A stretch of DNA of 64,000 nt from IMG/VR virus record IMGVR_UViG_3300035491_000281, one strand, 5' to 3'. The translations under genes were made by a program, and so were the position numbers. The DNA comes from a virus. Its lineage: Duplodnaviria > Caudoviricetes. This document shows, piece by piece, positions 1 to 64,000 of this stretch (the stretch's first letter is position 1; each line of letters starts with the position of its first letter). The notes beneath the pieces were generated by a model. It was not told where the DNA came from. It was given only the letters and a program-made list of their open reading frames with translations, and did no database searches.

Positions 1-145
1 AATCAAGCGGGATGGTCTTAAAGTCCAAGGAGGAGGGGTCGGAGCCGGTAGCTCGTCTAATGATACGAGTAAACCTACTACGGCGCCTGCAGGACGACCG
101 GCTGGGAACAGCCCCGCACCCATCAGCTTGCGACGTTAAGCATAG

Positions 146-175
146 GTCCCCGGGGTTTCCCGGGGACTCTTTTTT
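146..175 (+). terminator. Rho-independent terminator
   Basis: Stem GTCCCCGGG/CCCGGGGAC, loop GTTT, followed by a T tract. Confidence 0.8.
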
Positions 176-189
176 CTGGAGGTTCAGTT

Positions 190-2202
190 ATGGCCACCCT
201 TGATCGGGGCAGCTTGTGGTTAAGGCACGCCTTTCTGTTGCCTACCTCGGAGGATCAAACCTCGTACGGCAGCGCCAGTAAGCGCCGTTATGCCACCTCA
301 GCCGCATTTAAATTCACGAACACCTCACTCGGGGGCAACTTTGCCATCAATAACCCCCCGCAGTTCACCCCCTATGCCGACATCTACCAACCCGGGCGCG
401 GGCGCACCGAAGCGCAGCGCAGTGAAGGCATGGGCCGTTATTACAGTGAAGCGATTGATGACCCCAAACAGGTCATCCACATGTCCTTCGGGGTACCGAA
501 GTACAGCAGCTGGACGTCGTTCTTCACCAACTTCTACGACCGTAACGCTGCACTGTTAGCAAACACCGGGCGGGTCAGCGATCTGTGGTACAACCTTGGC
601 GCCGTGGGTGGGTATGTGGTTTCGCTACCCCTCCAACCGTTTATCGTCGGGCTAACCGCAACGGCGCGGGTGTATAACTTCCTGGCGCGCAACAGTCCCA
701 GTAAGTGGTATTACTTCAGTCCCACCATGCATGCCTATTGGTCGGCAGTCAACACCATTGCCAACGAGATGGCGATCGGACTGGGGATCATCCCGCGGGT
801 CATTGACGGCAGTCAGCAGAACCTGGAAGATCCAGGGCAGCGGATCACCGATGAAGATCTGGTGCGCATGCACAACATGTTCCCCGACCTGTTTCGCGAG
901 CCTAAGTTCGACTCGGCCGGGAACATGATCTCCAGCGGGGGCATCGACGTCATGGCGTTGGCAAACCGCACGCAACGAATGTCTGACCACTCGCAACAGG
1001 CCATGCGCCAGATGCGGGAGAAGGCACAGAACTTGGATGAGCTACGGGAGCGGACGGAAGCTTACCTGAAGAAGGAAGTCACCGATCCCAACCCGAACGC
1101 TGACGCTCGAAAGTATTTCCAGGATTGGATCAAGGCCCATCGTGGGGAAAACGGCGATACCTCGGACAGCAATAGTTTCGGCTCCTGGAAGGACCTCTCG
1201 ATGAAGGCGGCGTACGACTTCATGGTGGCGTCGCAACGGGACGGTTCGCAGTTTGCCACCTTCCGGGTTAATCACAACGGAACCGTGTCGGAATCGTTCA
1301 GCAACTCCACGCGCGAGTCGGAAGTGGCCAGCATGCTGAACACCAAAGTCCAACAGGGTCGCAGTGCTAGCTTCAACCTGATGGGAGGTAACGTCACCTC
1401 CGGGGTGGGGATGGCGATGGACTACGTTAAGTCGTTCATGGCTGGGGCCCTGGATTCGGTGAACTTGGGTGGTCTGGCTACCCTGACTGGTACGGCCTTT
1501 GTGGATGTCCCGAAATACTGGGATGGCTCCACCGCAAATCTACCTCGGGCCGAATACACAATTCCGCTGATCTCGCCGTACGGAAATAAGATCTCGCGCT
1601 TCATTAACCTGTTCATTCCGATTGCCATGTTGCTGGCCGGTGCGCTCCCCCGCTCGGCTGGCCGTAGCGCATATACCAGCCCCTTCATCTGTCAGATCTA
1701 CCATCAAGGACGGGTGCAGTGTCAGCTGGGGATTGTCGACTCCCTGTCCATCAGTCGCGGTACGGGGAACGTAGGTTGGAACGCCGACGGCGATATGCTG
1801 GGTGCAGAGATCACCATCTCAGTGGTGGATCTGTCGAGTATCCTGCATATTCCAGTCAAGGCGGGATTTGCCAGCGGTGATATCGTCTCCACAGGCGCGC
1901 GTGCCGGAGCCATGTTCTTAGGTGAGCTGGCTGGAGACGATGCCGGTATCGCCATTGCCGATGCGGCGACCGGCGGGGCAACCTGGGACGAGCAGAGCTT
2001 GTTCTCGGATTACATGGCGGTGTTGACCTCCATGCCGTTGTCAGATTCCTATTACCTACTCAACCGTCTGAATGTCAACATGACCCGGGCGACCCAAAGC
2101 TTCAAGAACTGGAAGAGCCCCTCGAACTTCATGTCGTGGGCGCTGGACAGCGGGCCGGCACGGGCCATCTCGGCCTTTGCCCAAACCACTAACCGCTTCT
2201 AA
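190..2202 (+). CDS. Putative virion structural protein (phiKZ-like tail/baseplate-associated), 670 aa
   Basis: Long ORF resembling, from memory, conserved phiKZ-family structural proteins; exact role not assignable. Confidence 0.55.
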
Positions 2203-2227
2203 CTAAACTAACTGCAAGAGGGATATC

Positions 2228-2485
2228 ATGAAACAGTGGTTCGTCAAACAAGTCCTGAAATTGGCATTGGTGTTGCTTCTGCGCGGTATCAGCACGCACC
2301 GCCTCCTGGCACTGGTGGAGGACGCTGAACGTAGTCACCAACACCCGTTCAGTCGCCGTGGTGCGGTTTACCGCGCCCTCAAGGAAATCGACCGCGATGG
2401 TCGCAGCACCGCCGAGCTCAACCTGCTGGTCGAGATGGGTGTGCACCTGGCACGACTGGAAGGCCTGCAGAAAACTACTCCTTGA
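2228..2485 (+). CDS. Hypothetical protein, hydrophobic N-terminus
   Basis: RBS GAGGG before ATG; colinear with neighbours. Confidence 0.6.
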   Translation: MKQWFVKQVLKLALVLLLRGISTHRLLALVEDAERSHQHPFSRRGAVYRALKEIDRDGRSTAELNLLVEMGVHLARLEGLQKTTP

Positions 2486-2526
2486 CGCGATGGTGTGTTA
2501 ACACACCGCACAATAAGGAGTAACCG

Positions 2527-2919
2527 ATGCGTCAACTCACCGGCCACGTGATCAATCCCGCCAACGACAAACTCAGCGTCACGGTACTGGACGAACCCGC
2601 TCACGGTGGGGCGTGCCACACCTACCGCATTGCGGGCTTCGACTCCACCACCAACCCCGCCGCAGTGGATACAGCCAACGTGCAGGAACTGGTGTTGATG
2701 TTCCAGAACGGTCCGATCAACGAAGCGGGAGTCAATGGCATCACCCATGAAGCCCTGCTGGAGATCCTGATCGATCGCCTGCGTGGGTTCCAGTCAGGCC
2801 CCTACGCCTGCCGGGAAAATGCCGTGGCGTTGACCAAGCTTGAGGAGGCCGCCATGTGGTTGGGGAAGCGCACCCGGGAGCGGATGGCACGTGGCGTAGA
2901 GGGGACGCATAAGTTCTAA
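2527..2919 (+). CDS. tad1: Tad1-family immune-signal sponge (anti-Thoeris/anti-CBASS)
   Basis: GGACHTY, FQNGP, LLEILIDRLRGFQSGPYACRENAVALTKLEEAAMWLGKRTRERMARGVEGT match the recalled Tad1 consensus; RBS TAAGGAG. Confidence 0.85.
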   Translation: MRQLTGHVINPANDKLSVTVLDEPAHGGACHTYRIAGFDSTTNPAAVDTANVQELVLMFQNGPINEAGVNGITHEALLEILIDRLRGFQSGPYACRENAVALTKLEEAAMWLGKRTRERMARGVEGTHKF

Positions 2920-2923
2920 GCCT

Positions 2924-2953
2924 AAGCCCACCCTCCGGGGTGGGTTTATGCCG
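2924..2953 (+). terminator. GC hairpin with TATGCCG tail
   Basis: AGCCCACCC-TCCG-GGGTGGGTT then TATGCCG, just after the tad1 stop. Confidence 0.7.
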
Positions 2954-2980
2954 GCTGGTTGATTCAAACAAATTACAAGT

Positions 2981-2989
2981 ATATATCAC
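2981..2989 (+). promoter_or_regulatory. Putative phage early promoter core (ATATATCAC)
   Basis: Resembles phiKZ early consensus TATATTAC; intergenic, after a terminator, before a + operon. Confidence 0.55.
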
Positions 2990-3055
2990 TGAGTTGAACG
3001 TAGCCGTCGTAAGCTACGCCCTACCCCCCCCCCTTGACTTTGTGAGAAAAGCCTT

Positions 3056-3613
3056 ATGTCCCCGATTCTTCGCGCCTATGGTTTCGTCCCGGTATTCCAA
3101 CTGGCATATAACACCAATGAGGGTACCTGTCTCGGCCAGCACGAGACACTCGACGATGTGATCAAAGTGGCGCGGGCTCGTATCGAGCTGAACCAGTCGT
3201 TGCGCTATACCAAAATGGGTTTCACCCTGGTCAGCAACGGCAAGGTAACGCATAACGGGATCTTCACCGGGAGCGAGAACACCCACGTGATCGCCCTGGC
3301 CTGCGATGGTCGCGACTTTGACACCGCCGTACCGCGGGTGGTGTTCGATGCCGATCTGGAAGCCTGGTATGACGAACACTTCAGTACCGACGGCGTGGAC
3401 TTCAAAGAGTTCTACCTCGATGTCCTCTGCAGTGGGATGGCGGTGTCGTCACTGGTACAATTCATCGATAGCCCGATGCCGAGCGCGAACATGCCGGCAG
3501 TAGCTGCCATGCAACTGCGTGTACAGCCGGGTATCGATGTTACTGCGGCGATGATTGCCCGCGAGATGGAAGATCCGGATAACCCCCGCGTCCCGCGTCG
3601 GCTGTACTGCTAA
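3056..3613 (+). CDS. Hypothetical protein
   Basis: 185-aa ORF colinear with operon. Confidence 0.65.
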   Translation: MSPILRAYGFVPVFQLAYNTNEGTCLGQHETLDDVIKVARARIELNQSLRYTKMGFTLVSNGKVTHNGIFTGSENTHVIALACDGRDFDTAVPRVVFDADLEAWYDEHFSTDGVDFKEFYLDVLCSGMAVSSLVQFIDSPMPSANMPAVAAMQLRVQPGIDVTAAMIAREMEDPDNPRVPRRLYC

Positions 3614-3727
3614 CCAATTCCTGGCGCTTGAGAATCTACTCAAGCGCTGGTGGTATGAGGTGGGGCACCTGCCTATAAACGGTGCCGACCCAACTTTTTC
3701 ATGACACTGAGAGAAGAGAGCACACCC

Positions 3728-4141
3728 ATGAGCGACCTCAAGAGCCAAAAGATCGCCGAGAAGTTCGATATCAAGAACAAGCTGAGCATCGACGAGAAGA
3801 CCAACGCTATCGTCCCGTCGGACGACTTCTATGCCAGTACGCTGGAAGACGTCGGCCTGACGCTTGACCAGGTGAAGAAACTGCAGAAGCATGACGCCAG
3901 TCTGCTGGCGGCCACCACTCTGGTAGCTGGCGAGATGGTCGCCGAGCGTTTCAAGGCCGATCCCGAACTGAAGGAAGTCTCGTTCGAATACGGTGCCGGT
4001 CACAACTCCTACCACGGCTTCTTCCAGCGCGAAGGCACCACCCAGGTGCGCAACGTGGTGGAAGTCCACGGCATGGACAAGGGCGAGCTGGGCAAGGTAC
4101 ACAAGCTCGTTAAGGGCCTGTTCGAACAGATCAACTCCTGA
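3728..4141 (+). CDS. Hypothetical protein with C-terminal QINS motif
   Basis: RBS GAGAG before ATG 3728; ends KGLFEQINS*. Confidence 0.75.
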   Translation: MSDLKSQKIAEKFDIKNKLSIDEKTNAIVPSDDFYASTLEDVGLTLDQVKKLQKHDASLLAATTLVAGEMVAERFKADPELKEVSFEYGAGHNSYHGFFQREGTTQVRNVVEVHGMDKGELGKVHKLVKGLFEQINS

Positions 4142-4148
4142 TCCGCAC

Positions 4149-4193
4149 AGAGGACCCTCCGGGGTCCTCTACCCCTCAGAATCTTTCTTTTTT
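4149..4193 (+). terminator. Rho-independent terminator
   Basis: AGAGGACCC-TCCG-GGGTCCTCT with downstream T-rich tract. Confidence 0.65.
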
Positions 4194-4210
4194 CTCTCAG
4201 GGTGTCATCG

Positions 4211-4651
4211 ATGGATAACCTACAACTCGATATTACCTCCCAAGGGCGCACCGCTCTGGAGCGGGCGATTCAACTGATCTGGGACAACTGCCCGGGTGGC
4301 TTTGCCACCCACTGCGATATCGTCAAGCTCACGCACGAAGTTCACTACTACGGCGAGCCTACCAGTGGGCACTACACCACCACCAAAGTCACCACCGACG
4401 GTATCCCCACCATGATCCTGTATTGGCATGAAGCCAGTAAAGGGAAGGAGTTGCCGTATCCGTTTGATCGAGACCACAGTATCGACTTCATCTGGAACTG
4501 GTTGCAGGGCACGGAGTTTCCACCGGAGCCCGATATCGACGGCAGTTGCAGTAAGGGCTGGCGGGTGTTCAACGAAGCCTGGGGTCATGTTGCCGGAAAC
4601 CATTACGCCATTGTGGCGATTCAGCCCGAATGGGCCATGCACGGGAAATAG
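4211..4651 (+). CDS. Conserved phage hypothetical protein
   Basis: Trp-rich C-terminus (PEPDIDGSCSKGWRVFNEAWGH) of a family seen in other phages. Confidence 0.65.
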   Translation: MDNLQLDITSQGRTALERAIQLIWDNCPGGFATHCDIVKLTHEVHYYGEPTSGHYTTTKVTTDGIPTMILYWHEASKGKELPYPFDRDHSIDFIWNWLQGTEFPPEPDIDGSCSKGWRVFNEAWGHVAGNHYAIVAIQPEWAMHGK

Positions 4652-4656
4652 CACAG

Positions 4657-5304
4657 ATGTCCACTGACGTACGCGGTAAGTTTATTGTATTCGAAGGCGT
4701 TGACGGCGCCGGTAAAACCACCCAACGTCGCTTGGTGGCGGAGCGGTTGCGCGCTGATGGCAAGGAGGTGGTGGAAACCCGTGAACCGGGCGGGACACCG
4801 TTTGCTGAGGAGATCCGCACCCTCGCCCTGGCGGGTCGGGACGAGCCGATCAGTCCCACCACCGAACTGTTGTTGATGTTTGCGGCACGTGGGCAACATA
4901 TGCGGCAAGTGATCCGGCCGGCGCTGGAAGCAGGCAAGTGGGTGCTGTGTGATCGGTTCATCGAGTCGTCCTACGCCTATCAGGTTCGTGGCAAGGGTGC
5001 CGAGGAGGCGTTGTTCTACGATCTGGTGGTGCATGTGGTCGGGGCGACCATTCCCGATTTGACTCTGTTCCTGGATCTGCCGGACGAGATCGCCAACGAA
5101 CGGCGACTGGCGCGGACCGAACAGTTCGACCGTATGGACGCTGAAACAGCCGCCTTCCACGCCACGGTTCGACAAACCCTGCGGGAACTATCCACCATGC
5201 CGCGACATCGGGTGATCAATGGCAACCAACCCATTGACGCGGTGACGGCTGATATTCTTACTGCCCTGAACGAATGGGAGGCACCATGGATCTTAGAGAA
5301 GTAG
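4657..5304 (+). CDS. tmk: Thymidylate kinase
   Basis: FIVFEGVDGAGKTT P-loop, TREPGGT, ELLLMFAAR, VLCDRF, LFLDL. Confidence 0.97.
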   Translation: MSTDVRGKFIVFEGVDGAGKTTQRRLVAERLRADGKEVVETREPGGTPFAEEIRTLALAGRDEPISPTTELLLMFAARGQHMRQVIRPALEAGKWVLCDRFIESSYAYQVRGKGAEEALFYDLVVHVVGATIPDLTLFLDLPDEIANERRLARTEQFDRMDAETAAFHATVRQTLRELSTMPRHRVINGNQPIDAVTADILTALNEWEAPWILEK

Positions 5305-6056
5305 CTGTCGACGCCCTGAGTGGTGGGGCACTGGCTTACGCCGTGGCGGAGGCCTTGGATTGGAAAGACCCTAGTGGGTTGCTGTTAGAATTGGTACCCG
5401 CCGACGGCTGCCTGCAAAAACACCCGACGGTCATAGGTCACCGCCCGTTGGACGATGGCGGTTTCGAGACTCACGACTTTCTCCCGCACCGACAGTGGTC
5501 AATCGCCGGTTTCTACCAGGACCATTTTAACCTCGACGTTGGTGCCGAGTCGGAAACGACCTTTCATGCTACCTGGTACCGCGACGATTGTGCTCAGATA
5601 TGGACGGCAGTTGCTAACAGTCGCACAGAGGCCATCGCCCGGGTCGTGGTCAAAATACACCGCGGTGAGCGGGTATCGGTACCGGTGGCCATGCTGCCCG
5701 AGCCGTTGGACATCACGATCACGGAGACACCGCGGAGCGGCTGTCCAAGGTGTGGGATTTCGGGCATCCATGCCTGCCCCGGGCGGGTACTCCCGCCACC
5801 GACGCCGGAAGAAGAAGAACGGTTGACCCGTCTGCTGCAGGACACGCTCCGTAAACCCGACCTGGTGGTTTCGGAGGAAACCTACGCGGAGTTCGAAACC
5901 TTCCTGGCACAGGAGCTTCTCAAGTACGGCATGAACTACTCTCCGGAGATCCTGAAGTTAACGCGCGGCCTGACCGGCGACTACCGGGAGAATAAGCTAC
6001 TCCACCAATACTGGACTGGCTGGAACCTAGCAAGAGAGTACTCAGTCAAGCCATGA
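5286..6056 (+). CDS. Hypothetical protein with CxxC-CxG motif
   Basis: Overlaps tmk end; CPRCGISGIHACPG. Confidence 0.65.
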   Translation: MDLREVAVDALSGGALAYAVAEALDWKDPSGLLLELVPADGCLQKHPTVIGHRPLDDGGFETHDFLPHRQWSIAGFYQDHFNLDVGAESETTFHATWYRDDCAQIWTAVANSRTEAIARVVVKIHRGERVSVPVAMLPEPLDITITETPRSGCPRCGISGIHACPGRVLPPPTPEEEERLTRLLQDTLRKPDLVVSEETYAEFETFLAQELLKYGMNYSPEILKLTRGLTGDYRENKLLHQYWTGWNLAREYSVKP

Positions 6057-6313
6057 TATGCGGCGGGTGCAATGCCCTTCTTTATCGTGAACTTAAGCAC
6101 AGGTTTGCTATGCAGAACAATACCCTGGAATCGAACATTGGACGGCGCTTCAGCAAGGAGCGCCACGGGCAGAAAACGACGGTGGAGTTGGTGGACGTTC
6201 GTAAACGCAACGTGTTGTTGCGGGTGCCAGGTCGGGTGGACACCTTTGAGGTGACGCTCGCTGAGTTCAACAAGTTCTACCGGCTGGAGCCGAATCAATC
6301 CGCCGCAGCTTAA
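6053..6313 (+). CDS. Small hypothetical protein (true start may be 6110)
   Basis: ATGA overlap; followed by terminator hairpin. Confidence 0.55.
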   Translation: MICGGCNALLYRELKHRFAMQNNTLESNIGRRFSKERHGQKTTVELVDVRKRNVLLRVPGRVDTFEVTLAEFNKFYRLEPNQSAAA

Positions 6314-6322
6314 CCCTATAGT

Positions 6323-6351
6323 CGCCTCCCACCGCGGGAGGCGCTATGCCG
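6323..6351 (+). terminator. GC hairpin with TATGCCG tail
   Basis: CGCCTCCC/GGGAGGCG stem followed by CTATGCCG. Confidence 0.65.
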
Positions 6352-6377
6352 TGGGACGACTCGATCAAAACAGAAAC

Positions 6378-6386
6378 CTATATCAC
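6378..6386 (+). promoter_or_regulatory. Putative phage early promoter core (CTATATCAC)
   Basis: Exact copy also at 51762-51770; intergenic. Confidence 0.6.
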
Positions 6387-6432
6387 CTCTGTGGTTCTGA
6401 TGTAACAATTCTAATATCTTGGAGTTTCGTTC

Positions 6433-6996
6433 ATGTCCACTGAAGTTGATTTCAGTCAAGGATCGTCTCGTCTCCACAGTGCCTTGACTCATTTTTGCAC
6501 CGCAATGAACACACGGGTGGGGAACCCCCATCTGAAAACCGCCACCTTTGCTGAAATCGACACGGACCTGTCGCTCGACGCTAAGTCGTTAATCATGGGC
6601 TTTAGTCGTACCGGCCATTGGATCGGTCGGGCCCGCGATATGCGGTTTTACCAAAAACCCTGTGCCATCCATCATTGTCACTACCACAAAAGCCTCAACC
6701 CATCGCATCTGGCGCTTGTGGTCGATGTGCTAGTGCAATTGTTCATGGCGATCTACTGTCCCGAGATCGAGCAGTTCCCCCTGACTCGGGTCGAAATCGA
6801 ACCGCACGATCAGACACGCAAAACCCAGCTCACGGTTGACAGTGTGGGCTTGCATTCCGCACTCACCGAACTGTTTGCCCGGTTATACCGTGATGAGCTC
6901 ACCGTGGTGTCGCTTCATTTCGATGCTGGCGGCAACATCCGGGCAATCGGTCATAAGTTCGTCAACCCAATCACGCAACCCACCCCCACACTTTAA
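6433..6996 (+). CDS. Hypothetical protein
   Basis: RBS GGAG; first gene after promoter. Confidence 0.65.
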   Translation: MSTEVDFSQGSSRLHSALTHFCTAMNTRVGNPHLKTATFAEIDTDLSLDAKSLIMGFSRTGHWIGRARDMRFYQKPCAIHHCHYHKSLNPSHLALVVDVLVQLFMAIYCPEIEQFPLTRVEIEPHDQTRKTQLTVDSVGLHSALTELFARLYRDELTVVSLHFDAGGNIRAIGHKFVNPITQPTPTL

Positions 6997-7011
6997 CTTG
7001 AGGATACTCTC

Positions 7012-7701
7012 ATGCGCACTAACAAACACATCGCCGGTCTGGTATTCGGTCTGCTGCTGTCGCCCTTAGTCCAAGCCGGGGTGGCCTACGTTGAACCGCC
7101 GGTCTTTATGTCCCCGCAGTTGCCGGCCCAAGGTCAGTGTCTACCCTTTACCCACACCGACGTCACCTGTGATATCCCCGGCGTACCCTACCACGCTCGG
7201 GTGATACTGCAGGACCAACAGAGCGGCTATACCGAAGTCCAGGACGAGAAGACGGTGGTGCAATTCAACTGCCGTGACAGTATCTGTGTGGACGAATACG
7301 GCGGGCTGGTGGGCCAGGCTACCGGTGTTAAGCCCGGTGGTATTGTTCGCGGTTCGGTAACCCGCGGTTACTACGTGATGGTCGACGGCAGCGGGCGTTT
7401 GCCCAAAGGGGTCACCCATAAGCGCGGCACCGGGCCCTTGGCCACACAGTACCCCCCGTATCTGGTGGTCAACAACCCCCAAGCAAACGCAGTGCCAGTC
7501 TATGACTTGTACTGTGACCCCAACGACGACTGGTGCTACCTGACCCAGGACGGGCGCGATTACAAGCTCAGCCGGGAGGAACTGCCCCGCTATGTCAAGA
7601 TGGCCCCCAACACCGAGCGCTGCTGGCAGGAAGTCTGCGTCGATCAAAACCAGCAGATCATCGGCTTGAACCCCACCTACCACCTGTGGGCTGGAAAATA
7701 G
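7012..7701 (+). CDS. Secreted/periplasmic Cys-rich protein
   Basis: Signal peptide MRTNKHIAGLVFGLLLSPLVQA (VQA cleavage); RBS GAGGA. Confidence 0.7.
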   Translation: MRTNKHIAGLVFGLLLSPLVQAGVAYVEPPVFMSPQLPAQGQCLPFTHTDVTCDIPGVPYHARVILQDQQSGYTEVQDEKTVVQFNCRDSICVDEYGGLVGQATGVKPGGIVRGSVTRGYYVMVDGSGRLPKGVTHKRGTGPLATQYPPYLVVNNPQANAVPVYDLYCDPNDDWCYLTQDGRDYKLSREELPRYVKMAPNTERCWQEVCVDQNQQIIGLNPTYHLWAGK

Positions 7702-7718
7702 CAACTAAGGAGTGTGTT

Positions 7719-8309
7719 ATGTCTCACGTCTACACCGGAGTTGGCAGTCGGGAAACCCCGCCTGCCGTGATGACCCTGATGCGCCGCTTGGCTAATCACC
7801 TGCGCGAGCAGGGCTGGGTACTCCGCTCCGGTGGGGCGGAGGGAGCGGACGAAGCCTTCGAGCAAGGGGTCATGGACGACCCCGAGTACACCGAGAACGA
7901 TCTGGAGATCTACCTCCCCTGGCCGGGGTTTTGTGGACACCAGCCGTCGGTGTGTAACATCGTCGCGCCGCGCCTCCAGAACTGGTCACAAGCCGTAGCC
8001 AGGGCGAGTCTGATCCACCCAATCTGGAACGAGCTCAAGCGCAGCCATCAGTTGTTACATGGTCGCAACATCTATCAGGTCTATGGCTTGGATCTGGAAT
8101 CCCCGGCGGCGTATATCGTCTACTATGCTCGGGAGCGGGCTGACGGGGAGGTTGACGGGGGGACTCGGACGGCCGTGATGGCCGCACGACAAGCCGGGGT
8201 ACGGGAGTTGAATCTGTACCGCCCGGCAGTGCTGACCAAACTGACGGAACTACTCGATGCTGAGGAACCGGAGGTACTGGCCATGTGCTACGAAGCGCTG
8301 TTGGATTAA
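7719..8309 (+). CDS. DprA/Smf-like (SLOG superfamily) Rossmann-fold protein
   Basis: YTGVGSRETP, LRSGGAEGADEAFEQG, GGTRTAV motifs; RBS TAAGGAG. Confidence 0.75.
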   Translation: MSHVYTGVGSRETPPAVMTLMRRLANHLREQGWVLRSGGAEGADEAFEQGVMDDPEYTENDLEIYLPWPGFCGHQPSVCNIVAPRLQNWSQAVARASLIHPIWNELKRSHQLLHGRNIYQVYGLDLESPAAYIVYYARERADGEVDGGTRTAVMAARQAGVRELNLYRPAVLTKLTELLDAEEPEVLAMCYEALLD

Positions 8310-8335
8310 ACTACCGGTTTGTACCTATTGTATGC

Positions 8336-8542
8336 GAGACCTAGTCTTGAGTTCTTTCACAATTTAGCAACACCCCAAAGCGGGATAACCGCTCATTCCG
8401 GCCCCATGATCGGGCGCCACACGTACAGTCAGAAGACGCGCTGAATCCGAGCAGCCGATCGCCGCCAATGGATTCAGGCTCTTACTGGGTACCTCTGGTA
8501 ACACAGAAGCATCACCCTCCCTTTCGGGGAGGGCTTATGCTG
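8336..8542 (+). ncRNA. Candidate structured RNA A, ending in a terminator hairpin
   Basis: No long ORF; stems AGCGG/CCGCT, GCCC/GGGC, CTGAATCC/GGATTCAG, TTACTGG/CTGGTAA; possible GATCGG/CCGATC pseudoknot. Confidence 0.4.
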
Positions 8543-8562
8543 TTACTCTCTTTTTTCACTCG

Positions 8563-8952
8563 ATGGAAGCAGGCATGATGACCACTAAAGAGCAAGTCGA
8601 AAAAGACAACGAGTTGAACCTGGACGCCGCCGCAGCTGAGGCTATTCAGGAACATCTGCAGGAACTGCCCGCGGAGCCGCCGGCTGTCAACGCCACCTTC
8701 GTGGAGAAGGTGTTGCAGGTGCGAGAGCGGGTGGTGGAGGGGCTAGGCGGCGAAGCTGGTCCCGATGGGTTGCTCACCAAAGACACCGCCGAGCAAGCTA
8801 TCGATTCGGCCATCGGTGGGGTCTTAGGGATCGTCGAGAATGGCCCCTATACGCTGGTTGGGACCTTCATAGAGGAGGACGGGGATACCCCGGTCGATGT
8901 GGACATCACCGAAGGGTTGATGCGCGAGTTCTACTCCAAGATCAATAGCTGA
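8563..8952 (+). CDS. INS-family paralog 1 (acidic)
   Basis: AIGGVLGIVENG helix; ends GLMREFYSKINS*. Confidence 0.75.
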   Translation: MEAGMMTTKEQVEKDNELNLDAAAAEAIQEHLQELPAEPPAVNATFVEKVLQVRERVVEGLGGEAGPDGLLTKDTAEQAIDSAIGGVLGIVENGPYTLVGTFIEEDGDTPVDVDITEGLMREFYSKINS

Positions 8953-8963
8953 GGATAACGCTA

Positions 8964-9257
8964 ATGACAACTGAAGAACAAATGGTCCAGATGCGGACTA
9001 ATACTTTCGATAGATGCCGTAAAACCACGGTAGTAGACGTATACACGTTAGTCAGTGAAGCATTGGCCGAGCTCGATTCTGAACGCAGCTACAGCAAAGA
9101 AGAACTGGAGGGCGTCGCACACACGGCGGTCGGGGCGGTGCTGGATTATTTCGATAGCGGAGATAACGCCAGTAAGCTTGCGCTGACGACCCTGGACTGG
9201 CCGGACTACAAACCCACCCCCTTAATTGAATTGTACTACAGCCAAATCAACAGTTGA
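8964..9257 (+). CDS. INS-family paralog 2
   Basis: AVGAVLDYFD helix; ends PLIELYYSQINS*; RBS GAGGA. Confidence 0.75.
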   Translation: MTTEEQMVQMRTNTFDRCRKTTVVDVYTLVSEALAELDSERSYSKEELEGVAHTAVGAVLDYFDSGDNASKLALTTLDWPDYKPTPLIELYYSQINS

Positions 9258-9264
9258 GGCGAGC

Positions 9265-9582
9265 ATGGCTAAGAAAGTGCAGCCCAAAGCTAAAATCGAC
9301 CCGCTGTTGTTGAATGCGATTAAAGAGCGCTACGACCACGCGCGACTGAACGTCGTGGTGTCCCTGGTAGAACTACGCAATGCCGAGCTGGAGGGCATCG
9401 ATCCTTCCGCAACGTACCGTGGTCATGACCTGATCGACCGAGTCGACCGCACAGTGGGATCGATGCTGCAATACATCGACCAGAATAACCACACCGGAGT
9501 AATGAACTACGTGGTGAATACCGATATCCTCGGCGACCCGATCCCGTTGGTCATGCATTACTTCAATCAAATCAACAGCTAA
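9265..9582 (+). CDS. INS-family paralog 3
   Basis: TVGSMLQYID helix; ends PLVMHYFNQINS*; RBS GAGG. Confidence 0.75.
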   Translation: MAKKVQPKAKIDPLLLNAIKERYDHARLNVVVSLVELRNAELEGIDPSATYRGHDLIDRVDRTVGSMLQYIDQNNHTGVMNYVVNTDILGDPIPLVMHYFNQINS

Positions 9583-9650
9583 AAAAATACTGGCGGATTG
9601 ATACCATGCAAGAGATCTGCCAAAACTATAACCTGCAGTAAGGAATCCCG

Positions 9651-9974
9651 ATGCGCCAGGTGTTAGTGATCGGCGGTACCGGAGTGGGATTAGTTGCAGC
9701 GCTACTGGCCTGCCTGCCCCATACCGAGGTTGTCCGGGGGGACAGCCTGAGCCGCCGTGATACCGATTCTGTCGCACTGGAGGTAGCCACCGAACTGGAC
9801 GCCTACGACCGCCGGTATGTGGCTGCGTTACGAACGTACGAGCTCCCCAAGGTGCGGGACTGGTACGTTTACATTAACCCCTCCGGTGCCTACGGACCCA
9901 CCGGAACCGAGCTGACTTCACTCCAGATGCTGGGTGTGGAGACAATTGCGACCCAAGGCTGCGGGCCTTGTTAG
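9651..9974 (+). CDS. Hypothetical protein
   Basis: RBS TAAGGA; N-terminal VLVIGGTGVG. Confidence 0.55.
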   Translation: MRQVLVIGGTGVGLVAALLACLPHTEVVRGDSLSRRDTDSVALEVATELDAYDRRYVAALRTYELPKVRDWYVYINPSGAYGPTGTELTSLQMLGVETIATQGCGPC

Positions 9975-9999
9975 TCGCCACGGTTCCGGATGAGTTCAT

Positions 10000-10221
10000 G
10001 TGAAACTTCATCGGCTAGAAGGAATTTTGATTACTGGACTAGCGCGAATGCTCGGCAGCGCTTTAGCTTTGGCCTTAAAGGTTGGCGGTTGGACCTACGC
10101 GGTCCCGATCATTCACCAACGTGAGTGGACGGACCTAACACCCCAGCGCGAACCCCTACCCGCCAAAGTTAATCCGAGCCCTAACATACCCGAAGCACAG
10201 GGACATTGGACCCTGGTTTAG
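10000..10221 (+). CDS. Small hypothetical protein
   Basis: Colinear ORF with GTG start. Confidence 0.45.
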   Translation: MKLHRLEGILITGLARMLGSALALALKVGGWTYAVPIIHQREWTDLTPQREPLPAKVNPSPNIPEAQGHWTLV

Positions 10222-10265
10222 CTTAGGTGGCTCCCTGCGTCTGTGATGAACGTAAAGCCCGACGA

Positions 10266-10411
10266 GGTGGGTTCGATTCCCACCACTGTGGTAACTACCA
10301 CACCCCACCGGACTGCCGGTGGCGCATCACCCCAGAGATGCCTCTCCCGACCTTCGCCGTTACCTCACTATGACTGACGAGTTATAGCGTACGGCAAGAC
10401 CATCGGGAGGG
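10266..10411 (+). ncRNA. Candidate structured RNA B (hairpin array with canonical T-loop)
   Basis: GGTGGG-TTCGATT-CCCACC; GTGGT/ACCAC; CCACCGG/CCGGTGG; GCATC/GATGC; nested CTCTCCCGA/TCGGGAGGG, GCCGT/ACGGC, CTATGACT/AGTTATAG. Confidence 0.5.
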
Positions 10412-10484
10412 GGCTCATTTATGCCCACAGACCTATTCGGAGAAACGCCCTTTCTCTCAATACGTTTACCCTAAGGATACGACG

Positions 10485-10757
10485 ATGTTTTGGCTTTGGC
10501 TCTATATGGGGTTCCAACTGCTGGTCTGGATCAGCTACCTAACGGTTGGGGCATACGAAGACTACGTGACCATGAAGGGGAGTCTGATGGCCAGTCGGCG
10601 AGGGTTGAATTACAACGGTCGGTTCAACCCCTTCTGGTTCGTGTTCATTCTCACCGCGGTCCCGTTTATCAACCTCCTGATCTTATTAGCGGTCGTGGCC
10701 ACCATTCCCGGTCTGGTGCGTCTCCACCTACGCAAAGGTAAACCCCATTATGTTTAA
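10485..10757 (+). CDS. Membrane protein
   Basis: Two hydrophobic segments; RBS TAAGGA. Confidence 0.65.
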   Translation: MFWLWLYMGFQLLVWISYLTVGAYEDYVTMKGSLMASRRGLNYNGRFNPFWFVFILTAVPFINLLILLAVVATIPGLVRLHLRKGKPHYV

Positions 10758-11247
10758 TCTGTACTGGTACCTCCCCACCACCCTAATTACCGTTGGGGCG
10801 TTTCTGTTCTACCAGTGGTACCGCGATCACCTGCGGGATAAACATGGTGTCAAAGGGCTACACCCGCTGCGGCAAGACCACTTGAATTACCGCTCCCGAC
10901 TGTTCTGGGTCTGTTTGGGGTTTTGTCTGATTCCACTGACGAACATCGTCCTCCTGGTCATGTACCTGTTCGATCTCTGGCATGTCGCAGTCTACCACGG
11001 TAAGTTGTGGACAAAGGTTAAGCACTTTGCCGAACGACTGGAGAAGAAAGTCCACATGGACCTCTACCATAGCGACCAGTGCTGCCCGCGCTGTAAGACC
11101 TGGCAGAGCAATTGTGGCGGCTGGGCCAAAGTGGAAATGGACCAGCCAGAACCCCACCACGACATTCTCACCTGCGGCAAGTGTGGAGAGCGTTCGGTGT
11201 TTCTGGATTTCGGCATGGGCTTTAAGTACATCGGCCCGGCCGGATAA
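10750..11247 (+). CDS. Membrane protein with C-terminal Zn ribbon
   Basis: Two TM segments, then CPRC...CGKC. Confidence 0.65.
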   Translation: MFNLYWYLPTTLITVGAFLFYQWYRDHLRDKHGVKGLHPLRQDHLNYRSRLFWVCLGFCLIPLTNIVLLVMYLFDLWHVAVYHGKLWTKVKHFAERLEKKVHMDLYHSDQCCPRCKTWQSNCGGWAKVEMDQPEPHHDILTCGKCGERSVFLDFGMGFKYIGPAG

Positions 11248-11289
11248 GCAGAGACTTTTACCTGAGTCGTTCTACTATAGGGCGACTTT

Positions 11290-11804
11290 GAGGTAAAAGG
11301 GGAGTCATCGTGTCACCGTCAACGTGCCCCATCCACTGTGACGTGTGTTTCGGCGAACACTGGTGCGGTGACTCCACCTATTGCCTTATCTTATAGCCTG
11401 GCTGTAGTTCAATCGGTTAGAACACCATGTGGTCCATTACTCCCCCGCCAAGTTCGGGATTGAGGATGGGGTGCTGCTGTGGAGGCTCTCGGATCGAAGC
11501 CGAGCGGCCGGGCCCATATTACCAGCTCGCGGATGTTGCATTTTGCCTGAGCGCCCATCTAGCGCTCCACGGATGGCGGGTTTCCCTCGTCGCCCTACAA
11601 GCCATCATCGGGGTCCGATACCCCCGCATCCGCCCTTTTATCCAATGTAGTGGCTGTCCCTAACTTACGGGTTCGGAACGGAAAGAAGCTACTGCGTTGG
11701 ACCCCTTTTGCTCCCCAGCGTCCACCCCAACGTCCTGCACAGACAACCAGAACACTGGGGAGCAAATTCATTTACGACCCACCCTTCGGGGTGGGTTTAT
11801 GCCG
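11290..11804 (+). ncRNA. Candidate structured RNA cluster C around a tRNA-like domain
   Basis: GGAGTCATCG/CGGTGACTCC domain, GCGGATG/CATCCGC domain, 12-bp TTTGCTCCCCAG/CTGGGGAGCAAA stem crossed by CGTTGG/CCAACG, terminal hairpin. Confidence 0.5.
11396..11516 (+). tRNA. Non-canonical tRNA-like cloverleaf with a 48-nt anticodon loop
   Basis: Acceptor GCCTGGCTG/CGGCCGGGC then CCA; T8A9; D arm GTTC-AATCGGTTA-GAAC; anticodon stem CCATG/TGTGG; variable AGGCT; T arm CTCGG-ATCGAAG-CCGAG. Confidence 0.6.
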
Positions 11805-11827
11805 TTCCCAACCTAAGAGGTACGTCC

Positions 11828-12028
11828 ATGTCCACCCTACCCAAAAAGATGCCGATGATGTTTCTCCCCCGGCAATACCCAGTGGTGATGCATCCCGATC
11901 CTGCCATGCCGCTGGAGTTCACCTTGGGCTGCGCCTTGGCCAATGTCCTGGACGTGCAGGTCAGTCAGAAGAAGCTGAATGCGATCGTCGCCTTGCTGAA
12001 ACAACAAGGTATCGTACTAGCGCTGTAA
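11828..12028 (+). CDS. Small hypothetical protein
   Basis: RBS AAGAGG before ATG 11828; longer ORF calls extend into the structured region. Confidence 0.55.
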   Translation: MSTLPKKMPMMFLPRQYPVVMHPDPAMPLEFTLGCALANVLDVQVSQKKLNAIVALLKQQGIVLAL

Positions 12029-12045
12029 TGAACGCGATTTGACAT

Positions 12046-12054
12046 CTATATAAC
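12046..12054 (+). promoter_or_regulatory. Putative phage early promoter core (CTATATAAC, upstream GATTTG)
   Basis: Same core at 39106-39114, also with upstream GATTT. Confidence 0.55.
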
Positions 12055-12111
12055 TCCGGTGAGGTATCCCACCTCACCCTTTCCATCCGCTAAGCAGAGG
12101 AATCGCTAAGC

Positions 12112-12444
12112 ATGAATCACCGTACCCGTCTTTACCCCATCAATCCCGATGTTCGCGTTTGGTTCAGCGATCTACGCAACGAACAGAGCAAAGGCAGCCT
12201 GGGGATCTCGGTTCTCCCGAACGATCGCCGGGTGGTGGTGTTCTTCAACACCCCCAACCAGTTCTTTGCGGACGATCCCAACCACACCTTTCAGGACCGG
12301 CTGGCGTTTGAGCGTAAGCTGAAGGAAGTCGCGGCTGAGTATTGGCAGCAACGCAATCCTGAAGAACGCATCCTGGTGCGTCGTATCAACTACAGCATGC
12401 GTTACCGCAAACTGATCGAGCGCGCTCGGGGGGCTCTAGCATGA
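12112..12444 (+). CDS. Hypothetical protein
   Basis: RBS GAGGA; colinear. Confidence 0.65.
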   Translation: MNHRTRLYPINPDVRVWFSDLRNEQSKGSLGISVLPNDRRVVVFFNTPNQFFADDPNHTFQDRLAFERKLKEVAAEYWQQRNPEERILVRRINYSMRYRKLIERARGALA

Positions 12445-12968
12445 ACGTGATTAAACTCGAAGCCGGTACCTACGTCCATGGGCTTGGCATGGTGCAACTG
12501 CCGAAGTACCTGAACTACAGCGAGCGTCTCAATGCGTGGGTGATCACCCGTCGCCCGCAGTTCACCGCCAAGCGCTATATCTTCCCAGTGCGTGACTACG
12601 TTGACGTTCGCTACGCCATGATGGCAGCGCTACGGGAACTGGAGCGTTGCTGCCCGGAGCTTCGCAGCCGTCGCCGGCTTAACTCGGTTGAGCGCAGCGA
12701 CAAGCTGGTTCCTACAGAAGTGGTGGGGGTAATGTACCGGGAACGGGAGCGCAAAGGAGTCAGGACCACCGAGCACGTTTTCTATGTGGCTCATCCGCTG
12801 ACCCACAAGATCACGGCGGTATACATCGGTACCGACAACACCTACCTGGACAACTGGGACCGGGCCTTTGATAAAGCCCGTAAGCTGCGCGAGCAGTTTG
12901 AACGCGAATACAATATCGATGCTTACTGGAAGGGTCTGGACGCCCAACCGGTTAACGACGCCGCATAA
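12441..12968 (+). CDS. Basic protein, possible AP2-like DNA-binding domain
   Basis: VGV...VYIG...AFDKARKLR pattern; weak resemblance. Confidence 0.45.
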   Translation: MNVIKLEAGTYVHGLGMVQLPKYLNYSERLNAWVITRRPQFTAKRYIFPVRDYVDVRYAMMAALRELERCCPELRSRRRLNSVERSDKLVPTEVVGVMYRERERKGVRTTEHVFYVAHPLTHKITAVYIGTDNTYLDNWDRAFDKARKLREQFEREYNIDAYWKGLDAQPVNDAA

Positions 12969-13000
12969 ACCACAACCCAAAAAATGAAGTCGAGGTTTTC

Positions 13001-13468
13001 ATGAGCCCTTTCAAAAGCCAAACCGTTCCGCTGGCCAACCTGACTGACGGCCAGATCGTCAACAAGTATCAGATTCAAGCCGACGTTAGTCGACTGGTCG
13101 AGGCGCTGTATCAGATCGACGCCAAGGTTGCTGACCAGCTAAAAGAAGCGGGTGCTTATACGGCATTTATGCGGGTACTGCTGAATTCACCGACACCTGA
13201 AGAAGGCCTTGTGTATGCTCGTCCTGGTAGCACACCGCGATTCCAGGGCGGTTTTGCGCCCGCGGGTAACATCTTCGGGTTCGGTGGTGAAACCAGCATC
13301 GGTATCCTCCCCCACGGTAGTGACGAGGTACTGGTGATCAGTTATAACCCTCACGCCACAGGGGTGTATAACAACCCCAGTTTGACCCAGATGTACACTT
13401 CTGTAATCGATGAGTTCTGTGCCTTGGCGCTGACTCCGGTTAACCCGCGAGGTCGCGGTTTCCTCTAA
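13001..13468 (+). CDS. Hypothetical protein
   Basis: RBS GAGG; followed by terminator. Confidence 0.65.
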   Translation: MSPFKSQTVPLANLTDGQIVNKYQIQADVSRLVEALYQIDAKVADQLKEAGAYTAFMRVLLNSPTPEEGLVYARPGSTPRFQGGFAPAGNIFGFGGETSIGILPHGSDEVLVISYNPHATGVYNNPSLTQMYTSVIDEFCALALTPVNPRGRGFL

Positions 13469-13475
13469 GGTGCCG

Positions 13476-13520
13476 GCCCAGACCCTTCGGGGTCTGGGCT
13501 TATGCCGGTTCTTTTTTTTT
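13476..13520 (+). terminator. GC hairpin with TATGCCG tail and T tract
   Basis: GCCCAGACCC-TTCG-GGGTCTGGGC-TTATGCCG, then a T run. Confidence 0.8.
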
Positions 13521-13604
13521 CTTGTCTCTCAAGCACCCGGTGAAAAAATCAGCACATTACTATGAGCTTAGAATCCAACAAACACCGTTACAGGAGTGCT
13601 TGAA

Positions 13605-14036
13605 ATGCGTTTTGCCATCGACTGCGAATTCAATGGAATGAACGGCGGCCTGATCTCCATGGCCTTGGTCAGTGAGGACGGCCAGCGGGAGTTCTACGAG
13701 GTTGTTGAGTGCAATGAAGCCCTCGACCCTTGGGTTAAGGAAAACGTGATGCCGATTCTGGAAAAGGAAGCGATCAGCTACCCCGAGTTCCAGCGGCGAC
13801 TTAAGAAGTTCCTCAGTCAGTTCCCGGCTGTGCACATCATGGCCGACTACCCCGACGACATCAAGCACTTTTGCAATGCCGTGATTGTCGGCGCTGGCGA
13901 GTGGATGGACATCCAACCTCTGACGATGGAGGTGGACGATAACCTCTCCGCCAAAGCGTCCAAAGTGTTGCATAACGCCCTCCACGATGCCCGTGCCATC
14001 CGCGATAGCTGGCTCAAAAATAACGGCTACGACTAA
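13605..14036 (+). CDS. DEDDh 3'-5' exo(ribo)nuclease
   Basis: IDCEF (Exo I), DYPDD, HNALHDA (Exo III). Confidence 0.8.
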   Translation: MRFAIDCEFNGMNGGLISMALVSEDGQREFYEVVECNEALDPWVKENVMPILEKEAISYPEFQRRLKKFLSQFPAVHIMADYPDDIKHFCNAVIVGAGEWMDIQPLTMEVDDNLSAKASKVLHNALHDARAIRDSWLKNNGYD

Positions 14037-14054
14037 CACGATGGGACTAATCAC

Positions 14055-14747
14055 GTGAACCACCCCAAACAGCAACTCTCGCCTTTGCAGTTGATCGAGA
14101 GTCGGCCGACCCGAAAGAGTCGCTCCGAATCCCTCTTAAGGCTGCTGATATCCACCAGTTACCCCCATGGTTACTTGAGTAACCTGGTTATGGACATGGT
14201 TAAGGGGTACCAGATGTTGACGCACGAGGAGCTGGAAGACCTCGCTGCGGAACTACGCGACCGTGAACGGGCAATGGGGATCTTCGATTTCATTCGTTGT
14301 ATTGAAATCAAACGTCAGGGCACCCAACTGTCGGTGACCGGAAAAACCCTGAAGATCGAGGGGGAGCTCAAGGCCATTCGCGACACGGTCAAACACCACG
14401 AACCCAGCCTGCCGTCCGACATCGTCCTGCCCGAGGCTGACCTACCGTTGTCCAGCGCCAGCGCCTTGGCACGGAGTCTGGCGGAAGGGTTTTATCGGAC
14501 GCAAGTGGGGGGTACGCAGAAACAAACCGATCTACGTGGCTCGGAATGGATATGCCGGCACATGGGACCGGCGCCGACTGAAGCCGGGCAGAAACGGATT
14601 TACCGGGACGAGGCCGTGACCTTCGAGGTGGCAGTTGAGATCATCCAGCGCAGTCTGGAAAAACCCGAACACCATTTGATCCTTACGCAGAACACCATTC
14701 TGTTGATGGACCAGTCAGTACGGTTGTGGAACCCGGAAGTACGGTAA
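14055..14747 (+). CDS. Hypothetical protein
   Basis: 230-aa colinear ORF. Confidence 0.6.
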   Translation: MNHPKQQLSPLQLIESRPTRKSRSESLLRLLISTSYPHGYLSNLVMDMVKGYQMLTHEELEDLAAELRDRERAMGIFDFIRCIEIKRQGTQLSVTGKTLKIEGELKAIRDTVKHHEPSLPSDIVLPEADLPLSSASALARSLAEGFYRTQVGGTQKQTDLRGSEWICRHMGPAPTEAGQKRIYRDEAVTFEVAVEIIQRSLEKPEHHLILTQNTILLMDQSVRLWNPEVR

Positions 14748-14786
14748 GGCATAGCGCCCCTCCCATTGCGGGAGGGGCCTATACCG
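14748..14786. terminator. Bidirectional hairpin between convergent genes
   Basis: GGCATAG-GCCCCTCCC/GGGAGGGGC-CTATACCG. Confidence 0.7.
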
Positions 14787-14787
14787 C

Positions 14788-16305
14788 TTAGGGGGTTTCG
14801 TTGCTGAAGTAGTCTCTTAGTTGCTTTACCACGGCGGCTGAGTCAGGACGGTGAACCAACCCGAGATGGGGTTTTATCTGTGCCACTTGGGTCAGTAGTT
14901 CCTGCACTGCCCGGCGTGGATTGGAGATCTCCGGTGCCAACTGAGCCACCACGTCGGCCAACGACTGCACCCCTGTCAGGTCCGGTTGAAAACGTCGAAT
15001 CAGTAACTCAGAGCTGTACTGAAACGGCGAGGTGATTTCCCCGATCAGACGGTCATTGTCGTTGACGATTACCCCAGCAGCATCATCGAGGATAAGCTGT
15101 GTACCATCGGCTTCGGTATACTGGATCTGACCTACGGTTTGGCTACCCCGTTTAAGCACCCCGGTGAGTGTACCCAGACCACTACCGCGAATCAACAGCC
15201 GAGGCTGGTAGCGGTTTTCCAAGCCAATGTTCACTTCGGTAATTTCCACATCACCAGCCGTGGTAAAGCTGACGATGTCCCCGGTGGCTACCACATAGAT
15301 GAAACGGTAGGTCTCCACTCGCCCATCGGTGAGCTCGACCAGAATGTTGATGCTGTTGTTACCGGGTTCGGTAACTACTACCGGTTCGAATTGAGCCGGG
15401 GCCTTCTGCGGGTATGTAGTCACGAAGACTCTACTTTCTGAGCCGCCCGCGTAGATGCTATCGGTGTCGGCCAATCCGTTATACAGCGGGTGGTCACCAT
15501 ACGTCGAACGCAAAAACCCAACATTAACTGGGGTGCGGTCGACGTTACCCGAGAACCAGGCACCGAAGTTCACCATCACCTTGTTGGCGGCGTTAAAAAA
15601 GGTATTGCTGTAGTTACCCACTGCGGCCGCTTCGACACTGGCTATGTCAGTCCCATGATCGGTGATAAAGATAATACCGCTGCCATTAGCACGATACGTC
15701 ACCAAATCAGTTACTGCTGAAGGTGTAATAGCGGCCACGCCATCGGAGCGGGTGGACATGAAGATCACACCGGCGTATTGCTCCAACTCAGCGAGTGTAC
15801 AGTTGATATTTCCACCCCAGTCACTAGCATCCTTATACGTCGCTTGCCAGTTACCTACCTGCATCACCTTTTGGAAGGTAGTGTAGAAGCTACTGGTTGC
15901 CGTACTCTTGATCCAATAAGGGTCTTCGGTCTTGTCACCCATGACCAGTATCTTACGGTTACCGTCGGCCACCTTCGCGGGGTTAGCGATGAAATTCAGA
16001 GCGTTGTAAAGGAACTTGTTGGCGGGGTTGAGTTGGGCGAAAGTGGTAGCGCCTGGATCGGCCCCATTGTTGTTATAGAACTTAGGGAAACCACCATCAT
16101 ACACTACGTTACCTTTACCGTCCTGCGTGACCGCCAAAAATGGATTCGGCGGAGTCAGGGTATCGTAGGCAATGTATTTAGATAGCGCCGGCGGGACGCC
16201 ATTGACCGTAAAGGCCACATTCGCCACCGTCGGGTCAAACGCAAAATTGACCGTCACGCCCTCCAGGTAATAGCCGGGCGCCTGATCGGGTGTTACATAA
16301 CTCAT
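14788..16305 (-). CDS. Putative virion/tail-associated protein
   Basis: About 505 aa, beta-rich; GNVVYDGGFPKFYN segment recalled from jumbo-phage tail-associated proteins. Confidence 0.5.
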   Translation of the reverse strand: MSYVTPDQAPGYYLEGVTVNFAFDPTVANVAFTVNGVPPALSKYIAYDTLTPPNPFLAVTQDGKGNVVYDGGFPKFYNNNGADPGATTFAQLNPANKFLYNALNFIANPAKVADGNRKILVMGDKTEDPYWIKSTATSSFYTTFQKVMQVGNWQATYKDASDWGGNINCTLAELEQYAGVIFMSTRSDGVAAITPSAVTDLVTYRANGSGIIFITDHGTDIASVEAAAVGNYSNTFFNAANKVMVNFGAWFSGNVDRTPVNVGFLRSTYGDHPLYNGLADTDSIYAGGSESRVFVTTYPQKAPAQFEPVVVTEPGNNSINILVELTDGRVETYRFIYVVATGDIVSFTTAGDVEITEVNIGLENRYQPRLLIRGSGLGTLTGVLKRGSQTVGQIQYTEADGTQLILDDAAGVIVNDNDRLIGEITSPFQYSSELLIRRFQPDLTGVQSLADVVAQLAPEISNPRRAVQELLTQVAQIKPHLGLVHRPDSAAVVKQLRDYFSNETP

Positions 16306-16334
16306 GGTGCGCACCCTCATCCGTAATGGTATCG

Positions 16335-16706
16335 TTACGCCGCCGGCAAGCGCTCGGGCTTCATGATCTTGACCTTGAGTTCCAGCGGATCGGCTGAGAA
16401 GTTATGGATTTTAACCATCCCAGCCGTACTCACCCCTATCGTTACCAAGGCTTCGGCGTTGACGTAAAAGCCGTGGGTTGGGGAGGTGGTATCGGTGTCC
16501 TTGACTCGAACCAACACCGAAACCCCCAAGGCGTCGAAACCGGAGACATCCTCACCCAGTAGGGTGCCGAGGTCGTAACTGAGTGCCGTATCGGCGGCGA
16601 GGGTGGTGACCTCGCTAACTAGAGGGTCACTAACGTCACCCAACAGGTTGTTGAGCTTATCGACAAAAGCGTCGAGCTGTTGTTTGAATCTCGCATATCC
16701 GGACAT
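16335..16706 (-). CDS. Small putative virion structural protein
   Basis: Cotranscribed with the previous gene; resembles small phiKZ-like tail proteins. Confidence 0.45.
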   Translation of the reverse strand: MSGYARFKQQLDAFVDKLNNLLGDVSDPLVSEVTTLAADTALSYDLGTLLGEDVSGFDALGVSVLVRVKDTDTTSPTHGFYVNAEALVTIGVSTAGMVKIHNFSADPLELKVKIMKPERLPAA

Positions 16707-16758
16707 GACGGTTTACCTTTACTTAGGGAGGGGCACTTCGCACGCCCCTGAAGAATGT

Positions 16759-18891
16759 TTACCACTGTAGGTAGCTAGGGGTGGTCGTTACGACATGCGG
16801 AAGTGTAAAATCCTCCGCTGCAACAGTCAGACCATACGGCGCCAATGCAGTACTCAGGCTTTGCTTGGTCAACTCCAGATCATCATAACTCTCAACACCC
16901 TCGGTCAGTTCGAACGGCGCTTTAAAGCCCATAATCGCTGCCACCTGTTCCTGACTCCAGGCCAGGATATCCACCGAACGGGTCGAGATATTGATGTCAT
17001 TGCCGGTATCCAGCCGGACCTGATAGACCACCACCTGCGTGTCCGCCCCCAAGCGGTGTATCCGGCTGATTGCCTGTTCATGAATGTACGCCCGGTACGG
17101 GGCGTCCAACATGATCATGGTATCCGCCATCACCAACGGGACCGCGGTGGAGAGCGACTTGTAGGTGGCCAGTAGCGGGTTGAGGTCCTCGTTGGTCTCG
17201 AACTCGCGAATGATCCCGGCCAACTCGTTGTTGGTTTTCCCATACACCGCCAGCGGGTTGAAACCCTCGGCGGTGAGCCGACCATGCATGGTTTCCAGGG
17301 CCTCTACAAAGGAGGTAAAGACCACCGTCTTCTTGGTGGTGGAATCACACACCCCGCGGAAATCCACGTATGGTACCATCGCCACATGGCACTCGATCCG
17401 CTTGCGCCCCAATACACGCCCCAGGGCCTCGCCTTGGATCTTCAGATGGACATACTTGATGATCGAACGGATGTCCTTGAACTGCTGCGCGTGCCAGCTG
17501 GGGAGGCTAGGGATCAAGGTCTGGAGTTCGTAGCGGTTGACCCGCTTGATTTCCTCCGCGACAAACCGGGGATCGCCGGACTTGATCACGCGCTGCAGGT
17601 CCGTGTGGTAATCGGCAAACGCGGCTTTTTGGGCGCCCGACTTAAGACCATCCCGGTGTAGGTCCATGCATTCGTTGAACAACCGCTCGTCATCCTTGCG
17701 CCGTGCTTTGTAGTACTTGGCCCGCTCTTCGATAAAGGCTTTCATGTCCCGACGGATGGCAGTCAGGGTAAAGTCCTTACCGTTAGGGATGGTGACCACC
17801 ATTTCCTTGAAGATCGGTTCACTGAGCTTGACTTCCTTCTTCTCAACCTTAAAAGACACCAACCCCAACCGATGCCGCAAGATGTCCACGCCCTTATTAC
17901 CATCGCGCCCGAAGATCTTGCGGAAACGCTGCTCGACGTCGTCGGTGAAGTAAGGGTCGATGGTACGCAGTAATGGGATCGACTCCGCCCCCAGCGCCTT
18001 GATCGGGGTGCCCGAGGCCCAGATAGTGTTCTGCGACTCCAGTCGGTCACAAAGCTCGATGAACCGCTGACTCCGTAGAGAAGACGACTCGTTGAGGTTA
18101 TGGGATTCGTCGAGGATCACGCACACCCGCTCGCCCTTGAGCTGATCGACAATCTGGAGGGCAAGATCCAGAAGTTCGTAATGGAAAATCGCCACCCGCT
18201 CACCGGCGTAGGGTTTTCCCGACATGGCAAGCCAATAAGTCGGCGGGTCACGAAACAGGGAGGTCATGGCAGCCTCCCAGACGCGTTGTACGGCGTTCTT
18301 CGGGCAGACCACGACCACACGGTCCGCTTCCAGACATTCGGCCACGGTGAGGCTAGTATAGGTCTTCCCAGAGCCCGCAGCGGCAGCCAACAGGTTCCCC
18401 TTAAGGTTATAGCGGTCCAGGTTGGCGCTGTAGGCTTTCAGGTAGTTTTCCTGATAGTCCAACGGGGTCAGCGTCATCTTCTTCAGGTGATTGAAGTTCA
18501 AACGTTGGCCGGCCGGTCCTTGGGTTTGTTTCAGCCAGGTGTGTTCGAGCAACAACTCCTTGATCTTGGTCAGGGTACGGATGTTGGTGTACCTCGACCG
18601 GTGGGTGGTCATGGTCTCCAGCATGTACATGACATCGGGGGCGAAAAACAACGGGAAGGCCAATTGGTTACGCCCTAATGTAGTAAACATGTGCTGGTTG
18701 ATTCGGCTGGTTTTCCAAATCTTGGCGATGTCGCGTGCCATGACGTCGGCTGGAATGCCGGAGATCACAATTTCTTTGGGGGTCTGGACAACCTTGATAT
18801 TGCCGAGTAGACGGCGGACGGAGGCAAACATGAGAAATCCACTGGCTGTATATAAGGAAGGGTTAGGATCATAAAATTGGATCGCAGCCAC
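16759..18891 (-). CDS. SF2 (SNF2/DEAD-like) helicase
   Basis: AAAGSGKT, ILDESHN, WASGTP, STAVPL...D, QAISRIHRLG. Confidence 0.9.
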   Translation of the reverse strand: MAAIQFYDPNPSLYTASGFLMFASVRRLLGNIKVVQTPKEIVISGIPADVMARDIAKIWKTSRINQHMFTTLGRNQLAFPLFFAPDVMYMLETMTTHRSRYTNIRTLTKIKELLLEHTWLKQTQGPAGQRLNFNHLKKMTLTPLDYQENYLKAYSANLDRYNLKGNLLAAAAGSGKTYTSLTVAECLEADRVVVVCPKNAVQRVWEAAMTSLFRDPPTYWLAMSGKPYAGERVAIFHYELLDLALQIVDQLKGERVCVILDESHNLNESSSLRSQRFIELCDRLESQNTIWASGTPIKALGAESIPLLRTIDPYFTDDVEQRFRKIFGRDGNKGVDILRHRLGLVSFKVEKKEVKLSEPIFKEMVVTIPNGKDFTLTAIRRDMKAFIEERAKYYKARRKDDERLFNECMDLHRDGLKSGAQKAAFADYHTDLQRVIKSGDPRFVAEEIKRVNRYELQTLIPSLPSWHAQQFKDIRSIIKYVHLKIQGEALGRVLGRKRIECHVAMVPYVDFRGVCDSTTKKTVVFTSFVEALETMHGRLTAEGFNPLAVYGKTNNELAGIIREFETNEDLNPLLATYKSLSTAVPLVMADTMIMLDAPYRAYIHEQAISRIHRLGADTQVVVYQVRLDTGNDINISTRSVDILAWSQEQVAAIMGFKAPFELTEGVESYDDLELTKQSLSTALAPYGLTVAAEDFTLPHVVTTTPSYLQW

Positions 18892-18938
18892 TTTGAAAAT
18901 TATATCATGCAGTTGAGTACCGCTTCTGTTGTATCCTA

Positions 18939-19056
18939 TGTACAGGCGTATCGGCTTTAAGCCTTGCGCATAAGGGGGTGATCCAGCCCAGAGTTACCCG
19001 GCATCGCTAGGAGTCACGTTGGGAAACGTTGCGTGCGATCCACGGCTGCCTGTACA
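18939..19056 (+). ncRNA. Candidate structured RNA D (~118 nt)
   Basis: Closing stem TGTACAGGC/GCCTGTACA; GGGTGA/TTACCC; ATCGC/GCGAT; CGTT-GGGA-AACG GNRA hairpin; terminator directly after. Confidence 0.5.
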
Positions 19057-19058
19057 TC

Positions 19059-19087
19059 GCCCCTCCCGCAGGAGGGGCTTTATACCG
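19059..19087 (+). terminator. GC hairpin with TATACCG tail
   Basis: GCCCCTCC-CGCA-GGAGGGGC-TTTATACCG. Confidence 0.7.
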
Positions 19088-19179
19088 AAGACACCGAAAT
19101 GTGGTGATGTTATGATGAGGACGAGTCGCACAATGGGCTCTTATAAGTAATAACATCCAACAGCAGTAGGTTTCACTTA

Positions 19180-19332
19180 ATGGATCACGATGACGAGTTA
19201 GACGTTCCTGCAGACATGACCACCCATCTCCCGCAGCTGGGCGACGCCATGTTCTGGGTCAGTCTGGATCATTGTCTGGAACTACCGTCAGTCGACGGGT
19301 TACGGACCTTGGTCGATTCGTTCGACGAGTAA
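19180..19332 (+). CDS. Small acidic protein (50 aa, below ORF-track cutoff)
   Basis: MDHDDELDVP...DSFDE*; followed by hairpin. Confidence 0.45.
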   Translation: MDHDDELDVPADMTTHLPQLGDAMFWVSLDHCLELPSVDGLRTLVDSFDE

Positions 19333-19381
19333 ACACCCCGGGGTGCGGTCGCACCCCGGCTATGCCCTCTTGGAGTTGACT

Positions 19382-19645
19382 ATGCCCATTCCTTGTTGCG
19401 AACGCTGTTATGTCAAATACATCACCGAAGACGACACGATCAAGGAGCAGTTCCTACAGGATGCCTTTGGGACTGATGCCAAAGTGGTGCTCTCCCAACC
19501 CGAGCCCTCACCGTTGACTATCGCCATGCGCGAGCGTGGTCACGAAGTTACCGTACCGATGACTGCCACGGTGGTGGCCGGCAATACGGAGACCCCACTA
19601 TGTATGTGCGACTGCCATAAAGACGGTTGCACTGTTTTCCACTGA
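19382..19645 (+). CDS. Hypothetical protein with Cys pairs
   Basis: RBS GGAG; CCERC ... CMCDCH. Confidence 0.55.
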   Translation: MPIPCCERCYVKYITEDDTIKEQFLQDAFGTDAKVVLSQPEPSPLTIAMRERGHEVTVPMTATVVAGNTETPLCMCDCHKDGCTVFH

Positions 19646-19697
19646 CGGTTACCCCTGAAACACCGAAGCACCCCATAACACCCCTGGAGTCCTTAAC

Positions 19698-20213
19698 ATG
19701 CAAAACCCGTACCTGAAGGTCAATACCGAATACGTCAAGATTCTCGAAGCGTTGATTGCCAATGCCGATCAAGCCTTTGCGAAAAACAAAGCGCACTGCA
19801 TCGAGGGTGGGCAGCTGATCCGCGAATACCGCACCGTAGGTATCAAAGCGGCCCGCCAAACCGGACTGAGCTCATCCATGCGCCAGTGGGTGGTGAATCA
19901 TCCAAACGAAACCCTCTGCCTCTTTAAAGATGCCAACATGGCGAAATACGCCGAACTGAGTCTAATGGCCGCTAAAGCCGATGGCAGCGGATTCCAAGTT
20001 CCGTTCAGATCCCTGACCGCTCGGGATTTGCGGGAAGTGTTCGAGGGGCGCGCGACGCTGAATCTGGAGCTGACGTTCATTGAAGACTGTCGGTATATCT
20101 TCGTTGATGATGCTGACGTCACCCTAAACCGCTGCGGGTTCAAGTCCCGTGTCTTTAACGACTGGGTGTACTCGACGTTCGGTTCGCAGGTAGTGGTTAT
20201 TCACCTCGGTTGA
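19698..20213 (+). CDS. Hypothetical protein with degenerate P-loop-like motif
   Basis: RTVGIKAARQTGLS, YIFVDDA; RBS GGAG. Confidence 0.55.
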   Translation: MQNPYLKVNTEYVKILEALIANADQAFAKNKAHCIEGGQLIREYRTVGIKAARQTGLSSSMRQWVVNHPNETLCLFKDANMAKYAELSLMAAKADGSGFQVPFRSLTARDLREVFEGRATLNLELTFIEDCRYIFVDDADVTLNRCGFKSRVFNDWVYSTFGSQVVVIHLG

Positions 20214-20277
20214 TCTTTCTAGGGTATAAAACCCAGGGGTGCTGGCGCGCCCCCTTTATGCCATCAAGGAACTTATC

Positions 20278-20646
20278 ATGTCTGTCCAACGTTTGTTACT
20301 CAGCGCCCTGGCACGGCAGCGTCAGCTGGAAGTGGCTCCATTCGACGCTGTAAAACGCCTCAAGGATGGGACCCCAGTCATCGCCTGGGTCTTTCACGAC
20401 TTACAGCTCCACCAATACACCCTCACCCTCAAATCCGATGAAGGGAAGGCCGCGATCACACTCAACCCTCTGCTGGTGCGGGAGTTACTCGGTCCTAACG
20501 TCAAAACCGTACTCCCCACTCCACATCTGTTGTTTGAAGCCGCGGGGAAGATCGAGGCGGCCTTTAGCACCCTAGGCCGCCGGGACTGGGTGTTCTTAGG
20601 GCAACCCACAGGCATGCAGCTGAAACTGTATTTGGACATCGAATGA
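20278..20646 (+). CDS. Hypothetical protein
   Basis: RBS AAGGA before ATG 20278. Confidence 0.6.
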   Translation: MSVQRLLLSALARQRQLEVAPFDAVKRLKDGTPVIAWVFHDLQLHQYTLTLKSDEGKAAITLNPLLVRELLGPNVKTVLPTPHLLFEAAGKIEAAFSTLGRRDWVFLGQPTGMQLKLYLDIE

Positions 20647-20727
20647 AAAACTACCTTAGGTTTTAATGGTACGACCACCCACCAGGCCTGATGGCCTTTT
20701 ATGACCGGACCCGCTCAAGGATTACCC

Positions 20728-21498
20728 ATGTCGATTCTCTCTGACCGCAGTATCATTCAACTGTGCCAGCAGCCCAGCCATCAAGTCAATGGCCCCGAGC
20801 GCACTTTTCTCAAAGCCTGGGAAGGGGTGACCCACACTCCCGACCAGCTGGACCAACTGACCCGTCAACTCAAAGCCCGCCGCTGGGACCCCCTTTGGTC
20901 CGAAGAGGAAGGCTTCCGTCCGATGATCAAACCCTTTGTCGACCATCAGGTCAAAACCCAACTGCGGATGGATAAGTTGGGTGGCACGCCGGTGGGCGAG
21001 CTGACGGTTATCAGCTCGGACAACGTGGAAAAGATCGTCTCTTACGGGCTGTCCTCGTACGGGTATGACGTTCGCCTGGGACGCGAGTTCAAGATCTTCA
21101 CCAATGTGCGCAATGGCACCATCGACCCGCTGAACCCCGACCCCGACTGCTTCGTTGATCACGTGGGGGGTTACTGCATCATCCCGCCGAACAGCTACAT
21201 TCTCGGTCACACCATGGAAACCTTCGATATCCCGCAGGACATCATGGTGATGTGTGTCGGTAAGTCCACCTACGCCCGCCTGGCAGCAATCGTCAACGTC
21301 ACCCCGATCGAACCCGGCTTCAAGGGTCAGGTGGTGATCGAAATTGCCAACTGCTCAACGCTACCCCTCAAGGTCTACGCCGGGCAGGGAATTGCACAGT
21401 TCCTGTTCCTCAAGGGTGATCAACCCTGCATGACCTCCTACGCCGACAAGGCCGGGAAATACCAAAACCAACAGGGCGTTACCACCGCCCGTCTGTAA
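20728..21498 (+). CDS. dcd: dCTP deaminase with N-terminal insertions
   Basis: SYGLSSYGYDVR, CIIPPNS, GKSTYAR, VNVTPIEPG, GKYQNQ. Confidence 0.95.
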   Translation: MSILSDRSIIQLCQQPSHQVNGPERTFLKAWEGVTHTPDQLDQLTRQLKARRWDPLWSEEEGFRPMIKPFVDHQVKTQLRMDKLGGTPVGELTVISSDNVEKIVSYGLSSYGYDVRLGREFKIFTNVRNGTIDPLNPDPDCFVDHVGGYCIIPPNSYILGHTMETFDIPQDIMVMCVGKSTYARLAAIVNVTPIEPGFKGQVVIEIANCSTLPLKVYAGQGIAQFLFLKGDQPCMTSYADKAGKYQNQQGVTTARL

Positions 21499-21503
21499 CA
21501 AGG

Positions 21504-21743
21504 ATGCTTCTCATGCTAACCCTCCTTATCCAAGCGCTCCTCTGCGGTCTCTTCCTGCATGCCGGTGTGTTTTACGTGGCCTGGAAACGCCTGGCCACCA
21601 ACCAAGACCTCACGGTCTGGCAGGGGTATCGCGACTACCTGCGGACGGACACCCGTCACGCGCTGTGGACCTACCTGGCGTTCGCGTTTGCGATGCTCGT
21701 CGTGCTCGGACTCGCGCAGCTGATCGGTTCTTTCTTCAGCTAG
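21504..21743 (+). CDS. Small membrane protein
   Basis: Two hydrophobic segments. Confidence 0.55.
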   Translation: MLLMLTLLIQALLCGLFLHAGVFYVAWKRLATNQDLTVWQGYRDYLRTDTRHALWTYLAFAFAMLVVLGLAQLIGSFFS

Positions 21744-21800
21744 CCAAACCGGCATAACCAGGGCCTGCGGGCCCTGGGTTTATTCAGTTAAGGGATTTGT

Positions 21801-23012
21801 ATGTTTACCTCCATCCGCAACCGCACGGCACTACTGCGCCTGGAACAGCGCCTGACTGATCCCCGATGTCTCTACGTCAATGTGCGCATGCGTTACGTCG
21901 ATGAGACCATCGAGGTTCATCGGGTAACGAAGGTCGAGCGCAAACGCGAAGGTATCTCGCTGTACTACTACGATCCGGAACGCTGGGATCGGTTCCGGGT
22001 CGAATACAAGAACATTAAGACCCTAGCCTTGGTCGACTACCGTCCTGAGGAAGTGGCGGCACTGGCAGACCACCTCACCACTCTCGGCTTTACCCATCAC
22101 CGTTTGCGCCTGATCACCGATGAGGTCCATCGCAGTGACGGCTCCGTGCGTTACTACGCCCACACCGACTCCTTGGCTCGGCGCTGGTATGTCGATACCC
22201 GCTGTAACTTCCAGCGGGACGGCGGTGATCATTTCACCATTGTGCTTCATCGCGATCGCCAACCCGACGATGGCGACCATCCACAGCTGTACAAATGCGT
22301 GTACAGCAGTCACGGACCGTTTGTCTGGGCCGAGGAGTTTCAGATCGAGGCCGATCCCGAGTACCCCCGCCCGCACCAGCGGATCGAGTCGAAATATGGC
22401 GCGGTGCTGCCGGAGCTACTGACGTTACAGGAACCCAAGTACATGAATTACGAAGAACTCAAAGCCACCCTCCGACCGGGACAGCGGACGCGACGCACCA
22501 CCTGGGATGCCCATTTCTTTGTCGAGGTGGGCGGTAAGGGGGAGTTGCGCTTGGTCGATGAACGGGTACCGGAACTCAGCAGTCCGTGGCGCCAGTCGGG
22601 TTATGACGCCGACGCCACGGACTACTACGTGTTGGCTCCCGAAGATGCTCAACCGGACGACATCATTAAACGCTTTAAGCTATCCGGCGGCATTGAGTTT
22701 CAAGCGTTGTCAGCCAACACCACGTACGATCAAGTGTTACTCTGCGCAGGTTTACGCCGCAAACTGGACGTGGTGATTAACGGTAAACAGCCCGCAGCGG
22801 ACTTCCAACGCTGTCTACAGCACGGTTACATCGCCATGATCCACGTTCGTGTTAAGGAATTGGTCCCGCCGGAACGCCCTTCTCGCTACGCCAAACCCAC
22901 CGTCCAGGAAAAACTCCTGTGGGGGTTTGGACCGCGAGCTACCGACGCCCTGGCGTTGATGACGGCTTACCTCGATACCAACCGCCCACTACTGGAGCCC
23001 TTCCATGACTGA
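21801..23012 (+). CDS. Multidomain protein with internal Tad2/DUF2829-like domain (from M at 22443)
   Basis: MNYEELKATLRPGQRTRRTTW...PWRQSGYDADATDYYV fits MNF.EAL..LK.G.RV.R.GW...W.PS..D.LA.DW.V. Confidence 0.55.
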   Translation: MFTSIRNRTALLRLEQRLTDPRCLYVNVRMRYVDETIEVHRVTKVERKREGISLYYYDPERWDRFRVEYKNIKTLALVDYRPEEVAALADHLTTLGFTHHRLRLITDEVHRSDGSVRYYAHTDSLARRWYVDTRCNFQRDGGDHFTIVLHRDRQPDDGDHPQLYKCVYSSHGPFVWAEEFQIEADPEYPRPHQRIESKYGAVLPELLTLQEPKYMNYEELKATLRPGQRTRRTTWDAHFFVEVGGKGELRLVDERVPELSSPWRQSGYDADATDYYVLAPEDAQPDDIIKRFKLSGGIEFQALSANTTYDQVLLCAGLRRKLDVVINGKQPAADFQRCLQHGYIAMIHVRVKELVPPERPSRYAKPTVQEKLLWGFGPRATDALALMTAYLDTNRPLLEPFHD

Positions 23013-23439
23013 CCACAACAACGTAAGCCTGAGTCCGGTACTGGACCAGCATCCCGAACTCTTTGAAAAGGCGCTGGGGCTCTACACCCCACCCTTCCGC
23101 CATGTGTCGGGTTATATTTACGATGCGAAGCACCGGATGGTCAGCGACGCCGGTGGGGCGACCGAGATGATTCAGCGCGTGCGGGGCTGGGGACGGATTC
23201 AGTATCTGATGGATGCCGACCCTGAGCTACTGCAGGATGCCGTGGGGGAGTTGGTAGCGCGGGCACTGACGCAGTATTGGGAACCCTATGCTCAGATGCT
23301 GAGCGAGCGCGAGCTGTTAGCCGGCTGGCCGGCGGGAACTCATCTGGGCGAGTTCAGATACGATGGAAAACAAACCGCTGTCTGGAACGGCGAACGCTGG
23401 CTAGCATTAAAGAGTCAGGTAATCGATGGCAACTGTTAA
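23005..23439 (+). CDS. Conserved phage hypothetical protein
   Basis: YTPPFR..GYIYD, RVRGWGRIQYL, LQDAVGE motifs. Confidence 0.65.
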   Translation: MTDHNNVSLSPVLDQHPELFEKALGLYTPPFRHVSGYIYDAKHRMVSDAGGATEMIQRVRGWGRIQYLMDADPELLQDAVGELVARALTQYWEPYAQMLSERELLAGWPAGTHLGEFRYDGKQTAVWNGERWLALKSQVIDGNC

Positions 23440-23734
23440 ACTACCCGAACCCCGCCTGAGCCCAGAAGAATTCGCCGCTGAACGGCGGGCGTACGAAGGG
23501 GTGGAGATCAAGATCAACTATCAAAGCGGTTTACTGCCGAGCTACCGAGAGGTCTACAAACGACCGCTTGGTGACGATAAGCCGGTGAGTCTGCTCTATA
23601 AACGGCTGATTCCGTTCTTCGCCCAGCGTAACTGGCACATCAAACGGCGCGATGGCGGTAACGTCATGAACCGCCGCACCATCATGCTCACACTTCGGAC
23701 TGGGGAATACCTACGTCCAGAACAACGAGCCTGA
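23426..23734 (+). CDS. Hypothetical protein
   Basis: Overlapping colinear ORF. Confidence 0.6.
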   Translation: MATVKLPEPRLSPEEFAAERRAYEGVEIKINYQSGLLPSYREVYKRPLGDDKPVSLLYKRLIPFFAQRNWHIKRRDGGNVMNRRTIMLTLRTGEYLRPEQRA

Positions 23735-23763
23735 CGCATAACCACAAGCTAAAGGAAACCCCC

Positions 23764-24318
23764 ATGATCGAAGTCATCGCCTATCGCGGTCAACATGGCC
23801 GCAAAACCGGTCACCTAGAAACCCGACATGCTGCGGTGTACTTCGGGGAGTTGGCCGTAGCTGAGCATTATGCTCGCCAGCCCAATCGTCGCGGCGACGT
23901 GGCGTTGGAACCACACGTCTTTATCGCCTCACTCAAACTCCATCGTCCGTTTATCAACACCCCGAACGATCCGTTCCTGGAGTTGAGTGATGTAGTGGAT
24001 AAACTGGGGGTGACTGAAGCACAGCGCATTGCGCGCAAGTTCGCTGCGCACATCATGCAAACCAACAGCTGGGAATCGCAGTTCAGCCAATACAGTGGGG
24101 TGGAGGAGTTACTTCAGCAGGATGCTGGAGCGCTCGATGAGCTGTACTTCCCCGCGTACTGGTTCCTGAGTGACCCCGTTGAAGTCAACCGCCTCAAGGC
24201 CGCGGGTTTTGACGGGGCCGTTCACGGTGGGTCCGGGGTCTCGGCCCTGACTACCGAGTATTGCGTGTTCGATGCCGATAAATCCGCACTGATCCTTGCA
24301 GTCGATACACTTGGCTGA
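23764..24318 (+). CDS. ADP-ribosyltransferase-fold protein (ART-PolyVal-like)
   Basis: AYRG, VYF....A..YA, GFDGAVH, EYCVFD. Confidence 0.6.
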   Translation: MIEVIAYRGQHGRKTGHLETRHAAVYFGELAVAEHYARQPNRRGDVALEPHVFIASLKLHRPFINTPNDPFLELSDVVDKLGVTEAQRIARKFAAHIMQTNSWESQFSQYSGVEELLQQDAGALDELYFPAYWFLSDPVEVNRLKAAGFDGAVHGGSGVSALTTEYCVFDADKSALILAVDTLG

Positions 24319-24356
24319 TTTAGCTATTTCATCACAAAATCCTAGGAGTTGTTCCC

Positions 24357-25259
24357 ATGAAGCAATACCTCGATCTACTACGCCACGTCCGCGACCACGG
24401 CACTTACAAGAGTGACCGTACAGGCACGGGCACCTACAGCGTGTTTGGGTACCAGATGCGTTTCGATCTGGCCGAAGGCTTCCCGCTGGTGACCACCAAG
24501 AAGTGCCACCTCAAATCCATCATCCATGAACTGCTGTGGTTCCTGCAGGGGGACACCAACATCGGCTATCTGAAAGAGCACGGGGTGAAGATTTGGGATG
24601 ACTGGGCTGATGAGAACGGCGATCTCGGTCCGGTCTACGGTTACCAATGGCGCAGCTGGCCGTCCCCCAATAAACCGCAGAAACTCGCTGCTTCAGAACG
24701 CATCGCGATATGGAACCGGGCCGCCCGTAAGGCCTACCCGATGGATGCTGCGACTCATGCGAAAATGGAACAGCTGGTCGGTGCGCCGGTGACTCAAACC
24801 AAGCCGTACGTCTGGCATGATCTCATCGCACAGGTTCGGCTTAACCTTGGCTATCATGAAGCGGTTAAGGAACTGTTTGCATTCTTCGATATACCCGAAT
24901 ACGCGCAAGACCCGGATGGGTCAATCGATCAGATTGCGAACGTCATCCATACCCTCAAGACCAACCCGGACAGTCGGCGGATCATCGTCAGCGCCTGGAA
25001 CCCCGCACTGGTGGATGAGATGGCTCTGCCGCCGTGTCATGCGTTGTTTCAGTTCTACAGTGCGCCACTGTCCCTCAAAGAACGCTTGGGGTTAGTTACC
25101 GACGAGCAGCGTGACAAGTTTGTCACGCATGTAATCGAGGTACGCGGCCATGTCGGTGAGATGGCAGAGCTAACACCCGAGGTCGAAGCAGCTCATCACA
25201 AATTCCTCGACGATCTCGGGGTCTGTGGTCGTAAACTCTCCTGTCAGTTGTACCAGCGT
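24357..25259 (+). CDS. thyA: Thymidylate synthase, exon 1 (two insertions)
   Basis: [52 protein letters not shown]. Confidence 0.97.
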
Positions 25260-25539
25260 TAAGTAGTAGCGCCTTCTGGGAGTGATCCCAGTAGCAAACC
25301 TCCCTAAACGGGGAAACTCTCGAAAGAGACAATCCCGTGCTAAATGGCGAAAGCCTAAAAGCCTAACGACTAGCGAAAGCACCGACGGACGCAAAACGGT
25401 GAACGAGTAGCGTAGGGACCAGGTGGTCTCGAAATGGGAGGGGTCTCTAGGATGGAGACCGTGATATAGTCTCGTCTGCATGGTGACATGCAGCATTTGT
25501 ATAATGGGTCCCGTTTAACGATCGGGATTTAAGATAACG
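25260..25539 (+). mobile_element. Group I self-splicing intron, 280 nt, no homing endonuclease
   Basis: Exon ends in U, intron ends in G; P1 GCGU/GCGC; P AAACGGGGAA, Q AATCCCGTGC, R AACGACTAG, S GATATAGTC; splicing restores [14 protein letters not shown] in frame. Confidence 0.92.
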
Positions 25540-25836
25540 TCAGCGGACATCTTCTTGGGCGTGCCGTTTAACATCGCGTCTTACGCGTTGCTGACCATGA
25601 TGGTGGCACAAGTGACCAACATGGTGCCGGGCGAATTCATCTGGACGGGGGGCGATACTCATCTGTACTCAAACCACGTAGAGCAAGCGGATCTGCAACT
25701 GACCCGTGAGCCGCTACCGCTACCAACCATGAAACTCAACCACAAGGTGAAAGACCTGTTTGCGTTCAAATTCGAGGACTTCACCTTGGAAGGTTACGAG
25801 TCCCACCCACATATCAGCGCCCCGGTGGCGGTGTAA
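25540..25836 (+). CDS. thyA: Thymidylate synthase, exon 2
   Basis: [34 protein letters not shown]. Confidence 0.97.
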
Positions 25837-25953
25837 CCATAACAACGCCACTCGCGAGACTGTAGGTAATAGGTCACCGAGTTCAACCCGATGTAAACGA
25901 CGACATAAACGGAGAGCAGGGATTCCTGCTCTCTCTGTCCTATGGAGGGATTT

Positions 25954-26271
25954 ATGGGTAACGAACATACCTATAATTACAAGACTCTTTTCATCTGGCG
26001 TCTACACCTTATCACGTTGGAAGCTCAAGGTACCAAGCGTGGCGATCTAACCGCAGTCGTTGTGATCGCTTCTACCGAAGAACAGGCGCGCATGTTGTCC
26101 GCCCAATGTCTGTCGGACGATACGCGGACCGATTCTCCTCGCTCGGAGTACCTTGATCCGGAAAGAACCCGTTGCACTAAACTGGGGTTTGCTATCAATG
26201 GAATTGGAGAAGGAGTTGTCGTAGCCGACTATGACTACGATTACGACTCCATCGAATATCCTTGGATATAA
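25954..26271 (+). CDS. Hypothetical protein
   Basis: RBS GGAGG. Confidence 0.6.
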   Translation: MGNEHTYNYKTLFIWRLHLITLEAQGTKRGDLTAVVVIASTEEQARMLSAQCLSDDTRTDSPRSEYLDPERTRCTKLGFAINGIGEGVVVADYDYDYDSIEYPWI

Positions 26272-26380
26272 TAGAACGCGACTATTTCGAGATCGATCGG
26301 ACAGTCAGTCGCGTGATTTGTAGATATTGATTGATGCGACTTGGCGCTGACAAAGTCCTTCGATCAGATAAGGAGTACAT

Positions 26381-26845
26381 ATGAGCACATATGCCATCAC
26401 GTTACTCAAATACGCTGATAGCGAAATACTCGATGACCATTGCGCGGAGGACGAACTGGGGCTAGGTCAGTCATACGACGCATTTGCCGTTCTTGCTGGA
26501 ATCAAAAACTACCATTCGATTGTTCCACTGTTCGAACCGTTTCGTGAACTTCCCCCAGAACTCGCTAAAGTCAAACACCTCTTCGGTTACGTGGGCGCTT
26601 TCTTCCAGTATTACTACCGAACCTGGTTCACGCTCGAAGAATTCGACCAATTGGATCTCGATCGGCCGCTTGAGTTCTTGCCGGATAAGGCAAAGAATGA
26701 TTTCGACTTGCCCGATCACCGCAGGGACGATGTCCAGTCGGGTGACACCTATCGCAGTTTCATCGAACGGAAAACAACGATCTTCACGTGGATCGAAAAG
26801 CTGAAGCAAGAAAATGCTAAGGTAGTCATACTCGGATTCGATTAA
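26381..26845 (+). CDS. Conserved phage hypothetical protein
   Basis: RBS TAAGGAG; FAVLAGIKN, TWFTLEEF, VILGFD pattern. Confidence 0.65.
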   Translation: MSTYAITLLKYADSEILDDHCAEDELGLGQSYDAFAVLAGIKNYHSIVPLFEPFRELPPELAKVKHLFGYVGAFFQYYYRTWFTLEEFDQLDLDRPLEFLPDKAKNDFDLPDHRRDDVQSGDTYRSFIERKTTIFTWIEKLKQENAKVVILGFD

Positions 26846-26856
26846 AGGGCGTGGAC

Positions 26857-27081
26857 ATGACCGACAATGAAGTGCTGAATAAGGTACTTACCAATTATTT
26901 TCGCTCGACGCCCAGCAGGGTAGGGTCGGCACAAGACCGACGCTGGATCGTTAAACAAGCGATCGAGATAACGGAAGCGGGTGGAACGGTTGCCGTGGTA
27001 CATGTGGCGAACGAAGGCTTTCGCTTAGAGATGACATTACCAAAGCGAAAGCGTATACTCAAGAAGAAGGAAACAGCATGA
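26857..27081 (+). CDS. Small hypothetical protein
   Basis: Colinear ORF. Confidence 0.5.
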   Translation: MTDNEVLNKVLTNYFRSTPSRVGSAQDRRWIVKQAIEITEAGGTVAVVHVANEGFRLEMTLPKRKRILKKKETA

Positions 27082-27123
27082 TGCACCCATCGAAAACCAA
27101 ACTGTACTTGGAGTAATGAAATT

Positions 27124-27390
27124 ATGTTAGGGATATTCGCAGTCGCGTTGAGCTGGATTTTGGGGGCGCTATATCTACATTGGTTCCGTAGAAACCAATA
27201 CTCCAAGAACCCCATCAGCTGGAATCAGCGCGGGGTGGGGTTCATCGCCTTCAGCGACCGGCAGTACTGGTGGTTAATGACGTTCTGGCCGGTCGCCATT
27301 GTGGGGGCACTGGCCCTTATCCTACTCTGGTGGGTATGTGCAGCCATCGAGTGGCTTGCAGAGCAAGTAAAAGGCCTAACTGGACGTTAA
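27124..27390 (+). CDS. Membrane protein
   Basis: Two Trp-rich TM segments; RBS GGAG. Confidence 0.6.
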   Translation: MLGIFAVALSWILGALYLHWFRRNQYSKNPISWNQRGVGFIAFSDRQYWWLMTFWPVAIVGALALILLWWVCAAIEWLAEQVKGLTGR

Positions 27391-27399
27391 GGGGTTACC

Positions 27400-28161
27400 G
27401 TGGAAACGACTAACATCGATCAGCTGGGCCTGCGTTTTGAAAAGCTTGCTCATGCTAAAACCGCCAGTCAGGTGATGCTGACGGAGATTACCGGTCACGG
27501 CGATTTCTGGCTGTTGACCTTCAAAGGAAAGGGTAAACGCGAATCCCGGGAAGGTTGGGTCTATTATAGTGAAGTGCCCGATACCCTGGTGATGGAGTTT
27601 GGCTATGCCCCGGACGGTCTTACCGCCGTTGGCTCGACTGAGCGCTTTATCTACACTCTGTGCAAGCATGGTGGTTACTATGCCAATTACTCCACGCAGT
27701 GGCGGCGTTCCGGTATACGACCTGAGTGGTATTCGATCTTCGAAACGCTATTGGAAAACTTCGAACGGATGTGTGGCGTTACCGCACTGCCGGTAACCAA
27801 ACCCCATCACGCCGAACCCTCGTTATCGGTGAAACGGTTTTCTGCAGATACACCGGTTGAAAAACACCAATATACGGTTCCCAACCTAGCACGCTGGGAA
27901 GGCATACAGCCTAACGAGATCGGTATTCGCAACCGCCGTGCCCGAAACTATCGCAAAATGGCGCTGGCCCAATTTGAGTTGGAACTCAGAAAGACCTTGG
28001 ATCACGCCGCCGACCGTCGCCAACGTGAGGATGGGGAACCCCCCATGGCGTATTGGCAAGCAAGTGCTGGTGTACTGGGTGTATCTCCCGACTGGTTGGT
28101 ATTCGGGCAGGTGCAGACCGAAGTCGATGCCGAAGCTGAGAAAACCCCGTTGTGGGTATAA
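27400..28161 (+). CDS. Hypothetical protein with XRE-HTH-like C-terminal remnant
   Basis: AGVLGVSPDWLVFG resembles the end of HTH_3 domains. Confidence 0.55.
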   Translation: METTNIDQLGLRFEKLAHAKTASQVMLTEITGHGDFWLLTFKGKGKRESREGWVYYSEVPDTLVMEFGYAPDGLTAVGSTERFIYTLCKHGGYYANYSTQWRRSGIRPEWYSIFETLLENFERMCGVTALPVTKPHHAEPSLSVKRFSADTPVEKHQYTVPNLARWEGIQPNEIGIRNRRARNYRKMALAQFELELRKTLDHAADRRQREDGEPPMAYWQASAGVLGVSPDWLVFGQVQTEVDAEAEKTPLWV

Positions 28162-28173
28162 GCTGGAGGTTGT

Positions 28174-28302
28174 ATGTATCCTGATCTATCGCATCTGTTG
28201 TTTATACTCAGTCCGCTCGGACTGAGTCTTTTTGCCGGCGGCGTCGTCATCGGGGTGGTAGTCACCAGCTGGCTGGTTAAGGATAAGAAACATGAGTGTT
28301 GA
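28174..28302 (+). CDS. Single-TM peptide (42 aa, below ORF-track cutoff)
   Basis: RBS GGAGG; MYPDLSHLLFILSPLGLSLFAGGVVIGVVV. Confidence 0.5.
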   Translation: MYPDLSHLLFILSPLGLSLFAGGVVIGVVVTSWLVKDKKHEC

Positions 28303-28981
28303 CTCTCCCGTGCTGAAGGCACTCCTGGACGCTGGCCTGCAGGAGATAACCCCCGAGACCGACGGGAAGGACCTGCGTGAGCTGATGTTCTACGCCATGT
28401 ACCTACCTGGGGTGGAGAAAGTCTGGATTAGCTTCAGTCGCCGAACTGCGTTCTTCGTAAAGCGCGTGCAGACCTGGTGGGTGGGCAAAGGTCCCGCCGA
28501 ACCCTGGGCACACAACGTCAACCGCCTGCTGGCGGGCTCGCGCACCATGCGTGTGTTTTACGATGAGCGTGAGCTACTCCATTACGACTTGCAAGAGCAA
28601 CTCCACAAACTTAATGCCTTGATCGATCGCAAACCCCTTGATCGGGTTGGGCCGATTACGATCTGGTTGGTCGAGCACCCAGCCAGTGGTCACTACCGTC
28701 TGATCAGTAAACGCCCGGACCTTAGTGCGGGTTATGTCCTCTCCGAGTTCCTGGCCCAGTCCAAGCTGCAAGCCGAACTCACCAACCCACCGCAGAACTC
28801 CAAATACCGCGACTGGTGTCTGGCCTTTCGGGCCGAGCTAAACGACCCTCAGTGTTTCAAGGTTAAGAAGTTGGCCCGTTTTGACGGCGACAAAACGACT
28901 GAAGCAGTCAAATACATGCGGTCTTATGCCGCGGCGCTGGGGACCGACAAAGCCCTGAATCTCATCTACCGTGTGCGTTAA
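28292..28981 (+). CDS. Hypothetical protein
   Basis: 229-aa colinear ORF. Confidence 0.6.
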   Translation: MSVDSPVLKALLDAGLQEITPETDGKDLRELMFYAMYLPGVEKVWISFSRRTAFFVKRVQTWWVGKGPAEPWAHNVNRLLAGSRTMRVFYDERELLHYDLQEQLHKLNALIDRKPLDRVGPITIWLVEHPASGHYRLISKRPDLSAGYVLSEFLAQSKLQAELTNPPQNSKYRDWCLAFRAELNDPQCFKVKKLARFDGDKTTEAVKYMRSYAAALGTDKALNLIYRVR

Positions 28982-29043
28982 CGACAAGAACCAGCTGACC
29001 TGCCAAGAGAACATGGGAGTAATGGCATGAACGATAAATACGC

Positions 29044-29749
29044 ATGAGCAACAAATTTCAGCGGTACCCCGCTGGAAGGCCCCGTCCGGGAACTGCTGGT
29101 TGATCTGGACCGGGAGGGTATCACCGACTGTCTGGACTTTCTCTTGGCTAACAACCGCAGTGGGGGGTTTCCCTACCACAAAGGGGTGGAGTTCCATAGC
29201 GAAGTGGAACGGGTCACCCGTAACATCCGTAGTACACAATACCCCTATACCGAGGACCCTAGTAGCGTGGATCAGCGCGTGCTGCGCGATGCCGATCTGC
29301 TGTATGTGGTGATGTTGGGTGAACCGGACCAGGTATTGGAAGGGCTTCGCGCTGAGGCATCGGTGACGAACAGCGTAGAGGTGAGCTACCAGACAGCGCA
29401 TGAAAAGCAGCTGAAATTCATGTCGCAGGTGAAGCTCTTCACCGAACACGGCCGGCTCTGGTACCAGGAACAACAAACCGAGTTCATCCGTCGATTCAAT
29501 GCGGCCTACTTCGAAAAAACAGCAGTAGTTGACAACTCGGCACCTGGCACTGATGCTGAACAGATTGGTGTTGAAACCGCACTGATCGAACTGCAGAAGG
29601 AGCAGCGACTGACGGTGGAGGAACTACGGGCACTCTACACCCTTTACGACCACGGGGCGATCACCCACGTCCGTACGCAACCTGCAGAACAAGGCACAGG
29701 CGTCAGCCGCGTATTGCAGACGGCGAACCTGTCGATCACGGTGCTCTAA
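29044..29749 (+). pseudogene. Probable degraded HD-domain phosphohydrolase
   Basis: ATG 29044 frame (MSNKFQRYP) stops after 19 codons; downstream frame has PYH directly followed by IRSTQYPY and VLRDADL, with no HD motif between. Confidence 0.5.
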
Positions 29750-29804
29750 GGAATACTCCTTGCCGTTGAGCTATGTAGACAAACCCTAACCTTCTGGAGT
29801 CCGT

Positions 29805-30044
29805 ATGACCACCCTCAACGTCGCGACCAACCCGCGGGAAGTGCGCTTCTCCGTAAGCCAGGAAATCCGTTCGGAGTTGTACCGACTGTGGAATGCGGGC
29901 TGTATCAACAACACCCAACAGGCCATGCTGAACGCGCTGGTCGAACACCGGGAAGGCCATGTCTTAACGGTCCACTACGATGAGACCGGTACGTTCCTAC
30001 ACGCCGTGTTGGAAACCTGCAGCCTACGACTGACCACCCTCTAA
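29805..30044 (+). CDS. Small hypothetical protein
   Basis: RBS GGAG. Confidence 0.6.
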   Translation: MTTLNVATNPREVRFSVSQEIRSELYRLWNAGCINNTQQAMLNALVEHREGHVLTVHYDETGTFLHAVLETCSLRLTTL

Positions 30045-30054
30045 GGAACCCACC

Positions 30055-30447
30055 ATGGCACGTGTGATCTGTGGGTTTCCCGGAGTCGGGAAATCGGAAG
30101 CGGTAAAGTACAACCCCAACCTGGTGGACCTCGACGTACCCGGCAAAACCGATTACGTCGAAACCATTCGGGAACTGCTGGCCGACGGAAAGGATGTCCT
30201 ACTGCCCACCTGGCAGTCGTTGCGCGACGAGCTGGTGGCTGCAGGCATTCATTTCACCTTGGTCTACCCCCAGCGGGATTTGAAGGCCAACTACATTGCC
30301 CGGTACATCCGCCGCGGCAGTCCGGATAAGCTGGTTGAGACGCTCTACCAGAAATGGGACGAGTTTATCACCAGCTGCGAGACCCAGGTAGGTTGTGAGC
30401 ACATTGTGCTACGGCGCAGTGGCGACTACCTGGTTGATGTGCTGTAA
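30055..30447 (+). CDS. Small P-loop NTPase / nucleotide-kinase-like protein
   Basis: ICGFPGVGKS Walker A; YIARYIRRGS. Confidence 0.7.
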   Translation: MARVICGFPGVGKSEAVKYNPNLVDLDVPGKTDYVETIRELLADGKDVLLPTWQSLRDELVAAGIHFTLVYPQRDLKANYIARYIRRGSPDKLVETLYQKWDEFITSCETQVGCEHIVLRRSGDYLVDVL

Positions 30448-30486
30448 CTATAAAGAAAATCCATTCGTTCTATAGACGAGGTACAC

Positions 30487-30852
30487 ATGACTGAAGTAAC
30501 CGAAACCCAGGTCCTGGAAGTGCAGTACAACGAGGAACAGCTGAAGATCATTGGCGACTGCCGTCGGGTGTTCGTCGATCAGATCAAGACCATCGAGCAC
30601 GAAGTAACGCAGGCCGAGGTCGACGAGGAACAGTCGGTCGACGATGCCATCGCCGAGCGGGTACAGGAAGCCATGGCCAGCGTGATCGACCTGCTCGATA
30701 GTGACTACATCCTGGTCCCTAAGGAAGAAGACCTGATGGTACTGCCAGCCTCAACCGAAGTCTTCGTACAAACAAACGCTACCACACCATACATGGTCGG
30801 ATTGGATATCTCCGGCGGGTTGGCGAAGATGTACGCTGAAATCAACAGCTAA
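30487..30852 (+). CDS. INS-family paralog 4 (acidic)
   Basis: AMASVIDLLDSD helix; ends GGLAKMYAEINS*. Confidence 0.75.
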   Translation: MTEVTETQVLEVQYNEEQLKIIGDCRRVFVDQIKTIEHEVTQAEVDEEQSVDDAIAERVQEAMASVIDLLDSDYILVPKEEDLMVLPASTEVFVQTNATTPYMVGLDISGGLAKMYAEINS

Positions 30853-30924
30853 GCCTAAGGAGGCGACCTACGGGTCGCCTCTTTGCCGTCTTTATTTTTT
30901 GTTCAACTCAACGGGGTTTGAAAT

Positions 30925-30933
30925 CTACATCAT
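30925..30933 (+). promoter_or_regulatory. Putative early promoter variant (CTACATCAT, upstream GTTTG)
   Basis: Same position after a terminator as the other copies. Confidence 0.45.
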
Positions 30934-31028
30934 CGACCAGACCCTATTCGGAGTAAGCCCAATGGTTATTGTACTGGATGCACACGGACGGGTGGTTCTA
31001 CGACCGACACCCGTCAAGGACCCACCCC

Positions 31029-31496
31029 ATGCTTGAACACGTCACTCCCGAGCGAGACTACCTCTCCCCCAGCGGACTGCGGTTCAAGGTCCTCTACCTG
31101 GCCAAACACGGCCAGGACTGTTCCCACCCCATGGTGGTCTACACCAACTTGGAACGCACGCACGACCGTCCTGTCGGGGAAATCTGGGTGGTCTCCGAAC
31201 GCATCTTTCGCGAGACCTTCCGCGAAGCCCCGCCCCTAACCCCACAGACAGTCTGGTGTTTGTCGGTCAAGCACACCACCGCCCGGTACGGTGCCAGTCG
31301 GGTCGACAACTACTACTGGCATGGTGACCTGACCCACGATGACCGCCCGGAAATGGCCAAGCGCTTCTGTGTGACTGACGGCGACTACGTCGATGCCCGC
31401 CGCGACGGTGAAGCCAGGTGGCACAGTGGCGGGGAATGCACCCTGCGGGAACTAACTCTGGAGGAGTATCATGAAATTCGAAAAGGCGCTGGCTAA
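31029..31496 (+). CDS. DUF1653-like domain protein
   Basis: FKVLYLAKH...MVVYTNL...IWVVSERIFRETF. Confidence 0.6.
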   Translation: MLEHVTPERDYLSPSGLRFKVLYLAKHGQDCSHPMVVYTNLERTHDRPVGEIWVVSERIFRETFREAPPLTPQTVWCLSVKHTTARYGASRVDNYYWHGDLTHDDRPEMAKRFCVTDGDYVDARRDGEARWHSGGECTLRELTLEEYHEIRKGAG

Positions 31497-32073
31497 GGTC
31501 AAGCCGGGGCAATACTTCAAACAGATCGATGCTGATTGGTCCGAGCACTCGGTTCAGTTTGGTATGGATGAGGAAGGGAACCTGTTCTGGACAGCGGGTA
31601 AGACCAGTGGTGGTCGGCTGCGGGTAGAGGACCACTACCGCGACAATTTTGATTACGAGATCTACGGTGCCTGGGGCGACTCTGAGCCGGTGGGGGTGAA
31701 ACTGACCAGCGGTCCAGTGTTTGCCATAAGCCACCCAGCCGCGCCTGTGGCGCCGGTAACTGAAACCCCCACCATACGCCCCGAGCAAGTCGCGGCGCTA
31801 CAGCAAGGGGCGCCAGAGACCCTCCAGCGGCACTTTATTGCCGACATCAGCAACGCGGTGGATCTGGCACTGGAAGCTGGTATCTACGAAGGTCAGGTGG
31901 TGGACAACGTCCAGACACTGGCCAACCAGGTGATCCGCAGCGTGATGACCGTGGTCGAAGGTAGTGATACGGCACCCGGCTGGCATGTAATCAAAGACGG
32001 TGGTGAGGTATACTTAAAAGCCGTGAGTGTTTCGCCGGGCATCACGGCCATGTTTGACAAGATCAATTCCTGA
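31471..32073 (+). CDS. INS-family paralog 5 with weakly Tad2-like N-terminal domain
   Basis: MKFEKALAKVKPGQ start; VIRSVMTVVEG helix; ends PGITAMFDKINS*. Confidence 0.7.
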   Translation: MKFEKALAKVKPGQYFKQIDADWSEHSVQFGMDEEGNLFWTAGKTSGGRLRVEDHYRDNFDYEIYGAWGDSEPVGVKLTSGPVFAISHPAAPVAPVTETPTIRPEQVAALQQGAPETLQRHFIADISNAVDLALEAGIYEGQVVDNVQTLANQVIRSVMTVVEGSDTAPGWHVIKDGGEVYLKAVSVSPGITAMFDKINS

Positions 32074-32083
32074 GGGTTTCCCC

Positions 32084-32428
32084 ATGCCTGTCCTACAGCT
32101 GGAACCGGTAGGTGGTCACTACGATCACGTCGCCAAGCGCTGTTTCGAGCACGCACCGGACACTCGCGTCTCCTGGTTTCTCACCGCCTGTTTCTGCTAC
32201 TATATCGAAAATGAGTCGATCCTAACCGATGAGCTATTCGATGACTGCTGTCGGTGGTTGCTGGAACATTACGACCAGATCACTCATCCACACAAGAACC
32301 TGATCACCCGCGATATGTTGGCTGCCGGGACGGGCTACAACCTCACCCGAGATGACTACCCGTTACTGGTTCAGGTGTCGGGGTTGAGTTTCATCAAAGA
32401 AGTCGCAGTACACCGCAACGGACTATAA
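32084..32428 (+). CDS. Stand-alone NAD+-DNA-ligase domain Ia-like protein
   Basis: CYYIENESILTDELFD resembles YY..D.P.ISD.EYD; no adenylation KxDG motif. Confidence 0.55.
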   Translation: MPVLQLEPVGGHYDHVAKRCFEHAPDTRVSWFLTACFCYYIENESILTDELFDDCCRWLLEHYDQITHPHKNLITRDMLAAGTGYNLTRDDYPLLVQVSGLSFIKEVAVHRNGL

Positions 32429-32459
32429 CGGACGGAGGGGTTTCCCTCCGTCTATGCCG
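32425..32459 (+). terminator. GC hairpin with TATGCCG tail
   Basis: GACGGAGGG-GTTT-CCCTCCGTC-TATGCCG. Confidence 0.7.
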
Positions 32460-32483
32460 TTTAATCGAAGAAAAGGAGTCTGT

Positions 32484-33602
32484 ATGAATCTACAAATCAA
32501 ACCGCGCAGCGAGCGCCTGTTGAAAAACCTGCGAGAGTACACTCAGCATTATGAGAAATTCGCAGAGGTTGCGGGGCGGGAAAAAATCGCCTTCGATCTG
32601 TATAGTTTCATACGGGGTATCAACACACGGCAGAAGTCATTCAATGTTTACGTACCGGCCACGGAAAAGATCGACACATATCGGCGCGATGTGATTACCC
32701 AACTGATAGAGAACATCTTACCTGCGAACAGCATGGAATTACTCCGCATCAGTCGGGGTGTTTTCGTGATCTTGTTTGCTGAGGAGATCGTGGGTTTGTT
32801 TCACACTTCATCTAGCGCGGGTACACACTTCGAAGTGATTGTCTCTGGGCCAAACGTCCTGTTGGATAGGATAGAAGAATTACTCGCTGAACACTTCCCA
32901 GCTACTAAACCGCCGGCTGTAAATCGACTGGGACTGACCCACCAAGGAAACATCGTAACCCATCAGGAACTCCTACAGGTACGCAGACCCCTGACCAACC
33001 CAGAGCTGTTCTATCCCGGTGTTGGCGAAACGCCGGAAGAGCTGTGGGCTGGTTTTTCTGCATCGTCCAGCAATGTAATGTTGTTACTGGGTGAGCCTGG
33101 AACCGGTAAGTCTTCCTTTATCATGGAGCTTCTTCGGGCGCGTGGTTGGGATGACAACGTCTATCTCGTGGACCAAGACTCGGTACTCGATAGTCCGAAG
33201 CTCAATGATTTTATTCGTACTTTACCGCGGGGGTCGGTAATCATTACCGAAGATGCCGATCGCCTGGTTGGAAAACGTCAGGAGGGTAACAAATCCATGA
33301 CTGGTTTGCTGAATACCACCGCTGGTTTGGTTGGTACCGATACCAAAGTGATTGTCACCACTAACCTACCAACGCTACGGGACGTCGATGAAGCACTGCT
33401 GCGCCCAGGTCGCGCCTTTCGGGTACTGCACTTTAAGCCGTTGACCACGGCACAGGGTTACCAGCTACGTGAATACCTGGGGCTGCCGCCCGTTGTGTTT
33501 AACTCATCACTGAAGGCGGTAACATTGGCCGAAGCCATCAATTACGAAGAACAGGTAGAAACAACCCTCAAGGCGAGCGGGATCGGTTTTACCACCCGCT
33601 GA
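32484..33602 (+). CDS. AAA+ ATPase (single ATPase domain plus N-terminal extension)
   Basis: LLLGEPGTGKS, IITEDAD, VTTN, ALLRPGR. Confidence 0.88.
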   Translation: MNLQIKPRSERLLKNLREYTQHYEKFAEVAGREKIAFDLYSFIRGINTRQKSFNVYVPATEKIDTYRRDVITQLIENILPANSMELLRISRGVFVILFAEEIVGLFHTSSSAGTHFEVIVSGPNVLLDRIEELLAEHFPATKPPAVNRLGLTHQGNIVTHQELLQVRRPLTNPELFYPGVGETPEELWAGFSASSSNVMLLLGEPGTGKSSFIMELLRARGWDDNVYLVDQDSVLDSPKLNDFIRTLPRGSVIITEDADRLVGKRQEGNKSMTGLLNTTAGLVGTDTKVIVTTNLPTLRDVDEALLRPGRAFRVLHFKPLTTAQGYQLREYLGLPPVVFNSSLKAVTLAEAINYEEQVETTLKASGIGFTTR

Positions 33603-33657
33603 CCAAAACTTCGAGTTCGCCACCCACTGCACTAATTCACCAAGAAGGAAGCAACCC

Positions 33658-34233
33658 ATGAGTATCCTCGATATAAACAGCGCTCAGAAACCCCAGGCAA
33701 CACAACCCGGGAAACCACACACCGCTGAGATCCCACCGCAGTGTTTCGGTACCGGGCTGAGTCCCGACGCTGGGGCGCGGGCGGCCGAGCGCATGCGGGA
33801 GCGCAATGCGGCGATGACCATCAAGCGTTTCGTGCGACGCCTGATGTTGGGCTTTAGCCTGTTGTTGATTCTGAGCCTGGGTGGGTTGGGCTACTATGCT
33901 CACGCCACAAAGGTCACCGGTTACGTGACTGACACCCGTAGCTGCTCATTGGAGATCGACGGGAAAGAGCTGACCGGTACCCGTGAATACTCCTACCCCT
34001 TCACCGAAATCCTCGGCTTTCGTCTGATCGACACCAAGCACATCGAGGAAACCACCAAGGTCGATATCCGTGGTGAATCACTGCGGGTGGTTGGTCTCAA
34101 CAATACCGAGTGGTGGACAGTTAAAGTCGGTGTGGGCGAGAAGGGCATTCAACAACTCAAGCCGGCACACACATACACCTTCGTGTTAGGTGACAAGGTC
34201 GGCGTAGTGCCCTATCGCGCCTTTTGTAAGTAA
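33658..34233 (+). CDS. Single-pass membrane protein
   Basis: TM LMLGFSLLLILSLGGLGYY, then beta-rich domain. Confidence 0.65.
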   Translation: MSILDINSAQKPQATQPGKPHTAEIPPQCFGTGLSPDAGARAAERMRERNAAMTIKRFVRRLMLGFSLLLILSLGGLGYYAHATKVTGYVTDTRSCSLEIDGKELTGTREYSYPFTEILGFRLIDTKHIEETTKVDIRGESLRVVGLNNTEWWTVKVGVGEKGIQQLKPAHTYTFVLGDKVGVVPYRAFCK

Positions 34234-34272
34234 ACCTGGGCGCAGGCAGCCCACAACTACGGAGTAACACCC

Positions 34273-34845
34273 ATGCTCTTTCTCGATGACGCTCGATTCA
34301 CCTTCGACGAAAAAATCAGTTATCTCAAAATACAGGTCGACTGGATCGCCGATCGCGGTTATTTCTGCCCACTGGTCTTTGGTAACGCCATGGCGTATTA
34401 CGCCGCTTATGTTGTATCGGCATCTCGTAATGGTCAGCGTTACGAGGAAATGGAGGACGCACTGAGCAAGTTCGCCCCTTATGCCCTGGCGCGGTTCAAA
34501 GAGATCTATGCCGGTGAAGCGTTTATTCTGCGACGTGCTGAGTTTGCGGGGTTGATATTCTCGCAACACCTGACGCACTGTGAGCGGCTCTATCAGCTCC
34601 TGTGTGCGATCGTCAACAGACGCGCCCCTTCAATTACACCGCACAGCATCGTGGTAGCGGCGCACACCTGCGTGACGACTTTTGAAACCCTAACGGTTCC
34701 TGAAACCATCAGTGGCCCGCAGGACATCAACCGTCACATCCGCGAGATCACGGCGCACTACAGCAACCAACTCAAAGAAGTCGAAGAGCTGTGGGAAGCT
34801 GGGCGGTTGTGTAACCCGGCTGAAGTTAAAATCAATCAACCCTAA
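34273..34845 (+). CDS. Hypothetical protein
   Basis: RBS GGAG. Confidence 0.6.
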   Translation: MLFLDDARFTFDEKISYLKIQVDWIADRGYFCPLVFGNAMAYYAAYVVSASRNGQRYEEMEDALSKFAPYALARFKEIYAGEAFILRRAEFAGLIFSQHLTHCERLYQLLCAIVNRRAPSITPHSIVVAAHTCVTTFETLTVPETISGPQDINRHIREITAHYSNQLKEVEELWEAGRLCNPAEVKINQP

Positions 34846-34868
34846 GGAAAAATACACCGTTTCCTTAT

Positions 34869-34877
34869 CTACATGAC
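34869..34877 (+). promoter_or_regulatory. Putative early promoter variant (CTACATGAC)
   Basis: Intergenic variant of the repeated motif. Confidence 0.35.
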
Positions 34878-34938
34878 GCAGTCAGTTTGACTGTGTTTTA
34901 ACCTCCCTCCACCGAGGGTCTACAAAGGAGCCACTACC

Positions 34939-35346
34939 ATGGCCGAGCAAAACGAAGCAATCCACGTTCAATGGACCCCTCCTCCGTCCGATACCCGCGA
35001 GGACGTGTTCGTTAAAATCCTCTTTGTTCATTTGGTGAACCGCGCCATTCAGCGACGCACCATCACCTATGCGGAACTGGCAAGCCTCATTGGCCTACCC
35101 CCGTCGGGAAACCACATGGCCAGTACCTTGGGGCGTTACCTGGGGCGCATCCTCGAATGGTGCTCTAACACCGGACACCCCCATCTGACCTCGTTGGTTG
35201 TGAAGGGTGAAGGGAGTCCGCAAGGCGGTATCCCCGGCAAGGGGTTCTGGGCGTTACTGAACCTTCAGGATACCACCACCAAAGAACGTCGGTTACTAAC
35301 CAAGACGTATCAGGACGCCGTATTCAACTACTACGGTCAACTGTAA
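34939..35346 (+). CDS. Putative winged-HTH DNA-binding protein
   Basis: ITYAELASLIG, LGRILEWC, LTSLVVK, GIPGKGF. Confidence 0.55.
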   Translation: MAEQNEAIHVQWTPPPSDTREDVFVKILFVHLVNRAIQRRTITYAELASLIGLPPSGNHMASTLGRYLGRILEWCSNTGHPHLTSLVVKGEGSPQGGIPGKGFWALLNLQDTTTKERRLLTKTYQDAVFNYYGQL

Positions 35347-35392
35347 GCTGCACGCCGGGGTGGTCACCACCCCGGCCCTTAAGGGGAGTAAC

Positions 35393-35737
35393 ATGTTTCA
35401 TACAGACGCCCGCGGTAGTACCTGGTCGCACACGATCCATGGGCGCGGTAAGCGACTCGACGAAGTTAAAACCGGCTGCTATCTGGTTGAGCACATCGCT
35501 ACCGGGAAGCTCATCACCGGCACCAGCAACCAAGTCAGCCGGGATGTGGATCGCATCATTCAAGCCGTGCACGCCGGCACTTACCCCTGCCCCGCGTTGT
35601 TGAAACTCTGCGCCCACGATCCGGATCTGAAGCTGTACGAATACCCGACCGGGTCACTGAAAGAAGCCAAAGCAATTGAGCGGCAGGTGCGCGCTACACT
35701 GTATCCGGCGTATCTTTTGCTGACCCCAAAACTCTAA
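35393..35737 (+). CDS. Degenerate GIY-YIG-like protein
   Basis: GCYLVEHIATGKLITGTS (GIY/YIG equivalents altered). Confidence 0.5.
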   Translation: MFHTDARGSTWSHTIHGRGKRLDEVKTGCYLVEHIATGKLITGTSNQVSRDVDRIIQAVHAGTYPCPALLKLCAHDPDLKLYEYPTGSLKEAKAIERQVRATLYPAYLLLTPKL

Positions 35738-35766
35738 TACCACTGCCTAACACAACGAGAATCGAC

Positions 35767-36168
35767 ATGGAAATGCCAAAACTCACTCGCATCCAGCCAC
35801 ATCTGTTCCAGGCGTACTATGCCTGGATGGTTGAGAACGCGGCCAAGATCATGATCTACGTTGACGCGGTCCGACTCACCGACGAGTTTCTGAAGAGTAA
35901 GGCCGGTCCCGACGGGACTCTGGCGTTGGATGTTACGCCCCAGGCGGTTCGTTTCCTGTCAACCTCCCAAGAAGGAATTTCTTTCCACACCCGCTTTAAG
36001 GGTGTCGATACGCCGGTGGTGATTCCCTTCGAAGCCTTCAGCACCCTGGCCGGCTGGATCACCGGTTACGAAGAGCCGGTGGTGCTGGTCTTCCCAATGG
36101 TAGAAGATGTGGAGACGCTCCCGACCCCGCCGCAGGACAACCGCCCGAAGCTGACGGTGGTGAAGTAA
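35767..36168 (+). CDS. sspB: SspB-like ClpXP adaptor
   Basis: HLFQAYYAWMVEN, ISFHTRFKG, IPFEA, C-terminal XB-like RPKLTVVK. Confidence 0.85.
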   Translation: MEMPKLTRIQPHLFQAYYAWMVENAAKIMIYVDAVRLTDEFLKSKAGPDGTLALDVTPQAVRFLSTSQEGISFHTRFKGVDTPVVIPFEAFSTLAGWITGYEEPVVLVFPMVEDVETLPTPPQDNRPKLTVVK

Positions 36169-36229
36169 AGAAGACGTCAGGTGTCCGAGGACACCTGCGT
36201 TATACCGCTTTCGGCTCGGGGAGGGGCTG

Positions 36230-36469
36230 ATGACTGTTTCAAATCTACTGTGGCTAGCGCTAATATCAGTACTACTGACGTTGGTAGGTGGTAAGCTGTT
36301 TCATCTACTGCTTAGCCGTAACATGCTGGTATTCACGTTCGCCGTGGTCGAAACTACCGAGGTTGAAACCTACCGTTGCCACCTACAGCGGTTAGCCTGG
36401 CTATATCTGACCGCTATGGCAGACCTGTTTTTACTGGGGGTTATTGTTCTGATGCTGGAGAGTACTTAA
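36230..36469 (+). CDS. Small membrane protein
   Basis: Two TM segments; RBS GGAGG. Confidence 0.55.
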   Translation: MTVSNLLWLALISVLLTLVGGKLFHLLLSRNMLVFTFAVVETTEVETYRCHLQRLAWLYLTAMADLFLLGVIVLMLEST

Positions 36470-36471
36470 CC

Positions 36472-36603
36472 ATGCGCGATATACTCAGCGAGCGGATCGA
36501 GTATCGGAGGCGTGCTCGCCAACGTGACTTTATCTTCTACACCGGACACCTGACCTTCATTGCACTAAACCTTGGTTATGCCGTGAGTCAGTTAGTGTCG
36601 TAA
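36472..36603 (+). CDS. Small membrane peptide
   Basis: RBS GGAG; hydrophobic C-terminus. Confidence 0.45.
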   Translation: MRDILSERIEYRRRARQRDFIFYTGHLTFIALNLGYAVSQLVS

Positions 36604-36620
36604 CTTAGCGAGGGTCTAAC

Positions 36621-37061
36621 ATGGATCGGTTCTCCACGCAAACTGAAACCGCGCGGGCGGTATGGCAATACGCCCTAAAGTCAATGATTGCAGAACTGGT
36701 CGTAGGGGGTGAATTCATGTCAGTGAGTTACCCCGACACGGACAGCAACCCAGCATTGCCCGAAATCGTGGTGCGGTTACCGCTGGGGGAGGATCACATG
36801 CTCAAAATGGCGTTGTTCGTCCACCCTTCACTGGCCGCCAGAGAGCTACTGGTCCTTTTACCGACTGAACGCGAGTTGATGGAGGCCTTCCCGCTACTGC
36901 GGGAAGAGCCACGTCTTTATGCCGGCCTGATCCGCTTCATCAACCGCACTCAACAGTACGGTCTGCGGATGCGCATTACCGAACCCCACGAGGGGTTCAA
37001 ACGGCTGGAGTTCACGTACATCAACGACCGTTCCTTTACTGTAAAGATGGTATTCCAATGA
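36621..37061 (+). CDS. Hypothetical protein
   Basis: RBS GAGG. Confidence 0.6.
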   Translation: MDRFSTQTETARAVWQYALKSMIAELVVGGEFMSVSYPDTDSNPALPEIVVRLPLGEDHMLKMALFVHPSLAARELLVLLPTERELMEAFPLLREEPRLYAGLIRFINRTQQYGLRMRITEPHEGFKRLEFTYINDRSFTVKMVFQ

Positions 37062-37252
37062 GCAATCCCAACAACTGCGATACCTGCCGCTACAAAGAAA
37101 TCAACCGGTCGGCTGGGTATTGTTACATGTTCGCCGAAAAGCCCACCGAGATCTGCATGCAACACAGCCACCGCGAGCAGGGGGAGTTATCCTTTCTCTC
37201 ATCAGTGTTGCGGAACCTGGCAGGTCGCCCGAAGGAGCATATTGGTGAATAA
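37058..37252 (+). CDS. Small Cys/His protein (possible Zn binder)
   Basis: CDTC...C...CMQH; ATGA overlap. Confidence 0.55.
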   Translation: MSNPNNCDTCRYKEINRSAGYCYMFAEKPTEICMQHSHREQGELSFLSSVLRNLAGRPKEHIGE

Positions 37253-38866
37253 AACCCTCAACCCGGTAGTCCGCAACCAAACGCTGGTGATGGCGCGGGC
37301 CGGGGGCCAGACTTTACCGCCGAAACTCTGCACCTGATCGTAACGGGCATGCAAGCCTATTACGAGGAGCAGTGGCTCGCCGAGAAGGGTAGTTTGAGCG
37401 AAGACGAGAAGTCTACCATCGCCGCTCGGGTCAAGCGGGAAGTGCGCGAAAACCGCTGGGACGAGGCCAGCAACACCATCATGGTGAATGCTGCGCAACA
37501 GGCCGCCTTTGAGGATGTGGTTCACCACTATACTCGGGTTTTCACCGACCCGAACTACACGCAGGCATTCCGTCCGACCAACTACATCAACGACCCGAAG
37601 GATTTGCGTGATCTCTCGGCTTTCACCTTCTGGGGGGCGTGGGTCACCGTGGCGGAGCGCCCAGGGCAAAGCTACAGCTATACCCATAACTGGCCGTACG
37701 ATCCGGAAGCGGGTAACTACCCGACCAAGGACACCTACGTCTGGAGTTTCCTGTCGATTGCTGCACTGTTCATCGGTATCATGGCCGTGCTCTACATGTA
37801 CGGTCAAATGAAAGCCACCGGCGATGATCCGTTCAAGGAAAGTCTGCGAGCTGGTATTCTGATGTCGACCCCAGATCTGGAAAAGGGTGTGGTGCGTCCA
37901 ACGCAGCGCAAAACCTACCGTTTCTACATGCTGGCCGCAGTGGCGTTTGGACTGCAGGTGTTGGCCGGGTTCCTCTCGGTCATGGACTTCGCCGATCCAT
38001 TCCATGAAACCATCGCCGGGATTCTACCCTACACAGTGCTGCGCAGCTACCACACCCTGTTGCAGATTTACTGGATGTTCATGTGCTGGGTGGGCTACAC
38101 CATCTTCTTCCTGCCGCGGTTGGCGCCAGTGCCGAAGTATCAGGACAAGTTGATTGACCTGCTTTTCTGGCTGTGTGTGATCGTGGGTGTCGGTGGTGTT
38201 GCAGGCGTCTACTCCGGATACAACGGACTGATCACCGGCATGATGGCCTACTGGTTTGGCAGCCAGGGCTGGGAGTTCATGGCGCAGGGACATCAGAAGT
38301 ACGTCATGGAAGGGGTTTGGCTGTTCGTCCTGGCGGTGAACTTCTGGAACATCTTCGCTGCTGGTGTCTTGGGTTCGCTGCTGAACCTACCCATCATCAA
38401 CTACTTCGAGCACGCCACCTACATCACGGGCAACCACGCTCATGGCGCCATGTTCGGGGTGAAGGGTAACATCGCCCTCGCTGGGGTGTTGTTCTGCTGC
38501 CAGCACCTGATCAAACCGGAACACTGGAATGCCCGACTGATTAAGGTGTCCTTCTGGGCACTCAACATCGGCCTGGCGCTGATGATGTTCCTGGCCCTGT
38601 TCCCGGCCGGGATGTATCAACTGCTGATCATCCTCGAATCGGGATACTGGGCGGCACGGGTGCAGGAAGTCACCGGTGGGGAAATGTTCCGCATGTTCAT
38701 CAACCTGCGCGGGATCGGTATCACGATCTTCTCCATTGGCATGCTGATGATGGTGTGGTTCTTGCTCTCGCGGGTACGCCACCTGCGGGCGGAAACCCAA
38801 CCTGAGGGTGACAACTGGGCCAACCATGAAAATGATTGGCGCAAGCAGCGGGACGAAGCCCTGTAA
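37245..38866 (+). pseudogene. nod: Nitric oxide dismutase (Nod)-clade qNOR-like heme protein, internally deleted; open ORF 37349-38866
   Basis: GDGAGRGPDFTAE, YSYTHNWPYDP, SYHTLLQIYWMFMCWVGYTIFFLPR, GSQGWEF, GVWLFVLAVNFWN, TGNHAHGAMFGVKGNIALAGVLFCCQHL match recalled Nod-type sequences; HxWVE and H(H/N) non-heme-iron segments absent; N-terminal TM absent. Confidence 0.8.
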
Positions 38867-38883
38867 CAAAATCGACTAACGTC

Positions 38884-38920
38884 GGGCATAGGCCTCTCCC
38901 GCGGGAGAGGCTTTATGTCG
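38884..38920 (+). terminator. GC hairpin with GGCATA / TATGTCG flanks
   Basis: GCCTCTCC/GGAGAGGC after the nod stop. Confidence 0.7.
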
Positions 38921-39105
38921 TCAGATGTCGGTCCTACCCCCAAGCGCGCCAAAAGCCGCTGAGACTACTCCAAACGGACTCGGGTACCCTACGGCGGTCG
39001 TGCTGTCGATCGCGCTGTGACGGCGCCGACAGGGGCTCTGAATAGCACTGCAGATAATAACCGATGGCGGACACGGCGGTACCTCAATTGAATCGGATTT
39101 CAGGT

Positions 39106-39114
39106 CTATATAAC
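39106..39114 (+). promoter_or_regulatory. Putative phage early promoter core (CTATATAAC)
   Basis: Identical to 12046-12054 with upstream GATTT. Confidence 0.55.
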
Positions 39115-39173
39115 GTTGATGTACCAAGTCCAGCAAGGCTTCGGTCCCACCCCTAATCTGAAGGAAGATTATC

Positions 39174-39341
39174 ATGCGTATCAAAGTCGGTCCCGTCTCG
39201 ATCAACACCAACAACCTGAACATCACCCTCGACCGCCGCACCATCAAAGGCGCCCCGGTTTGGAAACACGCAGCCTATGTCGCCGGTGGTGTTATTGCCA
39301 CCGCCGCAGCCGGTGCCGTCGTCAGTAACTTTCGTCGTTAA
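39174..39341 (+). CDS. Small protein with C-terminal TM (55 aa, below ORF-track cutoff)
   Basis: RBS AAGGA; MRIKVGPVSIN...AAAGAVVSNFRR*. Confidence 0.55.
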   Translation: MRIKVGPVSINTNNLNITLDRRTIKGAPVWKHAAYVAGGVIATAAAGAVVSNFRR

Positions 39342-39364
39342 CCCGCCCAAGGAAACCTCTCAAA

Positions 39365-39670
39365 ATGCCGCACAATACCGCCAGCAACAAAATTGTCGAT
39401 CTCATCGAACGCCGCGTCCGCCTCAACCAAAAGCGTGGCAACAGCAACCCCGTCACGCTGACCGCCACCATCGACGAACTCAAGGCCCTGATGAGCCTGG
39501 ACCGTCTGAAGACCATCACCCGCAACCGCCTGATTAGCAAGCTGGAATCGCATGGTTACGAGGTGACCTTCACCGGTGGTGAGTTGGTGATCACGGTCGA
39601 TCCGGCGGAGCGCGATTGTCTGTTCACCAGCATCGAGGATCTCGAAGATTCGCTGGAAGAAGACGAGTAA
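39365..39670 (+). CDS. Hypothetical protein
   Basis: RBS AAGGA; followed by terminator. Confidence 0.65.
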   Translation: MPHNTASNKIVDLIERRVRLNQKRGNSNPVTLTATIDELKALMSLDRLKTITRNRLISKLESHGYEVTFTGGELVITVDPAERDCLFTSIEDLEDSLEEDE

Positions 39671-39810
39671 CCGACATAAGCGAGGTCCCGAAAGGGCCTC
39701 GCTGTCGCGTGTTCTTTTTTTTTCTTCGTCCGATCTTTACCACAACAGCCGCGTAGGGAGGTTGACGGAAAAAAGGGAGACCCACAGGTCTCCCGGGTTT
39801 GTAACATCAA

Positions 39811-40917
39811 TCAGAAGTCAACCGCGAACTGTACTTCCTCGTCGTCGCGCGACAGCACGTTGACCTTGTATTGGCCATTGGCTTCTTCCTGAGGGGAAGG
39901 TTGGGTGTCGGAGATGTCGATCCAGCTCTTCATGTAGTGCAGAGGATTGGTTTCGACCTGCGGGAAGTTCATTTCCAGACGCAGGGGGCGGGCGACGTTG
40001 GTCGCCGAGAACAACACCCAGCGGTTGAGGCCGTCCATGGTCAGCTTCTTCAGGTCCTCCCCCTCGGCAAACACGAACTTGTTCCACTCAAGCTCGGTGG
40101 CAACGATCTCATTGAGTACCGCCTCCATCCGGGGTTTGAGTTGTTGGTAGGCAATCTGCCCGCGTTCGGTCTTGAGTTCATGGGTGAGCACCGCCCGATC
40201 GAGGTCAACATGGACTTCGTATTCGTCCTGGCAGATTTTCTGCACCGCCTTGCAGATTGGCATGAACAAGCCTTCTTCCCCAAGCGCAAAGGTCACGGCA
40301 AAAGAGGCCATGAACTGAACTCGCTCCAGGCAGAGCATAACGAAGGCGAACATGAAGACCGCATTGTAGGTCTCCTGATCGTTCGGTACCATCCCCAAGG
40401 CGTACTTCAGACCCCGCTCCCGAATCCAACTCAGCTCGCGCGCGACCGCGTTCAGGCGTTGCATGGCTTCGGTGATCGACAGGATCTCGGCCAGCACGCT
40501 GCGCGGGTCGTCGAAGCTGGAGCGGACGATTTCCGAGTAGGTGGCGGCGTGCACCACTTCGTTGTCGGAAATGCGCTGCCAGGCGGCCCAGAGTTCCGGA
40601 CAGGGGTCGAACAGACTGATCACGTGGGCGATGGTGCGGGAGGCCACCGTATCGGCTTCCCACTGCCAGGCCAGCGACTTGATCATCTTCTGCGACTTAG
40701 ACCGTGGCGCCTGCTTGAACTGGGCGTTGCAGGGATGGTAGTCGAATTCGATTTCATCCCAATCCAGTTCTTTCATCGCCTTGTACAGCGACCAGACCAC
40801 CGGGTGATTGCGGTTGACGGTGTCGAACAACCCCAATGGTTGACCGAGGAACAGACTCTGCTCTTTATAGTCGGTTTTCTCGGCATTGAAAATCTTTGGA
40901 TCAAACGTAACAGTCAT
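39811..40917 (-). CDS. nrdB: Ribonucleotide reductase class Ia beta subunit
   Basis: WEADT, NEVVHAATYS (radical Tyr), ERVQFMASF, DEYEVH. Confidence 0.93.
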   Translation of the reverse strand: MTVTFDPKIFNAEKTDYKEQSLFLGQPLGLFDTVNRNHPVVWSLYKAMKELDWDEIEFDYHPCNAQFKQAPRSKSQKMIKSLAWQWEADTVASRTIAHVISLFDPCPELWAAWQRISDNEVVHAATYSEIVRSSFDDPRSVLAEILSITEAMQRLNAVARELSWIRERGLKYALGMVPNDQETYNAVFMFAFVMLCLERVQFMASFAVTFALGEEGLFMPICKAVQKICQDEYEVHVDLDRAVLTHELKTERGQIAYQQLKPRMEAVLNEIVATELEWNKFVFAEGEDLKKLTMDGLNRWVLFSATNVARPLRLEMNFPQVETNPLHYMKSWIDISDTQPSPQEEANGQYKVNVLSRDDEEVQFAVDF

Positions 40918-40973
40918 GTGTTAAACCTGTAAAGAAAGGAAGGGGTGAAGTGCTCGGCTCCACCCCCTGGTAG

Positions 40974-43442
40974 TTACATCTTGCAGCCGCCCGCACCGCA
41001 GTCAGCCGCTTCCTGGCCGTCGGTGTTGAGGGAAACCACCTCTACCATGGTGCCGTCATCCAGAGCTTTCTGCTTGGACGTCATGCTGTTCTGGTAGTAA
41101 CGCGACTTCAGGCCCATCTTCGTCATGTAGAAGAAGCCGTTGAGCATTTCCGTCGAGGTGATCTTCTCCCCTTGCGAGATCCGCCGCCAGAGGTCGGCCG
41201 AGATGCCCTGATCGGTCCACTTCTGCGCAATGGCGTACATGTCGACCTGATCGATGTGGCTGAGATCCCAGGCAGTCTGGTAATGGTCGCCCAGAGTATC
41301 GCCTTCCGGGGCAGCCCAACGCGACTTGATGTTGTTGTCGGTCTTGGTCAGTACCAGCTCCCGCACCGGGTACAGGGAGTTCGGCTGACCAGAGGCCTTG
41401 GAGCTGGACTCGCCCGGCATGTGGCTGGCTACACAGCTGAAACGCATCCCGCGGTTGGCAATGAGTGCGGCACGAACCGCATCCCAGTCACGGGTCAGTT
41501 CTTGTGTATGGATACTGTCAACGTTGCGGTTGTAGGTATCCAGCGGCAAGTAACCTTCCGGCCAACGCGTGCGGTGCATCCACGGTGCATTCCCCCGCTC
41601 CTGACCCAGCTTGATCGACTGAGTGATCAGGTGGTACATGTGGGTCTCGTGCAGGCGGTGCATGGCGTTCTTGCCTTCAATATCGTCGTAACGATAGTGA
41701 TTCTTCGCCATCCAGTAGGCCAGGCCCATGATACCGATACCGGCGTTCATGCGGGCTTTGCTGGTGTAACCGATATGCGGTAGTTCGTAGTGCGCCTTGT
41801 GAATGCAGATATCCACCATCAGTAGGGCGTAGTAGATGACCTCGGCGTACTCTTCGTCCGACTCGATCATCGCCGGCACTACCGCGGCAATGTTACACAT
41901 GGCCACTTCCGGCTCAGCCTTGGTTTCGAGGATCTTCCAGACCTTACCGACTTTTCCATCCTGCGTGGCGTAGGACTGACCCACCTGCAGGTCAATGGCC
42001 GGAATTACCGTGCGTTTCGTACCCACCACGGTTACCGGTTCCACAGCCGACAACTTCAGCTCTACGCCGCCGTCGTTGATGAAACGGATGAAGCCCACCG
42101 ATTCCGCCTGGTACAGATCCATCATGTGCTGGTAGCCACGCTGTGGCAGCATGATTTCCTGACACAGATTGGAGGCGTAGATGGTGTCGTAGAACGGGGT
42201 GTGACGATTCATCTCGTCAACCCAGGTCAGGTAGTAGCGACCGGTCTCGTATGCTTCGTTCAGCGCCAGCAGGATCTGCTCACGGGCGTTGAAGTAGTCC
42301 TTGACAAACAGTGGGTCCTGTTCGTACTTGGTGTAGAGCTCCTCGAAGCGCTTCTCGTCGCCCGAGTACAGAGCGTCGTAGAGATCTGGCGCGGTGAAGC
42401 TGTTGAAGCGGAACAGCTTTTCCTTGCGGGCAGCGAAACGGGCCAGCCATTTGTTGACCGACATGCTGTAGTCGATCCCGCGGATCTTTTTGCTGTCTAC
42501 CGACATCGGGTTAGCCAGCGAGACCAGGGTTTCGCCTTCGGGGTCGTACGCCTGCCAGGTCAGCGTGTCAGCGCCACCGCGACCATTCTGCAGATTCGCG
42601 CCGACCATCTCTTTGGTGGCACGGATGTACGGTAGTTTACCCTGGTGTTCGATCATACCGCCGCGCACCGGATCACCGATGGAGCGGGTATTGAGGTGCG
42701 TACCACAACCGGCCGACATGTAGGTCATGGTGTAAGCAATATGCAGACCCACCCCGATGGACGCGGCATCGTCGTTGTTGCTGTAGATGCAGCAGGAGGC
42801 GTAGCCATTCAGTGGCGTGCCCAGGTTAACGAAATTCGGGGTCGGGGCATTCAGACGACCACCGGAGAGGTGGTAGTAGAGGCGCTCGACGTCGCGCATG
42901 CGGCGCGCTTTGGGTTGGTCTTCGGCCAATGCCATGGCCATGCGCATGTAAGTGTATTGCGGGGTCTCGTAGTTGACGCGCTTGACGCGGTCCTGCAACC
43001 CGTACTTCTTGAAAATGTAGTCCAGACGGAAGTGTGGGTAGGTCTTGTCGAGGTTGTGGTTGATGATCTGCTCGACCTGCGCATATTCAGCGTCGCTGTA
43101 GCGCAGTTTGACCATGTAGCCAATTCCAGCCAGTTTCTGATGCAGTTCTTGCACCGTCGGCATCTGGCGACCAAAGGTGCGCTTGTGCAGCAACGGGGCG
43201 AGCAGGCGTCCAGCCATGAGGTAGTGCGACCAGGTTTCGCCCTGCAGGGTACGCTCAATCAGGCGGTCCTGCAACTCCAGAGAGCTGAGTACGGTCGGGG
43301 CTTCGTTGACGACATCAAGTAAAATACTCTGCCAGTCAATCTGGACCGGTAGGTTCTCCGCAGCATACTCTCCCCAACGCTTAAGCTTGGGGGCAATGAA
43401 GGGTTCACTGTAGCCGTCGAATTTGATAACTTCTTTGATCAT
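40974..43442 (-). CDS. nrdA: Ribonucleotide reductase class Ia alpha subunit
   Basis: APTPNF, YASCC, ASNLCQEI, AMCNIA, C-terminal CGAGGC. Confidence 0.95.
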   Translation of the reverse strand: MIKEVIKFDGYSEPFIAPKLKRWGEYAAENLPVQIDWQSILLDVVNEAPTVLSSLELQDRLIERTLQGETWSHYLMAGRLLAPLLHKRTFGRQMPTVQELHQKLAGIGYMVKLRYSDAEYAQVEQIINHNLDKTYPHFRLDYIFKKYGLQDRVKRVNYETPQYTYMRMAMALAEDQPKARRMRDVERLYYHLSGGRLNAPTPNFVNLGTPLNGYASCCIYSNNDDAASIGVGLHIAYTMTYMSAGCGTHLNTRSIGDPVRGGMIEHQGKLPYIRATKEMVGANLQNGRGGADTLTWQAYDPEGETLVSLANPMSVDSKKIRGIDYSMSVNKWLARFAARKEKLFRFNSFTAPDLYDALYSGDEKRFEELYTKYEQDPLFVKDYFNAREQILLALNEAYETGRYYLTWVDEMNRHTPFYDTIYASNLCQEIMLPQRGYQHMMDLYQAESVGFIRFINDGGVELKLSAVEPVTVVGTKRTVIPAIDLQVGQSYATQDGKVGKVWKILETKAEPEVAMCNIAAVVPAMIESDEEYAEVIYYALLMVDICIHKAHYELPHIGYTSKARMNAGIGIMGLAYWMAKNHYRYDDIEGKNAMHRLHETHMYHLITQSIKLGQERGNAPWMHRTRWPEGYLPLDTYNRNVDSIHTQELTRDWDAVRAALIANRGMRFSCVASHMPGESSSKASGQPNSLYPVRELVLTKTDNNIKSRWAAPEGDTLGDHYQTAWDLSHIDQVDMYAIAQKWTDQGISADLWRRISQGEKITSTEMLNGFFYMTKMGLKSRYYQNSMTSKQKALDDGTMVEVVSLNTDGQEAADCGAGGCKM

Positions 43443-43731
43443 GGTTGGTATGCCTTAACCGTACAGCGTAGGGAATAAAAAAACAGCCGTGACGGCTGCT
43501 GTGTCAAGTGCGGAGTTCTTAGGCAATGACTCCGTCGGAATTCGTTGGGTCGGATGGGTTACCTTAGCCTCCCCAGCTATAGGATAACCCCAAAACCGTT
43601 TAGCATACTTTTATCCGTCGGGGTATCTTTTCCCAACCCCGCATCAACACTGGACTTGTCGAAAACCACGGCTAAAAAATACACTAGAGTACCCTATCAG
43701 ACACTAGACAATAACCCCTTCGGACATTGCC

Positions 43732-43983
43732 ATGTTCCCTACACTCGCCTTTGCCGTCTGCCTTGCGCTGATCCTGTTCGTGGTCAGTTCATTGGCGGTC
43801 AACCCCTTCCGTTATGACTTCATGACCTTGGATGAGCGTATCGCTCAACTAAAGGATGACATCCAGCAGAACCCTAAGGGGTACGCGGCCGTGTACTTCC
43901 TGTGGTTGATTCCATCCATGATCATCGCCTGCCTGTTCGACTTCACCAGTCGGATTTTTGCACACGCCCTTTTAGGAGTCTGA
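43732..43983 (+). CDS. Small membrane protein
   Basis: Two TM segments. Confidence 0.55.
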   Translation: MFPTLAFAVCLALILFVVSSLAVNPFRYDFMTLDERIAQLKDDIQQNPKGYAAVYFLWLIPSMIIACLFDFTSRIFAHALLGV

Positions 43984-43986
43984 TCG

Positions 43987-44874
43987 ATGAACGATCTGAA
44001 TGTTCACTGTGTGTACCACGCCGACTGCCTTGACGGCTTCACAGCAGCGTGGGTGGTAAAGCAGTTCTATCCGAACGCTACATTCGAGGCAGCCGAATAC
44101 GGCGCATCCCTCCCGGATGTGCCGGCCGACACCCACGTCCTGATCGTGGACTTCTCCTACCCCGCGGATAAGTTGGCAGAACTTGCTCAGCGTGTACGTT
44201 GGGTGACGGTGATCGATCACCACGCCTCAGCGATCAATGCGCTGACGCCGTACCGACACAGCCTACCGAGTAATGTCGATCTCATTCTGGACCTCGAACG
44301 CTCGGGCGCGGGTTTGACTTGGGACTTCCTTTATAAGCCAGAGGAACACAACTACCCCAAAAGCTTGAAGGAGAGAAATGGACGGGGATTCACGCCCAGC
44401 ATTGTAACTTATGTCCAAGACCGAGACCTGTGGCGCTTCGTTCATGGTGACGTCACTCGACAGTATTGTCGTTACCTGATTGCCTGCGAGTTCACCTTCG
44501 AGGAATGGGATCGGGCGCATTTCATGGACCCGCTTGCCGTCTGCGCCAAAGGGCAGGTGCTAATGCAAAGCGATGATCGATTCATCGACTGGCATCTGAA
44601 GAACACCAAGCGCTCGATTCAGCTCGGGCCGTATCGCGCCCCGCTGGTGAACGTGCCGCGTTACCTGATGTCGGAAACCCTCAACCGACTGACCGAGGAT
44701 AACGACCTGGTTGTAGGTTACTACGACACCAAGAAAGGGCGCCGATTCCGCCTGAATGCTCCGAAGGGTAGTCCGGTCGATTGCGCGGCGTTAGCTGAGC
44801 AGTTCGGTGGAGGTGGACATCGCACCTCAGCAGGATTTACTGTTCCACGTGACCACCGCCTCGCCAAAGTCTAA
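43987..44874 (+). CDS. DHH/DHHA1 phosphoesterase
   Basis: YHADCLDG, VDFS, IDHH, DRDLW, FGGGGH. Confidence 0.92.
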   Translation: MNDLNVHCVYHADCLDGFTAAWVVKQFYPNATFEAAEYGASLPDVPADTHVLIVDFSYPADKLAELAQRVRWVTVIDHHASAINALTPYRHSLPSNVDLILDLERSGAGLTWDFLYKPEEHNYPKSLKERNGRGFTPSIVTYVQDRDLWRFVHGDVTRQYCRYLIACEFTFEEWDRAHFMDPLAVCAKGQVLMQSDDRFIDWHLKNTKRSIQLGPYRAPLVNVPRYLMSETLNRLTEDNDLVVGYYDTKKGRRFRLNAPKGSPVDCAALAEQFGGGGHRTSAGFTVPRDHRLAKV

Positions 44875-44878
44875 TCGA

Positions 44879-44940
44879 CGGCATACACCCCCAACCTACC
44901 CGTGTCGAAACACCGGTGGGCTGGGGGTGGGCTTATGCCG
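44879..44940. terminator. Long bidirectional hairpin between convergent genes
   Basis: CGGCATA ... TATGCCG perfect outer flanks, inner GTGT-CGAA-ACAC. Confidence 0.7.
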
Positions 44941-44948
44941 CTAGTGGG

Positions 44949-46673
44949 TTACAGGGGGCCGTAGGCGTTACAGGTTTTACCGATACGCTTAAGCAAGGGA
45001 TTAGCATTCTCCTTGATCGTACCGTCGGCTTTGTTCATGCCGTTGGCATAGTTGTCGCCGAACCCCGGGCCACTGAGCCATTGTGTGGATGGGATATTGT
45101 GTTGATCAAACAGGTCGTAAAGCGCGTCCAGAGCTTCGATCAGGTAGCCGGCAGTGGCTGGACCACCGAACTCACCCGCGAAGCCACGCTTCTTATTGGT
45201 CTTGAGCCAGTTGATCCAGATGCTCCAGTCTTTGACGCCCTGATCAGCAGTTACCGGATCGGTCAGCGATTTCCACTGACCACCCCCGTTGCCCTGTTTG
45301 TCCATGTACTGATGGGCTTCGTAGAGCAGGCGATCGGATGGGTCGTGAAGGTCTTTGAGGTTGTCGCTCTGCGACGGCCATAGTTTGGCGGAGCTATAGG
45401 CGTTACCTCCAATCAGAATAAAGGTATTTCGATCTACCTTCCGAATAGTGTCGATACACATCTGCGCGGCGATAGGCCATTTACTGTTAACGTCTACCTT
45501 GTCATCGTTGCGGTAGTGGGGCTCGTTCATCAACCCGTACCCCAACAGCGCTGGATGATCCTTGAACACGGTGGCTAGCCGTTGCCAGAAATCAGCCAAG
45601 CCTTCGTATGAGATTGGGCAATCGGGCTCACCGATCACCGTCCACATGGCAATGCCGTCGGCTAGATGGTTGTGGTACTCAGCATAATGCCGGCCCGATT
45701 GGGCGCGGCTACTTACCTTCGCCCACCAACGGAAATAGTTGTGGAGGTCGATCACCACCTTCCCCTGATACTTGTGGATCAGATCCATTGCCTCGATGAT
45801 TTCATCCAGATAGGGTCGGTACAAGGCTTCGCCATTAACGCTGATCAGACGTTCGCCGGCAATCGGTAGGCGGGCAATCCAACTCTCGCCTGGTTTGAGT
45901 TTCTTGACGAAGCCTACCAGTAGCTTCTCTTCCGGTTTACGGTAGTGGGTACCGGCCTTGGTTACGCCAATCCCGTTGATCGCATCTAACGCGGGGTTAT
46001 TACCCAATCCGGCGACGTTCATGCCACGCAATGGTAACTCCCCTTCAGGCTTTGGGGTCGGGGTCGGTTGGACTACCTCCTCGTCAGTCGGCGGTACATG
46101 ATCAGTGGGTTGGTCATCGTCGGGTTGGTAATCACTCAATACCGCGTTGATCTCGTGGGGATACCCGACTTGTTCGGGGTCTAAGCGGTCGCCGTCCATG
46201 AAGATGCTGATGTTATTGCCGACCAGCTGTTGGTACGTGATCTTGCGCACGTCGCCGTTAGCCAAGCGTACCGTAGCCCCCTCGATAAAGTTGGTTTGGT
46301 TGGCTGAGGTGAGTGGGATCGATACACCGGCCCGGTCGCGGAGCCAAACACCCCGGTTCCAGTCGTTGTTGCTGAAGTTATTGATCGGAGCAGGATATCC
46401 CACCTCGTGAGGTGGATTGGGGATCTCGGGTTCGGTAACGGTCGAATCCGGAATAGACGGAGCAGGCTGCTCCGGAGTTGGGGTGGGTTGCACCGGAAGC
46501 GTTCCGGCCGTCAGTTCTGAAATCACAGCGGACAAGCGAGTCAGCGACGTATTGAGTTCGCTGACATGCCTTGATAAAGTCTGGTTCTGTTCAACCAGCC
46601 CCTGTATCTGCTGGCCGAACTCAGCTTTGAGTTTATCGACCGTGGCTTGGGCAATGATGTCTTCTGCTGACAT
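44949..46673 (-). CDS. GH5 endoglucanase (cellulase-like) with N-terminal coiled coil and accessory domain
   Basis: RLP...ERL, DLHNY, GLMNEPH (acid/base Glu), YEAHQY, FAGEFG (nucleophile Glu). Confidence 0.88.
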   Translation of the reverse strand: MSAEDIIAQATVDKLKAEFGQQIQGLVEQNQTLSRHVSELNTSLTRLSAVISELTAGTLPVQPTPTPEQPAPSIPDSTVTEPEIPNPPHEVGYPAPINNFSNNDWNRGVWLRDRAGVSIPLTSANQTNFIEGATVRLANGDVRKITYQQLVGNNISIFMDGDRLDPEQVGYPHEINAVLSDYQPDDDQPTDHVPPTDEEVVQPTPTPKPEGELPLRGMNVAGLGNNPALDAINGIGVTKAGTHYRKPEEKLLVGFVKKLKPGESWIARLPIAGERLISVNGEALYRPYLDEIIEAMDLIHKYQGKVVIDLHNYFRWWAKVSSRAQSGRHYAEYHNHLADGIAMWTVIGEPDCPISYEGLADFWQRLATVFKDHPALLGYGLMNEPHYRNDDKVDVNSKWPIAAQMCIDTIRKVDRNTFILIGGNAYSSAKLWPSQSDNLKDLHDPSDRLLYEAHQYMDKQGNGGGQWKSLTDPVTADQGVKDWSIWINWLKTNKKRGFAGEFGGPATAGYLIEALDALYDLFDQHNIPSTQWLSGPGFGDNYANGMNKADGTIKENANPLLKRIGKTCNAYGPL

Positions 46674-46895
46674 GGGTATACCTCATTCATTAAAGGACTT
46701 ACGGCCTTGTTGTGAATAAGTGTGCGGCATAAACACGTCCTCGACGTTAAAGGTATCCGTACCTGTGTCGAGTTTTATAGTGATCCACATCCTTGCGGAC
46801 ATACGTCAATAGAATAATAACCTCCAGTAAAAGTTGTTTTCTTAAGGTCTGGGCGCACCCTAATATGCTATGCCCACCCCTTAGGAGTCCACATC

Positions 46896-47240
46896 ATGCC
46901 TCTGTTCCGCAAAAAGCCCATAGCCATCGTCGCCGACCGTTGGTTCAAAAACGGTGACCACCCTGAAGACCATTCGGAGAAGGTCATGCATAACGGCGAG
47001 ATCTTTCTCACCGAAGGTAAGGTGGTGGGCTTCTACATCCGTAACATGCCGAGTGGGACCAATCCACACCGGGCCTGCGAGCATTGCTGTAAGATCATGG
47101 AGGCTCACGGTTGGATCGAGACCCTCGAAGGCGGTCACATCGTCTGTCCGGGCGACTGGGTCATCACCGGCGTTAAAGGCGAGCGGTACCCCTGCAAGCC
47201 GGACGTCTTCGATTCCAGCTATGAGCCGGTGGAGCAATAA
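46896..47240 (+). CDS. Conserved phage protein (RKKP...GDW.I.GVKGE.YPCKPD family; possibly Acb4-like sponge)
   Basis: FRKKPIAI, TLEG, GDWVITGVKGERYPCKPDVF; Acb4 link is from memory only. Confidence 0.5.
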   Translation: MPLFRKKPIAIVADRWFKNGDHPEDHSEKVMHNGEIFLTEGKVVGFYIRNMPSGTNPHRACEHCCKIMEAHGWIETLEGGHIVCPGDWVITGVKGERYPCKPDVFDSSYEPVEQ

Positions 47241-47296
47241 CCTCACGACGAGACCCTTCGGGGTCTCGTTTATGTTGATTGAACCAGATTTGAAAC

Positions 47297-47305
47297 CCAT
47301 ATCAC
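47297..47305 (+). promoter_or_regulatory. Putative early promoter variant (CCATATCAC, upstream GATTTG)
   Basis: After a terminator, before a + operon. Confidence 0.5.
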
Positions 47306-47360
47306 CCGCATGAACCAACTGGCGCTATCGCCATTAACCCCGTCTTGTAGGAGAGACACC

Positions 47361-47594
47361 ATGACCACTAACAACCTTGAAACCCTCGTTACCGACATCA
47401 CCCTGGAAGATCTGGCTCTTACGCTCGGCGCGCGGCGTGTGAACAAACTGCTGGAGGAAGGCAAGTCCCGTGAAGCTCAGATCCTGGGTAACCAACTGAA
47501 AGAACAGCGCAATGCAATGCTGCGTAAAGTTCACCAGGTGATGGCCAGCAACGATCGGGCGGCCATCGAAAGCATTCTCGGCAAGTGCGCTTAA
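47361..47594 (+). CDS. Small hypothetical protein
   Basis: RBS AGGAG. Confidence 0.65.
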   Translation: MTTNNLETLVTDITLEDLALTLGARRVNKLLEEGKSREAQILGNQLKEQRNAMLRKVHQVMASNDRAAIESILGKCA

Positions 47595-47604
47595 GGAGGA
47601 AGGT

Positions 47605-48036
47605 ATGCAATTCACCGCGCAACAGCGAATTGCCTTTAATAGCTGTCTGGATAAGCTTCGCCGAACCATCAGCTATATCAGCCACCCCACTTTGGAACAG
47701 GCCATTAAGCTGGCACGGTTCTGGGCCGGCTGTGCCGAAGAGCAGATCGGACAGGTGGTGAAGTATCCGATCCACGGTAACCCGCACGTGGTAATCGCCG
47801 GCGCACACGGTGCCGTGACCATTAACCAGCACGGGACGGTGGAACTCTACGGCCGTTACAGCGATGAGGATTCGCTCTTCAAAAAGAATCCGAAACTACT
47901 CACAACGATTGCGTTACACGTAATCAATAATGAGTCAGTGGTACATTACTTTAAAGTCGCCGATGAATTCGCCGAGTTGGACGAACTTCTGGCTGGAGCA
48001 TCGCAACCACTTCAAGTGGCGGCAAAAGAAGGGTAA
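47605..48036 (+). CDS. Hypothetical protein
   Basis: RBS AAGGAGG. Confidence 0.65.
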   Translation: MQFTAQQRIAFNSCLDKLRRTISYISHPTLEQAIKLARFWAGCAEEQIGQVVKYPIHGNPHVVIAGAHGAVTINQHGTVELYGRYSDEDSLFKKNPKLLTTIALHVINNESVVHYFKVADEFAELDELLAGASQPLQVAAKEG

Positions 48037-48124
48037 CCCCCTTCTTTTTTTGTATAGTCGAGTAAAAAAATATACAGATAGGGCATGCTATGCCAACAAC
48101 TTATCACCACAAGAGTGAACAATA

Positions 48125-48631
48125 ATGTCTGAAATCTGCATGATTGCAGCCGCCTCCCTCAACAACGTCATCGGTATTAACGGGCAGATCCCGTGGCACC
48201 TCCCGCAGGATCTCAAACACTTCATGCGCACCACCATGGGTCTTCCCTGCATCATGGGGCGTAAGACGTATGCGTCCATCGGACGAGCCCTGCCGGGCCG
48301 GCGTTGCTATGTGGTGTCGCGGACACTGAAAAGTCTGCCTGACGCGGTCGTCGTACCTACGCTGGAAATTGCCATCGCTCGTGCCAAGGCGCACGAGAAA
48401 GAAAAGGTGTTCATCATCGGTGGGGGTGAACTCTATCGCGATGGGGAGGTTCACGCCGACACGATCTATCTAACCCGAGTACTGCGTCGGTTCGAGGGTG
48501 ATGCGTTTTTCCCGGAACTCGATGACCGATTCTGGAGACGCGATAACTTCTGCGGTCACGAAGGACTCGATACCGACGACCAACCACTCCGATTCAACAT
48601 CGAACTCTGGAAGCGGGTTCGCGACCTCTAA
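48125..48631 (+). CDS. folA: Dihydrofolate reductase
   Basis: VIGINGQIPWHLPQDLKHF, IMGRKTY, LPGR, IIGGGELY, GDAFFP. Confidence 0.96.
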   Translation: MSEICMIAAASLNNVIGINGQIPWHLPQDLKHFMRTTMGLPCIMGRKTYASIGRALPGRRCYVVSRTLKSLPDAVVVPTLEIAIARAKAHEKEKVFIIGGGELYRDGEVHADTIYLTRVLRRFEGDAFFPELDDRFWRRDNFCGHEGLDTDDQPLRFNIELWKRVRDL

Positions 48632-48645
48632 CGCGTGGAGGCATT

Positions 48646-48861
48646 ATGGCTGGGTTTAGCATTAGTCATCAGGATTGGATCAAATGGCGCGATGGATTTT
48701 ATCAAACCCGGAAGGCCCCGTGCCACCTTGGGGTGGCGTTTCTGGAATGTCATAAGCTGTTAAACCCAGTCGTCTACTTCGCTACCGATAACGCGGAAGC
48801 GGAGCGACTGATTCAAGAAATCTACGTCGTATATACGGCGAGGAAACCCAAAGCGGCCTGA
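48646..48861 (+). CDS. Small hypothetical protein
   Basis: RBS GGAGG. Confidence 0.6.
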   Translation: MAGFSISHQDWIKWRDGFYQTRKAPCHLGVAFLECHKLLNPVVYFATDNAEAERLIQEIYVVYTARKPKAA

Positions 48862-48956
48862 GGCATTTGCCTCAGGCTTTACCTTTGTACTTTTTTCTTT
48901 GGTAGTTGTAGTGATGCCAGAATGCTATGGCTTTACTACATCAGGACTAAATTACA

Positions 48957-49328
48957 ATGAACCAGGCAGTTCAGTCAGAGACGGTCACAACAGTACTTAA
49001 GTTTCGCCCTAATATTCACATACACCTTCTTGCCAGTAAGCCTGAGGGTATTTCCGACGATGTCCTTGGTAACTACGGGTATTATCTCGAAGATCACTAC
49101 AACGACGAACGTCAATACTTTTACATGACGGTCAACGGGGTGGTCGCCCATCCGCGTCTGCATAAAGAAATCGACATGATCGCCAGTCTGGGTCGCTACC
49201 TGGAACGGAAGTTCCGCGCCAAGCGCCTGAAGGTGACCGGATTCAAGTTACCTCAGTCGCACGGCTTCAGCGGTAATCGTTACGATTATTTTCAGGTTGT
49301 TCAGCTTTTCGAGCACGCCGGTATCTGA
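48957..49328 (+). CDS. Hypothetical protein
   Basis: Preceded by CTACATCAG promoter-like motif (48936-48944) and AGGA. Confidence 0.55.
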   Translation: MNQAVQSETVTTVLKFRPNIHIHLLASKPEGISDDVLGNYGYYLEDHYNDERQYFYMTVNGVVAHPRLHKEIDMIASLGRYLERKFRAKRLKVTGFKLPQSHGFSGNRYDYFQVVQLFEHAGI

Positions 49329-49477
49329 AGGTATCCCACCTGGCTTGCCGGGTGGGCGTTTATGCCGTTAGAGCCCGACGGCATAGTAGCACTCCAGCCA
49401 GAAGACCCAGTTCCTTAGGTCTCCCAGCCAGAGTCTTTACCGACCACGATTAAGGGGCCGTACTACATAAGATACAA

Positions 49478-51658
49478 CTACATCCGCTGACCGCCGAACT
49501 GTCGCCCGTAGCTACCGCCGGGACGGTTGAAGCGCTTCAGTTTGCTACGTCGATTGCGCTCTTCCTGAGCCTGACGGATCATGGCATCGATACCCACCCC
49601 ACCGGCATCCTGCAAGTCGACCTTGCTGGACATCTGACGGATCTTGATCTCCAACTTGTTGATGATCATCGGATCTTGCGCATCCTTTAGTTGGGCAATC
49701 AGATCGTTGAACACCTCTAAGTTCTGCTGCTTGATGCCCTGCTGGTACCGCTCCTTGGTAGTCATCTCTTCGACGTTGACTACAGCTGCACTGAACACCT
49801 TGAGCTGATCAATGCCGTAGTAGTCGAGGTTGCGTGCCTTGGTACAGAACCAGTGGGTCAGCAGATACGCAATGACCATGTCATCGTGGTTGCCTGCTGA
49901 GTGGTCAATCCGTCCGTTGCGGATGGTCAACGACAGTAGTTCCCCAATCAGGGTCTTGTCATGGACCCGCTTACCGCCCAAGCGCAGGGCACCCTTAAGT
50001 GCATCACCATACAGGTTATCCCGAGCATGCTTACCCGAACCACTGGTGTTGTAACCGAAGTAGCGCATGTACTTGTCGTAGAAATACACAGGGCGGCTAT
50101 TGACGGGGCGTTGGATCTCCTTGAACTCGGTCTTGTAGGTTTCGGGTTCGTCGACGATCCGGTTGTAAATCCGTTTGAATGGGTCGATCCCATGCAACGG
50201 CAACTGAATCATCAAGGTGTCCAGAATCCCCTTACCGGACGACTTGCGCTCTGGGATAAACACCGTGTTTGGGAACCGCACCAAGAGCTTCACCAGCCAC
50301 ATGGCAAACGTGGTCAGGTTGGTCTCGTTGTATCGACCAGTACAGACGACATCGTGGGTGTAGGCATCGGTGATCACCAGGGTGGTGGCGTCGTTATCAG
50401 CACCCAACGCCTCACTGGGGTCGGAACCGATAATGTAGAAGCCACTGGCCATTCGTGCTTCGATCTGGTGGTGGGGCACATACCAGCGCAAGGCATAACC
50501 CTCGCCGGAAATCTCCATATGTTCCACTTCCCGCTCGGAACTTTTCAGGGCAGCTTTTTCCTCGGCATTCAGCGGTGTCCCTTCGGTACCGGTGGTCCAG
50601 ATGTTGAAGTAGTCGCGATCCGCCAGCTCGCCTTCAGACGCCGACTCACGCAGCTTACCGTAGAGCCACTCATCGGTCCGGCCCAACTGACGGTGATTGA
50701 AAGCCCCGTAGATCAGCGGTTTCAAACCGGTGGAGTTCTTGTCGACCACTTTCGCCAGGGTGGGCTGATCGGGCAGGTCGAAGTAGTGCTCGTCCCAGAC
50801 CGCACCCCCCGTCATGAACTTGTAAGCGAATGCTCCGTCGCGGGAGTTGATGTTACCGGCCGTTGTGGTGTAGATGTTACCGTACGGTTGGTTGGCTTCT
50901 TTGGCTTCATCGCGGGCCGCCGAACCCGAGGACAGCGCAACTGGCAGGGAGATCTCCACCAGGTTGATGTACGCCAATTCGTCGAAGTGCATGATCGGAA
51001 CAGTCAGACCACGACCCAGTTTGTCCGCAGCAATCTTGTCGTTACGCCCCACCGAGGTCTTGTAGCGGTTACCGCGTTTGAGGTTGGTGATCAACTCGCT
51101 GTTATCGGCATCCAACCTGTTCGGGTAGTAGATGTAGTCCGGCAGTAGGTTACGGATTTCCTTCAAACGCTCAACGTTGTTGTTACGCAGCGCCAAGTCT
51201 TTTGTAATCAGGTTGATCGTGGTGTTCGACGCCCAGAGGTTGACGATCCCGGTCATCAAGACGTCGGTCGAGACCGACTTACCAGTCTGACGTGGTTGGA
51301 GCAAGCCGAAGTCAATGTGGTTAAAGAACGACCAGTAGGCGGCGATGTTACCACGGTTGGCCTTGAACTTGACGGGTACGGTACCGGCGTTCGGAGGAAC
51401 GCGGGCCACTTCCCGGAAGTAGTACCAAGGGTTGTATTGGCATTCCAGCGCCACGCGCATCTTCATGTCGCGTGAGAGGTTCGGGTCAAACGGGTCTACG
51501 CCAACCAGTTCCGGTTGATACAGGGCGAGAATGAACTCGGCGTTGTCAATGCCCATCTGCTTGTACAGATAGACCAGGCGCTTAAACGATTCGTTGCTAG
51601 TCTGGTAGTCAACAATCGCCGTCGGGAAGCGTTCCCAATCAGACTTGAAAAGGATCAT
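49478..51658 (-). CDS. terL: Terminase large subunit (phiKZ gp25-like)
   Basis: QPRQTGKS Walker A, MHFDE Walker B, YTTTAG, GSDPS nuclease Asp, HDDMVIA. Confidence 0.92.
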   Translation of the reverse strand: MILFKSDWERFPTAIVDYQTSNESFKRLVYLYKQMGIDNAEFILALYQPELVGVDPFDPNLSRDMKMRVALECQYNPWYYFREVARVPPNAGTVPVKFKANRGNIAAYWSFFNHIDFGLLQPRQTGKSVSTDVLMTGIVNLWASNTTINLITKDLALRNNNVERLKEIRNLLPDYIYYPNRLDADNSELITNLKRGNRYKTSVGRNDKIAADKLGRGLTVPIMHFDELAYINLVEISLPVALSSGSAARDEAKEANQPYGNIYTTTAGNINSRDGAFAYKFMTGGAVWDEHYFDLPDQPTLAKVVDKNSTGLKPLIYGAFNHRQLGRTDEWLYGKLRESASEGELADRDYFNIWTTGTEGTPLNAEEKAALKSSEREVEHMEISGEGYALRWYVPHHQIEARMASGFYIIGSDPSEALGADNDATTLVITDAYTHDVVCTGRYNETNLTTFAMWLVKLLVRFPNTVFIPERKSSGKGILDTLMIQLPLHGIDPFKRIYNRIVDEPETYKTEFKEIQRPVNSRPVYFYDKYMRYFGYNTSGSGKHARDNLYGDALKGALRLGGKRVHDKTLIGELLSLTIRNGRIDHSAGNHDDMVIAYLLTHWFCTKARNLDYYGIDQLKVFSAAVVNVEEMTTKERYQQGIKQQNLEVFNDLIAQLKDAQDPMIINKLEIKIRQMSSKVDLQDAGGVGIDAMIRQAQEERNRRSKLKRFNRPGGSYGRQFGGQRM

Positions 51659-51761
51659 AGGGGCTACCTTACCCAGTGGGTTTGGTGGTGTATAGGGTCT
51701 ATATGATCCGCGTGTTCACGGGACTCGCGCAGTGTTTTATTCAGTCGACTGTTATATAGAC

Positions 51762-51770
51762 CTATATCAC
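51762..51770 (+). promoter_or_regulatory. Putative phage early promoter core (CTATATCAC)
   Basis: Heads the + strand block between terL and the structural genes. Confidence 0.6.
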
Positions 51771-51802
51771 CCGTGTGAATCTCACCAAACCGAGGAACCT
51801 AC

Positions 51803-52396
51803 ATGACCCTGGATAACCTCAGAGCAGCAATCGTTAAAGAGTTTGCCGACAAATGGGAACTCAATGACCTTGCGCATCGCCAAACCCACTTTGAAGGGGT
51901 GTTCCGAACAGGCATGTTGATCAACGAACGGTTGGGGTTGGGTTTTGACCCAAAGCTGATTTTGTTCGCGGCGTACTTTCACGACATGTTCGCCTGGAGT
52001 CGGGTGAACCACCACGAACTCAGCTTCCACTGGATGATGAGTACCGACCATCCGTTGATCCTAGAACACTTCGATCCCTCCGAAACACAACAGGTTGCCT
52101 GGGCCTGTATGCAGCACCGGGCATCGTTCACAGGTCAGTTCAAATCACAGTTTGCGGAGCTGATCAATGCCGCCGACCGTGAGTTGCCAGGTAACGTCGA
52201 TGTCATGTTACTGCGGGCCATGCAGTTCCGTCAGAAGAAGGCGCCGCACGAATCGGCCGTGCAGATCATGGAGGCGTCTATCGCCCACCTCAAAGAGAAA
52301 TTCGGCTTCGGCGGCTATGCCCGCTACCCAGCGTTGTACATCGAATGCTTCGACCGCGAGCTAGATAAACAGCGGCGTGAAATCGCGCAACTCTAA
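51803..52396 (+). CDS. HD-domain phosphohydrolase
   Basis: AH...H, FHD, H...H, QHR, AAD. Confidence 0.8.
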   Translation: MTLDNLRAAIVKEFADKWELNDLAHRQTHFEGVFRTGMLINERLGLGFDPKLILFAAYFHDMFAWSRVNHHELSFHWMMSTDHPLILEHFDPSETQQVAWACMQHRASFTGQFKSQFAELINAADRELPGNVDVMLLRAMQFRQKKAPHESAVQIMEASIAHLKEKFGFGGYARYPALYIECFDRELDKQRREIAQL

Positions 52397-52431
52397 TCCA
52401 ATCTAAACCCCCGTGATCTAGGGAGATCCAC

Positions 52432-52728
52432 ATGCAGCACGCTAAAATCATCACTACCGTCACGCCGCTAGTCAACGCCATGTTGGCCGATGCCCTGGAA
52501 CATCAGGACTGGCCGGACGACGCGGTATTCAAGATCAGCTACCGGACCAAAAGCTGGCCCGAGCACACCATGGGGTCGACTCACCATAAGTACTTCCAAA
52601 CCCAGGCTGAGGTAGAGGCTTGGGAAGAGGATTACGCCAGCTGGTGCCGCTTAGGGGGTAACAGCATGGAGTATACCGTGTACGAATGGAACCTAGGGCC
52701 CAACTTCGTCAAGCACGGCTGGCACTGA
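52432..52728 (+). CDS. Hypothetical protein
   Basis: RBS GGGAG; followed by hairpin. Confidence 0.6.
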   Translation: MQHAKIITTVTPLVNAMLADALEHQDWPDDAVFKISYRTKSWPEHTMGSTHHKYFQTQAEVEAWEEDYASWCRLGGNSMEYTVYEWNLGPNFVKHGWH

Positions 52729-52807
52729 GCACAAGTGCCTACCCCCAAGGGTAGGCACTATTCGGTTTAGGATATTTCGGAAGGCTTCTTAATTCAGTAG
52801 GTGTGTT

Positions 52808-53149
52808 ATGTCCAGTATGTCCAAAAAAGCACTTTACTACAGAGAACCAGGTGAAGGCGGGAAACTCCTTTCGAATGAATTTGGTTTCAGAAAGGTTCTG
52901 ATTCTTCAGAAAGGTCTTAGGTTCACCGATGACCGAGTGAACAACCGTCGGCGACTGAACAATGCGTCACTCCGTACTAAGCTTACCTATAACCGCAATT
53001 TGCGTTTGCTTAAAGATCAAGTACATAAGTACGCGAACCTACGTACTGAGATCGATAAGAAGATAAGTCAACTTAAGCATGAAATACCGGTGGATAGAGA
53101 GTATCACTCGATCTGGATCGCACCTTCCTTCGGTGAGCTAACGGTGTAG
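52808..53149 (+). CDS. Basic hypothetical protein (AT-rich)
   Basis: RBS AGGTG; Lys/Arg-rich. Confidence 0.5.
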   Translation: MSSMSKKALYYREPGEGGKLLSNEFGFRKVLILQKGLRFTDDRVNNRRRLNNASLRTKLTYNRNLRLLKDQVHKYANLRTEIDKKISQLKHEIPVDREYHSIWIAPSFGELTV

Positions 53150-53154
53150 TAACA

Positions 53155-53616
53155 ATGTCTAACAAAACAAAACGTGGTATCCAAGCTTCTTCTGTTGTTG
53201 TAAACACCAACAGCGTCATCAAAACCATCATGGTGCGCTACCGTCGTGACCCGGAGACCCATCATGTCACCTACATGTCGCGGCGGCAAGCTGAGTTATT
53301 CCTGACTGGTAAAACGCTGCGCATCATCTCGATCGTCGATAAGGGTGAAGCATTTCCAGACTTTGGCAAACACGCCAAGGTACTGCAGCTAGAACACGAC
53401 GGTTGGGTGGGTTTCACCGGTGAGCAGGTTAATCAGATCCATGAATTCGCTAAAGCCGCAGACGGTGCGAACATCCACGTTCATTGCGAAATGGGTCTGA
53501 TTCGATCGAAGTGGGTGGCGGAGCGGATCGGTCAATGGTTGGGCTATCGCGTTATGACGTATCGTGATTTACACGAGCGCCGGACTGACCACGCTATCAT
53601 TTATCACGAACTGTAA
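53155..53616 (+). CDS. Protein-tyrosine/dual-specificity phosphatase-like protein
   Basis: IHVHCEMGLIRS = HCxxGxxRS. Confidence 0.7.
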   Translation: MSNKTKRGIQASSVVVNTNSVIKTIMVRYRRDPETHHVTYMSRRQAELFLTGKTLRIISIVDKGEAFPDFGKHAKVLQLEHDGWVGFTGEQVNQIHEFAKAADGANIHVHCEMGLIRSKWVAERIGQWLGYRVMTYRDLHERRTDHAIIYHEL

Positions 53617-53630
53617 CGAGGGCTCTGTTA

Positions 53631-53993
53631 ATGAAACTGAATAACGCAGCATTAAAAACCCTGGCTGGGGCATACGTCGATAACTTCGTCAGCGGGGAGT
53701 GCACCCCAGATTATGTCGAGGTGGCCATACTCCAGTTGCTGATCGATGACCTGCTGAGGCATCAGATCGGCACCGTGCGGGCCGACGGTAATAGTCAACA
53801 ACTCAATCTCAGTATGATCAACGTTACGGTGAACATGGAACGGGATGGGACGATCAAGGACTGGTACTACGGCAGTGAACAGCCAATACGACCAAGCGCT
53901 TACGAGGCGGCGCACATTGCGGTTCTGCTGGCCGACCTGTTCCGCCTGTATCGCGGCTGCTTCAATGTTGATTTGACTGACGGAAAGCTTTAA
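53631..53993 (+). CDS. Hypothetical protein
   Basis: RBS GAGG. Confidence 0.55.
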   Translation: MKLNNAALKTLAGAYVDNFVSGECTPDYVEVAILQLLIDDLLRHQIGTVRADGNSQQLNLSMINVTVNMERDGTIKDWYYGSEQPIRPSAYEAAHIAVLLADLFRLYRGCFNVDLTDGKL

Positions 53994-54135
53994 TATTGAG
54001 CGCGAGACCTCTCTATTTGCTTGGTTTGAGAAACTAAAGCAGAAGGGCGTGGAGCTCGTGATCGTAGCTTTTGACTAAAGCGGGATATAAACACCGCGAC
54101 CACCCTAAGGGGTGGCTTTTATCAGCATAGGGGGT

Positions 54136-54705
54136 ATGCACATGTCGCACAAAGATTCTAGTGTGGTTGTTAACAACACTAACCTGCTGTTAGATGAAGA
54201 CGGTACGCTCGGTTTGTATTTCTCAAGCTCCCTGGCGGAGCCGGATTATCACGATCAGGTGGCCATGTATACTTGGGCCGAACTGGCGGTCGACCCGACG
54301 CGGGTCGATGAGGCAAGTGTCTCAATTGTCCTGGATCTACCAGAGATGGTTAAGGAGCTGCTGGGTAATGACTTCGGGCATGAAAACGTGATTGGCGGGT
54401 TTACGGTAGACCCGGCGCATGAACCGGCACTCGGTAAAGTCAAAGAACAACTGGAAGAGGCGCTTGCCTTATTCAAGCGCGTTACATACAGCGCCGGTGA
54501 AGTAACCGCTGAGATCAACCCCGACGACTGCCACGTTGCGGTGTATGAACACGGTGAAAGCATCGGTTTATTCGACTACAATAAAGAACAAGCCACAGCG
54601 TTCTGCGCCGAGCAAACGCGACTGACGGGTCGACTGCACGACTACCATTTCGTAGGGGGTCGGGCGCACGTCAAAGCGCTCCCACGCAGTTGGAAGCACG
54701 ACTGA
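54136..54705 (+). CDS. Hypothetical protein
   Basis: RBS AGGGGG. Confidence 0.6.
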   Translation: MHMSHKDSSVVVNNTNLLLDEDGTLGLYFSSSLAEPDYHDQVAMYTWAELAVDPTRVDEASVSIVLDLPEMVKELLGNDFGHENVIGGFTVDPAHEPALGKVKEQLEEALALFKRVTYSAGEVTAEINPDDCHVAVYEHGESIGLFDYNKEQATAFCAEQTRLTGRLHDYHFVGGRAHVKALPRSWKHD

Positions 54706-54716
54706 GGATTTTTAAA

Positions 54717-55088
54717 ATGTCCGAGCAAAATAAAGACGTCCGTCGGCTGGTATCCGAGCGGGGTTTCGAATTGGTCGAGCAGGGTGTCTATGACACCCCT
54801 GTGATTACCGTTGAAAACTACCAGAAGTGGTACAACCTCTACGTGATCCAACCTACCGGGGAAGTGGAGATACTGGACCCGGGTCTGATTACCGAGGTGA
54901 TCGGCGAGATCAACGAGATTCTGGTTATTGATCACACTTTCCATCCTAAGCTGCTGTTGCTGCTAGCAAAGAAGCTGGGGGCCGAAGTGCCGTCCACCAC
55001 CATGGAGATGGTAGCCGGCCGGTGGGTGTTGGATAACGAGATCGTGAAAGGGATCGACTACCACCTCCCTGAGTATTACGAGAGCTAG
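54717..55088 (+). CDS. Hypothetical protein
   Basis: RBS GAGGA. Confidence 0.65.
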   Translation: MSEQNKDVRRLVSERGFELVEQGVYDTPVITVENYQKWYNLYVIQPTGEVEILDPGLITEVIGEINEILVIDHTFHPKLLLLLAKKLGAEVPSTTMEMVAGRWVLDNEIVKGIDYHLPEYYES

Positions 55089-55090
55089 CC

Positions 55091-55372
55091 ATGGATACAG
55101 TCAAACCTACAACGGAAGTCATCGAGGTGGAAACCTGTCTTCAGTTTCTCTATCTCAGACGGGGTAAGGACGAAGTCTACATTGGCTATGACCTCGATGG
55201 ATTCCGTGGATTACTCGCTGATGCCGGTGACCACGGACACCTGGAGATTGATCCGAAAGGCGACAAGCATCTACTCATCATCAGCCCGCAATTGGTGGGG
55301 CTGTCCGATACCAAAGCGCGCCTTGCTTTGGGGTATGACCTGGTACGCGCTTATGCGCGAACTTGTGCGTGA
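55091..55372 (+). CDS. Hypothetical protein
   Basis: Colinear ORF. Confidence 0.55.
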   Translation: MDTVKPTTEVIEVETCLQFLYLRRGKDEVYIGYDLDGFRGLLADAGDHGHLEIDPKGDKHLLIISPQLVGLSDTKARLALGYDLVRAYARTCA

Positions 55373-55402
55373 AAATAAACAGCAACGTAAAGGGGTACGA
55401 AA

Positions 55403-55615
55403 ATGAGCAATGACCGTTATTACGATTTCATCACCAACGCTTCGCTGGACGAGATCGATATCGAAACGCTGCCGAACTTCGACGAGCGCAACGGCGCTGG
55501 CGAGTTCAAGAACATGACCGATGACGAGATCAAGCAGCGCTACATTCAAGAAGCCATCGACCAGAAACAAGCCGATGACTTCCAGGATCACCTCGATTCG
55601 CTGGATGACGACTGA
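55403..55615 (+). CDS. Small highly acidic protein
   Basis: Asp/Glu-rich; followed by terminator at about 55637-55676. Confidence 0.6.
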   Translation: MSNDRYYDFITNASLDEIDIETLPNFDERNGAGEFKNMTDDEIKQRYIQEAIDQKQADDFQDHLDSLDDD

Positions 55616-55691
55616 TCCTGTTGTTTAGTAGCATCGGAGGACCTACGGGTCCTCCTTCCCTCTTCTTCTTTTTTCACGTGACGAGTACCAC

Positions 55692-56327
55692 ATGAGCGAG
55701 TACGATACCCTAGAGCAGGAATCGGCCATCCTGGCCCACTTCGAGACACTCAAGAATCCCAACGCCAAGAAGGTCAAGAAATTGGCCGCCAAGCTCTACG
55801 CTGAAGTTCCGCACGAAATCCAAAAGCGTCTGTGTCGCGATGTCTACCGCGCCCACGACCCGCTGACCTATGTCCGCTCCTGTATCGAGAAGATCCGCGA
55901 TTGCTCGATCTTAATTGAGCAGTTTATTGAAGACGGTTGCCACGGCATGATCTTCACCGGTAAGGACGGCACCACCGTGTATCCCGTGACGCTGAAAACC
56001 CTCCCGCACTGGTTGTCGGAAACCGAGCGTTGGGACCCGGAGCAGGAAGCACTGATCCAGCACGACGCAGTCAACGCCTGGATGAAGGAGCACGACAAGG
56101 GCTATTTCTACGGTAAGGTGGTGTTGTTTCCCAAGTTCGGTTTCAGCGGCGAGCCCCGTATCATCGAAATGCAGTGCAGTGACGATACCGCCGGGCTGCA
56201 CCGCTATCCGGGCACCAACTATTTCACTCGGGATAAACCCAAAGACATCCAAGAGGTGTTTGACCGCACGATGGCGAGTCTGGAGCGTGTGGTTCGCGAA
56301 GGTGAAGCCAAACGTAAACAAGCTTAA
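55692..56327 (+). CDS. Hypothetical protein
   Basis: 211-aa colinear ORF. Confidence 0.65.
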   Translation: MSEYDTLEQESAILAHFETLKNPNAKKVKKLAAKLYAEVPHEIQKRLCRDVYRAHDPLTYVRSCIEKIRDCSILIEQFIEDGCHGMIFTGKDGTTVYPVTLKTLPHWLSETERWDPEQEALIQHDAVNAWMKEHDKGYFYGKVVLFPKFGFSGEPRIIEMQCSDDTAGLHRYPGTNYFTRDKPKDIQEVFDRTMASLERVVREGEAKRKQA

Positions 56328-56337
56328 CGGAGCAGAG

Positions 56338-57030
56338 ATGAGCAATATTATCGACCTGACCCAGTATCTGGACAAACCCCCCACTCGGAACTTCCGGGAG
56401 TACGCCGGTAAGATGGTGGATCTCGCCATGGGTACTGCCGGTGAACTCCCTCAGTTCGCGGCGGGCCTCACCAGCGTGGCCGACGGCTATGCTAAGTACC
56501 TGAACAACGAACGCCTGTTCGGAGAGCGGGACGTACCCAGCTATTGGGACGTCGCCTGCGGACTCAGCTTCAGCGCGGTGCAGGCGCCTAACGGTGAGGT
56601 GACCTCAATCACTTTCAGCGTATTCAACGGGCGGGCGGTGGAGAACTTCGATCCGACTCAACGCGATGCCGTCAGGCAGGGGGTGATTACGCTGATCCCT
56701 CAGCGTGAAGTGGTGGGGTTTGGCGAGTTTCATAATGAGAAACCCGATCTGGTCTATTTGGAATGGCTTCAACTAAAGTGTCGAGAACACGGCATTCGCG
56801 CTTTACTCTCACCGAACCTGGCCTTCTTTGCCGATCTACTTCGGGCGGCTTACGCTAACGGTTTCCGGTTACACGGATTGAACTCGGTAAATGACAAACT
56901 CTCCCTAGAACTGCTCGGTAAGAACGAGCAGATGGAAGTGATGGTCAATTTCGCCCTGTTCAAAAGTACGCACGACATCATTACTCGGATGGCCGCAGCA
57001 GAGGAAGCTGCTAACCCACCTACCGCGTAA
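56338..57030 (+). CDS. Hypothetical protein
   Basis: GGAG before ATG 56338. Confidence 0.65.
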   Translation: MSNIIDLTQYLDKPPTRNFREYAGKMVDLAMGTAGELPQFAAGLTSVADGYAKYLNNERLFGERDVPSYWDVACGLSFSAVQAPNGEVTSITFSVFNGRAVENFDPTQRDAVRQGVITLIPQREVVGFGEFHNEKPDLVYLEWLQLKCREHGIRALLSPNLAFFADLLRAAYANGFRLHGLNSVNDKLSLELLGKNEQMEVMVNFALFKSTHDIITRMAAAEEAANPPTA

Positions 57031-57034
57031 CGAA

Positions 57035-57073
57035 CGACATAAGCCCTCCCCGTTTGGGGAGGGCGTTATGCCG
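57035..57073. terminator. Bidirectional hairpin between convergent genes
   Basis: CGACATAA-GCCCTCCCC/GGGGAGGGC-GTTATGCCG. Confidence 0.75.
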
Positions 57074-57091
57074 CCTATTTTTTTGTTCGGG

Positions 57092-58765
57092 TTAGACGCC
57101 CGAATCGCGGATAACCACCGGCAATGCCGAGATACCCAACTGCAGATCCGTGTCGTAGTTACGCGAGATCCACTGGATGTATACCAGTTCGCCGTGCTTC
57201 AGGTCGTTGTTGACAATCAGCTCATCGTTCCACTGATCCACCGTGTACTCGTAGGTGTTGTGCATGAACACCACCCGGAAGTGCGTCGGTGTCGGTGCGT
57301 AGGCTTCGACTTCCTCATTAACCAGCGGTTCGATCCGCTCGTAGAGTTTTTGCAGCCACAGCTCCTTACTCGGGAACTCATTACCGATTCGCAGACGCCA
57401 ATAGTTGGTGTTGACGTATTCGAGGTCGGCAAACGGACCGCGGCCGTAGCCTTCGACCTGGTCGGGTCGGAAGTAGATGATCCAGCTGGGGCGGGCATCA
57501 TCACCGCGGGTCATGAGCGCGATCTGGAAGGTCTGCACATGACGGTACGGAGCGAAACGACCGTCTACCCGGTTCAGGTCCAGCGCCACAGTCAGGGTCT
57601 GGGTGACCCCGTACTGGGTAGGATTGAACGGGTTGGAGTTGACTCCCATCTCGATGTACGGCGTGACGTTGTAGAACGCCTGCCGGTCGAGGTTGTACAG
57701 CCAGTACTCCAGACGGTACCCCGCCGTCGGGCTAATCCACACCGGGTAGATGTAGAGTTTGACCTCGTAGGCGCCGTCGGCGGTGGTGGTCTTGGCGGTG
57801 TAGTCCATGGTCAGGCGGCGATTGGCGGTCGGAGTAAGGTTATACGACACCTCATCCTCGGCCAGGTTGTACGCCAGCACCATCGGGAACTGTTGCCCCA
57901 CAATCGTGGCGATGTAGTTGCGCAGGCCGTACAGGCTGAACTTCCCACCGTCGATCGGCAAACGATGCTTGCTGCCATCGCTGTAATGCACCAACGCCGT
58001 CATGGGTAGAGACTCCACCGTGACGTTGATCGGGAACTCGATCGTTTGTGGATCGGCCGAGCTGACAAACGGTGAATCGATGGAGATGCTCTTGACGTAC
58101 TTACGCGAGGTGTCGGCTTGCCTGATCGCTTGGCTGTTCTTGACCAACAGCTGGGCAGTACTGACCACCCCACCCTCACTGTCATAGGCCACCAACGTCA
58201 CCAGTTCTCCGTCAGCGAGCTTTTCGCTGGTATAGGCGGCTACCGGTGCCTTGATGGTGTTCTGCACCACAGGCAGCCCCTGCGGGTCTGTCACGACGAC
58301 CGTCTCCACCGGCACTGAGGTGCCGAGGAAGTTCCCCGAGGGGTCGAAGAAGCTGGAGATCACACGGCCGAACTCTTCGCTGATATCCGAGCCCAGGAAC
58401 ACCTTGTAGCTATGCACCATGGAACCGTAGAACCGCAACCGCCGGTCCGGCGTGAAGGTGTGCGGGGTGACACTCTGATCGAGGAAGATCCGGTAGGACT
58501 CGGAGGAATATCCCGGACCTGTGCCGAGCAGCACATCCAGCTCCTCGTTTTCGTCATCTTGCTTTGGTGGTTGCCAGCGACTCAGTACTGAGAAGCCAGT
58601 GGTGTAATCCACCTCGTCGACGATCCAGAAGCCTTGCGCGGGATCGAACACCAGATCGCCAGGATTGGGGACCCATTTACCGGTACTCCCCACCGCCACG
58701 ATCTCACTGCGCTGCCACATCCGGAACCCCCGATCGGGGTCCCGGTAATTGGTAAGCGTACCCAT
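57092..58765 (-). CDS. Virion structural protein (phiKZ gp26-like, baseplate region)
   Basis: Synteny terL...structural trio...tail sheath as in phiKZ; recalled similarity. Confidence 0.7.
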   Translation of the reverse strand: MGTLTNYRDPDRGFRMWQRSEIVAVGSTGKWVPNPGDLVFDPAQGFWIVDEVDYTTGFSVLSRWQPPKQDDENEELDVLLGTGPGYSSESYRIFLDQSVTPHTFTPDRRLRFYGSMVHSYKVFLGSDISEEFGRVISSFFDPSGNFLGTSVPVETVVVTDPQGLPVVQNTIKAPVAAYTSEKLADGELVTLVAYDSEGGVVSTAQLLVKNSQAIRQADTSRKYVKSISIDSPFVSSADPQTIEFPINVTVESLPMTALVHYSDGSKHRLPIDGGKFSLYGLRNYIATIVGQQFPMVLAYNLAEDEVSYNLTPTANRRLTMDYTAKTTTADGAYEVKLYIYPVWISPTAGYRLEYWLYNLDRQAFYNVTPYIEMGVNSNPFNPTQYGVTQTLTVALDLNRVDGRFAPYRHVQTFQIALMTRGDDARPSWIIYFRPDQVEGYGRGPFADLEYVNTNYWRLRIGNEFPSKELWLQKLYERIEPLVNEEVEAYAPTPTHFRVVFMHNTYEYTVDQWNDELIVNNDLKHGELVYIQWISRNYDTDLQLGISALPVVIRDSGV

Positions 58766-58771
58766 TGTTAA

Positions 58772-61444
58772 TTACCTCTGCGAAACAACTTGAATGAAGG
58801 GAGCCAGGTCTGGCCGCTTGCGCAGGTAGACCGCCAATGCCCGAGCGAAGAAGGTGTACTGATACAGATCCAGTTCCACCGGTGTCCCAAACCAATGCGG
58901 CCACACCTGCACATGCACGTCATCGTAATCCTGATTGCAGATGTCGTACGGTAGCAACCACTCGTACGGCTTACACCACTGTCGGATCTCCACCTCGCCG
59001 TACTGATCTTCGATCCCCTCCGGATAGAAATGCCCTTCCCTGAGATCGTGTAGCAGTTTGTTGGCGAACACCGAGAACACATGGTACTGGGTCTCGATGA
59101 AGTTACCCTCGGTCCGCACACGCGGGGGGAAGTACTCGGTCATGTAGTCACTGACCTTACGGTCCCGTTCGTCATCCAGCTGGCGGGCTGCCCGATCCAC
59201 CGGATAGACTTCGCGGAACACCACCGGAGGCGTCTGAATGCAGTACGGGGCACCGTTGCGTTCGTCGGCAATGCGCAGGTCGTTGCGCTGCTCGTCAAAC
59301 ACCAGATCCGCCGGATCGCGGTAATGACCATCAACCACCACCCGCCGCACCTTGTGGGTGTGGATGTCGTAACGATGGTCGTTGGACAGGACGCCGTACT
59401 CAACAAACCCGAACTCACTCACCGGCAGCCGGCTGAAGTCGCTTTGACAGAAACCATAACCACGGTAAAGCACTTTCTGGGTACCTTCCACCAGATACTC
59501 CAGGTTGCTGATCACCACCTCCGGCCACTGCACCTGGTAATCCAGTCCCTCGATCAACGGTCGGCCGTTGAGGTAAAGGTCGAGTTGACCGAAGGGGATA
59601 TCCAGGCGCTTCTCGTACTCACCGTCCGGGTGCTGCTCGATCGACGTAATGTTAAACCGTAGATGGCCGGCAGTGCGCGCCAGGTTGAGTTCCCGACACA
59701 GGAAAGTGTCATCGATACGGACAGCACCATACTGCGTTTGCGGATCGAGGGTCCACACCCAACGATGGGTTTCCCCCAGGTCGTCGATATACCCGAATTG
59801 ACTGCGGTCGACCGCCTCGGTGACGTCACGCCAGTTGCCGGTAACTTCTCCGCGCCAGACTTCACTGACGTACAGGCGGTAGTTGTAACCCGCCGGCAGC
59901 GTCACCGCCGTCGTACCGAAGACCGTGTTGAGGCGCTCGCCTCCGGTACCGGTTAGGGTCTCGACTTTTGCCGTCAGGGTATTACGCACCTGGTAATGCC
60001 GACCATGGTCGTGTAAATGCCACTCCAACAACACCCCGCGCGCATCGTACTCGAAGCAGGTGGCGTTTTGCCAATGCTCGTAGGCCAGATCGGCATACCG
60101 CAACCCATCTTTGCTGTATGCAGTCGATGGGGTGTCGGCCATCACTTTGGCCGCGGCGTGGTAGCCGAAGACGTCCCCCACAAACTCCTGGGCGGTTTGC
60201 TTGGCGGGGCTGTTCGCATCCGGTCGGTTGAACGTGATCGGGTGGACAAACGCCGGGTCGGCCGACATGAAGCGTACGTACGGACAGCGTTCCAAGTTCT
60301 CCGCCCGCCACAGATCCATACTCGAATCGATACCAGTCATAGCCCGCACAATACGGTCACTACTTAACCGGTACAACTCTTGAATCCGGTGTGAGTCTGC
60401 CACCAACGGCCGGCGGTAGCCGGACTCGCGAATGAACACCCGCAACTGCAACCCACTGAGGCTGGTCCAGTCGTCCTTCGGCCACCGACGCGGATCGATC
60501 TTGTGTCGATAGTCAGGCTGGTGTGTGCGAACAAACCCAGTCAGGCGTTCGACTGGGATGCTGTAGTCCTTGTGGGTCAACATCCGCAACCAGTCGCCCT
60601 CGTTGTGGTGGTAGTAGACCCCCATGAACCGTCCCGATACCCCCGGATGAATCAGATACACATCGACATCGTCCAGATACTCGATGGTGTCCACACTGGG
60701 GTCGTCGTAGTGCAGGATATACTTGCGTCCTGCATCCAGGGTGGAGATGAAGCTCGGCAGCTCGTCAATATTGAAATCCACCACCCGCTTGATCGAACCA
60801 TCGAGTACATACTCGACGACGTCCCCCACCATGGCGGTGGCAAGCGAGATGTTGCTGACGAAACGTCCGTTCACGTAGTAGTACGGAAACCCTCCTTCCT
60901 GTTCGACCAAGGCCACCAGGTCGCGTTGGAAAGTCAGCAGTTGATTTTCATCGACCACGGTGATACCACCCACCTGAATAAACCGCCGCCCTTCAGAGCG
61001 CGCACTCTGATAGAAGGCGTTGCTGTAGACCCGCAGGTACAGATCGGTGTCTTCCAGATCGTGAATCCGCTCGTTGATCTTCACCGCCACCACCAGGTTC
61101 TTACCGGGGGTAATCCAGATGTAGCTGGCATGGCGGGGGAACTGCACGCCGTTGGTGACGTACAGGTCGCTGAACAGCTGGTGGTCGTTGGCCAGCTCTG
61201 CCAGACTCAGCCAGCGGCGCAGTTGCTGTGGTAACCCCAACCGCTTGGGAATGACCTGACCAATTTGGTAGACGTGGTAATAGTCGGTGGTGCTGGGGAG
61301 CACCACCTTTTCGTAGAACAGATTGATGGTGCGGCGCACGCCATAACGCGGCGTGAGGCGGGCCAGGCGATAGACGAACTGGCGGTCCTGAGCCGGATTA
61401 CACCAAACATTCGCGATCGCATGCCGCAGCAGGTACTCGTTCAT
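58772..61444 (-). CDS. Virion structural protein (phiKZ gp27-like)
   Basis: 890 aa; NVWCNPAQDRQ N-terminus typical of the family; synteny. Confidence 0.75.
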   Translation of the reverse strand: MNEYLLRHAIANVWCNPAQDRQFVYRLARLTPRYGVRRTINLFYEKVVLPSTTDYYHVYQIGQVIPKRLGLPQQLRRWLSLAELANDHQLFSDLYVTNGVQFPRHASYIWITPGKNLVVAVKINERIHDLEDTDLYLRVYSNAFYQSARSEGRRFIQVGGITVVDENQLLTFQRDLVALVEQEGGFPYYYVNGRFVSNISLATAMVGDVVEYVLDGSIKRVVDFNIDELPSFISTLDAGRKYILHYDDPSVDTIEYLDDVDVYLIHPGVSGRFMGVYYHHNEGDWLRMLTHKDYSIPVERLTGFVRTHQPDYRHKIDPRRWPKDDWTSLSGLQLRVFIRESGYRRPLVADSHRIQELYRLSSDRIVRAMTGIDSSMDLWRAENLERCPYVRFMSADPAFVHPITFNRPDANSPAKQTAQEFVGDVFGYHAAAKVMADTPSTAYSKDGLRYADLAYEHWQNATCFEYDARGVLLEWHLHDHGRHYQVRNTLTAKVETLTGTGGERLNTVFGTTAVTLPAGYNYRLYVSEVWRGEVTGNWRDVTEAVDRSQFGYIDDLGETHRWVWTLDPQTQYGAVRIDDTFLCRELNLARTAGHLRFNITSIEQHPDGEYEKRLDIPFGQLDLYLNGRPLIEGLDYQVQWPEVVISNLEYLVEGTQKVLYRGYGFCQSDFSRLPVSEFGFVEYGVLSNDHRYDIHTHKVRRVVVDGHYRDPADLVFDEQRNDLRIADERNGAPYCIQTPPVVFREVYPVDRAARQLDDERDRKVSDYMTEYFPPRVRTEGNFIETQYHVFSVFANKLLHDLREGHFYPEGIEDQYGEVEIRQWCKPYEWLLPYDICNQDYDDVHVQVWPHWFGTPVELDLYQYTFFARALAVYLRKRPDLAPFIQVVSQR

Positions 61445-61456
61445 AAAGCGCCTCGT

Positions 61457-62380
61457 TTAAACAAAGCGGCTGCTGACGTGGCGAAATACCAGATCAACGA
61501 ACTGCTTAAGCTCCTGTTGACGACCCGTGGTCTCCGCCCGCCGTGACAACACCGCCTTACGGTAGGACTTCTCGCCGAGTGCGGCATAGGTCATGGCGAT
61601 GAATGTGGGTAGGTGTTCCAGGGCCACCCCGCAGTTTTCGCGGGCGTTAACGCCGACCCAGCTGGGGGCGATGATGGTGAACAGATCCGCAAACTTCAGT
61701 TCACTCAACCGGATTGTTCCGGCATGTTGACTGATCTGGCTGGCCAGGGCTTTGGCATCAGTCAAGTCGCCCAACTGGTCGGCCAGTTCCAGTACGGTCG
61801 GTACGGGTACGGCCGTCACCCGTCCAACCTGTTGTGCCAGACGCTGGCGGTCATCGGTACTGAGGGTGCGGTCCGACTGCAGCTGGGTGTAATAGTAGTA
61901 GGCGACCACAATCGACACCCGCAACTGAGCATCCAAATGCAGGTTGAAACGCTGTGCCAGGGCCAGGGTAATCCAGCGCACAAAGGTTTTCGCCGGAATA
62001 TCCCCGAGGCGATAGAACGCCTCTGGTTGTTCAGCGGCGAGGGCAGTCAGCGCCAGACGCGTGCATTGAAAACTGAAATCGTTTTCGGCTGTCAGACGGT
62101 ATGAGTCTGTACGGTATTCCCACCGCATGTACGGACGGCCGTCCAACACCCATTTGGAGGCATTGGGCTTTCCGATATTCACCAGTTGAGTAAAGCCGGG
62201 GACGTCGGTGTATTCGTCTTTCGGGGGAATATAGAAGGCTTGCTGGATCGTGTTGCCCATGGGTGTGGTCAGCACAGGCAGTGGCGCCTCGATGTCCGCA
62301 CGGAGCAACGCGTTAGTCAGCCGCTCTGTTTGGTTTTGGTAAGTCTGGCAAATGGTAGTAGCGTAAGGCGAAACAAGCAT
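61457..62380 (-). CDS. Virion structural protein (phiKZ gp28-like)
   Basis: Synteny; divergent from tail sheath. Confidence 0.7.
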   Translation of the reverse strand: MLVSPYATTICQTYQNQTERLTNALLRADIEAPLPVLTTPMGNTIQQAFYIPPKDEYTDVPGFTQLVNIGKPNASKWVLDGRPYMRWEYRTDSYRLTAENDFSFQCTRLALTALAAEQPEAFYRLGDIPAKTFVRWITLALAQRFNLHLDAQLRVSIVVAYYYYTQLQSDRTLSTDDRQRLAQQVGRVTAVPVPTVLELADQLGDLTDAKALASQISQHAGTIRLSELKFADLFTIIAPSWVGVNARENCGVALEHLPTFIAMTYAALGEKSYRKAVLSRRAETTGRQQELKQFVDLVFRHVSSRFV

Positions 62381-62522
62381 GGCTGGACTCCACTATCGAT
62401 GTGTAAAAATAACTGAGTTCACTTCTATGGTCCAGATATTGGCTTAATATCTATGGATTGACTCAAGTTAATGCTCATAACATCGGTCGTAACGCTCCCA
62501 CCTCATATACGGAGAGAGAATC

Positions 62523-64000
62523 ATGTCAACCTTTAACAATGCCGCCCCGAAGTTCGTCTTCGGCGGCATCAACGACCAGTCTCGTCGTGCATTGGTGCGC
62601 GAGCCTGAAACGTACCCGCAACACATGCCGCTGGTGCGCCTGTTCACCGAGACCGGGCCGGAAGAAACCACCCTGGTCGATGGTTCCACGTTCAACAGCA
62701 TCTTCGGTCAGCAGACCCTGGCCCGCCGTGGTAAGTTCTTCAACCTGCAGTCGCTGCTCACCGAAACCGTGCTGCTCGCGGAAGGTAACAGCTTTTTCGT
62801 CAAGCGCCTGCGTCCCGAAGATGCGCCCGATCCGGCCCGCATCATCGTTGCGATCGATATCGTTGCTGACAGCATTCCGAAAGTCACCTCGACCCTGTCG
62901 GGCTTCGACTACCCGGAACTGGTCGACGAAACAGTTGTGGTTGCCGCCGACGGCACCGTTGAGACCGTCTCTGGTCTGCGCGGTAAGATCGTCCTGATCA
63001 AGGACAACACCACCCAGATCGGCCAGCAGAAAGTTATGCCCGGTAGCTTCGTTGCTGAAAGCGACGGCACGCAGTCGGTGATCTATCCGCTGTTCGAACT
63101 GCCGGCCAGCTTCTTCGGTGAAGGCGGCAACCTGCTCGGTATGCGTCTGTGGGCGCCGGTGGTGCAGGACAACGTTCCGTTCGACGAGAAGACCGCCGAC
63201 GCCTTCAAGACCCGCATGTACCGCGCACAGTTTATGCGCCGCGATTCGGTGGGTTCGACCCCGGTAGTAGTGCGCACCTCGCAGGGTGAGGACTACGTGG
63301 ACCTCTGCTTCACGCCGGGCGCTTACAGCGAGTCGACCGACAAGGAATACTACGCCGGTCAGGTACTGGTGCAGGCGTACGAAGACGATGGCATCGACAG
63401 CGGTAGTGCACCGCTCTACTCGCCGTTCTCTGAGATCCACATCTACCAAGAGAACATCGACACCGTTCAGCAGATGATCTACGACGCTGAACTGGCGGTC
63501 AATCCGTCGGCCGTCACCCATCTGCAGGGTCCGGGTCAGGTTGACCTGTTCACCGGTATCGACATCGACGGCGATCGCCTGCAGGCTCTGGTTCTGGAAG
63601 GTCCGCTTAAGGGTGGTATCCAGCTCGGAAAAGAAACCACCATCTATGCCTCCGGTGGCGGTGATGGTACCACCAGCCTGGAAATGTACGAGACGCTGGT
63701 CAACCGCGAGAACCGTAACTTCGGCGAACTGGGTGACGAGTACGACAACGTTCCGGTCTACCCGTTCTCGGTCGTCTACGACACCGGCCTGTCGATGGAA
63801 GGTAAGTACACCATGATGAACATTCTGGCCAAGCGTCAGGATATGCGTTGTGTGTTCACCACCTACGTCGAAGCCGAAGGTCGCATGCCGACCCGTTCCG
63901 AAGAACTGTCCCGTGCCCAGGCACTGATGGCCCGTCTGCGCGCCTACCCGGAATCGACCCTGTCCTCGACGCCGGTGTGTCGTGCCGAGATCATCCAGCA
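62523..64000 (+). CDS. Tail sheath protein (phiKZ gp29-like), runs off the window end
   Basis: Manual translation MSTFNNAAPKFVFGGINDQSRR...PQHMPLVRLFTETGP...FGQQTL; RBS GGAGAG; missing from the ORF track because no stop lies in the window. Confidence 0.88.
   Translation, partial: MSTFNNAAPKFVFGGINDQSRRALVREPETYPQHMPLVRLFTETGPEETTLVDGSTFNSIFGQQTLARRGKFFNLQSLLTETVLLAEGNSFFVKRLRPEDAPDPARIIVAIDIVADSIPKVTSTLSGFDYPELVDETVVVAADGTVETVSGLRGKIVLIKDNTTQIGQQKVMPGSFVAESDGTQSVIYPLFELPASFFGEGGNLLGMRLWAPVVQDNVPFDEKTADAFKTRMYRAQFMRRDSVGSTPVVVRTSQGEDYVDLCFTPGAYSESTDKEYYAGQVLVQAYEDDGIDSGSAPLYSPFSEIHIYQENIDTVQQMIYDAELAVNPSAVTHLQGPGQVDLFTGIDIDGDRLQALVLEGPLKGGIQLGKETTIYASGGGDGTTSLEMYETLVNRENRNFGELGDEYDNVPVYPFSVVYDTGLSMEGKYTMMNILAKRQDMRCVFTTYVEAEGRMPTRSEELSRAQALMARLRAYPESTLSSTPVCRAEIIQ

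Follow-up and report, generated by a model that had tools for sequence, protein, structure and literature searches.

Six genes with a common C-terminal end

The window analysed here, a stretch of 64,000 nucleotides, derives from a nucleus-forming, phiKZ-like phage with a 231-kb genome on a single contig of 231,290 bp. It is a true chimallivirus, with genes for ChmA (E 6e-117) and for a homologue of 201phi2-1 gp125/phiKZ gp69 (E 2e-143), the protein called PicA in the literature. Six of its proteins end in INS followed by a stop codon, as the earlier note had claimed; the frames and stops were all verified on the + strand, and the coordinates quoted in that note are gene starts, not tag positions.

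The first gene, P0001 (3728..4141), encodes a 137-aa protein of the single-copy gp186 family ending in KGLFEQINS, with its seven-residue tail LFEQINS at 4118-4138 and the INS codons at 4130-4138. Its reading frame is open from an upstream ATG at 3701, but the database orthologues begin MS(D/N)LKSQK, so ATG 3728 is likely the true start, as first proposed. The other five genes encode members of a small-paralog superfamily. Three of them form a run opened by P0002 (8563..8952; 129 aa, ending in EGLMREFYSKINS, INS codons at 8941-8949), with a terminator-like hairpin 5' of it at 8515-8533, followed by P0003 (8964..9257; 97 aa, ending in PLIELYYSQINS, INS codons at 9246-9254) and P0004 (9265..9582; 105 aa from the ATG at 9265, in a frame open from a TTG at 9226, ending in PLVMHYFNQINS, INS codons at 9571-9579). 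The remaining two are P0005 (30487..30852; 121 aa, ending in GGLAKMYAEINS, INS codons at 30841-30849) and P0006 (31471..32073; 200 aa, ending in PGITAMFDKINS, INS codons at 32062-32070), the latter having an additional N-terminal part of ~100 aa before the paralog domain, which is placed at residues 100-200 by the alignments.

A census of all six frames across the genome found INS-stop ends on exactly these six ORFs, all inside the window, and neither a seventh INS-ending ORF nor any other [IVL]N[ST] end. Only 0.06-0.12 such ORFs are expected by chance; the Poisson probability is ~1e-9 when the six ends are treated as independent, and 0.002-0.007 when they are counted as only two independent families. 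INS is also the top-ranking C-terminal tripeptide among the 1,293 ORFs of at least 50 aa. Considering ORFs of at least 100 aa, the wider motif [FWYLM][FWY]xx[IV][NS][NSTG] occurs at 5 of 498 C-termini against 0.04 expected, an expectation derived from the internal frequency of the motif. Regarding codon usage, Ile is always ATC, while Asn (AAC/AAT), Ser (AGC/AGT/TCC) and the stops (TGA/TAA) vary, in line with conservation at the peptide level. The end motif is undescribed in the literature searched.

Two protein families behind one tail

P0001 is a member of the phiKZ gp186 family (phrog_16459), its residues 10-146 covering positions 2-136 of the 136 in the profile (E 5.9e-25). It is similar to phiKZ gp186, PhiPA3 gp222 and 201phi2-1 gp283 in its full profile, its thymidylate kinase neighbour and its fold, and bears at its end the family tail ...LF[DE]x[IV][NS]x; phiKZ gp186 itself was recovered by the gp186-family profile (E 2e-13). 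Homologues were found by tblastn in 20 records, 19 of them from Pseudomonas jumbo phages. The adjoining thymidylate kinase ORF lies at 4630-5304, and the same arrangement, with the gp186-family gene beside thymidylate kinase and downstream of gp182/gp184 homologues, is present in PhiPA3, 201phi2-1, Noxifer and the records L004, L007 and L009. As described for phiKZ, gp186 is an early transcript whose knock-down strongly lowers plaque counts (bioRxiv 10.1101/2024.07.31.605949).

The AF2 model of this protein (P0008; pLDDT 87.8) has a helix and three-strand sheet core followed by a C-terminal helix at residues 120-135 (pLDDT 80-88). The tail is the end of this confidently placed helix and may pack on the protein's own core, an observation that speaks against docking. 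Foldseek searches of BFVD with the P0001 model returned orthologues with TM values up to 0.86; the 15 matches at E <=1e-3 were all 134-228 aa long and only gp186 orthologues, those with names coming from jumbo phages such as Noxifer, Psa21, KTN4, Phabio, Eowyn and PhiEaH1. Across 14 orthologues, L131 and F132 are invariant, and the final two residues are NS, DG, DS, HT or NN. The invariant free C-terminus that had been proposed is thus restricted to this genome, as close orthologues end in IDG, IDS, IHT, INN or VNS (IDG or IHT in the homologues P0009 and P0012) and one extra residue is present in phiKZ family members. Even with differing last two residues, the chain stops two residues past the I/V in 20 of 21 gp186-family sequences.

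P0002-P0006 are diverged paralogs of a superfamily of small, rapidly evolving, phiKZ gp258-like proteins (phrog_18616/11061), which is found in phiKZ-like phages and includes PhiPA3 gp306/308/311/312, 201phi2-1 gp369/376/377/378 and the phiKZ ORF 245822-246196. These proteins are ~80-200 aa long and multi-copy, partly in tandem, as are P0002-P0006, with five copies in this genome (three adjacent), four to seven in PhiPA3, 201phi2-1, Phabio, Temi and Psa21, and a five-gene tandem array of phrog_18616 in Noxifer, with tails INN/INS/IND/VNN. Identity to the superfamily is very low (17-25%) and the PHROG matches are weak (E 3.5e-4 to 4.7e-4), namely P0002 to phrog_11061 (E 3.5e-4) and P0005, end to end, to phrog_18616 (E 4.7e-4). 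The shared layout comprises two N-terminal helices, a helix with a ..GVL..LDG signature, a small number of strands and, at the C-terminus, a short helix bearing the tail. As monomers, the paralog domains are poorly predicted by both AF2 and ESM (pLDDT 47-49), and the PHROG members are all annotated as of unknown function.

The five proteins had been noted to share an upstream helix, and their relation beyond the tag was confirmed by leave-one-out HMMs from which the last 12 residues were removed: the left-out member ranked 1, 1, 1, 2 and 3 of 1,721 ORFs, with rank 1 for P0003 (E 0.015), P0004 and P0005 (E 0.004) and rank 3 for P0006. P0003 and P0004 also match each other by phmmer (E 4e-5), and in tail-less phmmer searches P0002 falls among gp369/gp306/gp376-like proteins from five further phages, 201phi2-1 gp369 and PhiPA3 gp306 being the closest. 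The tail-less paralog HMM ranks other tail-bearing small proteins above the 1,721 decoy ORFs, and it never recruited gp186 members. When both families are compared by hhalign, only the final 11-12 columns align (P 0.03 and 0.01), and no alignment is obtained once the tails are cut (P 0.89). Together with the Foldseek matches, limited to gp186 orthologues, this agrees with the suggestion that the 3728 protein is unrelated to the others outside the tail.

Censuses of this genome, its closest complete relative (G001) and half of 201phi2-1 revealed no third tail-bearing family. The idea of a widely portable module does not hold in these whole- or half-genome censuses, and portability is barely shown because the tail is limited to two families. 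Homologues of the paralogs were not detected in G001, where the gp186 homologue keeps the end GLFDDINS, indicating that the tail belongs primarily to gp186 and that the accessory proteins match it.

The motif and its lineage dialects

INS is, on good support, the local form in this phage of a conserved seven-residue C-terminal motif. The consensus end of both families is hydrophobic-[FWY]-[DEN]-x-[IV]-[NS]-[SNTG]-stop in nine phiKZ-like phages and in this one, and the motif is present in PhiPA3, 201phi2-1, Viktualia, Noxifer, Phabio, Psa21, HPP-Temi and phiKZ. Position counts common to both families are Y/L at -7, F/W/Y at -6, an acidic residue at -5 and I/V at -3, and positions -10/-11, -7, -6 and -3 form a hydrophobic face; it is likewise well supported that the protein closes with a short amphipathic helix, of which the tail makes up the final two turns. 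Almost every copy ends two residues past the I/V, the exceptions being INEDD in Noxifer, YWDDV in 201phi2-1 gp372 and, with one extra residue, VNRG and VNGK in phiKZ paralogs.

The last three residues differ among phages and follow a dialect that is common to both families. The gp186 homologue ends in INS in this phage, as do its five paralogs; in INS in Psa21 (paralogs INT, INS, VNS, INT); in INN in Noxifer (INN, INS, IND, VNN); in VNT in HPP-Temi (VNS, VNS, VNT, VNS, VNT); in ISN in PhiPA3 (ISS, ISN, VSG, VSN); and in VSN in 201phi2-1 (VSN, VSN, VNG, VSN). Phabio is mixed, with ISS against VNS, VNT, IST and ISN. The true gp186-paralog pairing gave the top score of all 5,040 permutations (p 4e-4), a value that ignores phylogeny among about seven related lineages and uses paralog tails pre-selected by a pattern requiring terminal [IVT][NS][NSTGD]; leaving out this phage, the same test gave 1/720. 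The dialect tracks the phage lineage, not the host, because three phages sharing P. aeruginosa differ: PhiPA3 (ISN), Temi (VNT) and phiKZ (VNS). In addition, several of the paralog subfamilies have orthologous members in different phages, suggesting parallel change of the tails rather than recent duplication.

A possible docking end and its alternatives

The tail may be a common docking end for a putative phage-encoded partner, a reading we hold tentatively and place a little short of probable. It is suggested by three features: the last three residues drift among lineages yet match between families within a lineage, the dialect goes with the phage lineage and not with the host species, and the chain nearly always ends two residues past the I/V. 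The hydrophobic face (-10/-11, -7, -6, -3) and the short polar end would engage one site on this partner; the small accessory proteins would then dock through the same end as the gp186-family protein, and both would share, or compete for, that site. Short C-terminal docking ends are found in T4, where gp43, gp33 and gp55 carry clamp-binding ends, and in T7, where gp2.5 and gp4 have acidic-aromatic ends. The likeness is in principle only, a short hydrophobic/aromatic motif at the C-terminus of unrelated proteins of one phage that could fit them to a single partner site, as these motifs are unlike the tail described here. Chimalliviruses have been reported without an identifiable sliding clamp (bioRxiv 10.64898/2026.10.01.755736).

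A serious rival to docking, if a somewhat unlikely one, is a purely structural end, in which an amphipathic helix with a polar cap (N/S/G/T) packs against the alpha/beta core of its own protein without any common partner, and both families are alike either through convergence or through an ancient structural element that they share. The predicted helix 120-135 after the sheet core agrees with this, as do the invariance of L131/F132 beside variable last residues, the spacing of -10, -7, -6 and -3 typical of a packing helix, the restriction to two families and a cross-family similarity that is statistically modest by itself (P 0.01-0.03). Asn, Ser, Gly and Thr are favoured helix C-cap residues, so the polar end could arise without a receptor. 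However, such a cap leaves unexplained why one triplet is found on up to six proteins of a genome and another triplet in other lineages, why parallel change took place in orthologous paralog subfamilies, and why the length past the I/V is fixed at two residues. The dialect common to both families within each genome would also be expected if the tail helices packed together in homo- or hetero-oligomers, perhaps centred on gp186, and co-evolved with each other, and the poor monomer models of the paralog domain would suit folding on assembly. This mutual assembly is nevertheless improbable, as the gp186 tail is retained in G001 despite the absence of the paralogs, whose contact cannot then maintain it.

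Adaptor-mediated degradation had been considered due to the SspB in the window, which was identified at 35767-36168 (Pfam 28.8 bits, cut-off 27; phrog_8945) and ends in PKLTVVK, an XB-like end resembling the one by which E. coli SspB binds ClpX. According to this explanation, which we regard as very unlikely, the phage SspB-like adaptor would bind the tail and pass early proteins to host ClpXP at a given time. Besides the true SspB domain with its XB-like end, each of the tail-bearing phages examined (phiKZ, PhiPA3, 201phi2-1, Viktualia, Noxifer, Phabio, Psa21, Temi and G001) has an SspB homologue and none was detected in OBP, SPN3US and SA002, which lack the tail, and the Y-x-x-x-N spacing of the tail might be seen as the reverse of N3...Y7 in ssrA. 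However, this phyletic match is expected of any gene confined to the phage clade, and EL has a weak SspB-like match yet no tail family. ClpX degrons have a non-polar end such as LAA, which the tail lacks, and tails of the form ...[YL][FWY][DE]x[IV][NS][SNT] are unlike ssrA (AANDENYALAA). With neither an AANDENY-like SspB-binding sequence nor an LAA end, an ssrA/SspB-ClpXP degron is not supported.

The strictly C-terminal position also recalls classic sorting signals, such as PTS1 and KDEL, and in a true chimallivirus the tail might direct proteins to the phage nucleus, the chimallin shell, the early infection vesicle or capsids, which we find very improbable. A nuclear import signal, one of the candidates of the earlier note, is at odds with a 2025 review in which nuclear cargo is reported to be recognised by residues exposed on the folded surface, and not by a signal sequence at a terminus (PMC12908238). 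Nor does any known nuclear enzyme carry the tail in this genome, G001 and half of 201phi2-1. Capsid loading, also proposed, is disfavoured since in 201phi2-1 the mass-spectrometry flag for virion proteins is present on the neighbours gp277 and gp280 but absent from gp283, gp369 and gp376-378. Taken as a whole, the earlier interpretation was supported in part: a peptide-level tag on two otherwise unrelated families was borne out, and its wide portability, its invariance beyond this genome and a role in nuclear import or capsid loading found no support.

A mimic of the chimallin tail was also considered, with lattice insertion like that of CTS2 (chimallin residues 622-631; PMC9365700). It was discarded because ChmA ends in ...VTGSGRLY in this phage and ...QTGPSSFY in 201phi2-1, both unlike the tail, which is therefore no mimic of the lattice-forming chimallin end; the same difference counts against sorting to the shell.

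INS-stop ends in a chimallivirus genome

The genome carrying the window is a single contig of 231,290 bp. With a 629-aa chimallin, which matches 201phi2-1 gp105 at E 6e-117, and a homologue of 201phi2-1 gp125/phiKZ gp69, the protein that the literature names PicA, it belongs to a chimallivirus. These viruses are the main model for virus-built compartments inside a bacterium; we know of no role for most of their small early proteins, nor of any linear targeting or docking signal there.

Six plus-strand genes, at 3728-4141 (P0001) and starting at 8563, 8964, 9265, 30487 and 31471 (P0002 to P0006), had been described in an earlier note as encoding proteins with one C-terminal tag. The ends are real, as all six open reading frames finish in Ile-Asn-Ser-stop; the positions quoted in that note are gene starts, and the tags stand at the gene ends. 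Isoleucine is encoded by ATC throughout, and since Asn (AAC/AAT), Ser (AGC/AGT/TCC) and stop (TGA/TAA) codons differ among the six genes, the identity lies at the peptide level, as had been proposed. Only these six ORFs end in INS in a census of all six frames of the whole genome, compared with 0.06-0.12 expected by composition; no other C-terminal tripeptide is as common, and no further ORF ends in [IVL]N[ST]. When the coincidence is treated as just two independent families, its probability is still about 0.002-0.007.

The gp186 family and the small paralogs

P0001, with its true start at 3728, is a 137-aa protein and a full-length member of phrog_16459. Its homologues PhiPA3 gp222 and 201phi2-1 gp283 are each annotated for similarity to phiKZ gp186, and a thymidylate kinase gene adjoins it in this phage as in PhiPA3 and 201phi2-1. 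The phiKZ gp186 gene is transcribed early, and its antisense knock-down strongly lowers plaque counts (bioRxiv 10.1101/2024.07.31.605949). In the AF2 model of P0001 (pLDDT 87.8), a long helix and a three-stranded sheet are joined by a helix at the C-terminus (residues 120-135). The proteins that share this fold by Foldseek are all 134-228 aa long, those with names come from jumbo phages, and the PDB gives no match. Wide VIA-align matches are weak (Z <=5.9), being pilin-like helix-plus-sheet ones that cover residues 44-115 and leave the tail helix outside. Close metagenomic orthologues of P0001 end in IDG, IDS, IHT, INN or VNS, and therefore the invariant free C-terminus suggested previously does not hold at the family level. 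IDG is the end of P0009 (GCA_030390125.1, SRR25906338) and IHT that of P0012 (JGI 3300027365). In one metagenome relative (JGI 3300027365), a gene at L007:5839-6243, a few kb upstream of the gp186 homologue, has a Pfam match to the Acb2/Tad1 hairpin (anti-CBASS/anti-Thoeris sponge family).

Regarding P0002-P0006, their pairwise identity is 17-25% and, by phmmer, only P0003 and P0004 match each other. Nevertheless, the five are related upstream of the tag, as the earlier note had it: with leave-one-out HMMs lacking the last 12 residues, the left-out paralog ranks 1, 1, 1, 2 and 3 among 1,721 genome ORFs. Judged by sequence comparison, they are members of a small-protein superfamily of phiKZ-like phages. 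P0005 matches phrog_18616, a five-gene tandem array in phage Noxifer, end to end, and P0002 without its tail clusters with 201phi2-1 gp369/gp376, PhiPA3 gp306 and counterparts in Phabio, HPP-Temi, Viktualia and Noxifer; with a tail-less HMM of the P0002-type core, the remaining tail-bearing small proteins outrank nearly all decoys. Repeatedly just under the five paralogs in tail-less HMM searches (E 0.3-3) stands a 285-aa minus-strand ORF outside the window (G000:C1:23980-24837), ending in ...EDFYQSVKE, which may be a divergent member of the family with an altered and extended tail.

Close relatives of the paralogs were sought by blastn/tblastn on phage records, three IMG/VR scans and word-indexed searches, all returning self-matches only. 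A HMMER search of 1.84 billion representatives returned the five paralogs themselves, two spurious matches and a single genuine relative. This protein, P0027, has the end ...AYFESINT, and there are no other tails in its 20-kb context. None of the six INS proteins has a Pfam match (0/6), and models of the paralog domain were unusable (pLDDT 47.5 by AF2 from five sequences; 0.49 in the ESM Atlas). The best PDB match of the paralog alignment profile, a Tctex-type dynein light chain (E 0.035), lacks Pfam support and was set aside.

Outside the tail, P0001 is indeed unrelated to the other five proteins. Between the gp186 family and the paralogs, the alignment is limited to the last 11-12 columns, and nothing aligns when the tails are cut; no remote homology of all six was found, hhalign with both small and enlarged alignments aligning the tail only. 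Likewise, the Foldseek BFVD matches of the gp186-family model are gp186 orthologues alone. PHROGs already include both families, annotated as of unknown function, and no description of the tail or of its sharing by two families was found in the part of the journal literature searched.

Lineage variation of the tail and its possible meaning

The same end motif is present in both families in every phiKZ-like Pseudomonas phage examined. The tails include LFDEISN (gp222), YWNLISS (gp306), LFNDISN (gp308) and FWNAVSN (gp312) in PhiPA3; LFEDVSN (gp283), YWNQVSN (gp369), YFEEVSN (gp376) and LWEAVSN (gp378) in 201phi2-1; LFDDINN alongside LYEGINN, DFSRINS, LFEDIND and IYDDVNN in Noxifer; and FFEDVNS in phiKZ gp186, the phiKZ paralogs (one lies at 245822-246196) having one additional residue at the end. 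Over both families, the positions are mostly Y/L at -7, F/W/Y at -6, D/E/N at -5, I/V at -3, N/S at -2 and S/N/T/G at -1. In motif censuses, its only carriers are the gp186-family protein and the paralogs in this genome, gp283, gp369, gp376, gp377 and gp378 in about half of 201phi2-1 (773 ORFs), and the gp186 homologue in G001, the closest complete relative (231,818 bp). The module suggested previously does not appear broadly portable: two families without similarity outside the tail carry it, and no third family does in these censuses. In EL, OBP, SPN3US and SA002 the paralog family is absent, as is the tail wherever a gp186-like protein is detectable.

The final triplet of the two families is similar inside one phage and changes from phage to phage, giving lineage dialects: this phage has INS, Psa21 INS/INT, Noxifer INN, HPP-Temi VNT/VNS, PhiPA3 ISN/ISS, 201phi2-1 and Viktualia VSN, and Phabio a mixture. 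The dialect does not track the host, as three P. aeruginosa phages have different ones. In a permutation test on few, related lineages, uncorrected for phylogeny and with tails chosen by pattern, the true gp186-paralog pairing had the top score of all 5,040 permutations and, without this phage, the best of 720. Since orthologues of several paralog subfamilies occur across phages, more than one gene would have to change in parallel to give the dialect pattern.

The motif forms the end of an amphipathic helix, as indicated by hydrophobic spacing and the AF2 model. The favoured reading, to which we give slightly less than even confidence, is a common docking end, in which the tails of both families would engage one phage-encoded partner through the C-terminal helix end. 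It explains why two unrelated families look uniform within a genome and drift in parallel from lineage to lineage, and why the chain stops at a fixed distance of two residues past I/V. The chief alternative, a structural helix with a polar cap, has a real but lesser chance of being right; it accounts for L/F/I positions that do not vary and for final residues that do, but leaves the dialect sharing unexplained. Assembly of the tail-bearing proteins with one another is improbable.

A degron for SspB/ClpXP is more doubtful still. The window encodes a real SspB homologue of 133 aa (35767-36168, +; Pfam SspB 28.8 bits, phrog_8945), whose end, ...RPKLTVVK, resembles the ClpX-binding end of bacterial SspB, and such homologues and the tail are found together in the tested phages; however, the tail shows neither ssrA nor ClpX features. 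Longer SspB homologues with similar ends (..PKLTVIKGGKK) are found in phiKZ (229320-229637 region) and HPP-Temi, and others in PhiPA3, 201phi2-1, Viktualia, Noxifer, Phabio, Psa21 and G001, which suggests that a ClpX adaptor is commonly carried by phiKZ-like phages. A sorting signal is the least probable reading. Of the destinations proposed previously, nuclear import uses no terminal signal according to a 2025 review (PMC12908238), and capsid loading is not supported, as the 201phi2-1 orthologues are absent from the proteins flagged as virion-found. Mimicry of the chimallin C-terminal segment was also discarded, the chimallin end being unrelated.

Returning to the docking end, the gp186 homologue of G001 retains the tail in a phage that has no paralog, and thus the tail belongs first to gp186, with the accessory proteins apparently matching it. 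A fuller proposal, which we offer only tentatively, is that phiKZ-like nucleus-forming phages have a C-terminal address coded by lineage, Phi-[FWY]-[DE]-x-[IV]-[NS]-x-COOH, through which the early plaque-limiting gp186-family protein and a shifting repertoire of small accessory proteins would plug into a single hub encoded by the phage; the accessory proteins would evolve by mimicking the tail of the conserved one. If true, these phages would have their first linear docking or sorting signal, and small proteins now called "hypothetical", dozens of them in each genome, could be grouped by a common interaction. A seven-residue end on a plaque-relevant protein and on a fast-evolving accessory family would open a direct way into experiments: used as bait, the peptide could recover the partner, and deletion, extension or swap would probe its function, in tractable phages (phiKZ, PhiPA3, 201phi2-1) where antisense and CRISPRi tools exist. 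If the tail is only a helix cap, the finding shrinks to the description of two protein families.

Genomic setting of the paralogs

In G001 (IMGVR_UViG_3300031933_000215), the gp186 homologue is 58% identical to P0001, no homologue of P0002-P0006 is detectable, and most of their neighbours are missing (ORFs at 6433, 9651, 10750, 28292, 30055, 32454 and 33658); therefore, the paralogs lie in variable accessory stretches (window 8563-9582 and 28292-34233). The ORF at 10750-11247 (+), about 1.2 kb downstream of P0002-P0004, is 165 aa long and has an HNH endonuclease match (phrog_8828, E 2.8e-12).

No 7- or 8-mer is common to the regions upstream of the six genes, as a shared promoter would have; CTATAAA precedes P0001 and P0005 but was rejected, its genome-wide count on that strand (7) being estimated at about the base-composition expectation. 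Directly upstream of P0002, a G+C-rich hairpin (8515-8533, +; CCCTCCC TTTCG GGGAGGG) is followed by a T-rich stretch. P0002, P0003 and P0004 are consecutive, with gaps of 11 and 7 nt, and so look like one transcription unit beginning after a terminator. In P0006, roughly 100 additional N-terminal residues without family match (31471-31770, +) precede the paralog domain; PhiPA3 gp308 (180 aa) and one 218-aa Phabio protein are similarly extended.

What the first reader, a model, noticed from the sequence alone, without database searches (positions are those of the whole stretch)
11396..11516. tRNA-like cloverleaf with a 48-nt anticodon loop, 9-bp acceptor and ATCGAAG T-loop
Seen: all four arms sit at tRNA spacing with an encoded CCA. 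The anticodon loop (11430-11477) is 48 nt instead of 7 and can fold (CCAT/ATGG, CTC/GAG, CCCG/CGGG). The acceptor has extra pairs ending in G:C before CCA, reminiscent of the tRNA-His G-1:C73 pair, and the T-loop starts with A instead of T. Inference: too regular for chance but unable to decode as is. It could be a tRNA with a short non-self-splicing intron (which would need an endonuclease and ligase), a decoy for anticodon nucleases or uncharged-tRNA sensors, or an RNase P processing handle.
Basis: partly seen in the sequence, partly recalled or inferred. Interest (0 to 1): 0.75.

Follow-up and report, generated by a model that had tools for sequence, protein, structure and literature searches.

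The report
Oversize tRNA-shaped RNA in jumbo phage
A phiKZ-like jumbo phage that has no ordinary tRNA genes keeps one tRNA-shaped RNA whose anticodon loop is replaced by a conserved 45-nt bulged hairpin; relatives carry the same oversize gene, unannotated, and comparison suggests a non-decoding structured RNA rather than a tRNA with an intron.

Summary
Window 11396-11516 (+) is a complete cloverleaf: a 9-bp terminal stem (canonical 7 bp from 11398), D arm, T arm with loop AUCGAAG, a 5-nt variable loop and CCA. 48 nt stand where a 7-nt anticodon loop belongs.

A tRNA covariance model built from related phages' tRNAs hits it at 34.6 bits (E 3e-6). It is the only full-length hit in the 231-kb genome. 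Default ARAGORN and Rfam miss it.

It is neither chance nor decay.
- Strain variants change only two bases inside it, and both turn G·U into A-U in predicted stems.
- Four other phiKZ-like phages carry an orthologous oversize gene. Over the five sequences, 96% of cells pair and 18 of 26 pairs show compensatory change, including a helix inside the insert.
- About 14 such oversize tRNA genes occur in 48 related genomes. They are unannotated, for example in Ralstonia phage RP12.

The orthologues share no anticodon, and two cannot give a U33 loop by any single excision. The sister phage keeps the terminal stem and the bulged hairpin but has lost the D and T arms. No BHB motif, splicing endonuclease or RNA ligase was found.

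Best reading (about 0.5): an unspliced, tRNA-scaffolded ncRNA. Splicing is not excluded (about 0.2). The function is unknown. A second structured RNA lies 13 nt downstream.

The parts
11396..11404 (+). 5' strand of the terminal (acceptor) stem. It is 9 bp as encoded; the canonical 7-bp acceptor starts at 11398.
   Evidence: All 9 pairs are kept in the sister phage L004, 4 of them with changes on both sides.
11407..11423 (+). D arm: GUUC stem, 9-nt loop with G18 G19, GAAC.
   Evidence: The helix is 100% paired in 5 orthologues.
11425..11429 (+). Anticodon stem, 5' strand (CCAUG).
   Evidence: The strain variant 11479 G>A turns U11428·G11479 into U-A.
11431..11475 (+). Conserved insert module. 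It consists of a 3-bp helix (11431-33 with 11473-75), a 3-nt bulge GGU (11470-72), a 5-bp helix CCAUU/GAUGG (11434-38 with 11465-69), a single A (11439) and an apical hairpin (11440-64). The putative anticodon GCU (11473-75) is base-paired inside the module.
   Evidence: The inner helix is 100% paired with 4 of 5 pairs compensatory in the orthologues. There are no strain changes in it.
11478..11482 (+). Anticodon stem, 3' strand (UGUGG).
11483..11487 (+). 5-nt variable loop AGGCU (G46; U48 pairs with A15).
11488..11504 (+). T arm: CUCGG / AUCGAAG / CCGAG. A54 stands where U54 is usual.
   Evidence: The helix is 100% paired with 4 of 5 pairs compensatory.
11505..11513 (+). 3' strand of the terminal stem.
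   Evidence: The strain variant 11506 G>A turns U11403·G11506 into U-A.
11514..11516 (+). Encoded CCA, not conserved among strains.
   Evidence: variants read UCU and CCU. L004 has CCA after its 9-bp stem.
11529..11633 (+). Neighbouring structured RNA ('RNA2'): an 8-bp closing stem enclosing four hairpins. It begins 13 nt after the tRNA-shaped RNA.
   Evidence: (33 pairs, 8 compensatory, none broken against L004). All strain variants are compatible with the structure.

Best explanation
The element is a stable, non-decoding, tRNA-shaped RNA: a natural 'tRNA scaffold'. It probably descends from a tRNA gene of the tRNA island that related phiKZ-like phages carry at this place.

Shown:
- The acceptor, D and T arms and the tertiary-contact bases are kept, so the RNA should fold into the tRNA L-shape.
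- The anticodon loop is replaced by a conserved module: helix, 3-nt bulge, helix, then an apical hairpin.
- This architecture is conserved, with compensatory changes, in five phage lineages.

Inferred:
- The tRNA body serves for maturation (RNase P at the 5' end, 3' trimming and possibly CCA addition) and for stability.
- The module at the far end of the L is the working part, most likely a binding site for a phage or host protein. The RNA would then act as an adaptor or decoy, in the manner of bacterial Y RNAs.
- It is not spliced and does not read codons.
For: (1) tRNA body. R2 scores 34.6 bits, E 2.9e-6. It is the only full-length hit in the window and in the genome.

(2) Selection on structure within the species. 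Only 2 substitutions fall in 118 nt across the variant contigs, and both are G·U to A-U in the acceptor and anticodon stems. The next 140 nt carry 8-10 changes per variant.

(3) Orthologues in four other phiKZ-like genomes (G007, G027, G021, G018). 96.1% of cells are paired and 18 of 26 pairs have compensatory change. No shuffle out of 500 reaches this, and slid controls give 31-45%. All five helices are supported, including the inner helix of the insert.

(4) No decoding signature. The stretch between the anticodon stem and the module differs completely between orthologues. A single excision that leaves a 7-nt loop with U33 gives GCU, GUU, or GCC/GAC, or is impossible in two of the five. In the window the 'anticodon' is base-paired and position 37 is G.

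(5) The sister phage L004 keeps a 9-bp terminal stem plus CCA and the module (13 of 14 arm pairs kept, 3 compensatory, GGUCCA identical). It has no D or T arm and is not hit by the tRNA model.

(6) This phage has no ordinary tRNA at all yet keeps this gene.

(7) No splicing endonuclease, RtcB, Rnl1, Rnl2 or RNase III domain was found in the phage genome. There is also no BHB geometry: one 3-nt bulge, a 5-bp helix and one A.
Against: - No RNA data exist, so neither the ends nor the unspliced state is shown.
- Excising 11431-71 does give a formally acceptable loop, UUGCUGC, with U33.
- Another family in related phages (L080, L081) looks like a true tRNA-Glu(UUC) with an insert at the canonical 37/38 position. 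Some removal mechanism may therefore exist in this phage group.
- A host enzyme could do the cutting and joining, and the host is unknown.
- No binding partner of the module is known.
- The module is short, and its likeness between the window type (GGU...GCU) and the G007 type (GUU...AAC) is mainly structural.
- The genome record is rated 77% complete, so the absence of genes is not final.
Confidence: 0.5

Rival explanations
1. It is a genuine tRNA gene with a short, protein-dependent intron. An unknown endonuclease (phage or host) would cut near 11430/31 and 11471/72, at the 3-nt bulge. A ligase would then join the halves to give a 79-nt tRNA with anticodon GCU.
For: - ARAGORN -i models it this way, with loop UUGCUGC and U33.
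- The predicted 3' cut lies inside the conserved 3-nt bulge.
- The tRNA body is fully intact.
- Oversize tRNA genes recur in the tRNA islands of related phages. One family (L080, L081) gives a canonical Glu-UUC loop after excision at 37/38.
- 'Enigmatic introns' in huge-phage tRNAs are on record for Lak megaphages (10.1101/356790; PMC6784885).
Against: - Orthologues share no anticodon, and two cannot form a U33 loop.
- There is no BHB motif.
- No EndA, RtcB, Rnl1, Rnl2 or RNase III domain was found in the phage.
- A GCU anticodon sits on a body with a 5-nt variable loop. By established knowledge, bacterial SerRS needs the long variable arm.
- G37, A54 and an 8-9-bp acceptor are atypical for a decoder.
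- The sister phage keeps the insert but not the tRNA arms.
Confidence: 0.2
2. It is a processing handle ('punctuation'). The tRNA shape exists only to recruit RNase P and 3'-end nucleases, which cut a longer non-coding transcript and release or define the ends of the neighbouring structured RNA2. Known parallels are tRNA-linked sRNAs and the tRNA-like units of murine gammaherpesvirus 68.
For: - RNA2 starts 13 nt after the element in the window and about 5 nt after it in L004.
- RNA2-like elements also lie downstream of the orthologues in G007 and G027.
- L004 keeps a terminal helix stacked on a second helix plus CCA. That layout resembles minimal RNase P substrates, a comparison from established knowledge that was not tested here.
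Against: - A handle would not need the conserved module in the anticodon arm.
- In G007 and G027, RNA2 is about 700 nt away with an ORF in between.
- The CCA, which helps RNase P, varies between strains.
Confidence: 0.15
3. It is a dying tRNA pseudogene hit by an insertion, with no function.
For: - The phage has lost all ordinary tRNAs.
- A lone T arm without a cloverleaf lies 1.1 kb upstream, at 10267-83.
- The L004 copy has lost its D and T arms.
Against: - Both strain substitutions restore Watson-Crick pairs.
- Compensatory changes occur in all helices across five lineages.
- The insert is older than the split of phages that share only 37-56% identity in a virion protein.
- The insert is single-copy, not a repeat.
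Confidence: 0.07

Closest known systems
'Enigmatic introns' in tRNA genes of Lak megaphages (Devoto et al., 10.1101/356790; PMC6784885)
   Same: These are oversize tRNA genes in very large phage genomes, with extra sequence in the anticodon-loop region. Bacterial-mode tRNA finders miss them. The inserts are highly conserved and no splicing mechanism is known.
   Different: The phage lineage and host differ (Prevotella megaphages against phiKZ-like phages of proteobacteria). No sequence relation was tested. In the window's family the orthologues lack a common anticodon, which argues against intron status. That comparison is not reported for the Lak phages.
Bacterial Y RNAs of the YrlA type (Chen et al. 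2014, PMC4201824)
   Same: It is a non-decoding RNA with a tRNA-like D/T/acceptor domain plus a second, protein-binding helix. [quoted passage not shown] This is the best model for how the element may work, as an adaptor.
   Different: - The topology is permuted. In YrlA the RNA ends lie in the protein-binding stem and the acceptor is closed by a loop.
- The Rsr-binding motif GNCGAAN0-1G is absent.
- There is no TROVE/Ro gene in the phage.
- There is no Rfam Y RNA hit.
Archaeal and eukaryal intron-containing tRNAs (bulge-helix-bulge introns)
   Same: A short, non-self-splicing insert sits in the anticodon arm and pairs with the anticodon. A 3-nt bulge lies at the predicted 3' junction.
   Different: - There is only one 3-nt bulge. 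The central helix is 5 bp, not 4, and a single A stands where the second bulge should be.
- The insert sits at 32/33, not 37/38.
- The phage has no splicing endonuclease or RtcB.
- The host range of the relatives is bacterial.
Engineered tRNA scaffolds and viral tRNA-like units
   Same: The tRNA body carries a foreign hairpin in place of the anticodon stem-loop, which gives processing and nuclease resistance.
   Different: Those are man-made, or Pol III-driven in an animal virus. Here the arrangement is natural, bacterial-viral and evolutionarily conserved.

Membership tests
Canonical (decoding) tRNA | Cloverleaf with D and T arms and the conserved tertiary-contact bases | tested here: met
   R2 scores 34.6 bits, E 2.9e-6. 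U8, A14, A15-U48, G18 G19, U55 C56 and G53-C61 are read.
Canonical (decoding) tRNA | 7-nt anticodon loop with U33 and a free anticodon | tested here: not met
   48 nt lie between the stem strands. GCU is base-paired within the insert. Default ARAGORN finds 0 tRNAs.
Canonical (decoding) tRNA | Reaches the Rfam RF00005 gathering score | tested here: not met
   There is no tRNA hit at the gathering score or at E<=10. Most of the other oversize genes of relatives do pass, at 31-52 bits.
Canonical (decoding) tRNA | Anticodon conserved among orthologues | tested here: not met
   Single excisions give GCU, GUU, GCC/GAC, or no U33 loop at all.
BHB-intron tRNA (archaeal/eukaryal type) | Two 3-nt bulges on opposite strands, separated by a 4-bp helix | tested here: not met
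   There is one 3-nt bulge (11470-72), a 5-bp helix and a single A.
BHB-intron tRNA (archaeal/eukaryal type) | Splicing endonuclease and RNA ligase available | tested here: inconclusive
   PF01974, PF01139, PF09414 and PF09511 give no hit in the phage. The PF09511 control rang nowhere, so that result is uninformative. The host is unknown and the record is 77% complete.
Group I intron in tRNA | Self-splicing ribozyme core (200 nt or more) | tested here: not met
   The insert is 41-48 nt and Rfam gives no intron hit.
YrlA / Y RNA | Rsr-binding motif GNCGAAN0-1G and a neighbouring TROVE (Ro) gene | tested here: not met
   The motif is absent from the element (the motif is taken from PMC4201824). 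PF05731 gives no hit.
tmRNA | tRNA-like domain plus tag reading frame | tested here: not met
   ARAGORN finds no tmRNA and Rfam gives none.
Oversize tRNA-shaped genes of phiKZ-like phages (family defined here) | tRNA body plus a 28-63-nt structured insert in the anticodon arm, with the helix / 3-nt bulge / 5-bp helix module | tested here: met
   By exon similarity the window element is closest to L082, L085, L087 and L089.

The most novel reading that the evidence does not exclude
Nucleus-forming jumbo phages may carry out protein-dependent tRNA splicing in a bacterial cell. The oversize tRNA genes, including this one and the Glu-UUC-like family, would be cut at a helix-bulge-helix signal by an as yet unrecognised endonuclease and then rejoined. 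That would be a pathway so far known only from archaea and eukaryotes.
Probability: 0.12. Interest if true: 0.9.

Novelty: new variant of a known kind. Interest (0 to 1): 0.64.

Why it matters
- About one in ten tRNA-model hits in phiKZ-like jumbo phages is an oversize gene that standard annotation misses. Counts of phage tRNAs and ideas about their roles are therefore incomplete.
- This phage has discarded every ordinary tRNA but kept the oversize one. That points to a function other than codon supply.
- If it is a scaffolded RNA, it is a natural counterpart of engineered tRNA scaffolds and a new class of phage regulatory or adaptor RNA.
- If it is spliced, it would reveal enzyme-driven tRNA splicing in a bacterial system.
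- Either outcome can be tested with one northern blot in a cultivable relative such as Ralstonia phage RP12.

Tried and rejected
- Rfam at the gathering score and at E<=10 gave nothing for the element.
- megablast and blastn against GenBank phages gave only short D-arm matches.
- An exact-pattern scan of viral contigs for the D arm plus T loop found none.
- Single-protein locus searches with three neighbouring proteins found none.
- The metagenome scan with the 175-aa neighbour returned one short contig that does not reach the element.
- That neighbour has only two clusters among 5.8 billion proteins, so close relatives are scarce.
- The three other ARAGORN -i calls in the genome have poor stems and 76-456-nt 'introns' that run through coding sequence. 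I rejected them as false.
- The insert is not a repeat or mobile element. It is single-copy in this genome, and the G007/G027 insert is single-copy there.
- The conserved upstream motif TTACCTGAGTCGT is not a recurring promoter motif in the genome. The sigma-70 and terminator scans gave nothing useful.
- The region upstream of the element (11279-11395) shows no convincing conserved fold.
- Y RNA/Ro idea: no TROVE gene and no Rsr motif.
- RNA evidence: no RNA holder was listed for the stretch.
- Literature searches found no description of oversize tRNA genes in phiKZ-like phages.

Full report
**Source and setting**

The window is the minus strand of bases 68505-132504 of a 231,290-bp IMG/VR virus record with direct terminal repeats. 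Its proteins place it among the phiKZ-like jumbo phages:
- An 890-aa protein is 48-52% identical to virion proteins of Pseudomonas phages Noxifer, PhiPA3 and PA1C.
- The 510-aa virion protein next to the locus is 44% identical to Noxifer's.
- PHROG hits include terminase, SNF2 helicase and ribonucleotide reductase.

The DNA occurs in tar-pit, landfill and wastewater metagenomes. In Noxifer, the arm of the genome that corresponds to the element's position carries tRNA-Lys, Asn, Asp and Tyr. The element therefore sits where relatives keep a tRNA island.

**The observation**

- A 9-bp terminal stem (11396-11404 with 11505-13), then UA.
- A D arm (GUUC, 9-nt loop with GG, GAAC).
- A 5-bp stem (CCAUG/UGUGG) that encloses 48 nt.
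- A 5-nt variable loop.
- A T arm with loop AUCGAAG.
- CCA.

The MFE fold reproduces the closing stem and the D arm, and it turns the 48 nt into a long bulged hairpin stacked on the anticodon stem.

Default ARAGORN and Rfam find nothing. Shuffled genomes give about 0.1 such call per genome, so that alone is weak.

A stricter test is a covariance model built from 19 ordinary tRNAs of related phages (A7, R2). It hits 11398-11515 at 34.6 bits, E 2.9e-6, with the anticodon hairpin replaced by a 52-nt local end. This is the only full-length hit in the window and in the whole genome. The bases that make the tRNA's tertiary contacts are all in place.

**Selection within the species**

Contigs from four other metagenomes hold variants 1-4% diverged.
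- Inside 11396-11513 there are two substitutions. 11479 G>A makes U11428·G11479 a U-A pair in the anticodon stem. 11506 G>A makes U11403·G11506 a U-A pair in the acceptor.
- The insert has no change.
- The following 140 nt have 8-10 changes per variant.
- The CCA itself varies (UCU, CCU), so it is not under constraint.

**Relatives**

Close relatives are rare. The 175-aa neighbour has only two clusters among 5.8 billion proteins.

The sister phage (L004, 56-68% protein identity) has, at the same place, an RNA of the same length. It has a 9-bp terminal stem followed by CCA. All nine pairs are kept, four of them with changes on both sides. It also has the same bulged hairpin: 13 of 14 pairs of the extended arm are kept, three are compensatory, GGUCCA is identical, and a 3-nt bulge sits at the same spot. 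Its D and T regions instead pair with each other into a rod, and the tRNA model does not hit it.

Running R2 over 48 phiKZ-like virus records gave about 135 tRNA hits. About 14 of these are oversize (95-133 nt). They have intact tRNA bodies (34-58 bits) and 27-63 nt in place of the anticodon loop.
- Default ARAGORN finds none of them.
- Rfam's tRNA model passes 12 of the 14.
- In Ralstonia phage RP12, only the ordinary tRNA-Asn that lies between two of them is annotated.

They fall into orthologous families. One family (L080, L081, L083) has a conserved 5' flank UUUUCA, a hairpin that varies with compensatory changes, and a conserved 3' flank. It would give a canonical Glu-UUC loop if the insert after position 37 were removed.

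The window's element belongs to another family, with L082 (G007), L085 (G027), L087 (G021) and L089 (G018). These are the most similar in their exon parts. They share the insert module: a 3-bp helix, a 3-nt bulge on the 3' strand, a 5-bp helix (CCAYY/GRUGG or ACGUY/RACGU), then an apical hairpin, which follows a single A in four of the six copies (window, L082, L085, L087).

On the five-sequence alignment (A9), 96.1% of cells pair and 18 of 26 pairs show changes on both sides. No shuffle out of 500 reaches this, and slid controls pair at 31-45%. Each of the five helices, including the one inside the insert, is supported. With five related sequences the shuffle test overstates significance. The slid controls and the per-helix counts are the firmer evidence.

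**Is the insert an intron?**

Several results argue against it for this family.
- The stretch between the anticodon stem and the module, where an anticodon should be, is unrelated between orthologues. The 39-nt module core of L082 and L085 differs only by one compensatory pair.
- Enumerating all single excisions that leave a 7-nt loop with U33 gives GCU (window), GUU (L085), GCC or GAC (L087), and nothing for L082 and L089.
- In the window the would-be anticodon is base-paired, position 37 is G, the variable loop is too short for a serine tRNA, and the acceptor has 8-9 pairs.
- The geometry is not bulge-helix-bulge.
- The phage genome has no match to the splicing endonuclease, RtcB, Rnl2, RNase III or CCA-adding families. 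The Rnl1 search was uninformative because its control failed.
- The sister phage has kept the insert and the terminal stem but not the tRNA arms.

In favour of an intron:
- The window's excision product has a formally correct loop.
- The Glu-like family suggests that something in these phages may remove inserts.
- A host enzyme cannot be excluded.
- No RNA data could be obtained.

**Best reading**

The element is a conserved, non-decoding, tRNA-shaped RNA whose anticodon arm displays a conserved bulged hairpin. The tRNA body most likely provides maturation and stability. The module most likely binds a factor. This part is inference, and the nearest working model is the bacterial Y RNA (YrlA), a tRNA mimic that tethers proteins (PMC4201824). 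The element is not a member of that family: the topology is permuted, the Rsr motif is absent and there is no TROVE gene.

The nearest published phenomenon is the 'enigmatic introns' of Lak megaphage tRNAs (10.1101/356790; PMC6784885). I found no report of oversize tRNA genes in phiKZ-like phages in the searched library.

That this phage has lost all ordinary tRNAs but kept this gene supports a role other than codon supply.

**Neighbouring RNA**

Thirteen nt downstream lies RNA2 (11529-11633), an 8-bp closing stem around four hairpins.
- Against L004, all 33 pairs are kept and 8 are compensatory.
- All seven strain changes fit the fold.
- Weaker but full-length matches with the same architecture, and a conserved AUCUA loop motif, lie about 700 nt downstream of the orthologues in G007 and G027.

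The two RNAs may be made from one precursor. This keeps the 'processing handle' reading alive as a rival or as a partial function.

**Verdict**

The feature is real and conserved. The intron reading is less likely than a scaffolded non-coding RNA. The function is open.

Noticed in passing
window 11529-11633 (+): RNA2 is a roughly 105-nt structured RNA: an 8-bp closing stem and four hairpins, one with loop CCAUCUA. It is conserved with 8 compensatory pairs in sister phage L004. Weaker full-length matches lie about 700 nt downstream of the oversize tRNA genes in G007 and G027. No Rfam family matches it.
   Followed up: partly
window 10267-10283 (+): A perfect T arm (GUGGG UUCGAUU CCCAC) with no cloverleaf around it, 1.1 kb upstream of the element (R2 13.9 bits). 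It may be a remnant of the lost tRNA island or part of another structured RNA.
   Followed up: partly
L093 and L094 = Ralstonia phage RP12, NC_041911 131865-131972 and 132077-132187: Two unannotated oversize tRNA-shaped genes (108 and 111 nt) flank the annotated tRNA-Asn of a cultivated phage. They are convenient for a wet-lab test.
   Followed up: partly
L080, L081, L083 (virus records G047, G033, G030): This family of oversize genes would give a canonical tRNA-Glu(UUC) loop if 35-41 nt after position 37 were removed. The flanks are conserved (UUUUCA and UAACAACGU) and the hairpin varies with compensatory changes. It is the best candidate for a true short intron in these phages.
   Followed up: partly
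L084, L086 and L043 21048-21135: A third orthologous family (acceptor CCCUGGG...) has an anticodon arm of 28, 38 or 42 nt. It forms a long, nearly perfect hairpin with no visible anticodon loop.
   Followed up: no
whole genome G000: The 231-kb phage has no canonical tRNA gene, whereas many relatives carry 2-12.
   Followed up: yes
L004 3359-6490: The SNF2 helicase of the sister phage is 1043 aa, against 690-710 aa here, and it carries a LAGLIDADG hit. This probably marks an intein or homing-endonuclease insertion.
   Followed up: no
L006 7272-7326 (-): In another 56%-identity relative there is a 55-nt acceptor plus T-arm 'minihelix' with UUCGAAU and ACCA, just downstream of the virion protein gene (R2 17 bits, E 0.04).
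   Followed up: no
window 11258-11278 (+): The motif TTACCTGAGTCGT-TCTACT is conserved upstream of the non-coding block in L004 as well. It is not repeated elsewhere in the genome, so its role as a promoter is unproven.
   Followed up: partly

Follow-up and report, generated by a model that had tools for sequence, protein, structure and literature searches.

A doubly deleted putative NO dismutase (Nod-type) gene, probably a young pseudogene, in a phiKZ-like jumbo phage genome

We analysed a stretch of 64,000 nucleotides (the window, whose positions are used here) from the IMG/VR virus record IMGVR_UViG_3300035491_000281 and found that it contains the remains of a Nod-type qNOR paralogue that has lost both its 5′ end and an internal block holding all of the FeB ligands. 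Intact relatives of this gene are present on contigs of related jumbo phages, and we consider it likely that the segment was once a working Nod-type gene of the phage and became a pseudogene recently.

Two lesions in a gene of the Nod type

The longest ATG frame of the remnant specifies 505 aa, compared with 770–840 aa for its relatives, and contains both of the motifs from which a reading of the sequence without database searches (the sequence-only reading) had recognized a membrane haem protein. That recognition is confirmed by matches of the 505-aa protein to PF22085 (NorB cytochrome c-like; E = 1e-27, profile positions 62–181 of 181 only), to PF00115 (COX1; E = 1e-25) and, as best solved relative, to the qNOR of G. 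stearothermophilus (3AYF; E = 1e-75), values that rule out chance similarity. The match to 3AYF falls into two blocks (query residues 8–327 against 3AYF 118–451, and 306–501 against 3AYF 594–788), which indicates that the start and a central block of the normal ~780-aa enzyme are missing. In keeping with this, the nod-derived segment corresponds to residues 83–414 and 589–779 of the nearest intact homologue, P0002, and the tblastn matches of the intact proteins at genome positions 95219–94173 are equivalent to window positions 37286–38332. The frame is open in the 5′ direction as far as the TAA at 37250–37252, for a total of 537 codons. An exact-sequence look-up of the 505-aa protein found no record. 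Furthermore, in a homologue search of 5.8 billion proteins (length window 278–884 aa; 728 homologues scored, 120 listed) the doubly deleted architecture was unique, the other 119 of the 120 listed matches being 750–860 aa in length and the phage's own protein 505 aa, and no second case was found among the proteins scored, in IMG/VR or in INPHARED.

Alignment of the DNA to three intact genes (L002, L004 and L006) revealed a clean, in-frame internal gap of 522 nt, or 174 codons, between 38282 and 38283, which fuses Met311 (38279–38281) to Ala312 (38282–38284). The in-frame deletion joining GWEFM to AQGHQKY that the sequence-only reading had noticed is thereby borne out and given a size and a junction. 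The junction falls within a TGG that the two sides have in common, where an imperfect 17-nt repeat ends; the left copy of this repeat specifies GWEFM and the right copy GWERL. A contig from landfill run X3 continues 5′ of 38266 with ...AWRVRREGSL, which is the end of an intact helix VIII. The missing block corresponds to P0002 residues 415–588 and to 3AYF residues 432–599, and hydropathy assigns it five TM helices, corresponding to NorB helices IV–VIII. All of the FeB ligands lie within it: the columns lost are those of 3AYF His508, Glu512, Glu516, His559, His560 and Glu581, the last two of which are Asn560 and Gln581 in intact Nods. Three of the six metal-ligand positions that a NorB core has in helices II, VI, VII and X of its 12 core helices remain, and these are the three haem histidines (38051–38053, 38435–38437 and 38441–38443; His235, His363 and His365 of the 505-aa frame). 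The alignment thus agrees with the earlier proposal that the helices bearing the non-haem-metal ligands had been removed and the SYH and HAH haem ligands kept.

At the 5′ end, nod homology starts at 37286–37289 (GDGAGRGPDF, P0002 residue 83). The equivalents of P0002 residues 1–82 (~83 codons) are absent, and with them the start codon and TM I, the one TM helix that hydropathy places in the lost N-terminus; the 100–150-nt upstream region of the intact phage copies is absent as well. Alignment to the intact genes in this way upholds the suggestion that the N-terminal TM region was lost with a frame change near 37286. Further evidence comes from relatives present at low depth in other metagenomes. 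An X3 contig that is 97% identical to the window over 37289–37357 extends 161 nt upstream with intact nod sequence (...GLMNYGSFWG), and contigs from runs X3 and X4, the latter a 2023 metagenome, are identical to the window over 37212–37296 before continuing into unrelated, non-nod sequence; the two X3 observations come from separate contigs. Close relatives still hold undeleted forms on both sides of the 5′ junction. Because relatives have intact nod to the left of 37289 and non-nod sequence to the right of 37296, the junction can be placed at an 8-nt microhomology (Table 1). The non-nod continuation after 37296 found no match in IMG/VR, the window, the whole phage genome or any of the fetched loci.

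The sequence-only reading had also credited the gene with its own ribosome-binding site, and on this point it does not stand: the AAGGAG and the GTG at 37245 open a frame that is unrelated to nod, and the ATG at 37349 has no Shine–Dalgarno sequence, a feature present in 17 of 23 neighbouring genes. The frame that begins at GTG 37245 closes after 30 codons in the window, whereas in the relative from X4 it is only 19 codons long, and it does not resemble the N-terminal sequence that intact Nods conserve (M..FK[ND]T.A..LLNKKYWF). GTG 37245 was considered as the ancestral nod start and rejected because it is out of frame and unlike the intact N-termini and because the relative diverges after 37296. 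The TGA of the 30-codon frame ends 11 nt before ATG 37349, at which this frame, with its strong Shine–Dalgarno sequence, could feed only weak re-initiation. The 5′ 83 codons, the regulatory region, 174 internal codons and a Shine–Dalgarno sequence are thus all missing from what would be an intact, expressible coding sequence.

Table 1 Features of the remnant in the window, and contigs carrying intact relatives
Feature	Position	Strand	Basis or remark
AAGGAG (37232–37237) and GTG 37245, 30-codon frame to TGA 37335–37337	37232–37337	+	Out of frame with nod
Nod-derived segment, remains of Nod-type qNOR paralogue	37286–38866	+	DNA alignment to L002, L004 and L006 intact genes
5′ breakpoint, 8-nt microhomology GATGGCGC	37289–37296	+	Common to nod parent and unrelated left flank
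Longest ATG frame of remnant, 505 aa	37349–38866	+	No upstream Shine–Dalgarno sequence
Haem-c-free cytochrome c-like domain, C-terminal two thirds	37358–37699	+	PF22085, profile 62–181 of 181
Former quinol site: Met at His328 position (37982–37984), Asp at Glu332 position	37982–37996	+	Nod-type
Haem b histidine of NorB helix II, in SYHTLLQ	38051–38053	+	Retained
Internal deletion junction, TGG microhomology	38280–38284	+	Alignment to intact genes
HAH motif of NorB helix X, haem b3 and haem b histidines	38435–38443	+	Retained
Ile at quinol-binding Asp746 position	38720–38722	+	Nod-type
Terminator-like GC-rich hairpin, then UUUAU	38885–38919	+	dG −28.7 kcal/mol, z −4.3
P0002 contig			Divergent DNA polymerase PF20286, DUF7484; genes 29–56% identical to this phage's
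P0003 contig			dCMP deaminase, thymidylate synthase, many small ORFs
P0004 and P0006 contigs			Small unknown same-strand ORFs
P0007 contig			Peptidase_S80, thymidylate synthase, ligase
P0009 contig			Weak PhiKZ_MCP match
P0012 contig			RNA ligase, radical SAM, HNH
P0013 contig			Helicase, SprT, ~35 small ORFs

Pseudogene or retained protein

The pseudogene reading that we favour builds on what the data establish, namely that the segment is homologous to nod, that it has two breakpoints, that its retained residues are of the Nod type, that it lies in a phage genome and that intact relatives exist; the order of events, a recent date and the absence of any function are what the reading would add. 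An ancestor of this phiKZ-like jumbo phage would have carried a full-length gene of ~780 codons, as relatives still do, and this gene would then have been struck by two short-repeat (illegitimate) deletions. The first would have cost the gene its regulatory region and the first ~83 codons, with the start codon and TM I among them, and left the rest joined out of frame to unrelated upstream DNA, and the second would have taken out 174 codons in frame and with them NorB helices IV–VIII and every non-haem-metal ligand. The DNA that remains is probably still transcribed, by read-through from the upstream operon, as far as the old terminator. Each junction does coincide with a short direct repeat (8 nt at the 5′ junction, 3 nt at the internal one), and a landfill relative with ~95% DNA identity reads through both junction sites with intact nod sequence; the lesions are located at both of the places where damage had originally been suspected. 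Since the whole non-haem-metal site is missing, conversion of NO by the remnant is excluded, and its predicted product cannot be an NO-converting enzyme.

What counts against a pseudogene is that 505 codons run without a stop or a frameshift and with the conserved residues untouched, and that the short upstream frame with its strong Shine–Dalgarno sequence makes re-initiation possible. An alternative, which we think unlikely, is that the 505-aa protein is still made, through read-through and re-initiation, and has been kept for a new role, for instance in binding haem or NO at the membrane, or as a subunit that interferes with the Nod or qNOR dimer of the host. Such retention would be in line with the open frame, the in-frame internal deletion, the 11-nt spacing between stop and ATG, the preserved terminator, and the fact that differences from the landfill relative fall mainly at third codon positions. 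It would also be in line with the condition of the conserved residues, there being mismatches at none of 89 invariant columns and at one of 127 columns that are ≥98% conserved, a record equal to or better than that of the intact sisters.

However, a clean frame is equally to be expected of a young pseudogene. The end branch of the remnant (0.11) lies within the range of those of its intact sisters (0.06–0.21), and the absence of mismatches at the 89 invariant columns bounds neutral amino-acid divergence since inactivation at less than ~3.4%. Of the 17 differences listed against the landfill relative, 13 are at third positions, but these differences are too few to separate a young pseudogene from continued selection, and pairwise dN/dS is ~0.05 with or without the window copy, an uninformative value given that dS is saturated (>2) against every assembled relative. 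The absence of decay fits a young pseudogene, and would look no different under continued purifying selection.

Topology, by contrast, argues against retention. In haem–copper oxidases, the histidine of helix II and the two histidines of helix X are situated close to the periplasmic side. In the remnant, five helices, an odd number, have been deleted, so that helix IX, which starts on the cytoplasmic side, comes directly after the periplasmic loop (GSQGWEF) behind helix III; the two blocks of four helices that are left would then be inverted relative to each other, and no bis-His haem b site could form. That the helix II and helix X histidines would be opposed is what family topology and hydropathy together predict, and it makes the other option raised in the sequence-only reading, a repurposed haem- or NO-binding remnant, unlikely. 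In addition, the loss of TM I leaves a normally periplasmic domain without its export anchor or signal, ATG 37349 lacks a Shine–Dalgarno sequence, and the architecture has no second example in the scored proteins, IMG/VR or INPHARED.

The carrier phage and its relatives

The source record is a virus genome of 231,290 bp with direct terminal repeats, in which PHROG matches identify the large terminase, both class Ia RNR subunits, a helicase and phiKZ-group virion proteins. The terminase is 58–59% identical to those of the Pseudomonas phages Psa21, PhiPA3 and Noxifer and, together with the phiKZ-group proteins, indicates that the carrier of the remnant is a phiKZ-like jumbo phage. The remnant is accordingly located inside a bona fide virus genome and not in host DNA, with terminase, RNR and virion genes around it, as the description of the gene as phage-borne had implied. 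It closes a long plus-strand gene array, on which nrdB and nrdA converge from the other strand. The terminator that had been attributed to it is real, being a hairpin of considerable predicted stability (Table 1). A simple scan did not list this hairpin. Phages of the phiKZ type use their own polymerases; for this reason, and because a σ70 promoter scan of the sequence gave about the number of matches expected by chance, that scan was discarded and not used.

Consistent with a genuine locus, the GC content of the remnant (0.573) is close to that of the genome (0.568), and its GC3 also matches the phage. The stretch is present in two tar-pit metagenome runs, X1 and X2, and was not present in any RNA run. 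One 51-kb contig of X1 and contigs of X2 cross both 37286–37297 and 38282/38283 with no differences and no alternative joints, the word depths of the X2 contigs over the junctions being ~234 and 590–630; these runs may be the record's own source, and as such exclude a mis-join without being independent samples. Verification of the junctions had been advised at the outset and chimerism with host DNA raised as a concern, and the spanning contigs, the GC and GC3 match and the phage genes on both sides answer both in favour of the locus. That the deletions or the phage–nod junctions are assembly artefacts or a host chimera, the real phage carrying an intact nod or none, draws on the record being a metagenome assembly whose two supporting runs may be its own source. 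We nevertheless regard this as highly improbable in view of contigs from both X1 and X2 that span each junction without a difference or an alternative joint, of the matching base composition, and of flanking phage genes within a single 231-kb record with terminal repeats.

The nearest proteins, P0002–P0013, are all full length and 57–77% identical to the remnant in the best BLAST segment, and form a clade with it that is supported at 99/93 as a whole (thirteen rows) and at 97/94 for its inner eight rows. Over 500 columns, P0002 and the remnant are 83% identical. Six of them (P0002, P0003, P0007, P0009, P0012 and P0013) are mutually 63–84% identical, with full lengths of 772–840 aa, and the phage-like intact copies keep all six metal histidine or asparagine positions. 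Their carrier contigs share genes 29–56% identical to those of this phage, and phiKZ-type markers across them include the divergent DNA polymerase PF20286, Peptidase_S80 and a weak PhiKZ_MCP match. These contigs bear out the idea that the lineage carried an intact gene, and several of them are what a search for intact nod near phiKZ-like genes, as initially advised, was meant to reveal. Two of the nearest proteins are encoded on contigs that do not look like phage DNA. P0010 is surrounded by ankyrin-repeat genes, and P0005, which is sister to the inner eight-row clade (100/100), has a bacterial chromosome context (BatD, VWA, guaA); the GuaA of its contig shares 91% identity with the Cellvibrio protein, which makes Cellvibrionaceae-like Gammaproteobacteria a candidate donor or host lineage.

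The GC content of nod (0.38–0.53) roughly tracks that of the carrier contigs (0.36–0.51), a pattern more suggestive of long residence than of recent capture or chimerism. The position of nod differs between phages, with no synteny conserved with the locus studied here, and its neighbours within 10 kb are DNA polymerase, thymidylate synthase, dCMP deaminase, ligase and unknowns. A conserved Nod–RNR module was considered and found to have no support from synteny, RNR never being within 10 kb of an intact nod. No match was found among INPHARED phages by megablast or tblastn, and no relative in a single-protein scan of IMG/VR. A profile scan of IMG/VR found only one other viral contig, L106, from an HK97-type phage with a partial Nod-like gene; this gene falls inside the gammaproteobacterial sister clade and thus represents an independent viral capture.

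Position among Nods, qNORs and viral Nods

Putative NO dismutases are marked by the change of one FeB histidine to Asn and of the catalytic Glu to Gln, and lack the quinol site, the quinol being bound by His328 and Asp746 in 3AYF (Ettwig et al. 2012, PMC3413370). We mapped these diagnostic positions through the 3AYF alignment of P0002. The quinol-binding residues His328 and Asp746 are not conserved in the window copy, which has Met and Ile in their place, and Asp is found at the Glu332 position; canonical qNORs have His, Glu/Asp and Asp at the quinol positions. The FeB columns of His560 and Glu581 are deleted in the window copy and are not directly readable there, and in the nearest full-length homologues Asn560 and Gln581 are present throughout (119 of 119, and 190 of 190 in an enlarged set, including P0002 and P0003). 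Two canonical qNORs served for comparison, each taken from a genome with a Nod of its own: L099 is from a Methylomirabilota MAG and L100 from a gammaproteobacterium. Both carry His328, His560, Glu581 and Asp746.

In an IQ-TREE phylogeny (LG+C20, 51 rows), 49 Nod-type rows, among them the Methylomirabilota Nod L089 and the window copy, were split from L099 and L100 by a branch with 100/100 support, and a FastTree analysis of 193 rows gave the same split between Nods and canonical qNORs. The sequence-only reading had placed the gene in the Nod clade and named phylogeny as the means of checking this; the tree that sets the window copy apart and the Met, Asp and Ile that it retains both agree, and on these grounds we assign the gene to the Nod clade and not to the canonical qNORs. 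Derivation from an ordinary qNOR outside the Nod branch, for which the deletion of the Nod-defining catalytic columns leaves some room, is effectively refuted by the retained Met, Asp and Ile in place of the canonical His, Glu/Asp and Asp, by Asn560 and Gln581 in all 190 full-length relatives, and by the position of the canonical qNORs across the 100/100 branch. The conversion of 2 NO to N2 and O2 is a proposed activity, unproven even for the type Nod enzymes (PMC3413370).

The statement in the sequence-only reading that no phage-encoded nod was known is contradicted by the literature. From the ETSP OMZ, Gazitua et al. 2020 (PMC8115048) described a marine myovirus scaffold of 52.9 kb, St16_omz_317, on which a NOD-like NorB lies beside nirK, and Elbon et al. 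2024 (bioRxiv 10.1101/2023.11.21.568154) reported viral Nods from Saanich Inlet that cluster with this NorB. A viral Nod as such is already known, and the occurrence described here extends it to a different virus group; the literature that we searched held no report of nod in jumbo or phiKZ-like phages. The element in the window is probably dead and of little importance alone, but the jumbo-phage Nod clade that it reveals deserves follow-up. Intact Nod-type genes occur on several jumbo-phage contigs from unrelated metagenomes, with GC contents that match their carriers and dN/dS of ~0.05 (dS saturated), and extend the marine observation to terrestrial habitats (tar pit and landfill). As compact single-gene units that run from promoter to terminator, the phage copies may be convenient candidates for a biochemical proof of NO dismutation, and the broken copy provides a natural contrast of loss and retention with which to ask when the gene pays for a phage. 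More speculatively, a lineage of phiKZ-like jumbo phages, which are of the nucleus-forming type, might long have kept an intact Nod under strong purifying selection for the infection of denitrifying Gammaproteobacteria in anoxic habitats rich in nitrate or hydrocarbons, where its role would be to clear NO and perhaps to generate O2, from which, for example, the O2-dependent class Ia RNR of the phage might gain protection or a supply of O2; the tar-pit phage would then be a fresh loss. We offer this as a tentative idea that is more doubtful than not.

As described in print, which is the basis of this comparison in place of the sequences themselves, the viral Nods of St16_omz_317 and Saanich Inlet resemble the window copy in being Nod-type qNOR paralogues on tailed-phage genomes, as moron-like auxiliary genes with their own terminator. 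Unlike it, they are intact and lie beside nirK on a marine myovirus scaffold of ~53 kb, whereas the window copy is broken, has no adjacent nirK and belongs to a tar-pit jumbo phage of phiKZ-like type with a genome of 231 kb. With qNOR (3AYF and the Alcaligenes and Neisseria structures) it shares the fold family, as the best solved-structure match (E = 1e-75) indicates, but the canonical enzymes keep His328, Asp746, His560 and Glu581 and this phage lineage does not. With the Nods of Ca. Methylomirabilis oxyfera (DAMO_2434/2437) and gammaproteobacterium HdN1 it shares the qNOR-derived architecture and the same changes, the quinol site being lost in the window copy itself and the FeB His→Asn and Glu→Gln replacements being found in its intact relatives; it differs from them in being phage-borne and in lacking the N-terminal helix, helices IV–VIII and the whole FeB site. 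The window copy is ~55% identical to the Methylomirabilota protein and falls in one clade with the Methylomirabilota Nod L089, apart from the canonical qNOR L099 of the same genome, but the sub-clade to which it belongs is sister to the gammaproteobacterial Nods and not to the Methylomirabilis branch.

Intact Nod-type genes on phiKZ-like or phage-like contigs

Full-length Nod-type genes lie on four phiKZ-like or phage-like contigs (L002, L004, L006 and L009) from unrelated Logan metagenome assemblies. Their products, of 779–840 aa, carry Asn560/Gln581, the Nod-type residues at the 3AYF His560 and Glu581 positions, and lack the quinol site. The position of the gene in the genome differs among these contigs, and in each a separate intergenic region lies upstream of it.

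Features in the window and on contigs with Nod-type homologues
Contig	Coordinates	Strand	Feature
Window	35767-36168		133-aa phage protein, SspB-like
Window	37058-37252		64-aa Cys-rich ORF (CxxC ... C ... C), directly upstream of nod 5′ breakpoint
Window	39811-43442	-	genes encoding both class Ia RNR subunits (small and large), converging on nod remnant
L002	2457-4796		full-length Nod-type gene
L004	6493-8862		full-length Nod-type gene
L006	10001-12436		full-length Nod-type gene
L009	10001-12523		full-length Nod-type gene
L007	10001-12361		Nod gene P0005, flanked by tryptophan halogenase and guaA
L010	1-9756		at least 7 ankyrin-repeat protein genes adjoining Nod-type gene P0010
L106	9806-11392		partial Nod-like gene, at contig end

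The 5′ breakpoint and neighboring genes

Contigs from a landfill metagenome (X3) and a 2023 metagenome (X4) match window positions 37212-37296 identically and then diverge to unrelated sequence beginning TTCTTTAAGACCGACGGGC; searches of the window phage genome, of IMG/VR and of all fetched loci did not find this sequence. Close relatives of the window phage therefore depart from it in content exactly at the nod 5′ breakpoint. The Cys-rich ORF, which had no Pfam match, has a 4-nt overlap (ATGA) with the stop of the gene before it.

Because the adjacency of RNR and nod is not kept in phages carrying intact nod, the RNR genes beside the remnant look to be there by coincidence. The SspB-like protein matches PF04386 (E 3e-7), with the match passing the cut-off; SspB is the ClpXP adaptor for ssrA-tagged proteins, and the phage may thus encode a proteolysis adaptor.

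Nod-type genes in other lineages

L106 (IMGVR_UViG_3300024339_000480) is a viral contig with genes for a major head protein of the HK97 type and for a head protease; it also encodes a homing endonuclease. Its Nod-like gene branches within the gammaproteobacterial Nod clade, which implies, on tree placement, independent acquisition by a second viral lineage.

The closest bacterial Nod is P0005, sister to the phage clade with support of 100/100; a Bat/VWA aerotolerance-type operon lies upstream of its gene. The GuaA encoded on L007 shares 91% identity with the Cellvibrio protein, which makes a Cellvibrionaceae-like lineage a possible host or donor.
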